64,000 bases of DNA from Obrimoposthia wandeli. Lineage: Eukaryota. The notes under the pieces were generated by a model. That model saw only the letters and a program-made list of their open reading frames with translations. It searched no databases and was not told where the DNA came from. Both the position numbers and the translations under genes were made by a program. This document shows positions 1 through 64,000 of this stretch, one piece after another. The number at the start of each line of letters is the position of its first letter. The first letter of the stretch is position 1. The stretch covers positions 1 through 64,000 of the forward strand of contig CDROCS010002813.1 in assembly GCA_977020255.1 (NCBI GenBank). Reading direction: 5' to 3'.

Positions 1-451
1 TAGAAATTGCCCGGTAAAATCCCCGGTCAAACTAGATATTAATGGTTCCATTCTTTTACCAAATTTAACGTTTACAAATCCGTGACCTTTTGAATAGCAG
101 TTCCATTTTCGGCAATAGTAAATGGTGCTATCAATCACTAGGAAGTTCCAGGTTTTTCTTTTTAATAATCCCTGATCGGCCTCAAAAGAACGTAACCACA
201 GCCCTCTAACACCTTCAACTATTTGCCGATATGCCGCAGAATAATCAATTTCACATAATTCAGCATAATTTTTTCACTGTTATAAATATATTATCTGGTC
301 AAATTTTATAAGAACATTTTTTGAAGAATCTCTTTTCAAGTTGAGTAAACTCATAAAAATAATCTTTTTAGCAGTCCCATCCCAATTAAAGCTGGTCTTT
401 GCATGTTGCGATGTATATATTTCTTATCTTCAATATTTCCGATCGATTCGT
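1..451 (-). pseudogene. Partial, indel-damaged copy of the Rep_3 initiator
   Basis: Matches 35793-36260. Frameshifts are probably sequencing errors. Confidence 0.85.
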
Positions 452-518
452 TACTAATCTGCTATTCTCTTTTAGTTATTAAATAATATGGCGCTTTAAC
501 TGCCTGCAATAATTAATT

Positions 519-640
519 TGCCATTGTTCACTGACTAGCTTCTGTTGTTTCTGACTAGCTGCCATTGTTTCACTGACTAGCTGCCATTGTTTCACTGACT
601 AGCTGCCATTTGTTTCACTGACTAGCTGCCATTGTTTCAT
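519..640. repeat. Damaged copy of the 22-bp iteron array
   Basis: tgccattgtttcactgactagc repeats with indels. Confidence 0.9.
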
Positions 641-1765
641 GCTAAAAATCTTTTGGATTCATATGTTTACATTACCCCCAATAGAATAATAGATTTAATA
701 TAAATAATAAAAATAAGAGTCACTAGCTTTCAGGCTGTGGATAAGTTTCATATTGATAACTTTCATAAGCTCAAGATTGCAACAATTACTAAATGATTTG
801 ATGCTTTATTGATTTCGCTCCGCGTCAAATTTTTTATTTTAATAGATGTGATCAACATATTAACAATATCAGAATTAAATATGTATCGTACTCGTTATAT
901 GTATTTTTTTGATAAATATAATTAATAATAATGCAAAGTAGCGCTATTTTATCTTTAGAGAGTTAAGTGCCATTGAGCTCATGTACAAAGGGTGGGGGAT
1001 CTATCAGTTATATTGACTTTTAATTTAATGAGGGTTTTTATTTTTCTATAAAATACGCAGAAATCGACCGGGTTGTATTTGTATGTTTATCAAACGCTTC
1101 TACATTTCTTGTTTCCTATTTTCCTATACTCTTTTTTTTTTAGTTGTATATATTTACTGCTAACCTCTTGATTCTATAGAATAGTATTGCATCTATTGAG
1201 TTAAATATTCATTCTCATTAAGTAAGTCTTCAAGTTCATGTCTTCTTCCTATTTCAGTGTTAAGTTTATCGTTTTTAATTGATGATCGCCTAGGGCAAAT
1301 AATTTTTATGGTGTATTCAATTTCAGTTTCTTTATTAAAACCACTCCAAATGTGATTGATATCTTGAATAAATTACTCCTTTTTATTCCCATTTATTTTT
1401 ACTGTTTTCTTAAATACATTTGTCTCTTCTGTAACCTAGCCATCATTGAGGAAGTGATCTTGTTATCAAAAGCCGATACGCTAGATCCTCCCATCGTGAC
1501 ATAATTAACTATATTGAATGCTATTCAGAGCGATATAGTTCATTTTGTGTCTCATTTGCCAAAATAAACATAATCCCATTGCTCTGTGTCTCTTGGGTGT
1601 CGTGAGTCGGTGCACAATGTGAGTTTGCATTATGTAATCAATTCTCAGTATTAGGGCCATTTGTATGCACCGTTTGTGTATAAGATTGAGCGCTAATTAT
1701 AATTCATACTCACGATGATTTAATAAACGTTATTGCATTGATTTTAATATTTTTAGGATTCTTTT

Positions 1766-2785
1766 ATGGCAAAAATAACAGCAGTTATGTGATAAAAAAT
1801 ACAAGGTTTCCCATAGGGTTCACTTTGTTTAAAGTGGAACTTCTAGACTAAGGATATTTTAAATATTACCCAGAAGCGTGCAGGTTTTTATTACTCAAAG
1901 AACTAGATGCTTTTAGTGATTTAACTCAAGAGGGGTTCTTAAAAAGGAAAGATTTTACTGTTAGGAAGTTACTGCAGTTTTTTTAGGTTATCAGTATGAC
2001 AGATTTGAGTTAAATCAAATTTCAGAACAACACAAACAAGTTGAGCTTAGATTCAATAATCTAGAAGAAGGTTTTTTAAATTTAATATCATTCAAAGTAT
2101 CAAGAAAGCAGATAGAAAAGTACGTTTAGGATCATGCTATGGTTTGGGTTCGAGCTGCTTATGGATTTGTTAAATAGGCATTCAGAAAATAATTTCAATC
2201 CATGTCCAAAAATTAAAAAACAGGTATATCGTCCCCCCACAATTCCAAGTAAAGGTGATATTGATAAATTAATATCTCTTGCTGTTGAGCCAAGAGCAAA
2301 GATGTTTATATTTATGTATTGCATGTGTTGCGTGTCAGTGAGGTTATGGCATTACGATGGGATAGAGTTGATGATGAGAAAATCATAATGGAATCATCAC
2401 ACGGTTAACGATAAGATATTGCGTGGTCATAAATCTGGACATTACCGGGTGATTAAAATTTTGCTCTCAATTTTCGGTGCTATATAAATCGCTTGATAGA
2501 AACTCAGAGTTTTTAATCTACAATCAAAGTAACCCCAAGGGGTTTCTTTCTGAAATAAAATGTTCATAGCTAATCAGATTAAGAAAGCATAGGGAGGCTG
2601 GTGTCACTTGTACGGTTCATGATTTACGACATTATGCAATATCGCTTGCATGGATTCGTGAGGTAGGGATATCATTCAGGTGCAGCATATGGCTGGTCCT
2701 ACTGATAATGGGTACAACGTTAAAAATCTATGGTCATTTGCTGAATGAGCCTGCTCTATTGTTTCTAGGGCTTGGAATTGGCTAA
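1766..2785 (+). pseudogene. Frameshifted copy of the integrase (37599-38624)
   Basis: Near-identical DNA with indels. Confidence 0.85.
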
Positions 2786-2965
2786 AAATTAAGAGAACAA
2801 AGGAAGGATCTAACGCCGAAAGTTATGTATATTGACCCAAGAATAGAACATATTGGAACTTCCCAAAAAACCTTTAGTGGAAAACCTATATACAACATAT
2901 TTCTGAGTGGCGGTTTCTTTAGTGTTTCGTGTTAAATATTTGATGAGCGTGTTTTGATGGGGGTT

Positions 2966-5053
2966 ATGGCTAGATATAAAAAAAGTTACGTGTTGAAGCC
3001 ACTCTCTGTGTTTAACTTACGACTGGCAGAAAAAACAGGATTAGCTCTTACTCGATACTTTAGTATCAGAGCAAACAATATACAACTGGAAGAAGTCACA
3101 TCCTGACTTTAAGAACGCAGTTGATAATGCCAGAGACCAATTAAATGTTATTGTTAACAGCGCAATATTAAAAAATGTAACAAGAATAAAATTACAAAAA
3201 GGAAGTGGTCCAGATGGACCAACAAGCTCAGTACTCCTCCTCAAGCTGCGAATATGACTGTTGCACTTAAAGCCGGGATAGGGGGCTTGCGTTCCTATAG
3301 AAGAAAAAGAGCGCCGCGAGTTTTATTAAGCGCGTAATTGCTCAGAAAATAAGAGGGGATCTAACTTGTATCGAGGCAATGCAGAAAATTGAAGGTGAGG
3401 TTATAACGCTCAGAAGTCATTAAGAGTTAGAAGCTAAGATTGAATTGAATAAATCTTCAGGTGATTCATTCCTAAAATAGCATACTCACTGATGAACAAA
3501 AAGAACAAAAGAACCGTTTCATGGAACTGACAACTAAAATTGAAGATGACTAGTGTTGCAACACTTAAAAAATAAAACTAGTAATGATGAAGTTATCTTC
3601 TTAGTATCAAGCAGAAGTGTGAAGACTCGTTTTTGATTTTTTTGTGAAATACTTCTTCAAGATTCAGTATGGGAAAGGAGTTTGGGTGGTCTTGGCATCA
3701 TCAGCAGATAGCCGATGTTTTGATGGATGTTTATCATGGAAGAAAGACACATGTAATTATTAATATACCACCAAGATATAGCAAAACTGAGTTAATCGTT
3801 AAGATGTTCAATGCATGGACATTTGCCAAAAATCAAAGAAGTGTTACAGTCTTCACTTATCATATTCCAAAACATTGGCGTTGGGTAACTCATGTAAAAT
3901 AATTGATATAATCAAAACTTCTGAATATCAGGAACTATGGCCAGCAACAGATATACCAAAAAGATAAATCCGCAAAAGAACAATGGGAAACAGTATCAGG
4001 GGTCATTTAAAGCTGGACCAGCGGGGGTTCTGTCACTGGTTTTGGTGCCGGGAGCCTAGAAGAATTAAGTGCTGATGGTAAGTTCACTTACTATGGTGCC
4101 ATTTTATTGATGATCCGTTAAAGCCTGATGATGCAAGATTTGAGATTGTCAGAACAGCAACAAACGACAGATGGGATGAAACAACAAAGAACAGACGGAA
4201 CAGTCCGTCAACTCCAGTTGTTGTTGTTATGCAGCGATTGCATGAAGAGAATTTTGCCGCAATGCTTCTAGATGATAAAAAAGGAGTTCCAAGTGGCATC
4301 AGTGGATTTTACCTGCCATTCTAAATGAGAATACCGAACAAGAAGAGGCTCTTTGGCCAGCAATGCATACATTAGAAATGTTGCATGAAATGAAGAAAAA
4401 ACAAATACGTCTTCAGTGGTCGTATCAACAATCTCCATCACCTAAAGGCGGAAAGATTAAAAGAGGAATGGTATATGTTATAAATCAAAAAGATAGAAGA
4501 TTATGCAACGCTGTAATTTTTCTTTATGACTGCAGATACGGCATACACACATCAGATAATGCAAATGATCCATCTGTTATTCAACTTTGGGGAGCTGAAT
4601 CAGCAACTAGATTGTATTTAGTTGATCAGATTAAAGGGTTTTAGAATTTCCAGAATTATTAACTAACGTCACTAAATTTTGGAATAAGTACACCGTTAAC
4701 GTCAATCACAGACCTCCAGCTAACTTGTATATTGAGTCAAAAGCGTCAGGCCTATCATTAGTCCAAACATTAAAAAGAAATGGGATACCTACTAAAGGTT
4801 GGAATCCTAAGCATTATAAATTCCCAATTGATAAAGTTGGCCGAGTTAACGAGGCTTCATGAATATTATGTCCGGTGATATTTGGATACCAATAGATGCA
4901 TATTGGGTTCAAGGGTTCATCGATGAGTGGTCTAAATTCACAAATAATGATACTCATAAAGAAGATGATCAGATTGATGGAGGTACAATGGCGATTTCAA
5001 TTTGGAGGAAGTTTGGCGGAGGAACTACCAATCTCCAATTGCATGAAAAATGA
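2966..5053 (+). pseudogene. Frameshifted copies of terS and terL
   Basis: Matches 38801-40886 with indels. Confidence 0.85.
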
Positions 5054-5101
5054 TGGGTTTAATTTTTAGAAAAATCACTTCATAAAAAAGGAAAAAGACA
5101 A

Positions 5102-5371
5102 ATGTGGATACACAGTAAAAATAATGTAAGCGTTAATTTATCTAATGTGATTACTATAAATATAGACGGATGTTGCTTGATTTTTGGGAGTGCTGTAACT
5201 GACAATGTTAATATTGAATGGAAGTTTAAATCTGAGGAGGAAGCTAAAATTGCACTAGTAGAAATTCATACTGGTTCATTCTCTAGGGAGATAATGATTC
5301 CCATAAACATGACAAAAAGAAGTCCGTTCCAACCCCCAATGCCAAAACCCCCAAGATCAATAATTAAATAA
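5102..5371 (+). CDS. Hypothetical protein, Pro-rich C-terminus (copy of 40935-41204)
   Basis: Identical 89-aa ORF in both copies. Confidence 0.75.
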   Translation: MWIHSKNNVSVNLSNVITINIDGCCLIFGSAVTDNVNIEWKFKSEEEAKIALVEIHTGSFSREIMIPINMTKRSPFQPPMPKPPRSIIK

Positions 5372-5431
5372 GATATTATAAGTTTAATTTCCAGAAAACA
5401 GTTACATACTTATGTAAACTAGGAGAAACAC

Positions 5432-5893
5432 ATGAATAAGACACAAAGAAATGCATTATATTTTGTAGGCAAGTACAGAGATTTAACTAAGGAGAGTAAA
5501 GAACCTATAGATTTATTTAATAGCCTCCGATCGCTTTCGTATATTGCAAATCAGATTGCAGAAAAATCAGCGTGTGGTGTATTTGATAAAAGTGAGCATT
5601 CTGATTATAACCAAACTATTAATAGAAATTTTGGTGACATTAATACAACTGAATCTAACTCTGTATCTTTTTCTGTATTTTTTGCACGTTGGGAGTATTC
5701 GAGTAAAGAAATCAACAGTTGTCTTATTGAGTCTGAATCAGCTCAAAAAGCATGGGATGAACTCACTGAAACACTAATAGGAACTTATGCAGTAATTACT
5801 CATTTTAAGTGTGTAGAACCGAATATTAAAAAATATATGTGTTCTAACGCTGAACTAGCTGAAACTGAACACAACAATAAATTAGGGGGTTGA
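5432..5893 (+). CDS. Hypothetical protein (copy of 41265-41726)
   Basis: AGGAG Shine-Dalgarno; identical in both copies. Confidence 0.8.
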   Translation: MNKTQRNALYFVGKYRDLTKESKEPIDLFNSLRSLSYIANQIAEKSACGVFDKSEHSDYNQTINRNFGDINTTESNSVSFSVFFARWEYSSKEINSCLIESESAQKAWDELTETLIGTYAVITHFKCVEPNIKKYMCSNAELAETEHNNKLGG

Positions 5894-5894
5894 A

Positions 5895-6284
5895 ATGGAT
5901 CGATTGATTGTAAACCGCACCGAGCAAGAAGATTGCACGTTGGGCGTAGTAAATTATAAAGAGTTTCGCTGTTTTAGCTTGGAGTTACCGAACAAGGACA
6001 ATCAAGTAAACGTTTCTTGTATCCCTTATGGGATTTATGAATGCGAAAAATACTATAGCGACAAATACGGAACAACTTGCTTTAGAGTGCTCAATGTCGT
6101 TGGGCGTTCTGCTATTGCAGGGCATTATGGTAATTATACGAGCGATATACTAGGCTGTTTAATTTTTGGCGATAGCATTGCGGATATTAATAATGATGGT
6201 GTGCCAGATGTAACAAATTCAAGAGTGACGCTATCTAAGCTTATTGATTTATTACCTGATAGGTTTCAAATGATTATTAAATAG
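5895..6284 (+). CDS. DUF5675-like protein (copy of 41728-42117)
   Basis: SLELP...SCIPYG.Y and HYGN..SDILGCL motifs. Confidence 0.75.
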   Translation: MDRLIVNRTEQEDCTLGVVNYKEFRCFSLELPNKDNQVNVSCIPYGIYECEKYYSDKYGTTCFRVLNVVGRSAIAGHYGNYTSDILGCLIFGDSIADINNDGVPDVTNSRVTLSKLIDLLPDRFQMIIK

Positions 6285-6340
6285 CTCTAGTTTGTTTGGT
6301 TAATTGACTACAGAACTATATGATTTATTAAGGATTTCAA

Positions 6341-7765
6341 ATGAAAAGAAGTCGCGCTCAGAAACCAAGAGTTTCAAAAAAGCAGCAACAGATTAAAAAC
6401 TCCTCATTTGGTTCTAATAATCCAGAATCATTTAATTCTGCACTTAGTTCAAAACGAGCTGGAGCTGGGGGGTGTACTGATTTAAGTAGTTCATATCATG
6501 TTAATCTAAATCCAAGAGTATTTGAGCAGCGAATAAGAGATGCATATGCTCTTTACAAAAATACTTGGGAAGGTAAAAAAATCATCAATATCCCGTTTTT
6601 GATATTTTGCGGAATGGTTGGAACTATGAAGGTTTATCAAAAGAAGATAATCAAGCAATCGTAAATGAAAACATAAGTCTCCATCTGTTAACTAGAATGA
6701 AAGAGGCTATGCGGCTTGAAAGATTAATAGGCGGAGCTGTGATTTTCATGGGAGTTTCTGATGGTGCAACATCTCCTGCAGAGCCTTTGATGCTTAGTAG
6801 AGTTCAAAAACTCTCTCAAATTTTTTAAATACTATTTCAAGACATAGAATCTCAGATGTATCGTATGATGATAATCCACTTTCAAGTTCATACGGTCGCC
6901 CTGATGCATATATGATCAATGGTCAAAAAGTTCATAGTTCACGATTAATAATTTTTGACGGCGATCCTAACTCAATCAAAAGTGATTCTAGTTTGAGTGG
7001 TGATGATGTTAATGATGGATTTGGGGAGTCGGTATTAACTCCAATTTATTATGAAATAATTAGAGCAATTGGAACTCGTCAAGCCGCCTTTCAATTAGTA
7101 AATAAATCGGGTCAGTTTTTCATTTTCATGGAAAAGCGATGCTTGAAGCGACAAAGCAAGGTCAAGTAGCTTTGAGTGAAGTAGAAAAAATGATGGCTGA
7201 ATTGAGCGCGTATCAAGCTGCTATTATTAATTCAGATGCATCAAACCCGGCTTCTATGGAAACTATCTCTCCCAATTTCGCTAGTATTCCTGAATTAGTT
7301 GATAAATTTCTTCAGGTTCTTAGTGCCGCATCAGATATTCCTGCAACTCGCTTTCTTGGCCAAGCCCCTGGAGGGTTGAATGCTACAGGTGAGTCAGATT
7401 TAGAAAATTACTATGGTAGATTAGAATCAGAGCAAGAATTGATTTTAAAACCAAAGCTTGAGCAACTATTGGAAGTGATCGGGCGTTCCGCGATCGGAGA
7501 TTCATTTAATAGTGAATTGGTTTCTGTTACGTTTGATCCGTTATGGTCATTGTCTGAAACAACTCAAGTTGCAAATGATAAAGTTGTTGCAGATAAATAT
7601 GCAGTGTTTGTTACTGCTGGAATGTTAAGTTCTTCAGAAGCTAAACTAGGAGCAGAAAAAGAAGGCGCAATTCCTGATGATATTGCTTTAGATAATCTTG
7701 CTGATGAATCTGACGATGTAGATATTTCAAGTGAAGTTGACAGATTGAAGGGACTGTTACCATGA
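6341..7765 (+). pseudogene. Frameshifted copy of the portal gene
   Basis: Fragments 6341-6664, 6607-6828, 6912-7169 and 7139-7765 join to give the 477-aa ORF at 42174. Confidence 0.9.
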
Positions 7766-8595
7766 TAATTTCATCTGATGATATTGAGAACAATAGGAAG
7801 AATGAAAGAATTTCACAACCCATTCGTCCAAGTCGGGGAATTGAATCAGATTATCGTAATGCATTGTATGATATTACTCGTCTTATCAATTCAAAGACCA
7901 AAGATTTAATATCAATAATTGCTAGTGGCGCAGAACATACTATAATTGCAAATGATATATTAAGATTCATTGAAGATTCAAACGCAGGGATTGCAATTGA
8001 AGCAAATAGAATTGCTACTCAATTTGCTCAACAATCTAGCATTCAGAACAAAGAACGATTTGAATCAATGCTTAGACAGTCTTTGAATGCGGATTTTTTA
8101 ACTGTGATTGATGGCTCAGAAGTAAGCAATGTTTTAAATACTGTTAGAGTCACTAATGTTGGTTTGATTAAAACGATTCCAGACCAACACTGGGGTAAAG
8201 TTCTGCAGGCTGTTAACGATAATTTATCTGGAACATTAGATATGCCGTTAACATCTCGTTTAAAACAGATTTCTGGAATTACAACGCGAAGAGCTAAATT
8301 TATAGCGCGTGACCAGACACAAAAAGCCGTTAGTCAACTGAATCAAGCAAGACAATTAGATACAGGAATAACTGAATACAAATGGTTAACGTCAGAAGAT
8401 GAACGAGTAGTTGGTAATCCTAGTGGTCTTTATCCAAAAGGAAACTCTAAACATATGAATCATTTCAAACGTAATGGAAAAGTATTTAAATGGTCTGAAC
8501 CACCAGGAGATGGACATCCGGGTAATGCAATTAATTGTCGATGTGTAGCTATCCCTGTTATTAATATGGATGAGCTGAATTTACAGGTAATGTAA
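7762..8595 (+). CDS. Minor head / head morphogenesis protein (Mu F, SPP1 gp7-like)
   Basis: RAKFIARDQT, YKWLTSEDERV and HPGNAINCRC motifs; follows the portal. Confidence 0.9.
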   Translation: MIISSDDIENNRKNERISQPIRPSRGIESDYRNALYDITRLINSKTKDLISIIASGAEHTIIANDILRFIEDSNAGIAIEANRIATQFAQQSSIQNKERFESMLRQSLNADFLTVIDGSEVSNVLNTVRVTNVGLIKTIPDQHWGKVLQAVNDNLSGTLDMPLTSRLKQISGITTRRAKFIARDQTQKAVSQLNQARQLDTGITEYKWLTSEDERVVGNPSGLYPKGNSKHMNHFKRNGKVFKWSEPPGDGHPGNAINCRCVAIPVINMDELNLQVM

Positions 8596-9701
8596 TGATA
8601 ACAAGAATTGAGAACAACCAATGGTGCATTGATCCTGATACTGGATTCTTAACCATCAACATAGCTTTACTGAAAGCAGGTGATATGATGTATCACCGTT
8701 CTGAGCTTATAGACTCGCTTCCTGAGTGTATAAAATCAGATGAAATTATTATGAACGTTCCTGAATCTGAGATTAGTTCTCAAGCAAGTTTGATTTCAGC
8801 TCAAGGTTGTCTTGCTGTTGATGGCCACATTTGGCAAGATATCAATACTTCTAGTGATTCAATTGGTCATGTGAAAGGAATTCCATATTTTCAAAATGGT
8901 TATGTTTACGCATCATTAGTTCTGACAAATAAGATTGCCATAGATAAAGTGATCTCTGGTGAGCTAGTTGATGTTTCTAGTGCGTATGATAGTGATGTCA
9001 TTTGGAGTGATGAAACTGGAACTCAATCTGAAATACGATACAATCATATTGCATTACTCCCTGAAGGGAGAGGAAGAGCAGGTAAAACTGTAAGAATTTT
9101 AAACCAGAAGATGGAGTCAAAAATGGAAGTGACGAAAGTTCGCCTTAGTAATGGCGCTATTATTAGTGTGTTGAATGAAGATTCAGGTGCATTAGCGCAA
9201 GCGGATAAAGAGCAATCCGATAAAATTACCAACATGATAGATCCTGCCACATTTCAAGAAACTCTTGATAAATTGGCCGAGGTAAACAATCAAATTACAG
9301 CGCTAACAGAAAGTAAATCTGATTTAGAAGGACAGATTTCCGCATTACGTGATCAACTTGATTCAGCCTTGTCTCCAGAGCAGATTGAAACTGCTGCTGC
9401 AGAGATGGTTGAAAACCAAGATAACGCTGAAAAGATTATGAACTCTAAAGGTCTTAAGCTTGATACTACATTGAAAGGTCAAGAGTTAAAGCGTCACGTT
9501 GTAGCTCAGGTTCGAGTTGCTAACTCGAAACCATTGACTGAAGATGAATTAAAAAATGATTCAATGATTAATGGGATGTTTTCAGTTTATGCGGATGCAA
9601 CGGTTGCTCCTACGGGTCATTCAATTTTTAATAATGGACAGAGAATTAATAACTCCGTAGAAAAAGTGGATATGAAAAAACGTTTATGGGGGGAAAAATA
9701 A
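8595..9701 (+). CDS. Capsid maturation protease/scaffold (DUF2213-like)
   Basis: ELVDVSSAYD and YNHIALLPEGRGRAG motifs; coiled-coil C-terminal half. Confidence 0.85.
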   Translation: MITRIENNQWCIDPDTGFLTINIALLKAGDMMYHRSELIDSLPECIKSDEIIMNVPESEISSQASLISAQGCLAVDGHIWQDINTSSDSIGHVKGIPYFQNGYVYASLVLTNKIAIDKVISGELVDVSSAYDSDVIWSDETGTQSEIRYNHIALLPEGRGRAGKTVRILNQKMESKMEVTKVRLSNGAIISVLNEDSGALAQADKEQSDKITNMIDPATFQETLDKLAEVNNQITALTESKSDLEGQISALRDQLDSALSPEQIETAAAEMVENQDNAEKIMNSKGLKLDTTLKGQELKRHVVAQVRVANSKPLTEDELKNDSMINGMFSVYADATVAPTGHSIFNNGQRINNSVEKVDMKKRLWGEK

Positions 9702-10243
9702 TGGATTTCGTTCAAGCTACGTACACTGATTGTTTTGATCGCGGATTTCCGGGACAAATTTTTAACCCGGCTTCAACTGATGGAAATTCTTCGTTTCATT
9801 ATCCTACTAGTACGCCTGTTTTTATTGGCCGAGCTGTTAAGGGTGTAGCCCTTACTGATGAAAATAATATTGCATCTGGTATTGCTCTTGCTGATGTAGA
9901 TGGAATTACTGAAGCTACAGAAATTGTAGGTATTGTAATTTCTGATAAGCAAGCATCTGTTGATGATGATGGTAATGCATACCTTCCAGCCAATACTATG
10001 GCAACGGTTATGCGTTTTGATGAAAGTGGGTTAATTTATTCTAGAGTCGTCGTTGCTGTTGCGGCAGGTGATTCTGTTTTTGTTGCTACTGCTGCTGTTA
10101 ATGATGCAAATATTGCAGTTGGTGAATTCACTAATGCTGCTGGTACTGGTCTTTTAGATACTACTTTGAAATTCTATAAGGGCGCTGATGCTGGTAAAGC
10201 TTCAGTTATTTCTATGAAAGCTATTGTTCCTGTTGCTCCATAA
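9701..10243 (+). CDS. Head decoration/cement protein
   Basis: Lies between scaffold and major capsid genes. TAATG overlap favours the start at 9701 (MDFVQ). Confidence 0.7.
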   Translation: MDFVQATYTDCFDRGFPGQIFNPASTDGNSSFHYPTSTPVFIGRAVKGVALTDENNIASGIALADVDGITEATEIVGIVISDKQASVDDDGNAYLPANTMATVMRFDESGLIYSRVVVAVAAGDSVFVATAAVNDANIAVGEFTNAAGTGLLDTTLKFYKGADAGKASVISMKAIVPVAP

Positions 10244-10290
10244 ACAGATTATACTTTCTGTAAACTAGACTATTTCTAACAAAAGGAAAT

Positions 10291-11301
10291 ATGATGAGTA
10301 AAAAAATTACTACAGCCATGCGCATTATGAATGCTGGCTATGAGTTAGGAAATGCAACGGATGTAACTAGCTCTTACAATCTAACAGTAGAATCGTTTGA
10401 AGATATCAAATCTGGGTTTATTGAGGCTAAATACCCCGGTTTTCTTTGGAATCAAGTTATTGACGAAGCGGCAATTGATACATCAATTAATGTTGGTGCT
10501 CGCAAAGCTTCTTATCGAGTTCGAGATAAGTCTGGCATGGGTGCTTTTGTTAATACAGTTGGTTCTAATATTCCAACAGTTGGAACTGGGCTTGGAAAAG
10601 TTGAAGTTCCAATTGAACTTGCTGCTGTTTCTGATGTTGTTACTCTTGATGAAGCCCGAGAGGTTTCGTTTGGTCACTCAGTAAATCTAATTACTGATCA
10701 TGGCGAGGTAATGCGTGAGGCTGCAGAGCGTCATGTTGAGCGAACTTTCTTTTTTGGTAGTGATAGCGTTAATTTCCGTGGATTTTTGGATTATCCATTT
10801 ACTCCAGCAACTACTGCATCAACAAAAGCGGCAGGTGGGACTGAGTGGGTTAACGCCACTGGTGATGAAATTGCTTTTGATGTAAATAATGCAATCTCAA
10901 CAATCTGGGTTAATACGCGTCAAATCGCCTTGGCTGGTTCTGTTTATCTTCCATCATCTCAATATGCGCTAATTGCAACTAAGCGTATTAGTGAATCAAC
11001 AGATGGTACGGCTCAAACAGTTATGCAATTCCTTAAGATGAATAACGTATACACTGCTAGAACTGGTATTCCTTTAGATATCTTCCCACTTCATTATCTT
11101 GATGAGCAAGGGGTTGGTGATACTGATCGTATGAAAGTAAAAGTTAAAGACCCTGCAAATGATTGGCTTCCGTTCCCTGAGCTATTTAATGTTTTACCTC
11201 CGCAGTTGGAAGGATTAAACACTCGTTTGTATGCTACATATACATTTGGTTCTTATCATAACCGCTTCCCTCTTGAAGCTGTTTATGTCGATGGTATATA
11301 G
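10291..11301 (+). CDS. Major capsid protein (DUF2184/encapsulin-like HK97 fold)
   Basis: 336 aa; FFFGSDSVNFRGFLDYP motif; position in the head module. Confidence 0.88.
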   Translation: MMSKKITTAMRIMNAGYELGNATDVTSSYNLTVESFEDIKSGFIEAKYPGFLWNQVIDEAAIDTSINVGARKASYRVRDKSGMGAFVNTVGSNIPTVGTGLGKVEVPIELAAVSDVVTLDEAREVSFGHSVNLITDHGEVMREAAERHVERTFFFGSDSVNFRGFLDYPFTPATTASTKAAGGTEWVNATGDEIAFDVNNAISTIWVNTRQIALAGSVYLPSSQYALIATKRISESTDGTAQTVMQFLKMNNVYTARTGIPLDIFPLHYLDEQGVGDTDRMKVKVKDPANDWLPFPELFNVLPPQLEGLNTRLYATYTFGSYHNRFPLEAVYVDGI

Positions 11302-11309
11302 GAGTAATT

Positions 11310-11669
11310 ATGGCTAAGGTTTTTGTTGGAAATACGATGAAGCGAGTATTCATCATTCCATCTGCAGTATCTAAAGATGGTGCGGTTAAAGGTTCTATCT
11401 CAATAAATCCGGGTTGTATTGTTGAGGCTGATAAAGAGCTTATTGATTTACATAAAAAGGAATCTAGAGCTTTTAAAGCTCTAATTTCTGGAAATCATAT
11501 TATGGTGCAATCTAAGATGTTTAATCTTAGTAATGTTATGCAGCGTAATCCTGATTCTAAAAAAGCTCCAATTCAGCTTAGTGTGGATAAAAAAGTTGAA
11601 ATTAAAGGCACTCAAACAATTACTCTTGAATCAAGTTCTGCTCCTGAAGGCACTCAAGGAGGTGAATAA
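11310..11669 (+). CDS. Hypothetical head-associated protein
   Basis: GGAG Shine-Dalgarno; position after the major capsid gene. Confidence 0.7.
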   Translation: MAKVFVGNTMKRVFIIPSAVSKDGAVKGSISINPGCIVEADKELIDLHKKESRAFKALISGNHIMVQSKMFNLSNVMQRNPDSKKAPIQLSVDKKVEIKGTQTITLESSSAPEGTQGGE

Positions 11670-11866
11670 TGTGGGTAACTAATCATACGCGTAAAACAAT
11701 TACCGTTGCCAGCGTAGATCTACCTGTTGATAAGCCTGTTGAAATTGATGAGGCGTCTTTTCTTAATGCAGTTAAGAGAAATGATTCAATTCGACAATTG
11801 GTGTTAAATCGCAAGATATCAGCAGTTAAGACGTTATCGCCTAAAAAAGGAAGGCTTAAAGCATGA
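11669..11866 (+). CDS. Hypothetical protein
   Basis: GGAGG Shine-Dalgarno; TAATG overlap. Confidence 0.7.
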   Translation: MWVTNHTRKTITVASVDLPVDKPVEIDEASFLNAVKRNDSIRQLVLNRKISAVKTLSPKKGRLKA

Positions 11867-12267
11867 ATGCAGATCTAGTGACATTTAAAATATTATTCAA
11901 TGAATTTGATTCTGTTCCAGATGTTAAAATTCAACTGTACATTGATGATGCTAAAGATGCACTAGATAAAAGTGCTTGGGGCTTGTGTTACGACAAAGCG
12001 GTTTTATGGTTGACCGCTCATAACCTCTCAATGAGTATGCAAAGAAATGTTAACTCGTCAGAAGATGAGAACGGTAATATAGAACTTGCTCAAACTGGTG
12101 TGTTAACTAATGCTACTGCTAATGGTCTTACTGTAGGTTTTGCTGCTAGTCCATCAGCATCTAGCGATGGTGGATACTGGTATGCACAATCAACTTACGG
12201 TCAAAGATATTTAGCTTTGATGAAAGAGTGCTTATCACCTGCTCGGATTGTGCGCTGTGGCAATTAG
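11863..12267 (+). CDS. Head-tail adaptor (DUF4054-like)
   Basis: F..LFNEF, LWLTAH and WYAQSTYGQRYL motifs. Confidence 0.85.
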   Translation: MNADLVTFKILFNEFDSVPDVKIQLYIDDAKDALDKSAWGLCYDKAVLWLTAHNLSMSMQRNVNSSEDENGNIELAQTGVLTNATANGLTVGFAASPSASSDGGYWYAQSTYGQRYLALMKECLSPARIVRCGN

Positions 12268-12700
12268 AGTTAGACATACTAACCCAAATTGGCTTACTCA
12301 GTTAATGACGTCGCTTAAGGCGTCTGAGGCTGCTTTAGAAGTTGGGATAGTAAAAGAAAATGCAAGTATTAGCTATCCTACCGGAGAGAGGGTAGTTGAT
12401 ATTGCAGTTCAAAATGAATATGGCCTAGGAGTTCCTGCTCGTCCGGCAATAGCAAATTCATCTGAGACTTTAACCGCTCAATTTAATCAATTTTCTTCTA
12501 AAATGAAAATTGGAGAAACGGTTGAGGTTTTAAATAAATTTGCCCCGATTGCTGTAGGTATAGTTCAGCAGTCAATTACAGATTTACGCGATCCTCCAAA
12601 CTCAGAAGAAACGATAAAAAATAAAGGGTCATCTAATCCATTGATTGATTCTGGACTTTATCGACAATCAATTGATGCAATAGTCAGGGAGGAGAAATAA
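12248..12700 (+). CDS. Neck / tail-completion protein
   Basis: VQNEYG...PARP and PPNS..TIKNKGSSNPLIDSG motifs. Start may be GTG at 12257. Confidence 0.75.
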   Translation: MCAVAIRVRHTNPNWLTQLMTSLKASEAALEVGIVKENASISYPTGERVVDIAVQNEYGLGVPARPAIANSSETLTAQFNQFSSKMKIGETVEVLNKFAPIAVGIVQQSITDLRDPPNSEETIKNKGSSNPLIDSGLYRQSIDAIVREEK

Positions 12701-13180
12701 ATGAAACTTCCCGTAAATTTAGCTAATAATATATTTAAGATAAAAATCTTTGGATATGATGAGCAAGTGTCTAGAGTGAAAGGGAAGACTGAATTTTTAG
12801 TATTTCCGGATAGAATTATTGTTGGAACTATTCAGCCTTCAGGAGACAAATCCGCTTCATTATTTCCGGATGGTCAAATGTCGGATGGTGCAATGATTCT
12901 TCATACTAATTCTCGTGTTTATACGTATAACTCAGCAGAGAGTAATATTCTAGTTCAGAATAATTGGTTTACGTTTGATGATAAGTTTCTTACTTTAGAT
13001 TATGGGATTTGGTGGACAAGCGGAGCTTCATTAGAAATTCGAGATGCAACTATTCAAACTTTTATACGTTATAAAGGTGAAGTATGGAAGCTGACAAAAA
13101 GTCAGAACTGGGAAGATCACATCCAGTCTAATGTAAACAGATACGGATTAGTTAAGTATGTCAATGTCAACGACGACTAA
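12701..13180 (+). CDS. Head-tail joining (stopper-like) protein
   Basis: Position; GTIQP motif. Confidence 0.6.
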   Translation: MKLPVNLANNIFKIKIFGYDEQVSRVKGKTEFLVFPDRIIVGTIQPSGDKSASLFPDGQMSDGAMILHTNSRVYTYNSAESNILVQNNWFTFDDKFLTLDYGIWWTSGASLEIRDATIQTFIRYKGEVWKLTKSQNWEDHIQSNVNRYGLVKYVNVNDD

Positions 13181-13739
13181 TAAGCTAGAAGAGGTTCTGT
13201 ATGATTGGGCGTTTAGTCTCATACCTTCTAGAGTTGTTATTATGAGTAATCAAGTGGATGGGAATTCACCGAATGAACCTTACGTATCTATTAGGTTAAC
13301 TCAGTCTCCAACTTCACAGAATCCAGAAGTTACTCTTTCTGATAACGGTGAACTGGAAACGATATCTCAAAGATGCTTATTTACGGTCAATGTAGAATGC
13401 GTTGGTGATGAAGCATTTCAAGATGCAAAATCTGCCTGTATTTTATTAGCATCATCGTTATATTCAGCTAATAGATATTTAGACTTATGGGCCGTTTCTG
13501 GGTTGGGTGGCGTAGCTACTGGACCTCAATCATTAACTACAGCAACGTTAGCTACAAATAGATCTAGATGGCAATTTCAATACACGCTGTATGCTGTTAT
13601 AGATAATATTTTTACGGGTCAATATTTCGATAACTTGGAATTAAAAGTTATAGATGGAGATACTGACACAATTCTTTTAGATGTTGAGATTGACGGGAAA
13701 AATCCGCCAAAAGAAGGAAATTGCAATGGCAACGAATGA
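13158..13739 (+). CDS. Tail terminator / neck protein
   Basis: Directly before the sheath gene; PNEPYVSIR motif. Confidence 0.65.
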   Translation: MSMSTTTNKLEEVLYDWAFSLIPSRVVIMSNQVDGNSPNEPYVSIRLTQSPTSQNPEVTLSDNGELETISQRCLFTVNVECVGDEAFQDAKSACILLASSLYSANRYLDLWAVSGLGGVATGPQSLTTATLATNRSRWQFQYTLYAVIDNIFTGQYFDNLELKVIDGDTDTILLDVEIDGKNPPKEGNCNGNE

Positions 13740-15246
13740 TGAAGTAATCAAGTGTGGGAATAAGTCGCTCCCTCGGTCTTTGGACGTTAATGTTTCTGTT
13801 ACTCAAGCTCAAACAGAAATAGCGACAGATTTAACTTTAGCTGTGTGTGTTGTTAAAGATGGCCCACTTCCAATTGGAGCTGGAAGAGTTAGATTTTATT
13901 CCGATTTTGACTCTGTTAGTAATGATTTCGGCCCTGAAAGTGAAGCAGCAAATGCCGCAAGAGATTTTACAAGCCAAACCCCAAGACCGTTAATTTTTGC
14001 TATTGGGCAAGCTTTTGATACGCCTCAAAATGGATTTATGACAACAGGTGCATCTGGAGAACTAGCAGCATTTAAAGCTATTTCAGATGGTGAATTCAGT
14101 ATATCAATTGATGCTGTAACCTCAGACATTACTGGTCTTGATTTTACATCTGCAACTAGTTTTGATGATGTCGCAGCAACTACTCAAACCGCAGTTGATG
14201 CTGTGTTTTCAGGAGCAACAGTTGTTTATAATGGTGCGTCTTTTGTCTTTACATCCCCGACCCCTGGAGATAGTTCAAGTGTATCAGTATTGGCTGCGCC
14301 TATGGTTGTTGCTGGAGCGGATGTTTCAGGTCCTGTTTATTTTAATGGGTTACTTGGAGAAGCTAATACTCAAGAAGGGTATGCACCAACAGGCATCACA
14401 CAAGAGCTTCAGTTGATTCAAATGGCTGCAGGTTGTTCTGATAGATTTATTTATGGGTGGACTCTTGAGGAAGGATTTAGAGACAGTCAGGATGCATTAG
14501 ATGCTGCTGCTTATCTTGAAACGCAAGATAAAGCAGCATTCTTTCCATGCTCTAACGACCCTTTAGCACTTGATCCTAATGCAACAACTGATATTGGCCC
14601 TGAGCTTGATGAATTTGGCTATCTTAAGGCTTCAGACCCAATCTATCATGATAATAAAAAATATTATCCTGACTTTGCCCTTGCTGCAATCATGCTTGCT
14701 GTGGATTACTCAGGTGTTAACACTACCATTACAGCTAAGTTTAAAAACCTTCTTGGCATTCCAACAGTTGGATTAAGCGTTACTCAATACACCACCTTGC
14801 AAGGTAAGAACTATAATACATTCTCTTTAACTGGAAATAATTCAAGAGTATTTAGAGAGGGAACTCAAGTTGCTGCAGGCTGGTTTATTGATGATCAGAT
14901 AAATGTCGATAACTTAAAAGAAGAGCTTCAAGTTGCTGCATATAATGCTTTTTTAAGAAATGGGAAAGTACCACTAACTGTTGGTGGCCAAGCGATTATG
15001 GAAGATTCATTAACACCAACTGGAGAGCGATATACAGATAATGGTTCTATAGCTGATAGACAAGTTGTTGATCTATCTTCTAAGTCTGGATTCTCTTTAG
15101 AGCCTGCATACTCAATCACCTCTGGAAATATAGCATTATTAACAGCATCGGATAGGGCAGTAAGAAAAGCTCCTCCAATGGTATTTACTGTATATCTTGC
15201 TGGTGCTATGCATTCTATTGATATTAATATCAACGTAATTAGTTAA
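13726..15246 (+). CDS. Contractile tail sheath (DUF3383-like)
   Basis: About 506 aa from ATG 13726; TAKFKNLLG and WFIDDQIN motifs; C-terminal AGAMHSIDI. Confidence 0.88.
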   Translation: MATNDEVIKCGNKSLPRSLDVNVSVTQAQTEIATDLTLAVCVVKDGPLPIGAGRVRFYSDFDSVSNDFGPESEAANAARDFTSQTPRPLIFAIGQAFDTPQNGFMTTGASGELAAFKAISDGEFSISIDAVTSDITGLDFTSATSFDDVAATTQTAVDAVFSGATVVYNGASFVFTSPTPGDSSSVSVLAAPMVVAGADVSGPVYFNGLLGEANTQEGYAPTGITQELQLIQMAAGCSDRFIYGWTLEEGFRDSQDALDAAAYLETQDKAAFFPCSNDPLALDPNATTDIGPELDEFGYLKASDPIYHDNKKYYPDFALAAIMLAVDYSGVNTTITAKFKNLLGIPTVGLSVTQYTTLQGKNYNTFSLTGNNSRVFREGTQVAAGWFIDDQINVDNLKEELQVAAYNAFLRNGKVPLTVGGQAIMEDSLTPTGERYTDNGSIADRQVVDLSSKSGFSLEPAYSITSGNIALLTASDRAVRKAPPMVFTVYLAGAMHSIDININVIS

Positions 15247-15259
15247 TTAAGGGGCCATT

Positions 15260-15688
15260 ATGCCAGCATTAACACCGGGGATTTATAATCAGGCAATCGT
15301 AACTGCACTATTAGATGGTGTTCCAGTTACAGGGTTAGCTGATGGTGATTCTATTCGGATTACATTCCCAACAGATAGCACAACAGTAACTGCTCCGGGT
15401 GTCGGTAGCCGAAGAGGTTCAACTTCTTTTGCTCTTGATAAGTCCGGAACGGCTCAAATTGATTATAAAACATCATCATTATCATTGGATTTTCCTTTGC
15501 GACGATATAAAGCTCAACAGTCTGGGTTAGCCACAACATTTGATGGTTATGTCATTGACGGCTCAGGCCGAGCTTATAATCTAGACGGATGTTCTATTCA
15601 GTCAATTGGAGTACCTACAATGGGTGGAAAAGTTGAACAAATACAAACTATAACTTTAACATTTGAATACGGTGAGCCAGCACTATGA
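15260..15688 (+). CDS. Tail tube protein (DUF3277-like)
   Basis: 142 aa after the sheath; GLADGDSI motif. Confidence 0.8.
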   Translation: MPALTPGIYNQAIVTALLDGVPVTGLADGDSIRITFPTDSTTVTAPGVGSRRGSTSFALDKSGTAQIDYKTSSLSLDFPLRRYKAQQSGLATTFDGYVIDGSGRAYNLDGCSIQSIGVPTMGGKVEQIQTITLTFEYGEPAL

Positions 15689-16128
15689 GAAACAAAATAT
15701 TTTCTAGTCATACAATAGCCGGAAGACATTATGAATTAACAAAACTTCCTATTATTACGTCAGGAAGAATAGCCGCGAGAGTTGGTGCTAAGTTAGTTCC
15801 TGCTATCACAAGTATTAGTATTCCCGATATTCAAAGTTGTAAAGACGGCGATGTAGATTCTATTAAAAAAGCCCTAGGTTCTTTATCCGGTGTTTTAGAT
15901 AAAATAGATCCTGAGCTTATTTTTGATGATGCTATGGAATGCATAAGAAATGGATGCACTGTTGATGGCACTCCTATCACTCAGCATCATGATTTTGAAA
16001 AGCATTTTTCTGAATACCCCCAAGATTTATTCCCAGCTCTTATTTGGGCATTGAAGGAGAATGTAGGTGGTTTTTTCGACCTCGCCGCTCTCTTCCAAAG
16101 CAAGAAGCAAGAGAGCGATACGGAGTAG
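15685..16128 (+). CDS. Tail assembly chaperone (lambda G-like)
   Basis: Between tube and tape-measure genes; slippery site near the 3' end. Confidence 0.8.
   Translation: MRNKIFSSHTIAGRHYELTKLPIITSGRIAARVGAKLVPAITSISIPDIQSCKDGDVDSIKKALGSLSGVLDKIDPELIFDDAMECIRNGCTVDGTPITQHHDFEKHFSEYPQDLFPALIWALKENVGGFFDLAALFQSKKQESDTE
16071..16117 (+). promoter_or_regulatory. Programmed -1 frameshift signal
   Basis: T TTT TTC heptamer at 16071-16077, 8-nt spacer, 9-bp stem (CGCTCTCTT / AAGAGAGCG). Confidence 0.8.
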
Positions 16129-16328
16129 CTCTACCTGAAGGTTTTCAGATTGATTATATGTTTGATCGTTTAATTAGCAGTGGTATGTGCACGTATGAGC
16201 AACTAATGGATAATAAATTCGATTGGATAAATATCTGGGAAATGCAGGATATGTTGGATTTAAGAGATTATATCGATTGGGAATCACACGTAGTAGCTAC
16301 AGAGAGGTCTAAAAATGGCGGTAGTTGA
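16077..16328 (+). CDS. -1 frame extension of the tail chaperone (GT-like product, about 214 aa in total)
   Basis: Open -1 frame overlapping the chaperone end and running to the tape-measure start. Confidence 0.75.
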   Translation, partial: RPRRSLPKQEARERYGVALPEGFQIDYMFDRLISSGMCTYEQLMDNKFDWINIWEMQDMLDLRDYIDWESHVVATERSKNGGS

Positions 16329-17772
16329 TGAACTAATAACAATCCTTGGTCTTGAGGTCGATAAAAAAGCGGCTAGTGAAGCGAAAGGCTTTGGAAAGGT
16401 AGTCAGCGGAACTAAGGATGTTGTTGTTAAGTTAGGGGCTGCTTTAGTTATAGCTGAAGGGGCTATTCTTTCATATACAGTTGCTTTAGCTTCTAGCTTG
16501 GATGTTCAGGGGAAATTTAGTGAATCAACTGGTGTAGCTTTTGAGGAGCTTCAGGCGCTACAGTTTGCTAGTCAAATATCCGGTGGGTCTGTCTCTGATA
16601 TGAATTCAGACCTTGAAAATTTAACTAAAACTATGTCTAGCCCGATACCGGGAGAGTATAACGAAACATTATTAATGCTTGGTATCAATACCCGAAAAGC
16701 TAGCGGTGAAATGAAAACCGCCGATCAGGTATTATTAGATTTATCTGATCGCTTTGAAGGTTTGGGTGCCCAAAAATCAGCTCAACTTGGTGATAAATTA
16801 GGGTTAACAGATTCAACTATTCGATTATTAAGATTAGGCCGAGATGGAATAGCCGAGTTAACAGATGAAGCTAAGAGTCTTGGTGGGGTTTTGGGTGCTG
16901 ATGCAGCAAAAGATGCCGCCGCTTTTAATGATTCATTACTTAGAGTTAGATTTAGTTTAAAAGGTATTGCAGATACAACAAGTGCATCATTATTTCCTGC
17001 AATGGGTGATGCACTTGATATTTTTACTGAATGGATTGGGCAAAACAAAGAATTCATTAGTATAGGGTTAGAGCAGGTTATAAATGGAGTCGCGAAAGGA
17101 TTTGATATTTTTAGCGTTGCTGCAATGGAGGTTCTTGATATTGTCTCTAGTCTTATACCTGATTTCGACAGTTTTACTGGTGCTCTTGATGCTACTAATA
17201 CAGTAGCTGTTACTGTTGCAATTGCGCTTGGCATTCTTGCAACTCAAGCACTAATTGCTGCAGCTCCATTTATTGCTGCTGGTCTTGCAATTGCTGGAGT
17301 AGTTTTAGTTCTTGAAGATTTATATACAGCATTTGAAGGTGGCGATTCTGTTATTGGTGGATTCGTTAGTCAATTTACTGAAAAATTTCCTTTAATAACA
17401 AAAGCTTTAAAAGAGGTTGCTGATTTTATTCAAGATATATTTATTGGAACAGTAGATTCTATTGTTGATGCTTTTAGTTCTGTAATTAGTTTTGTATCAA
17501 AAATTGGAAGTTTAATCGGGGGAAGTATTGTTGAAGGATTGGAGGATTTGGAAGCATCACTTGGTGATGTTAGCTCTAATGCTAATTCTTTACCAAGTCC
17601 GAATGTATCGCCCTCAGTTATATCTAATGCTCAAACTAATACATCCAATTCAAATATAACTATGAATATAAATGGAGCTGGAAATCCTGCCATTGTTGGC
17701 AATGAAGTTGTAAATAAAATGGGATTAGCAAATTCTCCAAGTCTTGTTGGTATTGCTCCTCTTAGTCAATAA
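16315..17772 (+). CDS. Tape measure protein
   Basis: 485 aa, Ala/Gly-rich helical; AVVDELITILGL N-terminus. Confidence 0.88.
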   Translation: MAVVDELITILGLEVDKKAASEAKGFGKVVSGTKDVVVKLGAALVIAEGAILSYTVALASSLDVQGKFSESTGVAFEELQALQFASQISGGSVSDMNSDLENLTKTMSSPIPGEYNETLLMLGINTRKASGEMKTADQVLLDLSDRFEGLGAQKSAQLGDKLGLTDSTIRLLRLGRDGIAELTDEAKSLGGVLGADAAKDAAAFNDSLLRVRFSLKGIADTTSASLFPAMGDALDIFTEWIGQNKEFISIGLEQVINGVAKGFDIFSVAAMEVLDIVSSLIPDFDSFTGALDATNTVAVTVAIALGILATQALIAAAPFIAAGLAIAGVVLVLEDLYTAFEGGDSVIGGFVSQFTEKFPLITKALKEVADFIQDIFIGTVDSIVDAFSSVISFVSKIGSLIGGSIVEGLEDLEASLGDVSSNANSLPSPNVSPSVISNAQTNTSNSNITMNINGAGNPAIVGNEVVNKMGLANSPSLVGIAPLSQ

Positions 17773-17784
17773 GGATGGTTTAAC

Positions 17785-18327
17785 GTGGCAACTATATTTA
17801 ACAGTGGAACTCCTGTCATTGTAGCAAATATCGAAATTGATCAAAGAACTGGGGAGTATCATTCTGCATCAGCTCAAAAAACTAAGTTTGCTACTGAAAG
17901 CGGAAGTAATCGAAGTGATCACATCGTACTTGATGATGATAAGGTTGAACTTACATTTGTTATTGAAAATAAAGATGATGATTTTACAGCTTACGGAACT
18001 AGAGCAGCAGTTCAGTTTGAGAAATTAAAAAGTGCATTAAGAGAGAGAAAGCTTTTTGATGTTGTAACCCGTCATTATCTTTATACATCAATGGCTCTAT
18101 TAAATATCTCTGCAGAAAATACTAGTCCTTTTTCAGGAAGATTGACAGGTAGAGTCTCATTTGAAAAATTTAATGAAACTAGTATTGATGTTGTTGAAAT
18201 TCCTGCCAAGCAATTAAATGGAACAGCAAAGCAATCTGCATCTAGTAGTATAGATTCAGGAAGGCAAGAGCCGGAATCGGTTACTCTAGACCAACAATCA
18301 TCATTATTAAATCAGCTATTCAGTTAA
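17785..18327 (+). CDS. Baseplate/tail-tube initiator (Dit-like)
   Basis: TKFATESGSNRSDHI and VVTRHYLYTSM motifs; GTG start. Confidence 0.7.
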   Translation: MATIFNSGTPVIVANIEIDQRTGEYHSASAQKTKFATESGSNRSDHIVLDDDKVELTFVIENKDDDFTAYGTRAAVQFEKLKSALRERKLFDVVTRHYLYTSMALLNISAENTSPFSGRLTGRVSFEKFNETSIDVVEIPAKQLNGTAKQSASSSIDSGRQEPESVTLDQQSSLLNQLFS

Positions 18328-18338
18328 CGGAAGTCTTT

Positions 18339-18713
18339 ATGTTAGTAATTCCAGTGAATAATTCAGGCGATAGAGTATTTAGCATACAATTGGGTGGAAA
18401 TACTATTAAAATAAGAACTTACTTTAATAGTGTGATCGATTATTGGTATGCTGATTTTTATACAGAAACAGATACTCCAATACTGTTAGGGGTAACGGTA
18501 AAGTCGGGAGTCAATCTTTTTGGAATTCGCCCAAGCATTCAAACTAAGTATGGCCAAATGAGAATGACAAATTCAGCTAAAGGAGTAAATTCATTAGGGA
18601 CCACTGCAAAAATGTTGTGGCTAACAAATGATGAATATGAGGAACCGATCATTGATGCATCAACGTTACCTCTTGCATATGATCTTAATTTACTATTTCC
18701 GGAGGTACAATGA
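18339..18713 (+). CDS. Baseplate protein
   Basis: FSIQLGG..IKIR..FN...WYAD motif; position. Confidence 0.7.
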   Translation: MLVIPVNNSGDRVFSIQLGGNTIKIRTYFNSVIDYWYADFYTETDTPILLGVTVKSGVNLFGIRPSIQTKYGQMRMTNSAKGVNSLGTTAKMLWLTNDEYEEPIIDASTLPLAYDLNLLFPEVQ

Positions 18714-19567
18714 TTAGACAAGTTCAGGTTTTAATTGGACCGCTAAAAGATACTGACAACGGTGATATATCTCAAGCTCTAAGCATTGTATCAACAGGGA
18801 GTGATAAAGACCTTCGAGTATCATTTAGCGTCAGTAAGAACATCGTAGGCACCCCCAATGAAACAACATTAGTATTAACTAATTTATCTAGTGACACTAG
18901 AAAGAAGCTCCAAACAAGCCAAGTAGCTGTTGAAATATATTTTGGTTATGTCGGGAATGAACTTAAACGAGTATCAAAGGGTGGTTTGTTATCTGCAGTA
19001 AGCAAGAGGAACGGAGCGGATATTGAAACAACTATTTCGGTAATAGATGGCTATGGGGCTGTTTTAAGTTCATTTTATAACAAATCATTTTCGGGTAGAG
19101 TTTCGGTTCAAGATGTTGTTGTTGAGATAGCTAAAACCCTTAATGGGGTTAGTATCGGTGAAGTTAATGTAAAAGGATTACTTGCTAATAAAGGCCGTGT
19201 ATTTAGCGGAGGAAGCACTGATCATTTAAATGTTCTTGCTGACAATTTTAACTTTAGCTGGTCTATTCAAGATGGAATATTTCAAGCGATTGATGATGAT
19301 ACTGCTACAAGTCAGATTTATGTATTAGATAGTAAGCAGAATTTAATTAGTGTTACTCCTATTCTTAACGGTAAATTCCAAGCATTTGTTGGTGTTGAGA
19401 TTGTTGCGGTGTTAGATCCCCGTATAAAGCCGGGTGATTTAGTTCGAGTTAGTTCTACTGTTAATCCAGAATTGAATAATGATTATAAAGTGACAGAATG
19501 CCAACTTACAGGAAGCTCTCATGATGGTGATTCAAAGATTCAAATTAAATCACTAAGGATATTATAA
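18710..19567 (+). CDS. Baseplate hub protein
   Basis: FSVSKN..GTPN and WSIQDG motifs; precedes the spike. Confidence 0.75.
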   Translation: MIRQVQVLIGPLKDTDNGDISQALSIVSTGSDKDLRVSFSVSKNIVGTPNETTLVLTNLSSDTRKKLQTSQVAVEIYFGYVGNELKRVSKGGLLSAVSKRNGADIETTISVIDGYGAVLSSFYNKSFSGRVSVQDVVVEIAKTLNGVSIGEVNVKGLLANKGRVFSGGSTDHLNVLADNFNFSWSIQDGIFQAIDDDTATSQIYVLDSKQNLISVTPILNGKFQAFVGVEIVAVLDPRIKPGDLVRVSSTVNPELNNDYKVTECQLTGSSHDGDSKIQIKSLRIL

Positions 19568-20379
19568 TGACAATTAATACTACGTCCTCGTCTGATTTTG
19601 ATGCTGCTTCTAGATTGTTTGATCGAAAAAGTCTTTCCCTAAGAACTTTTATGCCTGCAATAGTTGATTCTGAACCAAAGAAGAATGGTCACGTTTGGTG
19701 TGTTGACGTTATTCCTGCTATTCGTCAAATAATTACCATTGATGATGTTCAATCTAATAAAGAAATGCCTAAGATCCCAAATGTCCCAATAATGCAGGCG
19801 TCATCAGAAACGCTAGGCCTATCTGTAACGGTTCCTATAAAGAAAGGTGATGAATGTTGGATTCTAGTTTGTGATCGCTCTATTGATAACTGGCAGCTAG
19901 ATGGTGGGATTCAGAATCAAGTATCTGAAACAGTTGCGAGGCATCATGATTTAACTGATGCGGTTTGCCTTCCATTTGGTCTTAATGTTTCAGGATTACC
20001 ATCTTATAATAATGATGCAATATATATAGGTGGAAATATAACAAACGTAACAATTGATGATTCAAAAATTAAAATGACAGATGGAACCGGTTCTGTTGAG
20101 TTATCTGGCGGAGTTTTAAAAATAAATGCAGATGTTGATATAACTGGAAGCACAACCCAAGAAGGTAACACCACTCAAACAGGTGATATAACGCTAACTG
20201 GTAATCTAACTGTAACAGGTAATATAACTGCAACCGGAGCGATTTCTGGAGCTACAGTTAACGCGGCTACGTCATTAATAGTTGCAGGTAAAGAGCAAAG
20301 CGGACATAAACACTCTTCGGGTTCTTATGAAGTTGGCCCAACCGAACCAGTTACAGGAACATCAGGTGAATCAGTATGA
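19567..20379 (+). CDS. Baseplate spike (Gp138-like)
   Basis: KGDECWIL.CDRSIDNW and RHHDLTDA motifs; beta-helix repeats; C-terminal HxH. Confidence 0.88.
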   Translation: MTINTTSSSDFDAASRLFDRKSLSLRTFMPAIVDSEPKKNGHVWCVDVIPAIRQIITIDDVQSNKEMPKIPNVPIMQASSETLGLSVTVPIKKGDECWILVCDRSIDNWQLDGGIQNQVSETVARHHDLTDAVCLPFGLNVSGLPSYNNDAIYIGGNITNVTIDDSKIKMTDGTGSVELSGGVLKINADVDITGSTTQEGNTTQTGDITLTGNLTVTGNITATGAISGATVNAATSLIVAGKEQSGHKHSSGSYEVGPTEPVTGTSGESV

Positions 20380-20747
20380 GTGAATTTAGCTTTTTATTAA
20401 ATCAGGGGTCAAGAGATTACAAAATCAATGCGTCTGGTCGGATTGTTCTTTCTTACCCAATTGACACAGTAAAAGATAGAATTTATACGCGATTATATAC
20501 AGAGTTAGGCGAATGGTATTTAGATAATGGGGTTGGTGTTCCATATTATGGTGATGATGGAATTCTTGGGAGTAAAAAACAAGCAGATGAAATTGGAGCT
20601 ATACTTAGGGCGCAAATTCTTAGCGTTGATGGTGTTATAAGAATAGATTCATTTACAATCAATCTAGTTAATCGACAGTTAACAGTAAAATCAAGTGTGG
20701 CTGTACTAATTAATGGAACAGAGCAGTTAATAGAGGTGTCTTTATGA
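20376..20747 (+). CDS. Baseplate wedge protein (gp25/Mu gp46-like)
   Basis: GEWYLD..GVPY and ILSVDGV motifs. Confidence 0.8.
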   Translation: MSEFSFLLNQGSRDYKINASGRIVLSYPIDTVKDRIYTRLYTELGEWYLDNGVGVPYYGDDGILGSKKQADEIGAILRAQILSVDGVIRIDSFTINLVNRQLTVKSSVAVLINGTEQLIEVSL

Positions 20748-21949
20748 CGTTTGGTGTAAATAGTGATGGATGGTCAAGTAAACGTCTAGAGGACATTCTG
20801 GAGGAATCAGAAACAGAATTATCACTGATAGAAGATCCTCAATCTGGAAATAAATTAAATCCTAATTTTAATTCAGATGATCCTGCGATGCAGGTTGTTA
20901 AAGCACCATTAAATCAAACATCATTGGGTTGGGAGGCTGCAAAGTTAGCTTATGACCAATACAATCCATTTTTTGCCGTGGGTCCATCAGTTGATGCAAT
21001 TGCAGAAATAACAGGAATAGAACGATTAGAAGCCCAACCAACCATAATTCAAATTGAAGTAGTTGGAACTGTTGGTGCAACCTTGACAGCAGGCAAAACA
21101 ATTTCAGATGAATTTGATACTTTATTTTTTACAACAGATGAAGATATTATTTTTGAAGCAACACCAACAATAACCTCTGCAACCGCAACCGTTACAGGGT
21201 CACAAATAATAAGCAATGGATCGATCACAAAGATAGTAACCCCATCGGCAGGATGGGATTCAGTAGACAATACAGCCCAACTGACAACTGGACGCTCAGA
21301 AGAGGAAGATGATGAATTAGAAGCAAGAAGAAAGCTTTCAAATGCAGCTCCTTCAGCCTCTCCAGTTGAATCTGTATTTTCAAACCTTGATAATGTTCCG
21401 GGTGTTGAATATGTTAGGGTCTATATAAATAACACGTTATCTATTGATGCAAGAGGAATACCCGCCAAAACTGAAGCGGTGGTGATTCAGGGAGGGGATG
21501 ATAATGATATTGCTCGAACTATTCTTGCTAGAAGCGGAGCAACCGCAGAGTTTTTCGGTGATGTAACTATTGTTTTGTTCGACGTTCAAGGCGAGCCAAC
21601 AACAATAAAATTTAGCCGCCCAACCCCTATTGATATGACGGTTGATGTTAATATCACTGTAACTAACGCATCATTATTTCCCTCTGATGCCATAGACAGG
21701 ATAAAAGAAAACATTGTTACTTACGCTAAGTTTGGTTCTGATGCACTTGGTACTACGTCTGGATTTAACGAAGACGGATTTCCCCCGGGCGAACCAGTGA
21801 TTGTAAGTAGACTTTACACTCCAGTTAATGAGATTCCGGGTCACAAAATAAATACTTTAACAGTCAATGGTGGTACTTCAGATATCCCTATTAATTTTAA
21901 TGAAGTTTCTAATTTTGATGTATCTAATATTAATGTAGTAGTGAGTTAG
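20744..21949 (+). CDS. Baseplate J/gp47-like protein
   Basis: GRSEEEDDELEARR motif; 401 aa. Confidence 0.9.
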   Translation: MTFGVNSDGWSSKRLEDILEESETELSLIEDPQSGNKLNPNFNSDDPAMQVVKAPLNQTSLGWEAAKLAYDQYNPFFAVGPSVDAIAEITGIERLEAQPTIIQIEVVGTVGATLTAGKTISDEFDTLFFTTDEDIIFEATPTITSATATVTGSQIISNGSITKIVTPSAGWDSVDNTAQLTTGRSEEEDDELEARRKLSNAAPSASPVESVFSNLDNVPGVEYVRVYINNTLSIDARGIPAKTEAVVIQGGDDNDIARTILARSGATAEFFGDVTIVLFDVQGEPTTIKFSRPTPIDMTVDVNITVTNASLFPSDAIDRIKENIVTYAKFGSDALGTTSGFNEDGFPPGEPVIVSRLYTPVNEIPGHKINTLTVNGGTSDIPINFNEVSNFDVSNINVVVS

Positions 21950-21951
21950 TT

Positions 21952-22650
21952 ATGAGTTGTGATTACTCAATTTATCAGCAAAATTTCGAGAAGCTAAATT
22001 GTGATCTTACATTAGAAAACTTTAGACGCTCAGTTGTATTATTTAGCATGTCTACTGTTATTAATAATCAGGCTGATGATTTATATACAGCGATCATCGA
22101 AGGGCTTCCACAGCGTTGCTTGGAATTTGCGTTTGGTGAGCAGTTGGATGTAATTGGGGAAATTATTGGCCAAGATAGAGTTCTGGAGAATTTTTCTAAA
22201 AAAAATTGGTTTCAATTTGATGAATTAAACCTTGGTTTTGATGCTGCTTTATTTTATGTAACTGGTGCTCCTGTTGGTGGTGATTTACCAGCCGATGATT
22301 TTGAGTATAGACAATTAATAAAAGCTCGAATCTTTAAAAATCATGTTAAATACGGCTCAGTTCCTGAGATTATGCAGTTTGCTAAAATATTATATAATAT
22401 TGATATCTCTATTAGAAAAGAGGGTCTTAGTGATTTAACTGTAATAGTTCCAGAATCTACACCTTTTTATATTATTCAAAACTTAATTTCATTTAAAGAC
22501 ACGCTACAAAATGACAAAGAATACTTTTTACCAATACCGTCAACCGGAAGAATAGTAAAATATATTAGAAAATTAAATCCTCCTTTTTCATTTGATAGAG
22601 TTGGGCAAGGATTTGATGAAGGTAAGTTTTCGGTTGATATTATAATTTAA
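21952..22650 (+). CDS. Baseplate wedge protein (DUF2612-like)
   Basis: GEQLDVIGEIIG and DDFEYRQLIKARI motifs. Confidence 0.85.
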   Translation: MSCDYSIYQQNFEKLNCDLTLENFRRSVVLFSMSTVINNQADDLYTAIIEGLPQRCLEFAFGEQLDVIGEIIGQDRVLENFSKKNWFQFDELNLGFDAALFYVTGAPVGGDLPADDFEYRQLIKARIFKNHVKYGSVPEIMQFAKILYNIDISIRKEGLSDLTVIVPESTPFYIIQNLISFKDTLQNDKEYFLPIPSTGRIVKYIRKLNPPFSFDRVGQGFDEGKFSVDIII

Positions 22651-22662
22651 AAGGAAATAAAA

Positions 22663-22932
22663 ATGGCAGCTCCAATATTTATTGATGTAACAACAAAATA
22701 TCAATCAATTTATGCTCTCTCTGGAATTGCTCTAGGGGCATTGGTTCATATTGATTGCTCACTATCAAGAAGTGGACCCATTGCTGTATTAAGTTCTGAT
22801 ACAGAACCTAATGATTCTTTGCCGGGGATTCCGATGCAGCAAGGTGATAGATTTGATACTGAATCTAATGATGTTGATGTATGGGTTAGAGGTAACGGAA
22901 AACTTTCTATCTCACTTATTCCTGAAGGATAA
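22663..22932 (+). CDS. Hypothetical tail-region protein
   Basis: AAGGA Shine-Dalgarno; 89 aa. Confidence 0.7.
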   Translation: MAAPIFIDVTTKYQSIYALSGIALGALVHIDCSLSRSGPIAVLSSDTEPNDSLPGIPMQQGDRFDTESNDVDVWVRGNGKLSISLIPEG

Positions 22933-22936
22933 AATT

Positions 22937-23587
22937 ATGGTTAAAAGAGTTACTGGTTCAGAATCAACAAGTTCAGGTTCTGGAATACCAGATGCACCTT
23001 CTGATGGAGAATCCTATGTCAGAAAAGATGGTGGGTGGACTAGTTTAAGTAATGAATCCTTAGCAATATTCTCTTTAGATCGTTCTTTGCTAGAGTTAGA
23101 TAGAACTATATCTCTATCTGGAACAACTGATCCAAAAATATCGGTAAATATGGTTGTTATTGATATAGCAAAAGTGGCTGGTTCTATTTTAATCGGCACA
23201 GCACTAGAGACAAATCTAGTTAATGGTAGTCTTAATGTTCTTGAGTCGATAAATTCAATCCAAACTGCTGCATTCTTAAGAACAAGATTTCAAGCTAGTG
23301 ATGTGGTTGTTATCGGAATTGGTATTGGTGACCCATTGTCCCTGCCAAGCCTAGCCGGGGAAATCTCACCAAGTGGAACTTTAGTTTCTAGATTTGTAGA
23401 TGCAGCAAGAGGAGAGGGAGCAACAAGAGAAGTTACATTTCAACTTCCATATTTTCCAGTTGGGAAAACTGATTCTTTCGCTGCAGAGGTTGGGGATGAA
23501 ATATTTTTAGTTGCTTGGACTGAAGAGTCTGATGATTCATCTGTGGTTTTTGATGATATAATTTTTACAGCTCGCGCTTTCAATTAA
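22937..23587 (+). CDS. Tail-associated/fibre-like protein
   Basis: Probable start 22937 (MVKRV). Contains PDAPSDG.SYVRKDGGW, a motif typical of phage fibre proteins. Confidence 0.65.
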   Translation: MVKRVTGSESTSSGSGIPDAPSDGESYVRKDGGWTSLSNESLAIFSLDRSLLELDRTISLSGTTDPKISVNMVVIDIAKVAGSILIGTALETNLVNGSLNVLESINSIQTAAFLRTRFQASDVVVIGIGIGDPLSLPSLAGEISPSGTLVSRFVDAARGEGATREVTFQLPYFPVGKTDSFAAEVGDEIFLVAWTEESDDSSVVFDDIIFTARAFN

Positions 23588-23609
23588 TAATTTTAGGAAG
23601 GAATAAATA

Positions 23610-24431
23610 ATGGCTTCAACAAGAGACTTTAAGGCTCCAGTTGTTTTCGCAGAAAATGCCGATACAGTAATACCTCCAACGCCAACTCAAGGTCAATCAT
23701 ACCGAGATGTAGCAAGTACAACTGAACAGTTGATACAAGATGGAATGAAATACAACACAATCGCTGATTCAGCGACTCTATTTAACCAATTTCAATATAT
23801 GTTAACTAAATTTGCTCAAGAGGTCGAGCAGACTGGTATTCTTGGCTGGTCAGACTTGGTGGATTACAAATTACATGCTAGATGCATAGGTAGTAATGGG
23901 GTTGAATATCGAGCAAAGGTAGCTAACGGGCCGAATGGAGGAGGAGTGGCAGATCCAATAAGCTCTAGTGTTGAATGGCAGGAGGTTAGACCGCAATTTG
24001 GGATTGATGAAACTGTATTTATTGCAGCAGATCGAACGCCGAACGAGCAGGGCTATCTTGGCACATGGGTTCAAATTGAAGCAGGCGCATCACTAGGAGC
24101 TGTAAATGCAGGCGACCCATTAATAGGAACTATTACTGGGGATAACGACCCAGACGTACCATTAAAGGAACACGCTCACATTGCTACATTTTCTGGTAAT
24201 GCTTTACCCCCCCACGGGCATGAATTAAATATTGACTGGATTGGAATCTCTGGCAGTAATAATCTTTCAGGGGGTGGCACTACATGGAATAAGACCAACA
24301 GGCCCACAACAACCGTTTCAGCAGGCACTCCAACTGGCTCAGTTTCAGTTCAAAATGCAGGTGACGCAGTAGGTACATTTAACGTTCAAGGTAAGGTACT
24401 TAATGGCGTTTGGTGGAAACGAACAGCATAA
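23610..24431 (+). CDS. Tail fibre with T4 gp10 C-terminal-like domain
   Basis: GTWVQI, HAH/HGH and C-terminal WWKRTA. Confidence 0.75.
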   Translation: MASTRDFKAPVVFAENADTVIPPTPTQGQSYRDVASTTEQLIQDGMKYNTIADSATLFNQFQYMLTKFAQEVEQTGILGWSDLVDYKLHARCIGSNGVEYRAKVANGPNGGGVADPISSSVEWQEVRPQFGIDETVFIAADRTPNEQGYLGTWVQIEAGASLGAVNAGDPLIGTITGDNDPDVPLKEHAHIATFSGNALPPHGHELNIDWIGISGSNNLSGGGTTWNKTNRPTTTVSAGTPTGSVSVQNAGDAVGTFNVQGKVLNGVWWKRTA

Positions 24432-24436
24432 ATAAA

Positions 24437-24472
24437 TTACTTCTCGCATTAAAGTTATGATGCGAGAAGTAA
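24437..24472. terminator. Hairpin between the convergent tail fibre and GT25 genes
   Basis: 13-bp perfect stem TTACTTCTCGCAT / ATGCGAGAAGTAA with a 10-nt loop. Confidence 0.75.
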
Positions 24473-24475
24473 ATT

Positions 24476-25135
24476 TCATTTTAGATACTTTTTTTTATTT
24501 TTCAGTCTGATAATTTTGTAATAAATATTTTTACTCTTTTTTGGAATGTTTTGTTGAGCTATTGATTTTAATAATTTTCTTGGCATTCTTGAAGAGATGA
24601 CAATATTAGAGCAAAAAGAATAAGTCCCACATAGTTTGTATTTAGTAAGCCATGTGTCAACTTGAATTGAAAACCCATTTTTATTTGCTCTATTCATAAG
24701 CATATCCGCAAAATAAGGTGTAATTCCGTAACTATACAATGGTAAAAACCCATTTTCTTTTTTAAAGGTAGAATCTATAGATTCACGACCACCAGTCTCA
24801 GAGAAAGATATAACGCCATATTTGATAATCTCAATATTAAGTTTATGTAAATTAGTCTTGTAGTGGATTAAAGCGTTATCTTCAATTATTAATGCAGGTT
24901 CTAATGATTTAGAAACCATTTCCCAAGCTAAATAATGCGCTTTCCATGCTGCAAACTGTCCAATCGAAAGTGGTCTTGATTGAAAAGATAGTTGCCTATT
25001 CTTGTAGGTATTATTTTCATTGATTAGATTATCTTGAGGGGGTGTAGTCATAAACTCGAAATCAATATCTTTAAGTTGATTTGATATACTTTCTCTCCTA
25101 TCTGCGTCCCCACTTGTTAGAACTATTATTCTCAT
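24476..25135 (-). CDS. Glycosyltransferase family 25 (LgtB/Lex2B-like LPS/LOS biosynthesis)
   Basis: DRRE...DFEF, LSIGQFAAWKAHYLAW (equivalent to GC..SH..W) and LIIEDN (EDD-like) motifs. Confidence 0.8.
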   Translation of the reverse strand: MRIIVLTSGDADRRESISNQLKDIDFEFMTTPPQDNLINENNTYKNRQLSFQSRPLSIGQFAAWKAHYLAWEMVSKSLEPALIIEDNALIHYKTNLHKLNIEIIKYGVISFSETGGRESIDSTFKKENGFLPLYSYGITPYFADMLMNRANKNGFSIQVDTWLTKYKLCGTYSFCSNIVISSRMPRKLLKSIAQQNIPKKSKNIYYKIIRLKNKKKYLK

Positions 25136-25385
25136 TAATATTACTCTCTTTTAATTGACTTTATTTATTTTCAAAATAAAACCTTACTTTAACTAATAAA
25201 CCCAATGATCACCCAAAAGCCAAACCCACGCAAGCGAATTACCCCACCTGTAAATTACACCCTATCAAAAGACTACCCCCTAACGAGATAATAATAAATA
25301 TCTATCATTATTATCTGAGTAAGATATACAAATCTAAAGCAAGATGATACCCTCAAAAAAAATAGCCCTTGCGCAATTTGCGCGT

Positions 25386-25415
25386 AAAGCCTTGCGTTAT
25401 CGCAGGGCTTTTTTT
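25386..25415 (+). terminator. Rho-independent terminator-like hairpin
   Basis: AAAGCCTTGCG-TTAT-CGCAGGGC followed by T7. Confidence 0.6.
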
Positions 25416-25469
25416 GTTTAATAACTTAGCTCAAGCCAAAAACAATACAGAAATAGATTAAAATATAAC

Positions 25470-25495
25470 CGCTCAAAAACGACCGTTTTTGAATA
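25470..25495. promoter_or_regulatory. Candidate res crossover site (hix/gix-like)
   Basis: CGCTCAAAAACG-AC-CGTTTTTGAATA: two 12-bp half-sites matching TCnnAAAC/GTTTnnGA around a 2-bp core, upstream of the serine recombinase. Confidence 0.65.
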
Positions 25496-25606
25496 CAAAA
25501 TGATACTATCATAAATATATCCAAAACTGCAATCAAAAACCCCCTTTATATTAAAGAACGCATGATATATAATGAACACCCCATTTTGAACACGCAAGGT
25601 GTTACA

Positions 25607-26170
25607 ATGTCACGTATTTTTGGATACGGTAGAGTATCTACCACAGAACAAACTCTAGAGCAACAATTAACAGTTATTAGAAACAACGGGTATGACGTTA
25701 CGGATGGGCGTTTCATAACTGATGAAATAAGCGGTAGCGTGTGCGCAATGAATCGAACCAACTTCAAAAATCTAATTGAGAATAAAATAGAAAAGGGTGA
25801 TTCCCTTATCATTCATAAATTAGATCGTTTAGGTCGGGATAATATAGATATTCAAAAAACGATATCAATGCTGTCTAGTATGGGGGTGAATGTTTTTATA
25901 TTGGATTTGCCAGTTTCAGACCTTAGTACGTCAGAGGGGAAATTGATGCTCCAGATGTTTGCTACATTTGCAGAATTTGAAAGGAATCGTATATCAGAGA
26001 GAACTAAAGAGGCGTTAGCTCAAAAGAAGAAAGATGGTGTAAAGCTTGGTAGGCCAAAATTAGATTTATATGAAAAAGTTCAATCATTAAAGAGTGAAGG
26101 CAAAAGCCAAAGTATGATCTCAACGTCATTAGACGTTAGCATATCAACAGTTCGTCGTAACTGGAATTAA
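25607..26170 (+). CDS. Serine recombinase (resolvase/invertase family)
   Basis: GYGRVST (catalytic Ser), KLDRLGR, FAEFERNRISERT, GRPK and a C-terminal HTH. Likely start 25607. Confidence 0.93.
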   Translation: MSRIFGYGRVSTTEQTLEQQLTVIRNNGYDVTDGRFITDEISGSVCAMNRTNFKNLIENKIEKGDSLIIHKLDRLGRDNIDIQKTISMLSSMGVNVFILDLPVSDLSTSEGKLMLQMFATFAEFERNRISERTKEALAQKKKDGVKLGRPKLDLYEKVQSLKSEGKSQSMISTSLDVSISTVRRNWN

Positions 26171-26179
26171 GGTTGAAAA

Positions 26180-26446
26180 ATGGAAAAAGTATATATAGAG
26201 AAATTTACTAGTAGAAAGTGGAGCTTAACATCGCCATCTATAGCATCAAGGCTTTTATATAGATTAACCGGGGGCGCTCATGGTGAAGAGCAATCGATTA
26301 AGCTAGATGAAGATAAAATGGCTAGATATTCTACTGGCAAGCCACAACAACCACTTGTAAATAAGTTCCCAATGACTGATGCACTTCCAGTGCACATTAA
26401 TTGCCGTTGTTATTCATTCCTAGTTAACCGTTACGATAATGAGTAA
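26180..26446 (+). CDS. Hypothetical protein with an HINCRC motif
   Basis: 88-aa ORF; AAGG Shine-Dalgarno. Confidence 0.55.
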   Translation: MEKVYIEKFTSRKWSLTSPSIASRLLYRLTGGAHGEEQSIKLDEDKMARYSTGKPQQPLVNKFPMTDALPVHINCRCYSFLVNRYDNE

Positions 26447-26650
26447 TTTGATTTATTAAAATATTAAATTTATTGACCGACATCTTACCTTCAATGATAT
26501 TAGTATCATTATTTTTGATTAATTATGTAAAAGTCTTTATTATTAAATACTTAGATCCCCCCCCCACTTACAGGTAGACTTTAACTGCTATCTGTAAGTT
26601 TTATCTATACTTAAAGGGAATAATCATCATGAAGATTATAGAGGCTTATT

Positions 26651-26866
26651 ATGAATAACGGGATGAAATCAATCGCTATGTGGTTTTTTGCAATGATTAG
26701 CAGTATTGAAGCAAGTGGAGTTATCCAGTTTATCTCTGGGATTATTGGCATCGTTGCTGGTATTTCTGCTTGTAGATATTATATGGAGGCTAAAAAATCT
26801 ACAAAAATTGAAAGATTAATTAACGAGGAAAAATTAAAGAAATTAAATAAACAGTATGAGGTTTAA
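26651..26866 (+). CDS. Putative holin
   Basis: Hydrophobic N-terminal half and basic C-tail; directly before the endolysin. Confidence 0.65.
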   Translation: MNNGMKSIAMWFFAMISSIEASGVIQFISGIIGIVAGISACRYYMEAKKSTKIERLINEEKLKKLNKQYEV

Positions 26867-26871
26867 ATAAA

Positions 26872-27399
26872 ATGAAAAAGTTATTATCAAAAACAGCATG
26901 CTCTGTTGCGATTGTTCTCGGTATTGTTTTTGGTCAAGATCATGGATTAAGTACCAGTGTTAATGGGCTAGAGCATATTGCAAACCTTGAAGGGTGCAGA
27001 AATAATACCTATCAATGTAGTGCGGGAACATGGACTAATGGAATTGGTCATACATCTGGTGTAAATAATGGTGATGTAGTTAACAATAATCAAATTGCTG
27101 ATAATTTCATTTATGATGTTTCACATGCAGAAAGAGTTGTTAATAAGTATCTAGACGTCAAAGTTACACAGTCACAATTTGATATTATGGTTTCATTTGT
27201 ATTTAATCTCGGCCAAGGAAATTTTCAACACTCAACTATGTTAAAGAAGTTCAATGCTAACGATTCAATTGCTGCATGTAATGAATTAATGAGGTGGGTC
27301 TATGTTAATGGTAATAATTGTAATGAAAAATCAAGCAATTGCCTTGGGATAGTTAAGCGGAGAATGATCGAAAAAAACGCTTGCTTGAATGGATGGTAA
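26872..27399 (+). CDS. SAR endolysin, GH24 lysozyme (P1 Lyz-like)
   Basis: N-terminal signal-anchor; E40-X8-C49-X5-T55 triad; FNLG.G.F..ST.LKK and RR..E motifs. Confidence 0.92.
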   Translation: MKKLLSKTACSVAIVLGIVFGQDHGLSTSVNGLEHIANLEGCRNNTYQCSAGTWTNGIGHTSGVNNGDVVNNNQIADNFIYDVSHAERVVNKYLDVKVTQSQFDIMVSFVFNLGQGNFQHSTMLKKFNANDSIAACNELMRWVYVNGNNCNEKSSNCLGIVKRRMIEKNACLNGW

Positions 27400-27757
27400 A
27401 CAAATGGGCATAAATAAAATAATACTTACCACTTTGATTACAATGATTACCATTAGTATAGTTTTTAACTACTTTTTGTATTCAGAAGTGGTAAATAAAT
27501 CTGAAGAGCTGGTAAAGTCAAAGCAGGTTGAAGAACTGGCAATTGATAAAAATAAAAACCTAAGTGAGATCATTGAATCAATGAATAGTGATCGCAAAGA
27601 GAATCAAGTGATAACCGATAATCTTCATAGTGAGATTGATAGACTAAATAAAAAATCTCAAAAAGTCAGAACAGTGATCAAGGATAAAATTATAAATGAA
27701 CCGTGTTATAACGTCGTTATTCCTTATTCTGATAATCTCGGGATGCACTACAACTAA
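27389..27757 (+). CDS. Inner-membrane spanin (Rz-like)
   Basis: N-terminal transmembrane segment, coiled coil and C-terminal PC. Start may be 27404. Confidence 0.75.
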   Translation: MDGKQMGINKIILTTLITMITISIVFNYFLYSEVVNKSEELVKSKQVEELAIDKNKNLSEIIESMNSDRKENQVITDNLHSEIDRLNKKSQKVRTVIKDKIINEPCYNVVIPYSDNLGMHYN

Positions 27758-27959
27758 AACAATAATCGAATATAGAGAGGTTCGTGTAAAGCCACCAGAA
27801 GCACTTTTGACTGTATGTATAAAGCCATTCAATAAAAGACCTGAAACATATGGAGAAGCTGCAGAGAGAGATGAGGTTTGGAATAATCATTTCAATCAAT
27901 GTGCAAATAAAGTAAATGCAATTCGGGAATTTTTTTATAAAAAGTCAAAAACACAATAA
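27696..27959 (+). CDS. Outer-membrane lipoprotein spanin (Rz1-like)
   Basis: Signal peptide with lipobox ISGC; overlaps the Rz-like 3' end. Confidence 0.8.
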   Translation: MNRVITSLFLILIISGCTTTKTIIEYREVRVKPPEALLTVCIKPFNKRPETYGEAAERDEVWNNHFNQCANKVNAIREFFYKKSKTQ

Positions 27960-28014
27960 TTATTTATGTATAATAAAAGTATGATTTAATGTTCCTTAAT
28001 ATGCAGAGGGATTT

Positions 28015-28281
28015 ATGAAAGCATTCTTGAAAGCAAATGGTGGTATGGTCACATTAATGACAACAATCATTGGTGTTGGTTTTTGGATTACTAGCAGCAT
28101 GGCAGATCTTCAAGTTGAACAAGCGGAGAAATTCCAAATTCAACAAGAAAAAACCGATGCTAAATTTCAAGCTCAGTCAGAAAAATTTTATTCTATGCTA
28201 GAAAAAATAAATACAGTAGATAAAAGCTCAATGAACAGAGATAATAAAATTGAGATAACACTCGCCAAACTAGACAAATAA
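28015..28281 (+). CDS. Hypothetical single-pass membrane protein with coiled coil
   Basis: GAGGG Shine-Dalgarno; transmembrane segment at about residues 10-26. Confidence 0.7.
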   Translation: MKAFLKANGGMVTLMTTIIGVGFWITSSMADLQVEQAEKFQIQQEKTDAKFQAQSEKFYSMLEKINTVDKSSMNRDNKIEITLAKLDK

Positions 28282-28309
28282 AAAAAAGGAGCTTATAGGC
28301 TCCTTTTTT
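28282..28309. terminator. Bidirectional terminator
   Basis: A-run, GGAGC-TTATAG-GCTCC, T-run between convergent operons. Confidence 0.85.
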
Positions 28310-28340
28310 ATTGATTAATATTCTCATTTTACCGTTGGTG

Positions 28341-28613
28341 TTATCGGTTTCTAACATCATCAAAAACATGAAAAACTACTGATCCATTACCCAGCTGATA
28401 AGTCCCTATGTATTTTCCAACATTGCCAATGTCAGATCCAGTTCCATGAATTGATATAATTCTAATTTCTTTTTCAGCATCAATATCAACTTTAGCCCAA
28501 AGACATAAGTAACCATTTTGCATTTGAACAGTTAGCAACTCCGCATTTTTTGGGATTTCAATTTCTTGGTCATCTTCATGTTGAAGGATGTACTTCCAGA
28601 TTTGTTTCATCAA
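28341..28613 (-). CDS. Small phage protein (DUF7352-like)
   Basis: IWKY.L...LWA.VD...GTG....YIGT...VFHVF pattern. Confidence 0.7.
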   Translation of the reverse strand: MMKQIWKYILQHEDDQEIEIPKNAELLTVQMQNGYLCLWAKVDIDAEKEIRIISIHGTGSDIGNVGKYIGTYQLGNGSVVFHVFDDVRNR

Positions 28614-28838
28614 TTACTTCTTAGTCGCAGTATTTTTAAAATGGTCATTCATTTGTTTTGCTATTGTGGCGTAAGGCTCACCAACTCCAAAAACAACTGA
28701 ATCTTCACACATAGAATCAAGATTTATGGTAAATCCATTATATTTAATTTCCTTAATATTGGGTTTATCCTCTTCGCCAATTGACTTTAGAATTAAATTA
28801 AACGCTCTTTTTCCTGCATAAAATCCGTCTATATTCAT
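28614..28838 (-). CDS. Hypothetical protein
   Basis: Tight packing in the minus-strand operon. Confidence 0.65.
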   Translation of the reverse strand: MNIDGFYAGKRAFNLILKSIGEEDKPNIKEIKYNGFTINLDSMCEDSVVFGVGEPYATIAKQMNDHFKNTATKK

Positions 28839-28839
28839 T

Positions 28840-29433
28840 TTATGATCCTAATGGTTTTATTACGATCTTATATTCTGCTTTTGCTGGCACTGATGATGCA
28901 GACATAGGAGAAGAGCCTCTAGGTAAATGACTATAATCAGCAACGGCATACCCTACCTCTTCATAAGTAACTTCTAGCATATCCAAAAGATTGGTTATTA
29001 ATTTTCTTGTTTTAGGATCATTGACTACATACTCACCATCAATAAAAACATTATTAGCACCAACAAAGGAACCGCCGTATTTAGATGGTGCTGTATGGGT
29101 ATAATCATTGCTATGAGATGGACACGGAACATTTATATTTAATGAATGGTGATGGGGACGAAAGAAAAATTCAGCATCTTTATAACAATAAACAACTGAT
29201 AATTTATCTCCATCATCACACATCACACCACCTGATGATTTATGAATAAAAAATTCTCTAGCTTCATTTAAACTTGTAACTTTATGTCGATGCACTGGCT
29301 TATTTCTAATATCTTTGTTTGGAATTACTGGGTCTTTAAATCTTTCAGCATCAGAGTAAGGAGGCAATTCATTAACTGTTAACTTCTCTGTATCCCCAGT
29401 GCTTGTAACGTATCCTGTTGGTGTTCTTTTCAT
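28840..29433 (-). CDS. Hypothetical protein
   Basis: AAGGA Shine-Dalgarno; operon packing. Confidence 0.7.
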   Translation of the reverse strand: MKRTPTGYVTSTGDTEKLTVNELPPYSDAERFKDPVIPNKDIRNKPVHRHKVTSLNEAREFFIHKSSGGVMCDDGDKLSVVYCYKDAEFFFRPHHHSLNINVPCPSHSNDYTHTAPSKYGGSFVGANNVFIDGEYVVNDPKTRKLITNLLDMLEVTYEEVGYAVADYSHLPRGSSPMSASSVPAKAEYKIVIKPLGS

Positions 29434-29451
29434 GATTAGTATCCTTATTAA

Positions 29452-29784
29452 TTATTGATTTATATACGTCATAATAATTTCCAAACTAGAACCATAAACA
29501 GAATAACTTCCAATTGAACTATCTGGATACCATTGAATCAACCATAAATTATTATCCGAGATACACTTATCCATATCATCCTGATTAACAAAATCATCAA
29601 CATCTAAATCAAGATCTTCAATGCGGTCTTTTACTGTTCTATGGCTACCAATATGAGCGTTATGTTCAATATAAAGACCGAACTTATGGCTTGGTAAATC
29701 ATCTTGAAATTTATTATATTCATATTTCGTTTTACTCATTTTATGTATGCATAGCCCTAAACCCTTTTCATCTTCATTATTCAT
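29452..29784 (-). CDS. Hypothetical phage protein
   Basis: LWLIQWYPDSSIG motif; operon packing. Confidence 0.7.
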   Translation of the reverse strand: MNNEDEKGLGLCIHKMSKTKYEYNKFQDDLPSHKFGLYIEHNAHIGSHRTVKDRIEDLDLDVDDFVNQDDMDKCISDNNLWLIQWYPDSSIGSYSVYGSSLEIIMTYINQ

Positions 29785-29813
29785 GTCTATTTGTCCATTA
29801 ATTCATCTGTTGA

Positions 29814-30296
29814 TTAAATGTGAGTAATTACTGTAAATCGTTTCTGTGTCGAAAGAATGCCTATTACATCTTTATGCATGAGACATAACTCTCGTTTAGC
29901 CATGTTATAAGCCCCTAAACCACCGTATTTAGTGGCGCTGAAGGTTCTTTGTTCCCATCCTATTACTTCACCATTTTTATTAAACTTGGTCTTTCTTGCT
30001 TCGTAAAATGTAACGCCGCATTCACTTATCTTTTTCATTGGTTCTAATGAATGAGGGAGCCGAGTAAATAAATATTTATCATTTAAAATTCGATCCCAAT
30101 CTTTACCCCAATAAAATTTCCCAATTGCATTTCTTAATTTTTTGGTTTTTATTAATGCTTTTTTTTCTCCGAGTCTAACGAATCCAACAGAACGGTGCGC
30201 TTTGGTATCATCAGGAAGTGGAACAGTAACAGCAAAGCATGTTCTTTTTTTTGAGATAAATCGTTCTCCAGTATTTGAATCTAAATTACTAATCAT
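29814..30296 (-). CDS. Putative AP2-domain DNA-binding protein
   Basis: RTFSATKYGGLGAYNMA and RSVGFVRLGEKKAL AP2-like segments. GAGG Shine-Dalgarno before ATG 30296. Confidence 0.5.
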   Translation of the reverse strand: MISNLDSNTGERFISKKRTCFAVTVPLPDDTKAHRSVGFVRLGEKKALIKTKKLRNAIGKFYWGKDWDRILNDKYLFTRLPHSLEPMKKISECGVTFYEARKTKFNKNGEVIGWEQRTFSATKYGGLGAYNMAKRELCLMHKDVIGILSTQKRFTVITHI

Positions 30297-30588
30297 TATT
30301 ATTCGCCTCACTTCCATTAACTTCATTATTGATGATAGAGATAATGGCATTATATCCAAGCTCCGTTAAAGCCCATGAAATCCGACCTGAACGACTTCTA
30401 CCGTTTGCTAATAGGTTATTATCAACCAACCTAAAACAAGAGCGACTAAGCACCTCTTGCCTCACCTCGCACACCCTAGATTCATTAACCTTAGCCATTA
30501 GCTTCTTATGCGTTATAGACTTATCACCATCTATAAAAAAGTAAACCATGCTTTTCAATGTTGTTCGTTGCAATTCAGATAATCTCAT
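30289..30588 (-). CDS. Putative winged-helix DNA-binding protein
   Basis: LSRSCFRLVDNNLL...WALTELG pattern. GGGGGAG Shine-Dalgarno before ATG 30588. Confidence 0.55.
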   Translation of the reverse strand: MRLSELQRTTLKSMVYFFIDGDKSITHKKLMAKVNESRVCEVRQEVLSRSCFRLVDNNLLANGRSRSGRISWALTELGYNAIISIINNEVNGSEANNND

Positions 30589-30625
30589 TCGCTCCCCCTT
30601 AAAGTCATAGTGTGACAATAAATAA

Positions 30626-30664
30626 AAAAGAGCTTAAAGTCAACTTGTGACTTTAAGCTCTTTT
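30626..30664 (-). terminator. 17-bp perfect hairpin, intra-operon terminator
   Basis: AAAAGAGCTTAAAGTCA / TGACTTTAAGCTCTTTT with a 5-nt loop; U-rich tail on the minus strand. Confidence 0.75.
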
Positions 30665-30689
30665 AAGTTAATCTAGTTTACCGTTAGGA

Positions 30690-30878
30690 TTAACCGTTTT
30701 TAAGTTCATTAATATTGATAGTTTGAATTTCAATACCTGTGATTTTTGATACTTCTTCTAAATCACTAATACTAACCGTTAATGATACATACTCATCATC
30801 AATCATAGAGTTAATGAATAGTTGGGCTATATTGCCGCTTTTGCCACCTTGAGTAGTTTCAAATTCATATCTCGTCAT
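30690..30878 (-). CDS. Hypothetical protein
   Basis: AGGA Shine-Dalgarno before ATG 30878 (MTRYEF). Confidence 0.6.
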   Translation of the reverse strand: MTRYEFETTQGGKSGNIAQLFINSMIDDEYVSLTVSISDLEEVSKITGIEIQTININELKNG

Positions 30879-30885
30879 TTTATTC

Positions 30886-31140
30886 CTATTTTTCAGATTG
30901 TTGTAACGGTTGCTCATTCTGCATTTGAGTTAAATCACCAATCACTGCCGAGTTTACTTGTCTGTATCTAAATCCATTGATTTTTACACTTCTGAATTTC
31001 TTTTTGTTTGATTTACTTACTTTCATTTGAATCAAAAATGGCTCGCAACTGTAGTCGTATATTGCGACATCTATCCATTTAGACCACCAATGAAATCTTT
31101 TAATATCTATATCGACATCCGTTAAAATATTAACTTTCAT
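30886..31140 (-). CDS. Hypothetical protein
   Basis: Operon packing. Confidence 0.65.
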   Translation of the reverse strand: MKVNILTDVDIDIKRFHWWSKWIDVAIYDYSCEPFLIQMKVSKSNKKKFRSVKINGFRYRQVNSAVIGDLTQMQNEQPLQQSEK

Positions 31141-31155
31141 TTCTAGTTCACCGTA

Positions 31156-31836
31156 TTAATCGTCTGTATCTTCAATGTAGTTGAAGTTTTCATCTAACTC
31201 ATAATCACTTGGTTTAGCGTTATCACCGTGAAGTAAATAGAATGCAAACTTTCTCCATTTAGTTTTTTCTTCATCGGATGAATCGTGATAATTTCCATGC
31301 TCATCACTAAACGTTTTGTTTCCATCAAAAAGAGTATAGTAACCACAATTTGCCCCCATATCTTCATCTGCATAAATAACTGTAATTACTTCATCAGGGA
31401 AATTTTCAGAAAGAGCTTTTAATAGTGGCAATGGATTAGACCAAGCTGTTTGAAACTCAATATATTCATCTTCTATTTTTTGTTGATAAGCATTCCACTT
31501 TGTACCCCACTCTTCACGCTGAAACTCCATAGAATGAATATATCCGTGTTCTCTCACGTTCTTAATCATACAAATAAATCTATCAAATGATTCATCATCA
31601 AGTTTTCTTACATCAGACTCTAAAATATTTTTCATCTCAAAGTTTGAAAGAAACCCATCAGGCTTAAATGGCAAGCATGATTTAGCAAGATTCTCTATAT
31701 CTGCTCGAATCCCATTACCTTGACCGTCATCAAACCCTTTCTTGACCATATTGAAGTCAATGTTTCCATCTTCATTAAGCATTGATTTAAGCACGATTGA
31801 TGACGCTGTGATTTTAGTGGTTACATGGTTTGGCAT
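31156..31836 (-). CDS. DUF1281/YubB ferredoxin-like family protein
   Basis: MPNH start, WGTKWNA, FQTAWSNP and YADED.GANCG motifs. Confidence 0.75.
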   Translation of the reverse strand: MPNHVTTKITASSIVLKSMLNEDGNIDFNMVKKGFDDGQGNGIRADIENLAKSCLPFKPDGFLSNFEMKNILESDVRKLDDESFDRFICMIKNVREHGYIHSMEFQREEWGTKWNAYQQKIEDEYIEFQTAWSNPLPLLKALSENFPDEVITVIYADEDMGANCGYYTLFDGNKTFSDEHGNYHDSSDEEKTKWRKFAFYLLHGDNAKPSDYELDENFNYIEDTDD

Positions 31837-31838
31837 TG

Positions 31839-32147
31839 TTATTTCTCCGAGTTTACAGAAGTGTTGATAGGTTCTTTCACTTCTTCCTGAACGATAGCAA
31901 CCCAACCGCGATCATCTTTACGAATAAAGGCATTCATTAGAGTTTTTGTAACTTCAGTTTGAATTCGCGGCGTAAATTTTAATAAAGCCGTTGAAATCTT
32001 ACAAAACTCTTCAAAATCCACATTGAAAGTGTCATAACAAAAACCGTCAATATCCTCACCATCATCTATAAAATCAGTGATTTCTTGCTCTGATTTTCCA
32101 CCCGCGTATAAACATAATTCTTCTAGTTCAAAACTTGATATAGTCAT
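31839..32147 (-). CDS. Hypothetical acidic protein
   Basis: AGAG Shine-Dalgarno; operon packing. Confidence 0.7.
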   Translation of the reverse strand: MTISSFELEELCLYAGGKSEQEITDFIDDGEDIDGFCYDTFNVDFEEFCKISTALLKFTPRIQTEVTKTLMNAFIRKDDRGWVAIVQEEVKEPINTSVNSEK

Positions 32148-32148
32148 A

Positions 32149-32357
32149 ATAATTCTCTATTTGTCCGATTGGTCATTAAGTTTTTTTATTTCTTTTTCAT
32201 AATCAATAAAAATGAAAAGCCCTGTATCTTCAGCGCACATATTAAGCATTTTATCAAATGCTTCTTTGTTTCTGCCTTTCGTCATTAAGCCGATAATTTC
32301 AGAGTAACCTTGCTTTCTTTCTTGTTTTTTCATGATAATTCTCTATTTGTCCGATTG
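32149..32357. repeat. Exact 23-bp direct repeat (32149-32171 and 32335-32357)
   Basis: ataattctctatttgtccgattg occurs twice, 186 bp apart. Confidence 0.95.
32157..32333 (-). CDS. 58-aa hypothetical protein missing from the ORF track (MKKQERKQGY...LNDQSDK)
   Basis: Translated by hand; AGAG Shine-Dalgarno; exactly fills the gap in the operon. Confidence 0.7.
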   Translation of the reverse strand: MKKQERKQGYSEIIGLMTKGRNKEAFDKMLNMCAEDTGLFIFIDYEKEIKKLNDQSDK

Positions 32358-32912
32358 CGTAAACGGTGAGATTAATTTTTTATGAATAGCAGAAACATAC
32401 TTTGCTTGATGAATAGCATCAGCTAGAGCGTCGTGCTTAACCCCATCAAATGGCATATCACGCTTAGGATTAAAACCAATATCAAGGCCAAGTCGAACAA
32501 TAGTGCGAACATCCATATCATTATAGAAAGCCCACGGAGTATTAAGGCCAACTTGATTGAAAGCATTTTTCATTATAACGTTGTCGAAAGTTGCTCCATT
32601 ACCCCAAACTTTGCATTTTTTATTATTGTCATCAATAAAATTAATAAAGCGCAACAAAACAAGATTAATATTTTCAGCTTTGGAATTATCATAGAATTTA
32701 CTTCGTGCTTCATCAGATTGTTTCATCCACCAAAGCACTGTTGAGACATCCATAACCAAACCAGACGCTACAGCCGTCTCAAGATTGATTTGCTCGTGAA
32801 AAGTCCCTCCAATTTCACCCGTTTCTATATCAAAGAAACATGCACCGATTGACATGATCGCCGCTTTCGGTCTATTACCCATAGTTTCGATATCTAACAT
32901 TAAATCTTTCAT
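32343..32912 (-). CDS. 3'-5' exonuclease, DEDD family (Rv2179c/DUF5051-like)
   Basis: LMLDIETMG, VWGNGATFD, DVRT and HDALADA motifs. Confidence 0.88.
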   Translation of the reverse strand: MKDLMLDIETMGNRPKAAIMSIGACFFDIETGEIGGTFHEQINLETAVASGLVMDVSTVLWWMKQSDEARSKFYDNSKAENINLVLLRFINFIDDNNKKCKVWGNGATFDNVIMKNAFNQVGLNTPWAFYNDMDVRTIVRLGLDIGFNPKRDMPFDGVKHDALADAIHQAKYVSAIHKKLISPFTQSDK

Positions 32913-32959
32913 TTTTACTCCTAATTTACCGATTGTGAGTTCTGTTTACTTAAATAAGT

Positions 32960-32983
32960 ATTTACGTATTTACGTATTTACGT
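32960..32983. repeat. Downstream centromere repeats, 3 x ATTTACGT
   Basis: Overlaps the 3' end of the adaptor gene. Confidence 0.8.
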
Positions 32984-33150
32984 ATTAACTCTTCTACTAC
33001 ATTGGTCATTTTTACATCTTGAATAGCACATTTTGCTTTAAATGCAGCATGCACCTTTTTATCAATATCAGCGGTCAATCTAGCTGTAGGAGTTGAATTT
33101 AATTCCAATATAGCTTTTGGATCATCATTTATTCTTTTTTTGATTTTCAA
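32962..33150 (-). CDS. Partition adaptor (ParG-like ribbon-helix-helix protein)
   Basis: 62 aa; RLTADID..VHAAFKAKCA...MTNVVEELI; overlaps the parA stop. Confidence 0.8.
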   Translation of the reverse strand: MKIKKRINDDPKAILELNSTPTARLTADIDKKVHAAFKAKCAIQDVKMTNVVEELIRKYVNT

Positions 33151-33776
33151 ACTAGCAATCCTTTAATTTCTTGATAAAATCCTTCAAATTCAGATTTCGC
33201 CAATCTGTCACTATATTCAAGAACATTCCCACCAACGGCCGCCGTTCTTACGTATGCTTCTCTGCCAATCAAGCAAGAACGCAATCTTTTAATTCCATAT
33301 TCTTCAATTTCATTTTTAATTTCTGAAAAACTATTTGTTCCTTGTTTTGCATTATTAATTAGAAATCTAGCTAGGGGTTGACCATCGTTAATTTCTTGTC
33401 TTTGCTTTATTAAACTAACAAGGTCAGCACAAGCCCATAAATCATATGGAGAAGGCTTAACAGGAATGATGATTAAATCACTAGCTGCTATGCATGCCGC
33501 TGTAACTTCATTTTTAGCCGGGGATGTATCGATGATAATAAAATCGTAATTCGCGCCAGAACGTTTTATGTTCTTTATCATCGCTGGAGTATTTGCGCCA
33601 ACACAATCAACAAACTTCATACCACCGGCTTCATGCCAATCTGATGCTGAAGATTGCTGAGGATTACCATCAACTAAAAGAACTTCATACTCTCTTGATA
33701 GAGCAGAGGCTAGATTAGTTGCAATAGTAGTTTTCCCAACCCCACCTTTTTGATTACAAATTGATATTACTTTCAT
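33147..33776 (-). CDS. parA: Partition ATPase, short type Ib ParA
   Basis: NQKGGVGKTT deviant Walker A, VDGNPQ and IIIDTSP. Confidence 0.95.
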   Translation of the reverse strand: MKVISICNQKGGVGKTTIATNLASALSREYEVLLVDGNPQQSSASDWHEAGGMKFVDCVGANTPAMIKNIKRSGANYDFIIIDTSPAKNEVTAACIAASDLIIIPVKPSPYDLWACADLVSLIKQRQEINDGQPLARFLINNAKQGTNSFSEIKNEIEEYGIKRLRSCLIGREAYVRTAAVGGNVLEYSDRLAKSEFEGFYQEIKGLLV

Positions 33777-33802
33777 AACTTACCTTATTTACTTAAAATT
33801 AC

Positions 33803-33882
33803 ATTTACGTATTTACGTATTTACGTATTTACGTATTTACGTATTTACGTATTTACGTATTTACGTATTTACGTATTTACGT
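33803..33882. repeat. Centromere/operator, 10 x ATTTACGT
   Basis: Perfect tandem 8-mers between the promoter and the parA start. Confidence 0.85.
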
Positions 33883-33887
33883 ATTAA

Positions 33888-33916
33888 ATAATATTCTTCA
33901 TTACTGAAAATGTAAA
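33888..33916 (-). promoter_or_regulatory. Sigma70-type par promoter
   Basis: TTTACA-17 bp-TATTAT just upstream of the repeat array. Confidence 0.65.
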
Positions 33917-33975
33917 TGCAAACAACATAAACATGAGAGTTGCATATGATAATGATCTAATAGCACTAATCATTT

Positions 33976-34860
33976 TTAAACCATCTCAGCTAGTTCTTGC
34001 TGTAATTCTTGTGCTTTAGTACCAAGACCAAGATATTTCATTGTCATTTGAATCGAGCTATGTCCAAAACTCTCCATAACCTCACCAATATTATTTTGAT
34101 TCCCAGATTTTCCTTTTAACATATTGTATGCAAATGTCTTTCTAAGGCTGTATGCGCTTAGTTTCATTTCAGAGTTAATCTCATCAGCAAACCAATCAAA
34201 GACAGCTCTGAATGCTTTCCATACAGATTGTCGGCTTATGCATCCGCTGAAGTTACGAGATCGATTTGAACCAGAAAGACTTTTGCTAAAAACAAAATCA
34301 TCTTTAGTATTTTTAATTCTTAATATAGATAATTCATCTAATAGTTTTTTCGGGATTTTTTTTGAATCGGCTTTTACTGGGGCGTTAGTTACAGCAAGTT
34401 CAAGACCTTCATAAAAACAATCAACTTCATTATCAGGAATGAATTGAATTATCTTATCTAAATCAAGTTCTAATAAATCAAGTTTCATATGAAGGTTAGA
34501 ATCACCACTCATGGCCGCACGTTTTTTTAATTCATTTTTAGTTACAGATAAATGTTTGTTATATGCTCTTTTTTCTGCTGCTCTAGTTTGTTTATTTACA
34601 ATGATTTTTGCAGTACCAGTATTAAAATCTATATCAGAAAATTTCAATTCTGTTAGGTCGGTAGTTCTCCAACCGGTCGCAACAGCTAAACGGTAAAATA
34701 GAGCGTATTGAGGACCAATCATGGAATTAACTTTTCTTAATATTTTTGTTTGCTGTATGCGATCATAGATAGGAGTTTTAGTATTAACACCAGTTTTATT
34801 TGTGCTTGTAATGCCACTTAAACTGCGTTTTTTTCTGAGCTCTTTAAGAATTTCACTCAT
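33976..34860 (-). CDS. Tyrosine recombinase (plasmid resolvase-like)
   Basis: ATGWRTTDL, AYSLRKTFA and FGHSSIQMTMKYLG; no arm-binding N-terminal domain evident. Confidence 0.9.
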   Translation of the reverse strand: MSEILKELRKKRSLSGITSTNKTGVNTKTPIYDRIQQTKILRKVNSMIGPQYALFYRLAVATGWRTTDLTELKFSDIDFNTGTAKIIVNKQTRAAEKRAYNKHLSVTKNELKKRAAMSGDSNLHMKLDLLELDLDKIIQFIPDNEVDCFYEGLELAVTNAPVKADSKKIPKKLLDELSILRIKNTKDDFVFSKSLSGSNRSRNFSGCISRQSVWKAFRAVFDWFADEINSEMKLSAYSLRKTFAYNMLKGKSGNQNNIGEVMESFGHSSIQMTMKYLGLGTKAQELQQELAEMV

Positions 34861-34988
34861 GATAAAGCCTCTCTTTTAATAAGATTAGCTCTTTGAGAAT
34901 TGGTCAAGCAATTTGAATTAATTGCAAATTTTCTTAATGTTTCTGGAAGTGCTTCACAAATAAGCACTCGAAATGTAAACTGTGTCAT
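34857..34988 (-). CDS. 43-aa ORF coupled to the recombinase (MTQFTFRVLICEALPETLRKF...REALS)
   Basis: AGGATG Shine-Dalgarno; its stop overlaps the recombinase start (ATGA). Confidence 0.55.
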   Translation of the reverse strand: MTQFTFRVLICEALPETLRKFAINSNCLTNSQRANLIKREALS

Positions 34989-35056
34989 ACTTCATCCTAG
35001 GTTATTAGGTTTTGAATAATCCCTAATCAATGTTAGTAGCATTGGTTAGGGGTGAT

Positions 35057-35257
35057 TTAACTTTCAATACCCCCACTATACTTCATGTCATGAAGTGTTT
35101 CAAGGGTTTTTAAATGATGCTCTACAAATTTTGGGATTTTTAATATTCCTGAATTGTATTTTTCATGAGCGCTCATTGATATTCCTAGCAAATCATTCCA
35201 ATCTTTAACTTTTAATCCTAATTTTTTTCTTAATTCTTTATATTTATCTACTGTCAT
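35057..35257 (-). CDS. Small XRE-family HTH regulator
   Basis: KELRKKLGL....NDLLGIS.SAHEKY.SG pattern. Confidence 0.75.
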   Translation of the reverse strand: MTVDKYKELRKKLGLKVKDWNDLLGISMSAHEKYNSGILKIPKFVEHHLKTLETLHDMKYSGGIES

Positions 35258-35279
35258 ATTTATTCCTATGTGATTGATT

Positions 35280-36260
35280 TTAGATTGATTTTAATCTAAA
35301 TAGAACTTCATTCGCTGTTAGTCCATCATTCCAGTTTAAATTATGATGTTCAGCTTCATCTTTAGTTAGATAACGATTAGCTTCGGTAAAAAATAAAGTA
35401 TCATTTATATTTTTGAATGGCTTTACTTCTATCTTAACAATTGAATTTGTATTCAATGCTTTATCAATTATTTTATCTTTTTTATTTATTTCTTTATTAT
35501 CATATAGATAACTTATTTTAACTTTATAAGCTTTACGACATTTCCTCTCTATTATTTCCATGTTAATTTTAGTGAATTCTGTTTTTTCAATAATTTTCTT
35601 TGCTGCTCTTTTGAAAAAAGAATTATTAAATTCAGTGAATAATTCATATGATTTATGTTTATCGACTGCAAGTGATTCTTTAAATTCATCAACAGTTATA
35701 GTTTTATCAACTACAAAGCCAGAACTGATCCATTCTCGTAATATTAGATATAACTTACCAGAATTTCCATCTGGCAATTGCATGGCACTTAATAGAAATT
35801 GCCCGGTAAAATCCCCGGTCAAACTAGATATTAATGGTTCCATTTCTTTTGCAAATTTAACGTTTACAAATCCGTGACCTTTTGAATAACCAGTTCCATT
35901 TTCGGCAATAGTAAATGGTGCTATCCAATCACTAGGAAGTTCCGGGTTTTTCTTTTTTAATAATCCCTGATCGGCCTCAAGAACGTAACCACGCAGCCCT
36001 CTAACACCTTCAACTATTTGCCGATATGCCGCAGAATAATCAATTTCACATAATTCAGCATAATTTTTCACTGTTATAGTAAATATATTATCTGAGTCAA
36101 ATTTTATAAGAACGTTATTTTTTGAAGAATCTCTTTCAAGTTGAGCTAAACACATAAAAAATAATCTTTTTGATGGCAGTCCCATCCCAATTAAAGCTGG
36201 TCTTGCATCGTTACGTGTATATATTTTCTTAGCCATTTTCAATATTTCCGATCGATTCAT
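35280..36260 (-). CDS. repB: Plasmid replication initiator, Rep_3 (RepE/pi-like)
   Basis: KRLFFMCLAQL, AYRQI, VNVKF..EMEPLI, GKLYLILREW and TVDEFKESL; adjacent iterons. Confidence 0.9.
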   Translation of the reverse strand: MNRSEILKMAKKIYTRNDARPALIGMGLPSKRLFFMCLAQLERDSSKNNVLIKFDSDNIFTITVKNYAELCEIDYSAAYRQIVEGVRGLRGYVLEADQGLLKKKNPELPSDWIAPFTIAENGTGYSKGHGFVNVKFAKEMEPLISSLTGDFTGQFLLSAMQLPDGNSGKLYLILREWISSGFVVDKTITVDEFKESLAVDKHKSYELFTEFNNSFFKRAAKKIIEKTEFTKINMEIIERKCRKAYKVKISYLYDNKEINKKDKIIDKALNTNSIVKIEVKPFKNINDTLFFTEANRYLTKDEAEHHNLNWNDGLTANEVLFRLKSI

Positions 36261-36330
36261 TACTAATCTCTTTATTCTCTTTTAGTTATTAAATAATACC
36301 AAGCGCTTTAACTGCCTGCAATAATTAATT

Positions 36331-36453
36331 TGCCATTGTTTCACTGACTAGCTGCCATTGTTTCACTGACTAGCTGCCATTGTTTCACTGACTAGCTGCC
36401 ATTGTTTCACTGACTAGCTGCCATTGTTTCACTGACTAGCTGCCATTGTTTCA
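36331..36453. repeat. Iterons: 5 x 22 bp plus a 13-bp partial
   Basis: TGCCATTGTTTCACTGACTAGC in tandem, with two-helical-turn periodicity. Confidence 0.93.
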
Positions 36454-36790
36454 TGCTAAAAATCTTTTGGATTCATATGTTTACATTACCCCCCAATAGA
36501 ATAATAGATTAATATAAATAATAAAAATAAGGAGTCACTAGCTTTCAGGCTGTGGATAAGTTTCATATTGATAACTTTCGCAAGCTCAAGATTACCAACA
36601 ATTACTAAATGATTTATTTGATGCTTATTGATTTCGCTCCGCGTCAAATTTTTTTATTTTTAATAGATGTGATCAACATATTAACAATATCAGAATTAAA
36701 TATGTATCGTACTCGTTATATGTATTTTTTTGATAAATATAATTAATAATAATGCAAAGTAGTAACTATTTTATCTTTAGAGAGTTAAGT
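36454..36790. other. Remainder of the replication origin: DnaA box and AT-rich tract
   Basis: Perfect DnaA box TGTGGATAA at 36551-36559; long non-coding A/T runs. Confidence 0.7.
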
Positions 36791-36864
36791 GCCATTTGAG
36801 CTGCATGTACAAAGGGTGGGGGATCTATCGAGTTATATTGACTTTTAATTTAATGAGGGTTTTT

Positions 36865-37503
36865 TTATTTTTCTATAAAATACGCAGAAATCGACCGGGT
36901 TGTATTTGTATGTTTATCAAACGCTTCTACATTTCTTGTTTCTATTTTTCCTATACTCTTTTTTAGATTGTATATATTTACTGCTAACCTCTTGATTCTA
37001 TAGAATAGTATTGCATCTATTGAGGTTAAATATTCATTCTCATTAAGTAAGTCTTCAAGTTCATGTCTTCTTCCTATTTCAGTGTTAAGTTTATCGTTTT
37101 TAATTGATGATCGCCTAGGGCAAATAATTTTTATGGTGTATTCAATTTCAGTTTCTTTATTAAAACCCTCCAAATGTGATTGATATCTTGAATAAATTAC
37201 TCCTTTTTTATTCCCATTTATTTTTACTGTTTTCTTAAATACATTTTGTCTCTTCTGTAACCTAGCCATCATTTGAGGTGATCTTGTTATCAAAAGCCGA
37301 TACGCTAGATCCTCCATCGTGACATAATTAACTATATTGAATGCTAATTCAGAGCGATCCTTTTCGTTCATTTTGTATTGTCTCATTTGCCGATAAACAT
37401 AATCCCATTGCTCTAGTATCTCTTGGGTGTCGTGAGTCGATTTAACAATGTGAGTTTGCATTATGTAATCAATTCTCTCTGGTATTAGGGCCATTTGTAT
37501 CAC
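36865..37503 (-). CDS. Putative regulator with a C-terminal winged HTH (HTH_39-like)
   Basis: LTSIDA...IKRLAVNIYNLK...IET...AYF pattern. Confidence 0.6.
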   Translation of the reverse strand: MIQMALIPERIDYIMQTHIVKSTHDTQEILEQWDYVYRQMRQYKMNEKDRSELAFNIVNYVTMEDLAYRLLITRSPQMMARLQKRQNVFKKTVKINGNKKGVIYSRYQSHLEGFNKETEIEYTIKIICPRRSSIKNDKLNTEIGRRHELEDLLNENEYLTSIDAILFYRIKRLAVNIYNLKKSIGKIETRNVEAFDKHTNTTRSISAYFIEK

Positions 37504-37598
37504 CGTTTGTGTATATGAATTGAGCGCTAATTATAATTCATATACGATGATTTAATAAACGTTATTGCATTGATTTTTAATATTTTTTAGGTTCTTTT

Positions 37599-38624
37599 AT
37601 GGCAAAAATAACAGCAGTTAATAATGATAAAAATACAAAGGTTTCTTATAGGGTTCACTTTGTTAAAAGTGGAACTTCTAGACTAAGGATATTTAAATAT
37701 TACCCAGAAGCGTGCAGGTTTTTTTATTACTCAGAACTAGATGCTTTTAGTGATTTAACTCAAGAGGGGTTCTTAAAAAGGAAAGATTTTACTGTTAGGA
37801 AGTTACTGCAGTTTTTTTTAGGTTATCAGTATGACAGATTTGAGTTAAATCAAATTTCAGAGCAAACATACAAACAAGTTGAGCTTAGATTCAATAATCT
37901 AGAAGAAGGTTTTTTAAATTTAATATCATTCAAAGTATCAAGAAAGCAGATAGAAAAGTACGTTCAGGATCATGCTATGGTTTGGGTTCGAGCTGCTTAT
38001 GCGTTGTTAAATAGGCATTCAGAAAATAATTTCAATCCATGTCCAAAAATTAAAAAACGGGTATATCGTCCCCCCACAATTCCAAGTAAAGGTGATATTG
38101 ATAAATTAATATCTCTTGCTGTTGAGCCAAGAGCAAAGATGTTTTTATATTTATGTATTGCATGTGGGTTGCGTGTCAGTGAGGTTATGGCATTACGATG
38201 GGATAGAGTTGATGATGAGAAAATCATAATAGATCATCACACGGTTAACGATAAGATATTGCGTGGTCATAAATCTGGACATTACCGGGTGATTAAAATT
38301 TGCTCTCAATTTTCGGTGCTATGTAAATCGCTTGATAGAAACTCAGAGTTTTTAATCTACAATCAAAGTAACCCCAAGGGGTTTCTTTCTAGTAAATCGT
38401 TCATAGCTAATCAGATTAAGAAAATTTATAGGGAGGCTGGTGTCACTTGTACGGTTCATGATTTACGACATTATGCAATATCAACATGGATTCGTGAGGG
38501 TAGGGATATCATTCAGGTGCAGCATATGGCTGGTCATACTGATGTGGGTACAACGTTAAAAATCTATGGTCATTTGCTGAATGAGCCTGCTCCTATTGTT
38601 TCTAGGGCTTGGAATTGGCAATAA
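37599..38624 (+). CDS. Tyrosine integrase
   Basis: CGLRVSEV.ALRW, HDLRH and AGHTDVGTTLKIYGH (complete R-K-H-R-H-Y set); possible arm-binding N-terminal domain. Confidence 0.92.
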   Translation: MAKITAVNNDKNTKVSYRVHFVKSGTSRLRIFKYYPEACRFFYYSELDAFSDLTQEGFLKRKDFTVRKLLQFFLGYQYDRFELNQISEQTYKQVELRFNNLEEGFLNLISFKVSRKQIEKYVQDHAMVWVRAAYALLNRHSENNFNPCPKIKKRVYRPPTIPSKGDIDKLISLAVEPRAKMFLYLCIACGLRVSEVMALRWDRVDDEKIIIDHHTVNDKILRGHKSGHYRVIKICSQFSVLCKSLDRNSEFLIYNQSNPKGFLSSKSFIANQIKKIYREAGVTCTVHDLRHYAISTWIREGRDIIQVQHMAGHTDVGTTLKIYGHLLNEPAPIVSRAWNWQ

Positions 38625-38800
38625 AAATTAAGAACAAGAGGATCTAACGCCGAAAGTTATGTATATTGACCCAAGAATAGAACATATTGGAACTTCCCAA
38701 AAAACCTTTAGTGGAGAAACCTATATGCAACATATTCTGAGTGGCGGTTTCTTTAGTGTTTCGTGTTAAATATTTGATGAGCGTGTTTTGATGGGGGGTT

Positions 38801-39388
38801 ATGGCTAGATATAAAAAAAGTTACGTGTTAGAAGCCACTCTCTATGTTGCTACGACTGGCAGAAAAACAGGATTAGCTCTTGCTCGATACTTCAAAGTAT
38901 CAGAGCAAACAATATACAACTGGAAGAAGTCACATCCTGACTTTAAGAACGCAGTTGATAATGCCAGAGACCAATTAAATGTTATTGTTAACAGCGCAAT
39001 ATTAAAAAATGTAACAAAGAATAAAATTACAAAAGGAAGTGGTCCAGATGGACCAACAAAAACAATTACTCCTCCTCAAGCTGCAGATATGACTGTTGCA
39101 CTTAAAGCCGGGATAGGGGGCTTGCGTTCTATAGAAGAAAAAGAGCGCCGCGAGTTTATTAAGCGCGTAATTGCTCAGAAAATAAGAGGGGATCTAACTT
39201 GTATCGAGGCAATGCAGAAAATTGAAGGTGAGGGTTATAACGCTCCGAAGTCATTAGAGTTAGAAGCTAAGATTGAATTGAATAAATCTTCAGGTGATTC
39301 ATTCCTAAATAGCATACTCACTGATGAACAAAAAGAACAAAAGAACCGTTTCATGGAACTGTTAACTAAGGAAATTGAAGATGACTAG
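38801..39388 (+). CDS. terS: Terminase small subunit
   Basis: N-terminal HTH (LARYFKVSEQTIYNWKK.HPDF); overlaps terL. Confidence 0.8.
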   Translation: MARYKKSYVLEATLYVATTGRKTGLALARYFKVSEQTIYNWKKSHPDFKNAVDNARDQLNVIVNSAILKNVTKNKITKGSGPDGPTKTITPPQAADMTVALKAGIGGLRSIEEKERREFIKRVIAQKIRGDLTCIEAMQKIEGEGYNAPKSLELEAKIELNKSSGDSFLNSILTDEQKEQKNRFMELLTKEIEDD

Positions 39389-40886
39389 TGTTGCAACACT
39401 TAAAAATAAAACTAGTAATGATGAAATTTATCTTCTTAGTATCAAGCAGAAGTGTGAAGACTCGTTTAAATTTTTTGTGAAATACTTCTTCAAGATTCAG
39501 TATGGGAAAGGGTTTGGGTGGTCTTGGCATCATCAGCAGATAGCCGATGTTTTGATGGATGTTTATCATGGAAGAAAGACACATGTAATTATTAATATAC
39601 CACCAAGATATAGCAAAACTGAGTTAATCGTTAAGATGTTCAATGCATGGACATTTGCCAAAAATCCAAAGTGTTACAGTCTTCACTTATCATATTCCAA
39701 AACATTGGCGTTGGGTAACTCAGCAAAAATAATTGATATAATCAAAACTTCTGAATATCAGGAACTATGGCCAGCAACAGATATACCAAAAGATAAATCC
39801 GCAAAAGAACAATGGGAAACAGTATCAGGGGGGTCATTTAAAGCTGGACCAGCGGGGGGTTCTGTCACTGGTTTTGGTGCCGGGAGCCTAGAAGAATTAA
39901 GTGCTGATGGTAAGTTCACTTACTATGGTGCCATTTTTATTGATGATCCGTTAAAGCCTGATGATGCAAGATTTGAGATTGTCAGAACAGCAACAAACGA
40001 CAGATGGGATGAAACAATAAAGAACAGACGGAACAGTCCGTCAACTCCAGTTGTTGTTGTTATGCAGCGATTGCATGAAGAAGATTTTGCCGCAATGCTT
40101 CTAGATGATAAGGAGTTCAAGTGGCATCAATTAGTTTTACCTGCCATTCTAAATGAGAATACCGAACAAGAAGAGGCTCTTTGGCCAGCAATGCATACAT
40201 TAGAAATGTTGCATGAAATGAAGAAAAAAAACAAATACGTCTTCAGTGGTCAGTATCAACAATCTCCATCACCTAAAGGCGGAGGAAAGATTAAAGAGGA
40301 ATGGTGGTCTCGATATAAATCAAAAGATGAAATTATGCAACGCTGTAATTTTTTCTTTATGACTGCAGATACGGCATACACATCAGATAATGCAAATGAT
40401 CCATCTGTTATTCAACTTTGGGGAGCTGAATCAGCAACTAGATTGTATTTAGTTGATCAGATTAAAGGGTTTTGGGAATTTCCAGAATTATTAACTAACG
40501 TCACTAAATTTTGGAATAAGTACACCGTTAACGTCAATCACAGACCTCCAGCTAACTTGTATATTGAGTCAAAAGCGTCAGGCCTATCATTAGTCCAAAC
40601 ATTAAAAAGAAATGGGATACCTACTAAAGGTTGGAATCCTAAGCATTATAAATTCCCAATTGATAAAGTTGGCCGAGTTAACGAGGCTTCATGGAATATT
40701 ATGTCCGGTGATATTTGGATACCAATAGATGCATATTGGGTTCAAGGGTTCATCGATGAGTGGTCTAAATTCACAAATAATGATACTCATAAAGAAGATG
40801 ATCAGATTGATGGAGGTACAATGGCGATTTCAATTTGGAGGAAGTTTGGCGGAGGAACTACCAATCTCCAATTGCATGAAAAATGA
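39375..40886 (+). CDS. terL: Terminase large subunit
   Basis: IPPRYSKTE Walker A, IFIDDP Walker B, MQRLHEED, YQQSP, TADTA and DDQID. Confidence 0.95.
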   Translation: MKMTSVATLKNKTSNDEIYLLSIKQKCEDSFKFFVKYFFKIQYGKGFGWSWHHQQIADVLMDVYHGRKTHVIINIPPRYSKTELIVKMFNAWTFAKNPKCYSLHLSYSKTLALGNSAKIIDIIKTSEYQELWPATDIPKDKSAKEQWETVSGGSFKAGPAGGSVTGFGAGSLEELSADGKFTYYGAIFIDDPLKPDDARFEIVRTATNDRWDETIKNRRNSPSTPVVVVMQRLHEEDFAAMLLDDKEFKWHQLVLPAILNENTEQEEALWPAMHTLEMLHEMKKKNKYVFSGQYQQSPSPKGGGKIKEEWWSRYKSKDEIMQRCNFFFMTADTAYTSDNANDPSVIQLWGAESATRLYLVDQIKGFWEFPELLTNVTKFWNKYTVNVNHRPPANLYIESKASGLSLVQTLKRNGIPTKGWNPKHYKFPIDKVGRVNEASWNIMSGDIWIPIDAYWVQGFIDEWSKFTNNDTHKEDDQIDGGTMAISIWRKFGGGTTNLQLHEK

Positions 40887-40934
40887 TGGGTTTAATTTTT
40901 AGAAAAATCACTTCATAAAAAAGGAAAAAGACAA

Positions 40935-41204
40935 ATGTGGATACACAGTAAAAATAATGTAAGCGTTAATTTATCTAATGTGATTACTATAAATATAGAC
41001 GGATGTTGCTTGATTTTTGGGAGTGCTGTAACTGACAATGTTAATATTGAATGGAAGTTTAAATCTGAGGAGGAAGCTAAAATTGCACTAGTAGAAATTC
41101 ATACTGGTTCATTCTCTAGGGAGATAATGATTCCCATAAACATGACAAAAAGAAGTCCGTTCCAACCCCCAATGCCAAAACCCCCAAGATCAATAATTAA
41201 ATAA
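40935..41204 (+). CDS. Hypothetical protein
   Basis: AAGGA Shine-Dalgarno; 89 aa. Confidence 0.75.
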   Translation: MWIHSKNNVSVNLSNVITINIDGCCLIFGSAVTDNVNIEWKFKSEEEAKIALVEIHTGSFSREIMIPINMTKRSPFQPPMPKPPRSIIK

Positions 41205-41264
41205 GATATTATAAGTTTAATTTCCAGAAAACAGTTACATACTTATGTAAACTAGGAGAAACAC

Positions 41265-41726
41265 ATGAATAAGACACAAAGAAATGCATTATATTTTGTA
41301 GGCAAGTACAGAGATTTAACTAAGGAGAGTAAAGAACCTATAGATTTATTTAATAGCCTCCGATCGCTTTCGTATATTGCAAATCAGATTGCAGAAAAAT
41401 CAGCGTGTGGTGTATTTGATAAAAGTGAGCATTCTGATTATAACCAAACTATTAATAGAAATTTTGGTGACATTAATACAACTGAATCTAACTCTGTATC
41501 TTTTTCTGTATTTTTTGCACGTTGGGAGTATTCGAGTAAAGAAATCAACAGTTGTCTTATTGAGTCTGAATCAGCTCAAAAAGCATGGGATGAACTCACT
41601 GAAACACTAATAGGAACTTATGCAGTAATTACTCATTTTAAGTGTGTAGAACCGAATATTAAAAAATATATGTGTTCTAACGCTGAACTAGCTGAAACTG
41701 AACACAACAATAAATTAGGGGGTTGA
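41265..41726 (+). CDS. Hypothetical protein
   Basis: AGGAG Shine-Dalgarno; 153 aa. Confidence 0.8.
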   Translation: MNKTQRNALYFVGKYRDLTKESKEPIDLFNSLRSLSYIANQIAEKSACGVFDKSEHSDYNQTINRNFGDINTTESNSVSFSVFFARWEYSSKEINSCLIESESAQKAWDELTETLIGTYAVITHFKCVEPNIKKYMCSNAELAETEHNNKLGG

Positions 41727-41727
41727 A

Positions 41728-42117
41728 ATGGATCGATTGATTGTAAACCGCACCGAGCAAGAAGATTGCACGTTGGGCGTAGTAAATTATAAAGAGTTTC
41801 GCTGTTTTAGCTTGGAGTTACCGAACAAGGACAATCAAGTAAACGTTTCTTGTATCCCTTATGGGATTTATGAATGCGAAAAATACTATAGCGACAAATA
41901 CGGAACAACTTGCTTTAGAGTGCTCAATGTCGTTGGGCGTTCTGCTATTGCAGGGCATTATGGTAATTATACGAGCGATATACTAGGCTGTTTAATTTTT
42001 GGCGATAGCATTGCGGATATTAATAATGATGGTGTGCCAGATGTAACAAATTCAAGAGTGACGCTATCTAAGCTTATTGATTTATTACCTGATAGGTTTC
42101 AAATGATTATTAAATAG
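41728..42117 (+). CDS. DUF5675-like protein
   Basis: SLELP, SCIPYG.Y and HYGN...ILGC motifs. Confidence 0.75.
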   Translation: MDRLIVNRTEQEDCTLGVVNYKEFRCFSLELPNKDNQVNVSCIPYGIYECEKYYSDKYGTTCFRVLNVVGRSAIAGHYGNYTSDILGCLIFGDSIADINNDGVPDVTNSRVTLSKLIDLLPDRFQMIIK

Positions 42118-42173
42118 CTCTAGTTTGTTTGGTTAATTGACTACAGAACTATATGATTTATTAAGGATTTCAA

Positions 42174-43607
42174 ATGAAAAGAAGTCGCGCTCAGAAACCA
42201 AGAGTTTCAAAAAAGAAACAGCAACAGATTAAAAACTCCTCATTTGGTTCTAATAATCCAGAATCATTTAATTCTGCACTTAGTTCAAAACGAGCTGGAG
42301 CTGGGGGGTGTACTGATTTAAGTAGTTCATATCATGTTAATCTAAATCCAAGAGTATTTGAGCAGCGAATAAGAGATGCATATGCTCTTTACAAAAATAC
42401 TTGGGAAGGTAAAAAAATCATCAATATCCCCGTTTTTGATATTTTGCGGAATGGTTGGAACTATGAAGGTTTATCAAAAGAAGATAATCAAGCAATCGTA
42501 AATGAAAACATAAGTCTCCATCTGTTAACTAGAATGAAAGAGGCTATGCGGCTTGAAAGATTAATAGGCGGAGCTGTGATTTTCATGGGAGTTTCTGATG
42601 GTGCAACATCTCCTGCAGAGCCTTTGATGCTTAGTAGAGTTCAAAAAAACTCTCTCAAATTTTTAAATACTATTTCAAGACATAGAATCTCAGATGTATC
42701 GTATGATGATAATCCACTTTCAAGTTCATACGGTCGCCCTGATGCATATATGATCAATGGTCAAAAAGTTCATAGTTCACGATTAATAATTTTTGACGGC
42801 GATCCTTTAACTCAATCAAAAAGTGATTCTAGTTTGAGTGGTGATGATGTTAATGATGGATTTGGGGAGTCGGTATTAACTCCAATTTATTATGAAATAA
42901 TTAGAGCAATTGGAACTCGTCAAGCCGCCTTTCAATTAGTAAATAAATCGGGTCAGTTTTTCATTTTCATGGAAAAAGCGATGCTTGAAGCGACAAAGCA
43001 AGGTCAAGTAGCTTTGAGTGAAGTAGAAAAAATGATGGCTGAATTGAGCGCGTATCAAGCTGCTATTATTAATTCAGATGCATCAAACCCGGCTTCTATG
43101 GAAACTATCTCTCCCAATTTCGCTAGTATTCCTGAATTAGTTGATAAATTTCTTCAGGTTCTTAGTGCCGCATCAGATATTCCTGCAACTCGCTTTCTTG
43201 GCCAAGCCCCTGGAGGGTTGAATGCTACAGGTGAGTCAGATTTAGAAAATTACTATGGTAGATTAGAATCAGAGCAAGAATTGATTTTAAAACCAAAGCT
43301 TGAGCAACTATTGGAAGTGATCGGGCGTTCCGCGATCGGAGATTCATTTAATAGTGAATTGGTTTCTGTTACGTTTGATCCGTTATGGTCATTGTCTGAA
43401 ACAACTCAAGTTGCAAATGATAAAGTTGTTGCAGATAAATATGCAGTGTTTGTTACTGCTGGAATGTTAAGTTCTTCAGAAGCTAAACTAGGAGCAGAAA
43501 AAGAAGGCGCAATTCCTGATGATATTGCTTTAGATAATCTTGCTGATGAATCTGACGATGTAGATATTTCAAGTGAAGTTGACAGATTGAAGGGACTGTT
43601 ACCATGA
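42174..43607 (+). CDS. Portal protein (DUF1073-like)
   Basis: RLIGGAVI, VHSSRLI, SAASDIPATRFLGQAPGGLNATGESDLENYY motifs. Confidence 0.9.
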   Translation: MKRSRAQKPRVSKKKQQQIKNSSFGSNNPESFNSALSSKRAGAGGCTDLSSSYHVNLNPRVFEQRIRDAYALYKNTWEGKKIINIPVFDILRNGWNYEGLSKEDNQAIVNENISLHLLTRMKEAMRLERLIGGAVIFMGVSDGATSPAEPLMLSRVQKNSLKFLNTISRHRISDVSYDDNPLSSSYGRPDAYMINGQKVHSSRLIIFDGDPLTQSKSDSSLSGDDVNDGFGESVLTPIYYEIIRAIGTRQAAFQLVNKSGQFFIFMEKAMLEATKQGQVALSEVEKMMAELSAYQAAIINSDASNPASMETISPNFASIPELVDKFLQVLSAASDIPATRFLGQAPGGLNATGESDLENYYGRLESEQELILKPKLEQLLEVIGRSAIGDSFNSELVSVTFDPLWSLSETTQVANDKVVADKYAVFVTAGMLSSSEAKLGAEKEGAIPDDIALDNLADESDDVDISSEVDRLKGLLP

Positions 43608-44437
43608 TAATTTCATCTGATGATATTGAGAACAATAGGAAGAATGAAAGAATTTCACAACCCATTCGTCCAAGTCGGGGAATTGAATCAGATTATCGTA
43701 ATGCATTGTATGATATTACTCGTCTTATCAATTCAAAGACCAAAGATTTAATATCAATAATTGCTAGTGGCGCAGAACATACTATAATTGCAAATGATAT
43801 ATTAAGATTCATTGAAGATTCAAACGCAGGGATTGCAATTGAAGCAAATAGAATTGCTACTCAATTTGCTCAACAATCTAGCATTCAGAACAAAGAACGA
43901 TTTGAATCAATGCTTAGACAGTCTTTGAATGCGGATTTTTTAACTGTGATTGATGGCTCAGAAGTAAGCAATGTTTTAAATACTGTTAGAGTCACTAATG
44001 TTGGTTTGATTAAAACGATTCCAGACCAACACTGGGGTAAAGTTCTGCAGGCTGTTAACGATAATTTATCTGGAACATTAGATATGCCGTTAACATCTCG
44101 TTTAAAACAGATTTCTGGAATTACAACGCGAAGAGCTAAATTTATAGCGCGTGACCAGACACAAAAAGCCGTTAGTCAACTGAATCAAGCAAGACAATTA
44201 GATACAGGAATAACTGAATACAAATGGTTAACGTCAGAAGATGAACGAGTAGTTGGTAATCCTAGTGGTCTTTATCCAAAAGGAAACTCTAAACATATGA
44301 ATCATTTCAAACGTAATGGAAAAGTATTTAAATGGTCTGAACCACCAGGAGATGGACATCCGGGTAATGCAATTAATTGTCGATGTGTAGCTATCCCTGT
44401 TATTAATATGGATGAGCTGAATTTACAGGTAATGTAA
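43604..44437 (+). CDS. Minor head protein (copy 2)
   Basis: Identical to 7762-8595. Confidence 0.85.
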   Translation: MIISSDDIENNRKNERISQPIRPSRGIESDYRNALYDITRLINSKTKDLISIIASGAEHTIIANDILRFIEDSNAGIAIEANRIATQFAQQSSIQNKERFESMLRQSLNADFLTVIDGSEVSNVLNTVRVTNVGLIKTIPDQHWGKVLQAVNDNLSGTLDMPLTSRLKQISGITTRRAKFIARDQTQKAVSQLNQARQLDTGITEYKWLTSEDERVVGNPSGLYPKGNSKHMNHFKRNGKVFKWSEPPGDGHPGNAINCRCVAIPVINMDELNLQVM

Positions 44438-45541
44438 TGATAACAAGAATTGAGAACAACCACGGTGCATTGATCCTGATACTGGATTCTTAACCATCAA
44501 CATAGCTTTACTGAAAGCAGGTGATATGATGTATCACCGTTCTGAGCTTATAGACTCGCTTCCTGAGTGTATAAAATCAGATGAAATTATTATGAACGTT
44601 CCTGAATCTGAGATTAGTTCTCAAGCAAGTTTGATTTCAGCTCAAGGTTGTCTTGCTGTTGATGGCCACATTTGGCAAGATATCAATACTTCTAGTGATT
44701 CAATTGGTCATGTGAAAGGAATTCCATATTTTCAAAATGGTTATGTTTACGCATCATTAGTTCTGACAAATAAGATTGCCATAGATAAAGTGATCTCTGG
44801 TGAGCTAGTTGATGTTTCTAGTGCGTATGATAGTGATGTCATTTGGAGTGATGAAACTGGAACTCAATCTGAAATACGATACAATCATATTGCATTACTC
44901 CCTGAAGGGAGAGGAAGAGCAGGTAAAACTGTAAGAATTTTAAACCAGAAGATGGAGTCAAAAATGGAAGTGACGAAAGTTCGCCTTAGTAATGGCGCTA
45001 TTATTAGTGTGTTGAATGAAGATTCAGGTGCATTAGCGCAAGCGGATAAAGAGCAATCCGATAAAATTACCAACATGATAGATCCTGCCACATTTCAAGA
45101 AACTCTTGATAAATTGGCCGAGGTAAACAATCAAATTACAGCGCTAACAGAAAGTAAATCTGATTTAGAAGGACAGATTTCCGCATTACGTGATCAACTT
45201 GATTCAGCCTTGTCTCCAGAGCAGATTGAAACTGCTGCTGCAGAGATGGTTGAAAACCAAGATAACGCTGAAAAGATTATGAACTCTAAAGGTCTTAAGC
45301 TTGATACTACATTGAAAGGTCAAGAGTTAAAGCGTCACGTTGTAGCTCAGGTTCGAGTTGCTAACTCGAAACCATTGACTGAAGATGAATTAAAAAATGA
45401 TTCAATGATTAATGGGATGTTTTCAGTTTATGCGGATGCAACGGTTGCTCCTACGGGTCATTCAATTTTTAATAATGGACAGAGAATTAATAACTCCGTA
45501 GAAAAGTGGATATGAAAAAACGTTTATGGGGGGAAAAATAA
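44437..45541 (+). pseudogene. Protease/scaffold copy 2, with two single-base deletions
   Basis: Differs from 8595-9701 by indels; probably sequencing error. Confidence 0.8.
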
Positions 45542-46083
45542 TGGATTTCGTTCAAGCTACGTACACTGATTGTTTTGATCGCGGATTTCCGGGACAAATT
45601 TTTAACCCGGCTTCAACTGATGGAAATTCTTCGTTTCATTATCCTACTAGTACGCCTGTTTTTATTGGCCGAGCTGTTAAGGGTGTAGCCCTTACTGATG
45701 AAAATAATATTGCATCTGGTATTGCTCTTGCTGATGTAGATGGAATTACTGAAGCTACAGAAATTGTAGGTATTGTAATTTCTGATAAGCAAGCATCTGT
45801 TGATGATGATGGTAATGCATACCTTCCAGCCAATACTATGGCAACGGTTATGCGTTTTGATGAAAGTGGGTTAATTTATTCTAGAGTCGTCGTTGCTGTT
45901 GCGGCAGGTGATTCTGTTTTTGTTGCTACTGCTGCTGTTAATGATGCAAATATTGCAGTTGGTGAATTCACTAATGCTGCTGGTACTGGTCTTTTAGATA
46001 CTACTTTGAAATTCTATAAGGGCGCTGATGCTGGTAAAGCTTCAGTTATTTCTATGAAAGCTATTGTTCCTGTTGCTCCATAA
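45541..46083 (+). CDS. Head decoration protein (copy 2)
   Basis: Identical to 9701-10243. Confidence 0.7.
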   Translation: MDFVQATYTDCFDRGFPGQIFNPASTDGNSSFHYPTSTPVFIGRAVKGVALTDENNIASGIALADVDGITEATEIVGIVISDKQASVDDDGNAYLPANTMATVMRFDESGLIYSRVVVAVAAGDSVFVATAAVNDANIAVGEFTNAAGTGLLDTTLKFYKGADAGKASVISMKAIVPVAP

Positions 46084-46156
46084 ACAGATTATACTTTCTG
46101 TAAACTAGACTATTTCTAACAAAAGGAAATATGATGAGTAAAAAATTACTACAGCC

Positions 46157-47140
46157 ATGCGCATTATGAATGCTGGCTATGAGTTAGGAAATGCAACGGA
46201 TGTAACTAGCTCTTACAATCTAACAGTAGAATCGTTTGAAGATATCAAATCTGGGTTTATTGAGGCTAAATACCCCGGTTTTCTTTGGAATCAAGTTATT
46301 GACGAAGCGGCAATTGATACATCAATTAATGTTGGTGCTCGCAAAGCTTCTTATCGAGTTCGAGATAAGTCTGGCATGGGTGCTTTTGTTAATACAGTTG
46401 GTTCTAATATTCCAACAGTTGGAACTGGGCTTGGAAAAGTTGAAGTTCCAATTGAACTTGCTGCTGTTTCTGATGTTGTTACTCTTGATGAAGCCCGAGA
46501 GGTTTCGTTTGGTCACTCAGTAAATCTAATTACTGATCATGGCGAGGTAATGCGTGAGGCTGCAGAGCGTCATGTTGAGCGAACTTTCTTTTTTGGTAGT
46601 GATAGCGTTAATTTCCGTGGATTTTTGGATTATCCATTTACTCCAGCAACTACTGCATCAACAAAAGCGGCAGGTGGGACTGAGTGGGTTAACGCCACTG
46701 GTGATGAAATTGCTTTTGATGTAAATAATGCAATCTCAACAATCTGGGTTAATACGCGTCAAATCGCCTTGGCTGGTTCTGTTTATCTTCCATCATCTCA
46801 ATATGCGCTAATTGCAACTAAGCGTATTAGTGAATCAACAGATGGTACGGCTCAAACAGTTATGCAATTCCTTAAGATGAATAACGTATACACTGCTAGA
46901 ACTGGTATTCCTTTAGATATCTTCCCACTTCATTATCTTGATGAGCAAGGGGTTGGTGATACTGATCGTATGAAAGTAAAAGTTAAAGACCCTGCAAATG
47001 ATTGGCTTCCGTTCCCTGAGCTATTTAATGTTTTACCTCCGCAGTTGGAAGGATTAAACACTCGTTTGTATGCTACATATACATTTGGTTCTTATCATAA
47101 CCGCTTCCCTCTTGAAGCTGTTTATGTCGATGGTATATAG
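46157..47140 (+). CDS. Major capsid protein (copy 2; 1-bp loss in the A-run near the start)
   Basis: Matches 10291-11301. Confidence 0.8.
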   Translation: MRIMNAGYELGNATDVTSSYNLTVESFEDIKSGFIEAKYPGFLWNQVIDEAAIDTSINVGARKASYRVRDKSGMGAFVNTVGSNIPTVGTGLGKVEVPIELAAVSDVVTLDEAREVSFGHSVNLITDHGEVMREAAERHVERTFFFGSDSVNFRGFLDYPFTPATTASTKAAGGTEWVNATGDEIAFDVNNAISTIWVNTRQIALAGSVYLPSSQYALIATKRISESTDGTAQTVMQFLKMNNVYTARTGIPLDIFPLHYLDEQGVGDTDRMKVKVKDPANDWLPFPELFNVLPPQLEGLNTRLYATYTFGSYHNRFPLEAVYVDGI

Positions 47141-47148
47141 GAGTAATT

Positions 47149-49578
47149 ATGGCTAAGGTTTTTGTTGGAAATACGATGAAGCGAGTATTCATCATTCCAT
47201 CTGCAGTATCTAAAGATGGTGCGGTTAAAGGTTCTATCTCAATAAATCCGGGTTGTATTGTTGAGGCTGATAAAGAGCTTATTGATTTACATAAAAAGGA
47301 ATCTAGAGCTTTTAAAGCTCTAATTTCTGGAAATCATATTATGGTGCAATCTAAGATGTTTAATCTTAGTAATGTTATGCAGCGTAATCCTGATTCTAAA
47401 AAAGCTCCAATTCAGCTTAGTGTGGATAAAAAAGTTGAAATTAAAGGCACTCAAACAATTACTCTTGAATCAAGTTCTGCTCCTGAAGGCACTCAAGGAG
47501 GTGAATAATGTGGGTAACTAATCATACGCGTAAAACAATTACCGTTGCCAGCGTAGATCTCCCTGTTGATAAGCCTGTTGAAATTGATGAGGCGTCTTTT
47601 CTTAATGCAGTTAAGAGAAATGATTCAATTCGACAATTGGTGTTAAATCGCAAGATATCAGCAGTTAAGACGTTATCGCCTAAAAAAGGAAGGCTTAAAG
47701 CATGAATGCAGATCTAGTGACATTTAAAATATTATTCAATGAATTTGATTCTGTTCCAGATGTTAAAATTCAACTGTACATTGATGATGCTAAAGATGCA
47801 CTAGATAAAAGTGCTTGGGGCTTGTGTTACGACAAAGCGGTTTTATGGTTGACCGCTCATAACCTCTCAATGAGTATGCAAAGAAATGTTAACTCGTCAG
47901 AAGATGAGAACGGTAATATAGAACTTGCTCAAACTGGTGTGTTAACTAATGCTACTGCTAATGGTCTTACTGTAGGTTTTGCTGCTAGTCCATCAGCATC
48001 TAGCGATGGTGGATACTGGTATGCACAATCAACTTACGGTCAAAGATATTTAGCTTTGATGAAAGAGTGCTTATCACCTGCTCGGATTGTGCGCTGTGGC
48101 AATTAGAGTTAGACATACTAACCCAAATTGGCTTACTCAGTTAATGACGTCGCTTAAGGCGTCTGAGGCTGCTTTAGAAGTTGGGATAGTAAAAGAAAAT
48201 GCAAGTATTAGCTATCCTACCGGAGAGAGGGTAGTTGATATTGCAGTTCAAAATGAATATGGCCTAGGAGTTCCTGCTCGTCCGGCAATAGCAAATTCAT
48301 CTGAGACTTTAACCGCTCAATTTAATCAATTTTCTTCTAAAATGAAAATTGGAGAAACGGTTGAGGTTTTAAATAAATTTGCCCCGATTGCTGTAGGTAT
48401 AGTTCAGCAGTCAATTACAGATTTACGCGATCCTCCAAACTCAGAAGAAACGATAAAAAATAAAGGGTCATCTAATCCATTGATTGATTCTGGACTTTAT
48501 CGACAATCAATTGATGCAATAGTCAGGGAGGAGAAATAAATGAAACTTCCCGTAAATTTAGCTAATAATATATTTAAGATAAAAATCTTTGGATATGATG
48601 AGCAAGTGTCTAGAGTGAAAGGGAAGACTGAATTTTTAGTATTTCCGGATAGAATTATTGTTGGAACTATTCAGCCTTCAGGAGACAAATCCGCTTCATT
48701 ATTTCCGGATGGTCAAATGTCGGATGGTGCAATGATTCTTCATACTAATTCTCGTGTTTATACGTATAACTCAGCAGAGAGTAATATTCTAGTTCAGAAT
48801 AATTGGTTTACGTTTGATGATAAGTTTCTTACTTTAGATTATGGGATTTGGTGGACAAGCGGAGCTTCATTAGAAATTCGAGATGCAACTATTCAAACTT
48901 TTATACGTTATAAAGGTGAAGTATGGAAGCTGACAAAAAGTCAGAACTGGGAAGATCACATCCAGTCTAATGTAAACAGATACGGATTAGTTAAGTATGT
49001 CAATGTCAACGACGACTAATAAGCTAGAAGAGGTTCTGTATGATTGGGCGTTTAGTCTCATACCTTCTAGAGTTGTTATTATGAGTAATCAAGTGGATGG
49101 GAATTCACCGAATGAACCTTACGTATCTATTAGGTTAACTCAGTCTCCAACTTCACAGAATCCAGAAGTTACTCTTTCTGATAACGGTGAACTGGAAACG
49201 ATATCTCAAAGATGCTTATTTACGGTCAATGTAGAATGCGTTGGTGATGAAGCATTTCAAGATGCAAAATCTGCCTGTATTTTATTAGCATCATCGTTAT
49301 ATTCAGCTAATAGATATTTAGACTTATGGGCCGTTTCTGGGTTGGGTGGCGTAGCTACTGGACCTCAATCATTAACTACAGCAACGTTAGCTACAAATAG
49401 ATCTAGATGGCAATTTCAATACACGCTGTATGCTGTTATAGATAATATTTTTACGGGTCAATATTTCGATAACTTGGAATTAAAAGTTATAGATGGAGAT
49501 ACTGACACAATTCTTTTAGATGTTGAGATTGACGGGAAAAATCCGCCAAAAGAAGGAAATTGCAATGGCAACGAATGA
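47149..49578 (+). other. Copy 2 of six head-completion/neck genes (47149-47508, 47508-47705, 47702-48106, 48087-48539, 48540-49019, 48997-49578)
   Basis: Proteins identical to those at 11310-13739. Confidence 0.85.
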
Positions 49579-51085
49579 TGAAGTAATCAAGTGTGGGAAT
49601 AAGTCGCTCCCTCGGTCTTTGGACGTTAATGTTTCTGTTACTCAAGCTCAAACAGAAATAGCGACAGATTTAACTTTAGCTGTGTGTGTTGTTAAAGATG
49701 GCCCACTTCCAATTGGAGCTGGAAGAGTTAGATTTTATTCCGATTTTGACTCTGTTAGTAATGATTTCGGCCCTGAAAGTGAAGCAGCAAATGCCGCAAG
49801 AGATTTTACAAGCCAAACCCCAAGACCGTTAATTTTTGCTATTGGGCAAGCTTTTGATACGCCTCAAAATGGATTTATGACAACAGGTGCATCTGGAGAA
49901 CTAGCAGCATTTAAAGCTATTTCAGATGGTGAATTCAGTATATCAATTGATGCTGTAACCTCAGACATTACTGGTCTTGATTTTACATCTGCAACTAGTT
50001 TTGATGATGTCGCAGCAACTACTCAAACCGCAGTTGATGCTGTGTTTTCAGGAGCAACAGTTGTTTATAATGGTGCGTCTTTTGTCTTTACATCCCCGAC
50101 CCCTGGAGATAGTTCAAGTGTATCAGTATTGGCTGCGCCTATGGTTGTTGCTGGAGCGGATGTTTCAGGTCCTGTTTATTTTAATGGGTTACTTGGAGAA
50201 GCTAATACTCAAGAAGGGTATGCACCAACAGGCATCACACAAGAGCTTCAGTTGATTCAAATGGCTGCAGGTTGTTCTGATAGATTTATTTATGGGTGGA
50301 CTCTTGAGGAAGGATTTAGAGACAGTCAGGATGCATTAGATGCTGCTGCTTATCTTGAAACGCAAGATAAAGCAGCATTCTTTCCATGCTCTAACGACCC
50401 TTTAGCACTTGATCCTAATGCAACAACTGATATTGGCCCTGAGCTTGATGAATTTGGCTATCTTAAGGCTTCAGACCCAATCTATCATGATAATAAAAAA
50501 TATTATCCTGACTTTGCCCTTGCTGCAATCATGCTTGCTGTGGATTACTCAGGTGTTAACACTACCATTACAGCTAAGTTTAAAAACCTTCTTGGCATTC
50601 CAACAGTTGGATTAAGCGTTACTCAATACACCACCTTGCAAGGTAAGAACTATAATACATTCTCTTTAACTGGAAATAATTCAAGAGTATTTAGAGAGGG
50701 AACTCAAGTTGCTGCAGGCTGGTTTATTGATGATCAGATAAATGTCGATAACTTAAAAGAAGAGCTTCAAGTTGCTGCATATAATGCTTTTTTAAGAAAT
50801 GGGAAAGTACCACTAACTGTTGGTGGCCAAGCGATTATGGAAGATTCATTAACACCAACTGGAGAGCGATATACAGATAATGGTTCTATAGCTGATAGAC
50901 AAGTTGTTGATCTATCTTCTAAGTCTGGATTCTCTTTAGAGCCTGCATACTCAATCACCTCTGGAAATATAGCATTATTAACAGCATCGGATAGGGCAGT
51001 AAGAAAAGCTCCTCCAATGGTATTTACTGTATATCTTGCTGGTGCTATGCATTCTATTGATATTAATATCAACGTAATTAGTTAA
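49565..51085 (+). CDS. Tail sheath (copy 2)
   Basis: Identical to 13726-15246. Confidence 0.85.
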   Translation: MATNDEVIKCGNKSLPRSLDVNVSVTQAQTEIATDLTLAVCVVKDGPLPIGAGRVRFYSDFDSVSNDFGPESEAANAARDFTSQTPRPLIFAIGQAFDTPQNGFMTTGASGELAAFKAISDGEFSISIDAVTSDITGLDFTSATSFDDVAATTQTAVDAVFSGATVVYNGASFVFTSPTPGDSSSVSVLAAPMVVAGADVSGPVYFNGLLGEANTQEGYAPTGITQELQLIQMAAGCSDRFIYGWTLEEGFRDSQDALDAAAYLETQDKAAFFPCSNDPLALDPNATTDIGPELDEFGYLKASDPIYHDNKKYYPDFALAAIMLAVDYSGVNTTITAKFKNLLGIPTVGLSVTQYTTLQGKNYNTFSLTGNNSRVFREGTQVAAGWFIDDQINVDNLKEELQVAAYNAFLRNGKVPLTVGGQAIMEDSLTPTGERYTDNGSIADRQVVDLSSKSGFSLEPAYSITSGNIALLTASDRAVRKAPPMVFTVYLAGAMHSIDININVIS

Positions 51086-51098
51086 TTAAGGGGCCATT

Positions 51099-51527
51099 AT
51101 GCCAGCATTAACACCGGGGATTTATAATCAGGCAATCGTAACTGCACTATTAGATGGTGTTCCAGTTACAGGGTTAGCTGATGGTGATTCTATTCGGATT
51201 ACATTCCCAACAGATAGCACAACAGTAACTGCTCCGGGTGTCGGTAGCCGAAGAGGTTCAACTTCTTTTGCTCTTGATAAGTCCGGAACGGCTCAAATTG
51301 ATTATAAAACATCATCATTATCATTGGATTTTCCTTTGCGACGATATAAAGCTCAACAGTCTGGGTTAGCCACAACATTTGATGGTTATGTCATTGACGG
51401 CTCAGGCCGAGCTTATAATCTAGACGGATGTTCTATTCAGTCAATTGGAGTACCTACAATGGGTGGAAAAGTTGAACAAATACAAACTATAACTTTAACA
51501 TTTGAATACGGTGAGCCAGCACTATGA
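51099..51527 (+). CDS. Tail tube (copy 2)
   Basis: Identical to 15260-15688. Confidence 0.8.
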   Translation: MPALTPGIYNQAIVTALLDGVPVTGLADGDSIRITFPTDSTTVTAPGVGSRRGSTSFALDKSGTAQIDYKTSSLSLDFPLRRYKAQQSGLATTFDGYVIDGSGRAYNLDGCSIQSIGVPTMGGKVEQIQTITLTFEYGEPAL

Positions 51528-52167
51528 GAAACAAAATATTTTCTAGTCATACAATAGCCGGAAGACATTATGAATTAACAAAACTTCCTATTATTACGTC
51601 AGGAAGAATAGCCGCGAGAGTTGGTGCTAAGTTAGTTCCTGCTATCACAAGTATTAGTATTCCCGATATTCAAAGTTGTAAAGACGGCGATGTAGATTCT
51701 ATTAAAAAAGCCCTAGGTTCTTTATCCGGTGTTTTAGATAAAATAGATCCTGAGCTTATTTTTGATGATGCTATGGAATGCATAAGAAATGGATGCACTG
51801 TTGATGGCACTCCTATCACTCAGCATCATGATTTTGAAAAGCATTTTTCTGAATACCCCCAAGATTTATTCCCAGCTCTTATTTGGGCATTGAAGGAGAA
51901 TGTAGGTGGTTTTTTCGACCTCGCCGCTCTCTTCCAAAGCAAGAAGCAAGAGAGCGATACGGAGTAGCTCTACCTGAAGGTTTTCAGATTGATTATATGT
52001 TTGATCGTTTAATTAGCAGTGGTATGTGCACGTATGAGCAACTAATGGATAATAAATTCGATTGGATAAATATCTGGGAAATGCAGGATATGTTGGATTT
52101 AAGAGATTATATCGATTGGGAATCACACGTAGTAGCTACAGAGAGGTCTAAAAATGGCGGTAGTTGA
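51524..52167 (+). CDS. Tail assembly chaperone with -1 frameshift extension (copy 2)
   Basis: Slippery site and stem are identical in both copies. Confidence 0.75.
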
Positions 52168-54163
52168 TGAACTAATAACAATCCTTGGTCTTGAGGTCGA
52201 TAAAAAAGCGGCTAGTGAAGCGAAAGGCTTTGGAAAGGTAGTCAGCGGAACTAAGGATGTTGTTGTTAAGTTAGGGGCTGCTTTAGTTATAGCTGAAGGG
52301 CTATTCTTTCATATACAGTTGCTTTAGCTTCTAGCTTGGATGTTCAGGGGAAATTTAGTGAATCAACTGGTGTAGCTTTTGAGGAGCTTCAGGCGCTACA
52401 GTTTGCTAGTCAAATATCCGGTGGGTCTGTCTCTGATATGAATTCAGACCTTGAAAATTTAACTAAAACTATGTCTAGCCCGATACCGGGAGAGTATAAC
52501 GAAACATTATTAATGCTTGGTATCAATACCCGAAAAGCTAGCGGTGAAATGAAAACCGCCGATCAGGTATTATTAGATTTATCTGATCGCTTTGAAGGTT
52601 TGGGTGCCCAAAAATCAGCTCAACTTGGTGATAAATTAGGGTTAACAGATTCAACTATTCGATTATTAAGATTAGGCCGAGATGGAATAGCCGAGTTAAC
52701 AGATGAAGCTAAGAGTCTTGGTGGGGTTTTGGGTGCTGATGCAGCAAAAGATGCCGCCGCTTTTAATGATTCATTACTTAGAGTTAGATTTAGTTTAAAA
52801 GGTATTGTAGATACAACAAGTGCATCATTATTTCCTGCAATGGGTGATGCACTTGATATTTTTACTGAATGGATTGGGCAAAACAAAGAATTCATTAGTA
52901 TAGGGTTAGAGCAGGTTATAAATGGAGTCGCGAAAGGATTTGATATTTTTAGCGTTGCTGCAATGGAGGTTCTTGATATTGTCTCTAGTCTTATACCTGA
53001 TTTCGACAGTTTTACTGGTGCTCTTGATGCTACTAATACAGTAGCTGTTACTGTTGCAATTGCGCTTGGCATTCTTGCAACTCAAGCACTAATTGCTGCA
53101 GCTCCATTTATTGCTGCTGGTCTTGCAATTGCTGGAGTAGTTTTAGTTCTTGAAGATTTATATACAGCATTTGAAGGTGGCGATTCTGTTATTGGTGGAT
53201 TCGTTAGTCAATTTACTGAAAAATTTCCTTTAATAACAAAAGCTTTAAAAGAGGTTGCTGATTTTATTCAAGATATATTTATTGGAACAGTAGATTCTAT
53301 TGTTGATGCTTTTAGTTCTGTAATTAGTTTTGTATCAAAAATTGGAAGTTTAATCGGGGGAAGTATTGTTGAAGGATTGAGGATTTGGAAGCATCACTTG
53401 GTGATGTTAGCTCTAATGCTAATTCTTTACCAAGTCCGAATGTATCGCCCTCAGTTATATCTAATGCTCAAACTAATACATCCAATTCAAATATAACTAT
53501 GAATATAAATGGAGCTGGAAATCCTGCCATTGTTGGCAATGAAGTTGTAAATAAAATGGGATTAGCAAATTCTCCAAGTCTTGTTGGTATTGCTCCTCTT
53601 AGTCAATAAGGATGGTTTAACGTGGCAACTATATTTAACAGTGGAACTCCTGTCATTGTAGCAAATATCGAAATTGATCAAAGAACTGGGGAGTATCATT
53701 CTGCATCAGCTCAAAAAACTAAGTTTGCTACTGAAAGCGGAAGTAATCGAAGTGATCACATCGTACTTGATGATGATAAGGTTGAACTTACATTTGTTAT
53801 TGAAAATAAAGATGATGATTTTACAGCTTACGGAACTAGAGCAGCAGTTCAGTTTGAGAAATTAAAAAGTGCATTAAGAGAGCGAAAGCTTTTTGATGTT
53901 GTAACCTGTGATGATCTTCATACATCCATGGCGGTATCAAATATTTCTGCAGAAAATACTAGTCCTTTTCAGGAAGATTGACAGGTAGAGTCTCATTTGA
54001 AAAATTTAATGAAACTAGTATTGATGTTGTTGAAATTCCTGCCAAGCAATTAAATGGAACAGCAAAGCAATCTGCATCTAGTAGTATAGATTCAGGAAGG
54101 CAAGAGCCGGAATCGGTTACTCTAGACCAACAATCATCATTATTAAATCAGCTATTCAGTTAA
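52154..54163 (+). pseudogene. Tape measure and Dit-like genes, copy 2, frameshifted
   Basis: Indels relative to 16315-18327. Confidence 0.8.
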
Positions 54164-54174
54164 CGGAAGTCTTT

Positions 54175-54549
54175 ATGTTAGTAATTCCAGTGAATAATTC
54201 AGGCGATAGAGTATTTAGCATACAATTGGGTGGAAATACTATTAAAATAAGAACTTACTTTAATAGTGTGATCGATTATTGGTATGCTGATTTTTATACA
54301 GAAACAGATACTCCAATACTGTTAGGGGTAACGGTAAAGTCGGGAGTCAATCTTTTTGGAATTCGCCCAAGCATTCAAACTAAGTATGGCCAAATGAGAA
54401 TGACAAATTCAGCTAAAGGAGTAAATTCATTAGGGACCACTGCAAAAATGTTGTGGCTAACAAATGATGAATATGAGGAACCGATCATTGATGCATCAAC
54501 GTTACCTCTTGCATATGATCTTAATTTACTATTTCCGGAGGTACAATGA
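54175..54549 (+). CDS. Baseplate protein (copy 2)
   Basis: Identical to 18339-18713. Confidence 0.7.
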   Translation: MLVIPVNNSGDRVFSIQLGGNTIKIRTYFNSVIDYWYADFYTETDTPILLGVTVKSGVNLFGIRPSIQTKYGQMRMTNSAKGVNSLGTTAKMLWLTNDEYEEPIIDASTLPLAYDLNLLFPEVQ

Positions 54550-55403
54550 TTAGACAAGTTCAGGTTTTAATTGGACCGCTAAAAGATACTGACAACGGTG
54601 ATATATCTCAAGCTCTAAGCATTGTATCAACAGGGAGTGATAAAGACCTTCGAGTATCATTTAGCGTCAGTAAGAACATCGTAGGCACCCCCAATGAAAC
54701 AACATTAGTATTAACTAATTTATCTAGTGACACTAGAAAGAAGCTCCAAACAAGCCAAGTAGCTGTTGAAATATATTTTGGTTATGTCGGGAATGAACTT
54801 AAACGAGTATCAAAGGGTGGTTTGTTATCTGCAGTAAGCAAGAGGAACGGAGCGGATATTGAAACAACTATTTCGGTAATAGATGGCTATGGGGCTGTTT
54901 TAAGTTCATTTTATAACAAATCATTTTCGGGTAGAGTTTCGGTTCAAGATGTTGTTGTTGAGATAGCTAAAACCCTTAATGGGGTTAGTATCGGTGAAGT
55001 TAATGTAAAAGGATTACTTGCTAATAAAGGCCGTGTATTTAGCGGAGGAAGCACTGATCATTTAAATGTTCTTGCTGACAATTTTAACTTTAGCTGGTCT
55101 ATTCAAGATGGAATATTTCAAGCGATTGATGATGATACTGCTACAAGTCAGATTTATGTATTAGATAGTAAGCAGAATTTAATTAGTGTTACTCCTATTC
55201 TTAACGGTAAATTCCAAGCATTTGTTGGTGTTGAGATTGTTGCGGTGTTAGATCCCCGTATAAAGCCGGGTGATTTAGTTCGAGTTAGTTCTACTGTTAA
55301 TCCAGAATTGAATAATGATTATAAAGTGACAGAATGCCAACTTACAGGAAGCTCTCATGATGGTGATTCAAAGATTCAAATTAAATCACTAAGGATATTA
55401 TAA
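54546..55403 (+). CDS. Baseplate hub (copy 2)
   Basis: Identical to 18710-19567. Confidence 0.75.
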   Translation: MIRQVQVLIGPLKDTDNGDISQALSIVSTGSDKDLRVSFSVSKNIVGTPNETTLVLTNLSSDTRKKLQTSQVAVEIYFGYVGNELKRVSKGGLLSAVSKRNGADIETTISVIDGYGAVLSSFYNKSFSGRVSVQDVVVEIAKTLNGVSIGEVNVKGLLANKGRVFSGGSTDHLNVLADNFNFSWSIQDGIFQAIDDDTATSQIYVLDSKQNLISVTPILNGKFQAFVGVEIVAVLDPRIKPGDLVRVSSTVNPELNNDYKVTECQLTGSSHDGDSKIQIKSLRIL

Positions 55404-58400
55404 TGACAATTAATACTACGTCCTCGTCTGATTTTGATGCTGCTTCTAGATTGTTTGATCGAAAAAGTCTTTCCCTAAGAACTTTTATGCCTGCAATAGT
55501 TGATTCTGAACCAAAGAAGAATGGTCACGTTTGGTGTGTTGACGTTATTCCTGCTATTCGTCAAATAATTACCATTGATGATGTTCAATCTAATAAAGAA
55601 ATGCCTAAGATCCCAAATGTCCCAATAATGCAGGCGTCATCAGAAACGCTAGGCCTATCTGTAACGGTTCCTATAAAGAAAGGTGATGAATGTTGGATTC
55701 TAGTTTGTGATCGCTCTATTGATAACTGGCAGCTAGATGGTGGGATTCAGAATCAAGTATCTGAAACAGTTGCGAGGCATCATGATTTAACTGATGCGGT
55801 TTGCCTTCCATTTGGTCTTAATGTTTCAGGATTACCATCTTATAATAATGATGCAATATATATAGGTGGAAATATAACAAACGTAACAATTGATGATTCA
55901 AAAATTAAAATGACAGATGGAACCGGTTCTGTTGAGTTATCTGGCGGAGTTTTAAAAATAAATGCAGATGTTGATATAACTGGAAGCACAACCCAAGAAG
56001 GTAACACCACTCAAACAGGTGATATAACGCTAACTGGTAATCTAACTGTAACAGGTAATATAACTGCAACCGGAGCGATTTCTGGAGCTACAGTTAACGC
56101 GGCTACGTCATTAATAGTTGCAGGTAAAGAGCAAAAGCGGACATAAACACTCTTCGGGTTCTTATGAAGTTGGCCCAACCGAACCAGTTACAGGAACATC
56201 AGGTGAATCAGTATGAGTGAATTTAGCTTTTTATTAAATCAGGGGTCAAGAGATTACAAAATCAATGCGTCTGGTCGGATTGTTCTTTCTACCCAATTGA
56301 CACAGTAAAAGATAGAATTTATACGCGATTATATACAGAGTTAGGCGAATGGTATTTAGATAATGGGGTTGGTGTTCCATATTATGGTGATGATGGAATT
56401 TTGGGAGTAAAAACAAGCAGATGAAATTGAGCTATACTTAGGGCGCAAATTCTTAGCGTTGATGGTGTTATAAGAATAGATTCATTTACAATCAATCTAG
56501 TTAATCGAGATGCAGTTAACAGTAAAATCAAGTGTGGCTGTACTAATTAATGGAACAGAGCAGTTAATAGAGGTGTCTTTATGACGTTTGGTGTAAATAG
56601 TGATGGATGGTCATAAACGTCTAGAGGACATTCTGGAGGAATCAGAAACAGAATTATCACTGATAGAAGATCCTCAATCTGGAAATAAATTAAATCCTAA
56701 TTTTAATTCAGATGATCCTGCGATGCAGGTTGTTAAAGCACCATTAAATCAAACATCATTGGTTGGGAGGCTGCAAAGTTAGCTTATGACCAATACAATC
56801 CATTTTTTTGCCGTGGGTCCATCAGTTGATGCAATTGCAGAAAATAACAGAATAGAACGATTAGAAGCCCAACCAACCATAATTCAAATTGAAGTAGTTG
56901 ACACTGTTGGAGCAACCATGACAGCAGGCAAAACAATTTCAGATGCATTCGAAACTTTATTTTTAACAACAGATGAAGATATTATTTTTGAAGCTAACAC
57001 TAACAATAACCTCTGCAACCGCAACCGTTACAGGGTCACAAATAATAAGCAATGGATCGATCATAAAAGATAGTAACCCCATCGGCAGGATTCAGTAGAC
57101 AATACAGCCCAACTGACAACTGGACGCTCAGAAGAGGAAGATGATGAATTAGAAGCAAGAAGAAAGCTTTCAAATGCAGCTCCTTCAGCCTCTCCAGTTG
57201 AATCTGTATTTTCAAACCTGATAATGTTCCGGTGTTGAATATAAAGAAAGGGTCTATATAAATAAATATTGCTATCTATTGATGGCAAGAGGAATACCCG
57301 CCAAAACTGAAGCGGTGCGATTCAGGGAGGGGATGATAATGATATTGCTCGAACTATTCTTGCTAGAAGCGGAGCAACCGCAGAGTTTTTCGGTGATGTA
57401 ACTATTGTTTTGTTCGACGTTCAAGGCGAGCCAACAACAATAAAATTCTAGCCGCCCAACCCCTATTGATATGACGGTTGATGTTAATATCACTGTAACT
57501 AACGCATCATTATTTTCCCTCTGATGCCATAGACAGGGATAAAAAAGAAAAACATTGTTACTTACGCTAAGTTTGGTTCTGATGCACTTGGTACTACGTC
57601 TGGATTTAACGAAGACGGATTTCCCCGGGCGAAATCCAGTGATTGTAAGTAGATTTTACACTCCAGTTAATGAGATTCCGGTCACAAAATAAATACTTTA
57701 ACAGTCAATGGTGTACCAGATATCCCTTTGGTATTAATTTTAATGTGAAGTTTCTAATTTTGATGTATCTAATATTAATGTAGTAGTGAGTTAGTTATGA
57801 GTTGTGATTACTCAATTTATCAGCAAAAATTTCGAGAAGCAACTGTGATCTTACATTAGAAAAACTTTAGACGCTCAGTTGTATTATTTAGCATGTCTAC
57901 TGTTATTGTCAATCAGGCTGGATGATTTATATACAGCGACGTCTATCGAAGGGCTTCCACAGCGTTGCTTGGAATTTTGGTGCTTGGTGAGCAGTTGGAT
58001 GTAATTGGGGAAATTATTGGCCAAGATAGAGTTCTGAGAATTTCTAAAAAATTGGTTTCAATTTGATGAATTCAAACCTCGGCTTGATGTTGCCATTTTA
58101 TGTGTAACTGGTGCCTGTTGGTGTGATTTACCAGCTGATGATTTTGAGTATAGACAATTAATAAAAAGCTCGAATCTTTAAAAATCATGTTAAATACGGC
58201 CTGAAGTTCCTGAGATTATGCAGTTTGCTAAAATATTATATAATATTGATATTCTATTAGAAAAGAGGGTCTTAGTGATTTAACTGTATTAGTTCCAGAA
58301 TCTACACCTTATATTATCAAAACTTAATTTCATTTAAAGACACGCTACAAAATGACAAAGAATACTTTTACCAATACCGTCAACCGGAAGAATAGTAAAA

Positions 58401-61400
58401 TATATTAGAAAATTAAATCCTCCTTTTTCATTTGATAGCTTGGGCAAGGATTTGATGAAGGTAAGTTTTCGGTTGGATATTATAATTTAAAAGGAAATAA
58501 AATGGCAGCTCCAATATTTATTGATGTAACAACAAAATATCAATCAATTTATGCTCTCTCTCTGAATTGCTCTAGGGGCATTGGTTCATATTGATTGCTC
58601 ACTATCAAGAAGTGGACCCATTGCTGTATTAAGTTCTGATACAGAACCTAATGATTCTTTGCCGGGGATTCCGATGCAGCAAGTGATAGGATTTGATACC
58701 GAATCTAATGATGTTGATGCATGGGTTAGAGGTAACGCGTGAAAACTTTCTTTATCATCTCACTTATTCCTGAAGGGATAAAATTATGGTTAAAAGAGTT
58801 ACTGGTTCAGAATCAACAAGTTCAGGTTCTGGAATACCAGATGCACCCCTTCTGGATGGAGAACTTATGTCAGAAAAGATGGTGGGGTGGACTAGTTTTA
58901 ATGAATCCAGCAATATCTCTTTAGATCGTTCTTTTGCTAGGAGTTAGATAGAACTATATCTCTATCTGGAACAACTGATCCAAAATATCGGTAATGGTTG
59001 CTATTGATATAGCAAAAGTGGCTGGTTCTGGCTCTTAATCGGCACAGCACCAGAGACAAATCTAGTTAATGGTAGTCTTAGAATGTTCTTGAGTCGATAA
59101 ATTCAATCCAAACTGCTGCATTCTTAAGAACAAGATTTCAAGCTAGTGATGTGGTTGTTATCGGAATTGGTATTAGACCCATTGTCCCCTGCCAAGCCTA
59201 GCTGGGGGAAATCTCACCAAGTGGAACTTTAGTTTCTAGATTTGTAGATGCAGCAAGAGGAGAGGAGCACAAGAGAAGCTTACATTTCAACTTCCATATT
59301 TTCCAGTTGGGAAACTGATTCTTTCTGCCAAGGCAGAGGTTGGGGATGAAATATTTTTAGTTGCTTGGACTGAAGAGTCTGGATGATTCATCTGTGGTTT
59401 TTGATGATATAATTTTTACAGCTCGCGCTTTCAATTAATAATTTTAGGAAGGAATAAATAATGGCTTCAACAAGAGACTTTAAGGCTCCAGTTGTTTTCG
59501 CAGAAAATGCCGATACAGTAATACCTCCAACGCCAACTCAAGGTCAATCATACCGAGATGTGAAACAAGTACAACTGAACAGTTGATACAAGATGGAATG
59601 AATACAACACAATCGCCGATTCAGCGACTCTATTTAACCAATTTCAATATATGTTAACTAAATTTGCTCAAGAGGTCGAGCGACTGGCATTCTTGGGCTG
59701 GTCAGACTTGGTGGATTACAAATTACATGCTAGATGCATAGGTAGTAATGGGGTTGAATATCGAGCAAAGGTAGCTAACGGGCCGAATGGAGGAGGAGTG
59801 GCAGATCCAATAAGCTCTAGTGTTGAATGGCAGGAGGTTAGACCGCAATTTGGGATTGATGAAACTGTATTTATTGCAGCAGATCGAACGCCGAACGAGC
59901 AGGGCTATCTTGGCACACATGGGTTCAAATTGAAGCAGGCGCATCACTAGGAGCTGTAATGCAGGCGACCCATTAATAGGAACTATTACTGGGGATAACG
60001 ACCCAGACGTACCATTAAAGGAACACGCTCACATTGTTACATTTTCTGGTAATGCTTACCTCTACTGGGCATGAATTAAATATTGACTGGATTGGAATCT
60101 CTGGCAGTAATAATCTTTCAGGGGGTGGCACTGGCTGAATAAAGACCAACAGGCCCACAACAACCGTTTCCAGCAGGCACTCCAACTGGCTCAGTTTCAG
60201 TTCAAAAATGCAGGTGACGCAGTAGGTACATTTAACGTTCAAGGTAAGGTACTTTAATGGCGTTTGGTGGAAACGAACAGCATAATAAATTACTGCATTA
60301 AAGTTATGATGCGAGAAGCAAATTTCATTTTTAGATACTTTTTTATTTTTCAGTCTGATAATTTTGTAATGTATTTTTACTCTTTTGGAATAAATGTTTT
60401 GTTGAGCTATTGATTTTAATAATTTTCTTGGCATTCTTGAAGAGATGACAATATTAGAGCAAAAAGAATAAGTCCCACATAGTTTGTATTTAGTAAGCCA
60501 TGTGTCAACTTGAATTGAAAACTCCATTTTTATTTGCTCTATTCATAAGCATATCCGCAAAATAAGGTGTAATTCCGTAACTATACAAATTTCTGGTAAA
60601 AACCCATTTTCTTTTTAAAGGTAGAATCTATAGATTCACGACCACCAGTCTTCAGAGAAAGATATAACGCCATATTTGATAATCTCAATATTAAGTTTAT
60701 GTAAATTAGTCTTGTAGTGGATTAAAGCGTTATTCTCAATTATTAATGCAGGTTCTAATGATTTAGAAACCATTTCCCAAGCTAAATAATGCTTTCCATG
60801 CTGCAAACTGTCCAATCGAAAGTGGTCTTGATTGAAAAGATAGCTGCTCTATTCTTGTAGGTATTATTTTCTACTGATTAGGATTATCTTGAGGGGTGTA
60901 GTCATAAACCTCAGAAATCAATATCTTTAAGTTGATTTGATATACTTTCTTCCCCATCTGCGTCCCCACTTGTTAGAACTATTATTCTCATTAATATTAC
61001 TCTCTTTTAATTGACTTTATTTATTTTCAAAATAAAACCTTACTTTTAACTAATAAACCCAATGATCACCCAAAAGCCAAACCCACGCAAGCGAATTACC
61101 CCACCTGTAAATTACACCCTATCAAAAGTTCATTCTCTCTAACGAGAGATAATAATAAATATCTACTGGCTTATTATCTGAGTAAGATATACAAATCTAA
61201 AGCAAGATGATACCCCTCAAAAAATAGCCCTTGCGCAATTTGCGCGTAAAGCCTTGCGTTATCGCAGGGCTTTTTTGTTTAATAACTTAGCTCAAGCCAA
61301 AAACAATACAGAAATAGATTAAAATATAACCGCTCAAAAACGACCGTTTTTGAATACAAAAATGAGATACTATCATAAATATATCCAAAACTGCAATCAA

Positions 61401-64000
61401 AAACCCCCTTTATATTAAAGAACGCATGATATATAATGAACACCCCATTTTGAACACGCAAGTTACAATGTCACGTATTTTTGGATACGGTAGAGCATTT
61501 TACCACAGAACAAACTCTAGAGCTAAACAATTAACAGTTATTAGAAACAACGGGCATGACGTTGCTGATGGGCGTTTCATAACTGATGAAATAAGCGGTA
61601 GCGTGTGCGCACGAATCAAACTCAACTTCAAAAATCTAATTGAGAATAAAATAGAAAAGGGTGATTCCCTTATCATTCAAGGCAAATTAGATCGTTTAGG
61701 TCGGATAATATAGATATTCAAAAACGATATCAATGCTGCTCCAGTATGGGGGTGAATGCTTTTATATTGATTTGCCAGTTTCAGACCTTAGTACGTCAGA
61801 GGGGAAATTGATGCTCCAGATGTTTGCTGTTATTTTGCAGAATTTGAAAGGAATCGTATATCAGAGAGAACTAAAGAGGCGTTAGCTCAAAAGAAGAAAG
61901 ATGGTGTAAAGCTTGGTAGGCCAAAATTGTGATTTATAAGAAAAAGTTCAATCATTAAAGAGTGAAGGCAAAAGCCAAAGTATGATCTCAACGTCATTAG
62001 ACGTTAGCATATCAACAGTTCGTCGTAACTGGAATTAAGGTTGAAAATGGAAAAAGTATATATAGAGAAATTTACTAGTGAAAGTGGAGCTTAACATCGC
62101 CATCTATAGCATCAAGGCTTTTTATATAGATTAACCGGGGGCGCTCATGGTGAAGAGCAATCGATTAAGCTAGATGAAGATAAAATGGCTAGATATTCTA
62201 CTGGCAAGCCACAACAACCACTTTGTAAATAAGTTCTTAATGACTGATGTGCACTCCAGCGCACATTAATTCGCCGTTGTTATTCATTCCTAGTTAACCG
62301 TTACGATAATGAGTAATTTGATTTATTAAAATATTAAATTTATTGATCGACATCTTACCTTCAATGATATTAGTATCATTATTTTGATTAATTATGTAAA
62401 AGTCTTTATTATTAAATACTTAGATCCCCCAATTTACAGGTAGACTTAACTGCTATCTGTAAGTTTTATCTATACTTAAAGGAATAATCATCATGAAGAT
62501 TATAGAGGCTTATTATGAATAACGGATGAAATCAATCGCTATGTGGTTTTTTGCAATGATTAGCAGTATTGAAGCAAGTGGAGCTATCCAGTTTATCTCT
62601 GGATTATTGGCATCGTTGCTGGTATTTCTGCTTGTAGATATTATATGGAGGCTAAAAATCTACAAAAAAAATTGAAAGATTAATTAACGAGGAAAAATTA
62701 AAGAAATTAAATAAACAGTATGAGGTTTAAATAAATGAAAAGTTATTATCAAAACAGCATGCTCTGTTATGATTGTTCTCGGTATTGTTTTTGGTCAAGA
62801 CTATGGATTAAGTACCAGTGTTAATGGGCTAGGAGACATTGCAAACCTTGAAGGGTGCAGAAATAATACCAATGTAGTGTGCGGGAACATGGACTAATGG
62901 AATTGGTCATACATCTGGTGTAAATAATGGTGATGTAGTTAACAATAATCAAATTGCTGATAATTTCATTCATGATGTTTCACATGCAGAAAGAGTTGTT
63001 AATAAGTATCTAGACGTCAAAGTTACACAGTCACAATTTGATATTATGGTTTCATTGTATTTAACTCGGCCAAGGAAATTTTCAACACTCAACTATGACA
63101 GTTCAATGCTACCCATCCAATTGCTGCATGTAATGAATTAATGAGGTGGGTCTATACTAATGGTAATAATTGTAATGAAAAATCAAAGCAATTGTGTCTT
63201 TGGGATAGTTAAGCGGAGAATGATCGAAAAACGCTTGCTTGAATGGATGGTAAACAAATGGGCATAAATAAATAATACTTACCACTTTGATTTATTACAA
63301 TGATACCATTAGTATAGCTTTTTAACTACTTTTGTATCTGTATGGTAAATAAACTTGAAGAGCTGGTAAAGTCAAAGCAGGTTGAAGAAATTCCGGCAAT
63401 TGATAAAAAATAAAACCCAAGTGAGATCATTGAATCAATGAATAGTGATCGCAAAGAGAATCAAGGATAACCGTGATAATCTTCATAGTGAGATTGATAG
63501 ACTAAATAAAAAATCTCAAAAGTCAGAACAGTGATCAAGGATAAATTATAAATGAACCGTGTTATAACGTCGTTATTCCTTATTCTGATAATCTCGATGC
63601 ACTGTATGAACTAAAACAATAATCGAATATAGAGAGGTTCGTAAAGCCACCAGAAGCACTTTTGACTGTATGTATAAAGCCATTCAATAAAAAAGATCTA
63701 AAAATATATGAGAAGCTGTAAGAGAGAGATGAGGTTTGGAATAATCATTTCAATCAATGTGCAAATAAAAGTAAATGCAATTCGGGAATTTTTTATAAAA
63801 AGTCAAAACATTAACAATTATTTTCTATGTATAATAAAAAGTATGTGATTTTAATGTCTCCTTACTATGCAGAGGATTTATGAAGCATTCTTGAAAGCAA
63901 ATGGTGGTATGGTCACATTAATGACAACAATCATTGGGTGTTGGTTTTGGATTACTAGCAGCATGGCAGATCTTCAAGTTGAACAAGCGGAGAAATTCCA
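55403..64000. pseudogene. Indel-riddled copy 2 of spike, baseplate, fibre, GT25, resolvase and lysis genes
   Basis: Collinear with 19567-28130; reading frames broken throughout. Confidence 0.85.

What the first reader, a model, noticed from the sequence alone, without database searches (positions are those of the whole stretch)
7762..43603. Compact myovirus phage-plasmid that appears to rely on an iteron Rep_3 replicon
Seen: an intact virion and lysis gene set joined to Rep_3, five iterons, a DnaA box and type Ib par. I recognise no phage O/P-type initiator, helicase, primase or polymerase. Established: P1 uses separate plasmid and lytic replicons, and iteron replicons are normally held at low copy number by handcuffing. 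Inference: lytic amplification must come from deregulating this single replicon or from an unrecognised protein. The element may represent an uncharacterised phage-plasmid group.
Basis: partly seen in the sequence, partly recalled or inferred. Interest (0 to 1): 0.8.

Follow-up and report, generated by a model that had tools for sequence, protein, structure and literature searches.

The report
Phage-plasmid with one visible replicon
A complete 36-kb bacterial virus genome that also looks like a plasmid and shows only a plasmid-type replication start; it is a distant, stripped-down relative of a loosely known group that includes the plague bacterium's cryptic plasmid pTP33, and a simple system for asking how such viruses amplify their DNA.

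Summary
Confirmed: 7762-43603 is one 35,842-bp circle (the window reads it 1.8 times; a second assembly closes it without differences over the 19.9 kb laid). It carries an unbroken myovirus virion and lysis set, a Rep_3 gene, five exact 22-bp iterons, a DnaA box and type Ib par. No O/P pair, RepL, primase, helicase, polymerase or RecE/RecT was found. New here: the Rep is of the R6K pi type, there is no second iteron array, and the element is not an orphan. It shares Rep, a tyrosine recombinase in front of terS, a serine resolvase, a tandem winged-helix protein and gene order with Y. pestis pTP33 and Erwinia, Providencia, Sodalis and Arsenophonus phage-plasmids, at about 30% identity. pTP33 and two Erwinia elements also show one initiator, so that trait is not unique; but all ten plasmid-type relatives examined carry RecE/RecT, which this element lacks, having an extra tyrosine recombinase. 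Best reading (0.55): one pi-type origin serves both cycles, with recombinases making packaging substrates. Rivals: the winged-helix protein is a hidden initiator (0.2); no independent virion production (0.2). No virions, host or copy number shown. The scan's earlier notes showed no such finding.

The parts
7762..43603 (.). One full unit of the circular genome, 35,842 bp
7762..13739 (+). Head and neck genes: MuF, protease/scaffold DUF2213, cement, major capsid (10291-11301), adaptor DUF4054, neck, tail terminator
13681..24431 (+). Contractile tail: sheath DUF3383, tube, chaperones, tape measure, Dit-like, plug, hub, spike, wedges, baseplate J, DUF2612, three short fibre-region genes
   Evidence: fibre hits weak
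24476..25135 (-). Glycosyltransferase family 25 moron, in the slot where relatives hold an acyltransferase or glycosyltransferases
25562..26170 (+). Serine resolvase/invertase, 42% to pTP33's over 150 aa
26651..28281 (+). Lysis: holin candidate (inferred), lysozyme, Rz and Rz1 spanins, 88-aa membrane protein
28341..32912 (-). Early accessory genes, 12 ORFs of 58-249 aa, including a 3'-5' exonuclease (32343-32912), DUF1281, DUF7352 and a PadR/MarR-like protein (30289-30618)
32958..32986 (.). 8-bp tandem array, 3.6 copies, at the end of parB (centromere part, inferred)
32962..33776 (-). Type Ib partition pair: ParA (33147-33776) and RHH ParB (32962-33150)
33803..33885 (.). 8-bp tandem array, 10.4 copies, upstream of parA (centromere/operator, inferred)
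33976..34860 (-). Tyrosine recombinase A, 294 aa; homologues on small satellite-like circles; not in the relatives examined
34857..34988 (-). 43-aa ORF overlapping the start of recombinase A by four bases; homologue behind a related Rep on an Enterovibrio contig
35019..35053 (+). Hairpin that folds better on the + (antisense) strand
35057..35257 (-). 66-aa helix-turn-helix protein behind rep; repressor or copy-control candidate
   Evidence: weak hits
35280..36260 (-). Rep_3 initiator of the R6K pi type, 326 aa
36331..36453 (.). Iterons: five exact 22-bp copies and a part copy
36454..36800 (.). A+T-rich stretches on both sides of a perfect DnaA box (36551-36559)
36865..37503 (-). 212-aa tandem winged-helix protein (ECs1377-like), shared with pTP33 and the Erwinia elements
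37504..37598 (.). Divergent intergenic region with an 11-12-bp inverted repeat; likely early/late switch region (inferred)
37599..38624 (+). Tyrosine recombinase B, 341 aa, catalytic residues intact, directly before terS; marker of the lineage
38801..43607 (+). terS, terL (39375-40886), two hypothetical genes, DUF5675, portal (42174-43607)

Best explanation
A temperate myovirus that lives as a low-copy plasmid and uses one origin for both cycles. Shown: the gene set, the circle, a pi-type Rep with its iterons, DnaA box and par. Inferred: as a prophage it replicates by theta mode from the iterons with host DnaA, helicase, primase and polymerase, is segregated by ParA/ParB, and is kept monomeric by the serine resolvase or recombinase A. 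On induction, transcription of the leftward operon that rep heads, or a shift of Rep from dimer to monomer, releases the origin from handcuffing; having no second iteron array makes that release easier than in P1 or F. Multimers for the terminase and recircularisation after infection are supplied by the late recombinase B, by recombinase A (standing in for the RecE/RecT of the relatives, as Cre does in P1) and by host RecA. The winged-helix proteins regulate this switch.
For: No second initiator found by library scans or by profiles of relatives' initiators; all unassigned ORFs are under 250 aa and lack NTPase or HUH motifs; non-coding gaps over 120 nt are only five, none over 604 nt. Rep profile's best solved match is R6K pi, E 3.9e-34 against 2e-5 for RepE; a review states that the pir-116 form lacks inhibition and raises copy number and that more monomer dissociates paired iterons, and monomers and proteases undo RK2 handcuffs (abstract). 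No further iteron copy at 5 mismatches. Iterons resemble those beside close Rep homologues (15 of 22, p 0.002; 13 of 22, p 0.03). pTP33 (Rep_3) and two Erwinia elements (RepL) also show one initiator each, at the head of the early operon. Reading frames unbroken and a 95%-identical relative of the portal region in another study's sample.
Against: No virions, induction, copy number or host shown for this element, and I found no report of virions for pTP33, the Erwinia elements or phiSG1 in the passages read (listings 22, 90, 126). Where tested in another system the plasmid Rep was dispensable for lytic growth (mycobacteriophage Miko). Six of ten plasmid-type relatives do carry two or more initiators, the four Arsenophonus ones an O-like/DnaC-like pair. 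No lox-like site was identified for either tyrosine recombinase. No CI-like repressor, Q-like antiterminator or exact LexA box was found, so the switch is unassigned. Iteron likeness to R6K is not significant (12 of 22, p 0.14). Headful packaging is inferred from the terminase family, not shown.
Confidence: 0.55

Rival explanations
1. The 212-aa tandem winged-helix protein (36865-37503) is an unrecognised second initiator or a dedicated replication activator for the lytic cycle, playing the part of P1 RepL.
For: Confident model (pLDDT 90) with winged-helix matches to both halves (residues about 39-110 and 145-212; best Z 7.0), the architecture of iteron initiators; gene lies next to the origin. 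Present in 4 of 4 elements with one initiator (window, pTP33, pETR006-a, pETR003-a) and in 0 of 6 with two or more. Among 50,697 phage records only Erwinia LS-2018a holds it.
Against: The pattern rests on about five independent lineages (two with, three without; p about 0.1 by my count). Homologues sit on 521 plasmid records, 487 conjugative; in the two opened they lie near transfer or exclusion genes, not rep. No iteron-like repeats in or beside the gene in five loci. Fold matches are to generic regulators; RepE rows have E 0.18 or worse.
Confidence: 0.2
2. A plasmidised or helper-dependent prophage: maintained by Rep/par, with virion genes expressed rarely, as particles with little amplification, or only with help from another phage.
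For: No recognisable repressor, antiterminator, RecE/RecT or lytic initiator; fibre genes short with weak hits and no fibre chaperone hit; pTP33 is described only as phage-plasmid-like or plasmidised.
Against: All virion and lysis frames intact, 93% coding, no insertion sequences among the family hits; a diverged relative keeps the portal region with substitutions and no gaps.
Confidence: 0.2
3. An integrating prophage caught as an excised circle, with recombinase A or B as integrase and the replicon secondary.
For: Two tyrosine recombinases with catalytic residues; recombinase B also occurs in Yersinia phage YP3, which has excisionase, CI, Q, primase and helicase.
Against: Full par system and iteron origin; the X1 contigs form a closed circle; the matches found in the own assembly all lie on contig C2813; YP3 holds a second recombinase match beside recombinase B, which sits before the terminase.
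Confidence: 0.05

Closest known systems
Yersinia pestis pTP33 (NZ_CP045261) and Erwinia tracheiphila pETR003-a / pETR006-a / phage LS-2018a
   Same: 32-36-kb circles; same myovirus gene order; recombinase B before terS; serine recombinase; short ParA with small partner; 212-aa winged-helix protein; surface-modifying moron after the tail genes (pTP33, pETR006-a); one initiator each; pTP33's Rep is the best plasmid-database hit (40%).
   Different: Mean identity about 30%, wGRR-like 0.08-0.12; they carry RecE/RecT and lack recombinase A; the Erwinia elements use RepL; lysis genes lie before recombinase B, not after the tail; terL not detectably close to pTP33's; pTP33 is 50% G+C against 35%.
Providencia rettgeri FDAARGOS 1450 plasmid unnamed2; Sodalis phiSG1; Arsenophonus phage-plasmids (pArsFIN11, paNv_UK8, paPv8)
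   Same: Recombinase B-terS-terL block, plasmid Rep, partition genes; same head and tail order in Providencia and Arsenophonus.
   Different: Two or more initiators (Rep plus RepL; O-like/DnaC-like pair in Arsenophonus), RecE/RecT, no 212-aa protein; phiSG1 has P22-like virion genes; Arsenophonus uses ParM.
Plasmid R6K gamma replicon (pi, IncX)
   Same: Rep 35.5% identical over 228 aligned residues; 22-bp iterons upstream of rep; DnaA boxes nearby.
   Different: Five against seven iterons; iteron sequence not significantly alike; conjugative plasmid without phage genes.
Phage P1 (recalled: RepA/oriR with incA, RepL/oriL, Cre/lox, type Ia par)
   Same: Myovirus kept as a plasmid by an iteron Rep; a tyrosine recombinase of its own.
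   Different: No RepL, no second iteron array, type Ib par, a third of the size, no lox-like site identified.
Klebsiella phages of the KpV79/IME346 kind and Vibrio phage CP-T1
   Same: Closest terL (46%); capsid family at 24-31%.
   Different: Rep and recombinase B searches do not hit them; 44-50 kb.

Membership tests
Phage-plasmid (general definition) | Virion, packaging and lysis genes | tested here: met
Phage-plasmid (general definition) | Plasmid replication initiator and partition system | tested here: met
Phage-plasmid (general definition) | Extrachromosomal circle | tested here: met
   an excised or packaged form cannot be told from a resident plasmid
Phage-plasmid (general definition) | Makes infectious virions and replicates as a plasmid in a host | not testable with these tools
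   no culture, host unknown
pTP33 / LS-2018a / phiSG1 lineage (informal) | Tyrosine recombinase B directly before terS-terL | tested here: met
   seen in 8 of 8 plasmid records opened out of 27 hits
pTP33 / LS-2018a / phiSG1 lineage (informal) | DUF1073 portal-MuF-DUF2213-capsid-DUF4054-DUF3383-DUF2612 order with serine recombinase | tested here: met
pTP33 / LS-2018a / phiSG1 lineage (informal) | RecE/RecT early operon (10 of 10 plasmid-type relatives) | tested here: not met
pTP33 / LS-2018a / phiSG1 lineage (informal) | Close whole-genome relatedness | tested here: not met
   wGRR-like 0.03-0.12; so a distant relative, not a member in the narrow sense
P1-like phage-plasmids | RepL lytic replicon and second iteron array (recalled) | tested here: not met
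   no second array; no RepL hit in Pfam or PHROG scans; a P1 RepL profile as such was not run
Ten typed groups (AB_1, P1_1, P1_2, N15, SSU5_pHCM2, pMT1, pCAV, pSLy3, pKpn, cp32) | Type-specific protein profiles of tyPPing | not testable with these tools
   list read; best Rep and capsid hits are not named as these groups
R6K pi-type Rep_3 iteron replicon | Rep3_N and Rep3_C domains closest to pi; 22-bp iterons; DnaA box | tested here: met
R6K pi-type Rep_3 iteron replicon | Iteron sequence like R6K's | tested here: inconclusive
   12 of 22, p 0.14
R6K pi-type Rep_3 iteron replicon | Autonomous replication and dimer-based control | not testable with these tools
   needs cloning
Type Ib partition | Short Walker-A ParA, RHH ParB, flanking short repeats | tested here: met
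ECs1377 family (NF052300) | Score at or above the curated cut-off of 190 bits | tested here: not met
   123 bits, E 8e-36: homologue, not member

The most novel reading that the evidence does not exclude
A working tailed phage whose only origin is a pi-type iteron replicon, switched to runaway replication by a phage-coded tandem winged-helix protein, and which has replaced RecE/RecT by site-specific recombination: the late recombinase in front of terS builds multimers for packaging and a satellite-derived recombinase recircularises. That would be a third way of running a phage-plasmid beside P1 (two replicons) and N15 (one primase-helicase Rep), and would explain replication in the pTP33 lineage.
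Probability: 0.25. Interest if true: 0.78.

Novelty: new variant of a known kind. Interest (0 to 1): 0.5.

Why it matters
How phage-plasmids without a lytic replicon amplify their DNA is not settled in the papers I read. This circle is the most reduced case among twelve elements compared: one pi-type Rep, no RepL, no O/P pair, no RecE/RecT. Its 1.8-kb replicon and three or four candidate regulators can be tested in laboratory strains. It also extends a lineage so far described from insect- and plant-associated Enterobacterales, which includes pTP33 (now of interest in plague history), to a low-G+C element whose Rep is closest to those of Vibrionaceae and Shewanella, and points to two unstudied lineage markers: the recombinase before terS and the tandem winged-helix protein.

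Tried and rejected
Close relatives: IMG/VR scans with Rep, capsid, Rep alignment and terL found none; with recombinase B one Erwinia-like contig; metagenomes gave 3 loci, two Erwinia-like and one weak; GTDB gave 4 Rep loci without the window's virion genes (one TMP hit at E 5e-4). These pattern scans are insensitive. Word search for homologues of the 212-aa protein found none; the full HMMER search found 23. Single-sequence fold of the 181-aa early protein failed (pLDDT 33), so it and the 197-, 153- and 110-aa ORFs have no structural test. Complex prediction of Rep with the 212-aa protein gave no answer. Flp/2-micron-type amplification: no long dispersed inverted repeats, longest 18 bp in A+T-rich coding DNA. 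A 10-mer seen six times against 0-1 in five simulations was picked after the fact, five of the six lie in coding DNA: dropped. No dif-like site (recalled motifs), no exact LexA box (0, expected 0.62), promoter counts below chance (68 against 90), no Rfam family at gathering score, no tRNA, no defence hit beyond the exonuclease among 20 proteins. Half-iterons for R6K-like alpha/beta origins: only six hits at two mismatches. Rep tree (quick method, unfinished careful search): the window, pTP33 and Providencia Reps fall in one 32-row set but are not shown to be one clade. The initiator in L027, first noted as a third type, is a distant RepL (E 6.5e-10). Helper-embedded satellite integrases: no link seen. 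Run X3 covers only scraps of the control region, which shows nothing at depth 3. Host not found: the assembly holds 17 full-length DnaA matches and no other contig matched the element; the 16.6-kb DNA search of the structural region was not scored. The contig is about 2.1 units long, which could reflect multimers or the assembler; untested.


Full report
What the window is. Positions 1-28136 match 35792-64000 at 97.5%, with indels crowding at the two ends and near-identity over 5001-20000. The window is the first 64 kb of contig C2813 (matches run to 75,650) in a 1.35-Gb, 6,912-contig assembly that also holds many bacterial contigs (17 full-length DnaA matches). The contig is a 35,842-bp circle read about 2.1 times; 7762-43603 is one clean unit, 35.3% G+C, 93% coding. 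In run X1, probably the source sample, three contigs (32,405, 2,503 and 874 nt, depth 34-41) cover 24000-43900 with no other letters, break only at the repeat arrays, and close the circle through 15,941 further letters. X1 also holds 0.99 of the sampled words of 8595-17772. Run X3, another sample and study, has a 9,972-nt contig with 101 substitutions and no gaps over 41720-43897, about 95%, and 0.26 of the structural-region words.

Of 59 proteins scanned, the head, neck, contractile-tail, baseplate, terminase, portal, endolysin and spanin genes have PHROG or Pfam hits; fibre hits are weak and the holin is inferred. Rep (35280-36260) passes Rep3_N and Rep3_C. Five exact 22-bp iterons and a part copy lie 70 nt upstream, then an A+T-rich stretch, a perfect DnaA box at 36551 and a second A+T-rich stretch. 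ParA passes NF041546, its 62-aa partner is a ribbon-helix-helix protein, and 8-bp arrays flank the pair: type Ib. No O/P, DnaC, RepL, primase, helicase, polymerase, RecE, RecT, Q or CI was found by library scans or by profiles and single sequences from relatives run over all six frames (best E 0.059). The only Walker A motifs are in ParA, the protease and baseplate J.

(a) The Rep is of the R6K pi type: its family profile hits pi at E 3.9e-34 and RepE at 2e-5; direct identity to pi is 35.5% over 228 residues. The nearest Reps (63-69%) include Aliivibrio salmonicida and Ca. Photodesmus; the four GTDB loci found carry none of the virion genes. The iterons resemble those beside two close Reps (15 and 13 of 22; p 0.002 and 0.03) but not significantly R6K's (12 of 22; p 0.14). 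There is no second iteron array. (b) Three recombinases: serine (25562-26170), tyrosine A (33976-34860) and tyrosine B (37599-38624). (c) A 212-aa protein beside the origin folds with confidence (pLDDT 90) and matches winged helices in both halves at middling Z; it is an ECs1377 homologue under the cut-off.

Relatives. The best Rep hits among 72,556 plasmids are Y. pestis pTP33 (40%) and a 40.8-kb Providencia rettgeri plasmid (45% over 74%); both are whole myovirus genomes with the same gene order. Recombinase B finds 27 plasmid records (Arsenophonus 19, Yersinia 4, Erwinia 2, Providencia 1, Sodalis 1) and 8 phage records, among them LS-2018a, phiSG1 and YP3. In all 8 plasmid records opened it stands before terS-terL, as do both copies in phiSG1; its catalytic R-K-H-R-H-Y set is invariant in 8 sequences. 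As it also occurs in YP3, which has primase, helicase, CI and Q, it travels with packaging, not with the plasmid state. Relatedness is low: 18 of 59 proteins hit pTP33, mean identity 32%, my wGRR-like score 0.12. TerL is closest (46%) to Klebsiella myophages and Vibrio CP-T1.

Replication genes across 12 elements (phiSG1 searched over 50 of 52 kb, the IMG/VR contig over 14 of 34 kb). One initiator: window and pTP33 (pi-type Rep), pETR006-a and pETR003-a (RepL, Pfam PF05732). Two or more: Providencia and phiSG1 (Rep plus RepL) and four Arsenophonus elements (Rep, RepL, O-like and DnaC-like). RecE and RecT: 10 of 10 plasmid-type relatives, not the window or YP3. The 212-aa protein: 4 of 4 with one initiator, 0 of 6 with more. 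These are about five independent lineages, so the pattern is a lead only; the protein also occurs on 521 plasmid records, 487 conjugative, near transfer or exclusion genes in the two opened, with no iteron-like repeats at the gene. In pTP33 and the Erwinia elements Rep_3 and RepL fill the same slot at the head of the early operon; in the window rep likewise heads the leftward run rep, HTH, 43-aa ORF, recombinase A, parA, parB, exonuclease, early genes. Recombinase A has 8 plasmid hits and no phage hit; the two opened are 8.6-8.7-kb circles with a capsid gene, satellite-like. It is preceded by a 43-aa ORF that overlaps its start and by a hairpin that folds better on the antisense strand (-27 against -17.8 kcal/mol), which suggests post-transcriptional control (inference).

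How it most likely works (0.55). Plasmid state: Rep and host DnaA fire the iteron origin, ParA/ParB segregate, a resolvase keeps monomers; the glycosyltransferase moron, in the slot where relatives keep acyl- or glycosyltransferases, may alter the host surface (inference). Lytic state: the same origin is released. This is established as possible for iteron replicons: the pi variant pir-116 lacks inhibition and raises copy number, and a higher monomer-to-dimer ratio dissociates paired iterons (PMC6312765, passages); monomers and proteases undo RK2 handcuffs (PMC5397158, abstract). That a phage does this is not shown. The terminase (TIGR01630) is taken to be headful (recalled family trait); multimers and recircularisation would then need recombination, which relatives can get from RecE/RecT and this element from recombinases A and B or host RecA, as P1 uses Cre (recalled). 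No target site was identified. Rivals: hidden initiator (0.2), plasmidised or helper-dependent element (0.2), integrating prophage (0.05). Against the main reading, Miko's RepA is dispensable for lytic growth (PMC7157519, passages).

What is known. A 2026 preprint calls pTP33 phage-plasmid-like or plasmidised, with homologues in Erwinia LS-2018a, Serratia, Xenorhabdus and phiSG1 (10.64898/2026.10.03.756212; abstract, passages, section 10); the passages do not treat lytic replication. Pfeifer et al. place phiSG1 in the loose F116 community as suspected, not proven (PMC7969092, passages); its supplementary tables, which may list pTP33 and the Arsenophonus elements, could not be read. The ten typed groups do not include this lineage by name (PMC12977533, passages). 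Small circular phage-plasmids with proven infectivity exist in marine hosts: Vibrio TG34 (PMC13230959, passages) and a 42-kb Tritonibacter element with parAB and a P4-family primase (10.1101/2022.11.02.514943, passages); I could not compare TG34's genes. N15's single RepA is recalled. PMC11652158, PMC12090721 and PMC10111431 were seen as passages and did not change the reading. Searches for a single-iteron-replicon phage-plasmid, for a recombinase before terS and for ECs1377 (listings only, open-licence library) showed no paper on this mechanism. The scan's own notes held nothing alike.

Verdict. A real, complete, apparently intact phage-plasmid genome; a distant and more reduced relative of the pTP33 lineage, with no close described relative. 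One visible initiator is a lineage trait rather than a first case; lacking RecE/RecT as well, with an extra recombinase, is what sets it apart. Mechanism untested. New variant of a known kind; interest 0.5.

Noticed in passing
window 32149-32171 and 32335-32357: Exact 23-bp direct repeat spanning the ends of two neighbouring early genes and the next ribosome-binding sites, like cassette joints of a shuffled early region.
   Followed up: partly
window 34857-35053; L021 2273-2480: A 43-aa ORF with a similar leader and an upstream hairpin also follows a related Rep on an Enterovibrio contig (40% identity), there without recombinase A.
   Followed up: partly
window 30626-30664 and 26566-26599: Strong hairpins inside the early operon (before the PadR-like gene) and before the lysis genes (z -7.3 and -5.1), though no antiterminator gene was recognised.
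   Followed up: partly
window 26180-26446: 88-aa ORF after the serine recombinase ends in a motif like the C-terminus of MuF head proteins (phrog_4728, E 0.01).
   Followed up: no
L001 33644-33968 and 1-368: pTP33's gene for the tandem winged-helix protein (215 aa) crosses the start of the record and is missing from the PLSDB gene table.
   Followed up: yes
L025, L026; NZ_CP110875.1: Small 8.6-8.7-kb circles filed as plasmids carry a major capsid gene and recombinase A homologue; a 34.3-kb Enterobacter record has four matches, as a tetramer would.
   Followed up: partly
L051 18650-22421: An Arsenophonus plasmid carries four RepL genes in tandem before RecE/RecT.
   Followed up: no
CP013974.1 (Erwinia phage LS-2018a, 59,759 nt): Two matches each for recombinase B and the 212-aa protein suggest that this record too is an over-circularised genome of about 32 kb.
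   Followed up: no
window unit 7762-43603: GATC (87 against 155 expected), GTAC (31 against 66) and CATG (80 against 129) are under-represented.
   Followed up: no
window 16044-16328: ORF overlapping the tail chaperone in another frame, with a T-run near the overlap, as for a programmed frameshift.
   Followed up: no

What the first reader, a model, noticed from the sequence alone, without database searches (positions are those of the whole stretch)
28322..32934. Conserved ~15-nt linker at about eight gene junctions of the accessory block: a cassette-like array
Seen on the minus strand, always at a gene boundary: AATCGGTAAATTAGGAG (32934), AATCGGACAAATAGAG (32356 and 32170), AACTCGGAGAAATAA (31853), AATACGGTGAACTAGAA (31157), AATCTGAAAAATAGGA (30899), AACGGTAAACTAGA (30685), AATGGACAAATAGA (29799) and AACGGTAAAATGAGA (28336). 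In four cases it supplies the upstream stop, so unrelated proteins all end S-D/E-K. It often supplies the next Shine-Dalgarno as well. Established: boundary/linker sequences have been proposed for module exchange in lambdoid phages. Inference: a gene-cassette shuffling system with portable stop-plus-RBS joints, possibly served by one of the three recombinases, or a shared RNA-level control site.
Basis: partly seen in the sequence, partly recalled or inferred. Interest (0 to 1): 0.75.

Follow-up and report, generated by a model that had tools for sequence, protein, structure and literature searches.

The report
Repeated 28-base signal at phage gene junctions
A ~36-kb phage-plasmid, probably of a Vibrio-family host, carries a real, strand-oriented 28-base motif at about eight gene junctions. 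It looks like the junction repeats already described in other phages (start-associated sequences, stoperators), and I found no support for a recombinase-driven gene-cassette system.

Summary
The quoted strings are at the stated minus-strand positions. The core CGGNNAANTAG occurs 8 times against 0.99 expected.

The unit is longer than described. It is a sharply bounded 28-mer with invariant A, C, G about 13 nt upstream of the CGG. Six or seven of the nine sites are robust on leave-one-out and cross-class tests. j4 and j5 are moderate and j8 is weak.

The 3' third (AAnTAG plus purines) is this genome's ordinary stop-plus-Shine-Dalgarno pattern, seen before 32 of 54 genes. Only the 5' two-thirds are special.

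One further strong copy lies outside the block, just upstream of the major capsid gene. Two copies precede terminators, not genes.

The motif has no RNA fold, no Rfam match, no sigma-70 promoter and no recombinase-type dyad. The partition site is a different 8-bp repeat.

No close relative of the element was found, so breakpoints could not be compared. Other phages carrying similar small genes have their own repeated junction units.

Best reading: a cis-acting recognition site of the start-associated-sequence/stoperator class. Exchange at the junctions is at most a by-product; j2 and j3 are identical over 27-28 nt.

The parts
32920..32947 (-). Junction motif j1 (28-mer), between the ParG-like gene and the exonuclease gene. 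TAGGAG serves as the SD.
   Evidence: Leave-one-out rank 10 of 71,530. Cross-class rank 10.
32342..32369 (-). Junction motif j2. It encodes the last 8 codons (SPFTQSDK) and the stop of the exonuclease. Identical to j3 from -6 through the next start codon.
   Evidence: (rank 6). Family conservation of the exonuclease ends at the left edge of the motif.
32156..32183 (-). Junction motif j3, at the end of the 58-codon ORF (tail ..DQSDK, stop).
   Evidence: (rank 8).
31838..31874 (-). Junction j4, a moderate member with an ambiguous register. It supplies the tail NSEK and the stop of the 102-aa ORF.
   Evidence: Rank 22 or 98. Ranks 268-344 in the cross-class test.
31142..31169 (-). Junction motif j5, a moderate member. 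The stop of the DUF1281/Api92-like gene lies in the spacer, and the next ATG follows 2 nt after the motif.
   Evidence: rank 33. Family conservation ends at the left edge of the motif.
30885..30912 (-). Junction motif j6 (CTG in place of CGG). It supplies the tail QQSEK and the stop of the 84-aa ORF, and TAGGA serves as the SD.
   Evidence: rank 10; rank 9.
30672..30699 (-). Junction motif j7, after the last gene of the first operon. It is followed by a terminator hairpin (30626-30664), not by a gene.
   Evidence: rank 9; rank 11.
29786..29813 (-). j8, a weak or doubtful member (TGG; upstream AC shifted by one base).
   Evidence: Rank 140 of 71,530. The sequence is error-prone.
28323..28350 (-). 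Junction motif j9, at the end of the DUF7352 gene. TGA stands in place of TAG. It is followed by a terminator hairpin (28282-28309).
   Evidence: rank 9; rank 6.
10242..10269 (+). A further strong copy outside the block. It lies in the intergenic gap between a 185-aa virion protein gene and the major capsid gene (ATG 10291). The same 28-mer recurs at 46082-46109 in the second copy.
Evidence: Context. Capsid identified.
28341..32912 (-). The block holds 12 small genes in two operons. First operon: exonuclease 32343-32912, then ORFs of 58, 102, 226 (DUF1281_C), 84 and 62 aa. Second operon: ORFs of 99, 160, 110, 197, 74 and 89 (DUF7352) aa.
32962..33776 (-). ParA-like (33147-33776) and ParG/RHH-like (32962-33150) partition genes, directly upstream of the block. 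No terminator separates them from it.
33803..33890 (.). About 11 tandem 8-bp repeats (ATTTACGT) upstream of parA, with three more at about 32955-32985. This is the likely partition site/operator, and it is distinct from the junction motif.

Best explanation
The motif is a discrete, asymmetric 28-nt cis-acting signal. Numbered from the first G of CGG, it reads wAAC at -17 to -14, then 12 loosely conserved bases, then C-G/T-G-w-n-A-A-n-T-A-G-r. It is specific to this phage-plasmid.

It sits at the 3' edge of one gene and the 5' edge of the next, always in the direction of transcription. Most copies lie in a block of small non-structural genes behind the partition genes, and one lies in front of the major capsid gene.

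I infer that it is the recognition site of one sequence-specific factor, a protein or possibly an RNA, encoded by the element or its host. That factor would co-regulate these genes at the junctions. It could act in either of two ways:
- On the mRNA next to the ribosome-binding site, as proposed for the start-associated sequences (SAS) of Cluster K mycobacteriophages.
- On the DNA as an orientation-dependent block to transcription, as shown for the stoperators of Cluster A mycobacteriophages.

I lean to the first (roughly 0.3 against 0.2 within the 0.5 given). The copies cluster in one non-structural block and abut start codons, and no copy overlaps a predicted promoter.

The last third of the motif is simply the genome's usual stop-codon-fused-to-SD pattern. 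Because genes are packed tightly, the site overlaps unconstrained C-terminal tails, which is why unrelated proteins end in S-D/E-K.

Shown: existence, bounds, enrichment, orientation and position of the motif, and the absence of fold, promoter or dyad. Inferred: that a factor binds it, and what binding does.
For: - Enrichment and cross-validation.
- Sharp 28-nt bounds, with invariant columns interspersed among variable ones and random flanks. This is the pattern of a recognition site, not of uniformly decaying homology.
- All strong copies are co-oriented with local genes: minus strand in the block, plus strand at the capsid gene.
- The motif is kept at nucleotide level whether it is coding (j2, j3, j6) or non-coding (j1, j7, j9, capsid). 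Matrices trained on one class find the other at ranks 6-17 of 71,530.
- The family-conserved parts of three proteins stop within 0-1 codon of the motif's left edge, so the site occupies unconstrained tails.
- Described analogues have the same anatomy. SAS/ESAS are asymmetric, one orientation, in the non-structural half, next to starts, may hold the upstream stop, and precede genes of different families (PMC3203893). Stoperators are asymmetric and oriented with transcription (PMC6550527). T1/Stevie has a 22-bp repeat. Mordin has a 26-bp repeat before 8 genes.
Against: - No binding factor is identified. Candidates (99-aa ORF, 212-aa winged-helix protein, 66-aa HTH, 62-aa RHH) are only candidates.
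- Two strong copies (j7, j9) have no gene downstream, which fits poorly with control of translation initiation.
- The distance to the next ATG varies from 2 to 22 nt.
- No copy overlaps a predicted promoter, and the copies are few (8-10) and clustered, unlike stoperators.
- There is no conservation evidence from relatives, because none was found.
- The function of the closest analogues (SAS, T1 and Mordin repeats) is itself unknown.
- The sequence is from an error-prone assembly.
Confidence: 0.5

Rival explanations
1. Recombination linker. The conserved joints are where small promoterless genes are swapped in and out, either by homologous exchange between joints (as with PeSLs of T4-type phages) or by a site-specific recombinase of the element. 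The block would then be a cassette array: site-gene-site-gene...site.
For: - The layout of the first operon is 7 sites around 6 genes, with a site after the last gene of each operon.
- j2 and j3 are identical over 27-28 nt, including the spacer and start codon, and flank a 58-codon ORF.
- Homology to distant relatives ends at the motif's left edge for three genes.
- Other elements with similar small genes also reuse junction units: L226 and L227, L233.
- PeSL-mediated shuffling is documented (PMC2839356, PMC4122927).
Against: - Apart from j2/j3, the copies share only about 12-16 of 28 bases, with a variable middle. That is poor substrate for homologous exchange and leaves no conserved crossover core for a site-specific enzyme.
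- There is no dyad of binding arms, no hairpin and no attC-like length.
- There is no promoter-terminator composite as in PeSLs.
- One strong copy lies between two core head genes.
- Ends of protein homology coincide with gene ends anyway, so that point is weak.
- No second genome carries the motif.
Confidence: 0.2
2. A relic with no function of its own. One ancestral stop/SD junction was copied each time a gene was added or duplicated, and the copies are decaying.
For: - The j2/j3 identity shows such copying happens.
- Spacer identity of 0.45 is above the random 0.28.
- Pairs of identical leaders occur in L227 and L233.
Against: - Conservation is strongly uneven: 8 invariant columns among near-random ones, with abrupt bounds.
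- The motif is kept across coding and non-coding contexts and on the other strand at the capsid gene.
- Uniform decay would not give this pattern.
Confidence: 0.15
3. Nothing special: ordinary stop-codon plus Shine-Dalgarno composition of an AT-rich, tightly packed genome.
For: - 32 of 54 gene starts have TAR plus purines within 24 nt.
- The first de novo motif is the generic SD-ATG.
- Mu-like relatives show TAAGGA/TAGGAA joints.
Against: - The CGG and the upstream AC-n-G are not part of stop or SD, and C is rare on this strand (13.6%).
- Core: 8 matches against 0.99 expected.
- In j5 the TAG is out of frame and is not the stop.
- 50-fold enrichment over related loci.
Confidence: 0.05
4. Secondary binding sites of the partition system: the ParG-like RHH protein spreads or silences downstream of parAG.
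For: - The block starts directly after parG, with no terminator between them.
- The par repeat unit and the motif share GTAAA(T/C). In j1 the upstream AAAC continues the 8-bp phase of degenerate par repeats.
Against: - The true par repeats are a clear, different 8-bp tandem array.
- The shared pentamer is common in an AT-rich genome.
- Copies up to 4.6 kb away, and one at the capsid gene, do not fit a centromere.
Confidence: 0.05

Closest known systems
Start-associated sequences (SAS/ESAS) of Cluster K mycobacteriophages (Pope et al. 2011, PMC3203893)
   Same: A short asymmetric repeat in one orientation, confined (almost) to the non-structural part of the genome. It lies a few bases upstream of start codons, may contain the SD core and the upstream gene's stop codon, and precedes genes of unrelated families. 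About half the copies have an upstream extension. Function unknown.
   Different: Different sequence, host phylum and phage type. SAS is 13 bp and 3-7 bp from the start; here the unit is 28 nt and 2-22 nt from the start. Two copies here have no downstream gene and one precedes a structural gene. The ESAS extension is a 17-bp inverted repeat; here there is only a weak AC-n-G/C-n-G-T symmetry.
Stoperators of Cluster A mycobacteriophages (L5 gp71; PMC6550527, PMC9283540)
   Same: Asymmetric sites oriented with transcription, mostly in short intergenic gaps and not associated with promoters.
   Different: Stoperators are 13 bp, number 20-30 per genome, are spread over both arms, and include true operators in promoters. 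Here there are 8-10 copies, 7-9 of them within 4.6 kb, and none in a predicted promoter. No cognate repressor is known.
22-bp repeat of T1-like phages (Stevie, PMC4319613) and 26-bp repeat of Felix O1-like phage Mordin (PMC4611695)
   Same: Examples from Gram-negative hosts of asymmetric, intergenic, transcription-oriented repeats. In Mordin they lie directly before the SD and start of 8 small hypothetical genes. Function unknown.
   Different: Unrelated sequence: my matrix scores none of the Mordin copies. The Mordin copies are nearly invariant and sit in longer intergenic leaders. Those phages are virulent; this element is a phage-plasmid.
PeSLs (promoter-early stem-loops) of T4-type phages (PMC2839356, PMC4122927)
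   Same: Repeated units between small ORFan genes of a plastic region, running from the upstream stop codon to the downstream SD and start. They are shown to be points of modular exchange.
   Different: PeSLs are defined by a sigma-70 promoter plus a terminator-like stem-loop, and neither is present here. A PeSL-like unit does occur in the relative L226.
Integron gene cassettes (attC arrays)
   Same: A same-orientation array of small promoterless genes, each followed by a repeated site, with a site after the last gene.
   Different: There is no attC-length (57-141 nt) imperfect palindrome and no fold. The joints are 10-50 nt. No IntI-type integrase was shown. One copy lies at a core structural gene.

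Membership tests
SAS/ESAS-type start-associated repeat | Short asymmetric repeat present in one orientation relative to transcription | tested here: met
   All strong copies are co-oriented with local genes.
SAS/ESAS-type start-associated repeat | Lies within a few bases (3-7) of the start codon of a downstream gene and occupies the RBS position | tested here: inconclusive
   The ATG follows 2-22 nt after the motif at 7-8 copies. The SD is inside the motif at j1, j4 and j6 but separate at the capsid gene. j7 and j9 have no downstream gene.
SAS/ESAS-type start-associated repeat | Restricted to the non-structural part of the genome and associated with genes of different families | tested here: met
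   7-9 copies are in the small-gene block, before unrelated genes. The one exception is before the capsid gene.
SAS/ESAS-type start-associated repeat | The Cluster K consensus sequence itself | tested here: not met
   The consensus printed in PMC3203893 is unrelated to this motif. The resemblance is in anatomy only.
Stoperator system | 20-30 sites spread through early and late operons, some acting as true operators within promoters | tested here: not met
   8-10 sites, of which 7-9 lie within 4.6 kb. None coincides with a predicted sigma-70 promoter.
Stoperator system | Bound by the prophage repressor, blocking elongation | not testable with these tools
   Candidate DNA-binding proteins exist, but no binding data can be had here.
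PeSL | Sigma-70-like promoter within the unit | tested here: not met
   The consensus scan places no promoter on the motifs, except a 9/12 match at j9. Overall, promoter-like sites are fewer than in shuffles.
PeSL | Stable stem-loop (terminator/attenuator) within the unit | tested here: not met
   Folds of nine 71-nt junction windows gave z-scores from -1.7 to +1.0, with no shared structure. Hairpins occur only after j7 and j9, as ordinary operon terminators.
Integron cassette array | attC site: 57-141 nt imperfect inverted repeat folding as a hairpin at the 3' end of each cassette | tested here: not met
   Joints are 10-50 nt with no fold.
Integron cassette array | IntI-type integrase next to attI and a cassette promoter | not tested
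   The two tyrosine recombinases hit only the general PF00589 family. No IntI-specific test was run. They are not adjacent to the array in the integron manner.
Xer/dif-like or other tyrosine-recombinase core site | Two inverted binding arms around a conserved 6-8 bp crossover region | tested here: not met
   The arms are not inverted copies (4 of 11 in j7 by inspection of the rows). The central region is variable. Only an AC-n-G ... C-n-G-T symmetry exists, and it is not convincingly enriched on its own.
Partition centromere of a ParA/ParG (type Ib) system | Array of short tandem repeats next to the par genes | tested here: not met
   That role is filled by the 8-bp repeats at 33803-33890 and about 32955-32985. 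The junction motif is dispersed and different.
Curated RNA families (Rfam 15) | Match to a covariance model | tested here: not met
   No match at gathering score in 1-38700. Only one chance-level match (E 0.68) in 28000-33300.

The most novel reading that the evidence does not exclude
The 28-mer is the joint of a hairpin-less gene-cassette array in a Vibrionaceae phage-plasmid. Small promoterless genes would be gained, lost and reordered by exchange at this site, and the j2/j3 pair would be a fresh insertion. This would make it an integron-like or PeSL-like gene-shuffling device of a new type that also carries the stop and ribosome-binding site for its neighbours.
Probability: 0.12. Interest if true: 0.8.

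Novelty: new member of a known kind. Interest (0 to 1): 0.4.

Why it matters
Short oriented repeats at gene junctions have been noted in several phage groups. Only the mycobacteriophage stoperators have a demonstrated function; the SAS, T1 and Mordin repeats remain unexplained.

This is a clean new example with three useful properties:
- It is in a Gram-negative phage-plasmid.
- It has sharp bounds.
- It is kept both inside coding tails and in non-coding gaps.

That gives a compact case in which expression data could show what such signals do. It also shows how a nucleotide-level signal can impose a shared C-terminal tail (S-D/E-K) on unrelated proteins, which is a caution for annotation.

If the joints also prove to be exchange points, they would bear on how accessory genes of phage-plasmids are shuffled.

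Tried and rejected
**Searches for relatives, all without a usable result**
- Megablast of the block and of the structural region against INPHARED and PLSDB found nothing.
- Exact look-up of the exonuclease found nothing on record.
- Relatives of Rep, ParA, the exonuclease, the DUF1281 protein and the endolysin share single genes only. They lie in Mu-like phages, plasmids and other elements, and none carries the motif (IMG/VR, GTDB genomes and the protein collection).
- The exact 16-mer gave 8 chance hits in IMG/VR.
- A bipartite 14-base pattern gave 118+ single chance hits and no cluster.
- The exact 22-mer gave 0 hits in JGI metagenomes.

**Sites and patterns set aside**
- Core-only matches at 26420-26430 (-) and 34691-34701 (+) score only 8.4 and 3.8 with the full matrix, so I treat them as chance.
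- Sites at 5413 and 6686 (+) looked good only after I had added them to the training set, which is circular. 6686 lies inside the portal gene, which is intact in copy 2.
- The palindromic half-site pattern ACNG-N10-CNGT gives 13 in the unique genome against about 3.7 expected. Other spacings reach 8-11 through codon periodicity, so it is not independent evidence.
- Unbiased counting of contiguous 12-mers was swamped by A/T runs and GAT-codon repeats.

**Readings rejected**
- Sigma-70 promoter, RNA structure, Rfam family, tRNA and defence-gene context via PADLOC: all negative.
- Invertase (gix-like) sites: no clear inverted pair, and no relation to the motif.
- An antisense or small-RNA partner in 26171-26650: no promoter/terminator support.

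None was entered into a tool, script, note or this report, and none is used as evidence.

Full report
**Context**

The window holds no N. Bases 1-28136 match 35793-64000 at 97.5%, so the window is about 1.8 turns of one ~35.8-kb element.

The two copies differ by 218 mismatches and 360 gap openings, and different genes are interrupted in each:
- Copy 1: integrase, both terminase subunits and portal.
- Copy 2: tape measure, invertase and endolysin.

This looks like the wrap-around of a circular molecule in an error-prone assembly, not two diverged prophages. The block under study (28137-35792) is present once.

The element is a myovirus-type phage-plasmid:
- Head, sheath, tape-measure and baseplate genes on the plus strand.
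- A lysis module.
- A Gin-like invertase.
- A Rep3-type initiator with 22-bp iterons.
- ParA plus a ParG-like RHH protein.
- Two tyrosine recombinases.

The best relatives of Rep and of the exonuclease come from Aliivibrio, Enterovibrio, Photodesmus and Shewanella at 63-79% amino-acid identity. The host is therefore probably in the Vibrionaceae. The capsid is under 32% identical to anything in INPHARED.

**The observation**

The block is two operons, each closed by a strong terminator hairpin (30626-30664 and 28282-28309):
- Operon 1: exonuclease (PF16473), then ORFs of 58, 102, 226 (DUF1281_C), 84 and 62 aa.
- Operon 2: ORFs of 99, 160, 110, 197, 74 and 89 (DUF7352) aa.

Operon 1 follows parG with no terminator between them. 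A promoter-like site lies upstream of parA.

**Is the motif more than chance?**

Yes.
- CGGNNAANTAG occurs 8 times against 0.99 expected, and five of those lie on the minus strand within 2.3 kb.
- In 1.45 Mb of loci fetched around relatives of Rep, ParA and the exonuclease, it occurs at 0.05 per kb and never clusters.

Aligning the sites without gaps on the GG shows that the unit is longer than described. C at -14 is present in 9 of 11 sites on a strand with 13.6% C.

In seven independent strong sites the columns behave as follows:

| Region | Result |
|---|---|
| Columns -15 A, -14 C, -12 G, -1 C, +1 G, +4/+5 AA, +7 T | invariant |
| Pairwise identity, -17 to -14 | 0.74 |
| Pairwise identity, 12-nt middle | 0.45 |
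| Pairwise identity, core | 0.72 |
| Pairwise identity, beyond -18 and +11 | 0.28-0.34, the random level |

The unit is therefore a sharply bounded 28-mer.

Leave-one-out scoring ranks j1, j2, j3, j6, j7 and j9 at 10th or better of 71,530 positions.

A matrix trained only on non-coding copies finds the copies that encode protein tails at ranks 9-17, and the reverse test gives ranks 6-14. This is one nucleotide-level motif, not a shared peptide.

It lies at 10242-10269 (+), in the gap before the major capsid gene, and is identical in the second copy.

**What is ordinary in it**

- De novo EM on the 48 nt up to and including the start codon (45 upstream plus ATG) of 54 genes first returns the generic SD-spacer-ATG.
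- 32 of 54 starts have a TAR triplet followed by purines within 24 nt.
- Mu-like relatives show the same TAAGGA/TAGGAA joints without the CGG.

With the start codon left out, the best 11-mer found de novo is the CGG..AA.TAG core (LLR 46.7, null maximum 39.4). In j5 the TAG is out of frame and is not the stop, so it is conserved as sequence.

**What it is not**

- Not an RNA structure. Nine junction windows fold no better than shuffles and share no structure, and there is no Rfam match.
- Not a sigma-70 promoter.
- Not a PeSL, which needs both a promoter and a stem-loop.
- Not an attC site, because the joints are only 10-50 nt.
- Not a tyrosine-recombinase core. The arms are not inverted copies and the middle varies. 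The AC-n-G ... C-n-G-T symmetry of the invariant columns is suggestive, but the pattern is not convincingly enriched by itself once other spacings are counted.
- Not the partition site. That is an array of 8-bp repeats upstream of parA and after parG.

**Position relative to genes**

- The upstream stop lies anywhere from -21 to +20 within or beside the unit.
- The next ATG follows 2-22 nt after the unit.
- j7 and j9 have only a terminator downstream.

For the three genes with recognisable families, family-level conservation ends within 0-1 codon of the left edge of the 28-mer (exonuclease; DUF1281 protein; DUF7352). The unit therefore occupies unconstrained tails. This explains the shared S-D/E-K endings.

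**Relatives**

I could not find any close relative of the element or any other DNA with a cluster of the motif.

The searches did show that other elements carrying similar small genes reuse junction units of their own:
- A hairpin-plus-leader unit before four consecutive genes in L226, and a shorter one in L227.
- Three pairs of identical leaders in L233, a marine Rep3-type phage-like contig.

**Literature**

The literature describes the same kind of thing:
- SAS/ESAS in Cluster K mycobacteriophages.
- Stoperators in Cluster A.
- A 22-bp repeat in T1-like phages.
- A 26-bp repeat before eight small genes of Felix O1-like phage Mordin, which I checked in the record. It is unrelated in sequence.

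PeSLs show that such regulatory joints can also serve as exchange points.

**Explanation**

The bounded, asymmetric, transcription-oriented, position-specifically conserved unit is best read as the recognition site of one factor that acts at these junctions (confidence 0.5).

I lean to action on the mRNA next to the ribosome-binding site, for three reasons:
- The copies cluster in a non-structural block.
- They abut start codons.
- None overlaps a promoter.

The two copies before terminators argue against a pure translation-initiation role. They keep open a DNA-level roadblock or a gene-end role.

The cassette/linker reading (0.2) has one real observation in its favour, the j2/j3 identity around a 58-codon ORF, plus the site-gene-site layout. 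It lacks every structural hallmark of a recombination site that I could test. A functionless relic (0.15), ordinary composition (0.05) and secondary ParG sites (0.05) are less likely.

**Limits**

- The sequence is noisy, and weak sites may be affected.
- Gene starts were taken from ORF lists, not from a gene caller.
- The EM and the matrices are my own scripts.
- No binding or expression data exist.

None was put into a tool, note or this report, and none is used as evidence.

Break positions are not listed.

Noticed in passing
window 1-28136 and 35793-64000: The window is about 1.8 turns of one ~35.8-kb element. The overlapping copies are 97.5% identical and differ mostly by indels (218 mismatches, 360 gap openings). 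In copy 1 the frames of integrase, small and large terminase and portal are interrupted. In copy 2 those of tape measure, invertase and endolysin are interrupted. This looks like an uncorrected long-read wrap-around of a circular molecule.
   Followed up: partly
window 33803-33890 and about 32955-32985: About 11 tandem copies of an 8-bp unit (ATTTACGT) lie upstream of parA, and three more overlap the end of the ParG-like gene. This is the likely partition site/operator of a type Ib ParA/RHH system.
   Followed up: partly
window 36309-36475 (and 519-639): Five to six 22-bp direct repeats lie next to the Rep3-type initiator gene. They are iterons of the plasmid origin.
   Followed up: no
window 30615-30664 (-): The 17-bp-stem terminator that ends the first operon overlaps a promoter-like site (TTGACT-17-TATTGT) for the second operon. 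This is a composite terminator-promoter, the one PeSL-like arrangement in the block.
   Followed up: no
window 32157-32333 (-): A 58-codon ORF with no family match is flanked by two junctions identical over 27-28 nt, including spacer and start codon. This suggests a recent insertion or duplication at the joint.
   Followed up: partly
L226 2000-3545; L227 560-1380; L233 1750-3480 and 4880-5115: Unrelated elements carrying similar small genes each reuse their own junction units. L226 has a GC hairpin plus leader before four consecutive genes. L227 has a shorter leader before two genes. L233 has three pairs of identical leaders.
   Followed up: partly
window 26420-26430 (-) (also 62290-62300) and 34691-34701 (+): Two further exact matches to the 11-nt core lie antisense to the local genes: one in the gap after the invertase, one inside the 294-aa recombinase gene. 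They score poorly with the full 28-nt matrix and are probably chance.
   Followed up: partly
window, unique genome 1-35792: The palindromic pattern ACNG-N10-CNGT occurs 13 times against about 3.7 expected, 6 of them in the junction motifs. Other spacings reach 8-11, so the excess is uncertain.
   Followed up: yes
window 23610-26170: A tail-fibre gene, an oppositely oriented 219-aa ORF and a Gin/Hin-type invertase suggest an invertible host-range segment. No clear pair of inverted crossover sites was found.
   Followed up: partly
window 26171-26650 (+): A ~480-nt stretch between the invertase and the holin-like gene has only an 88-codon ORF with no family match. Its status as coding or non-coding is open.
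   Followed up: partly
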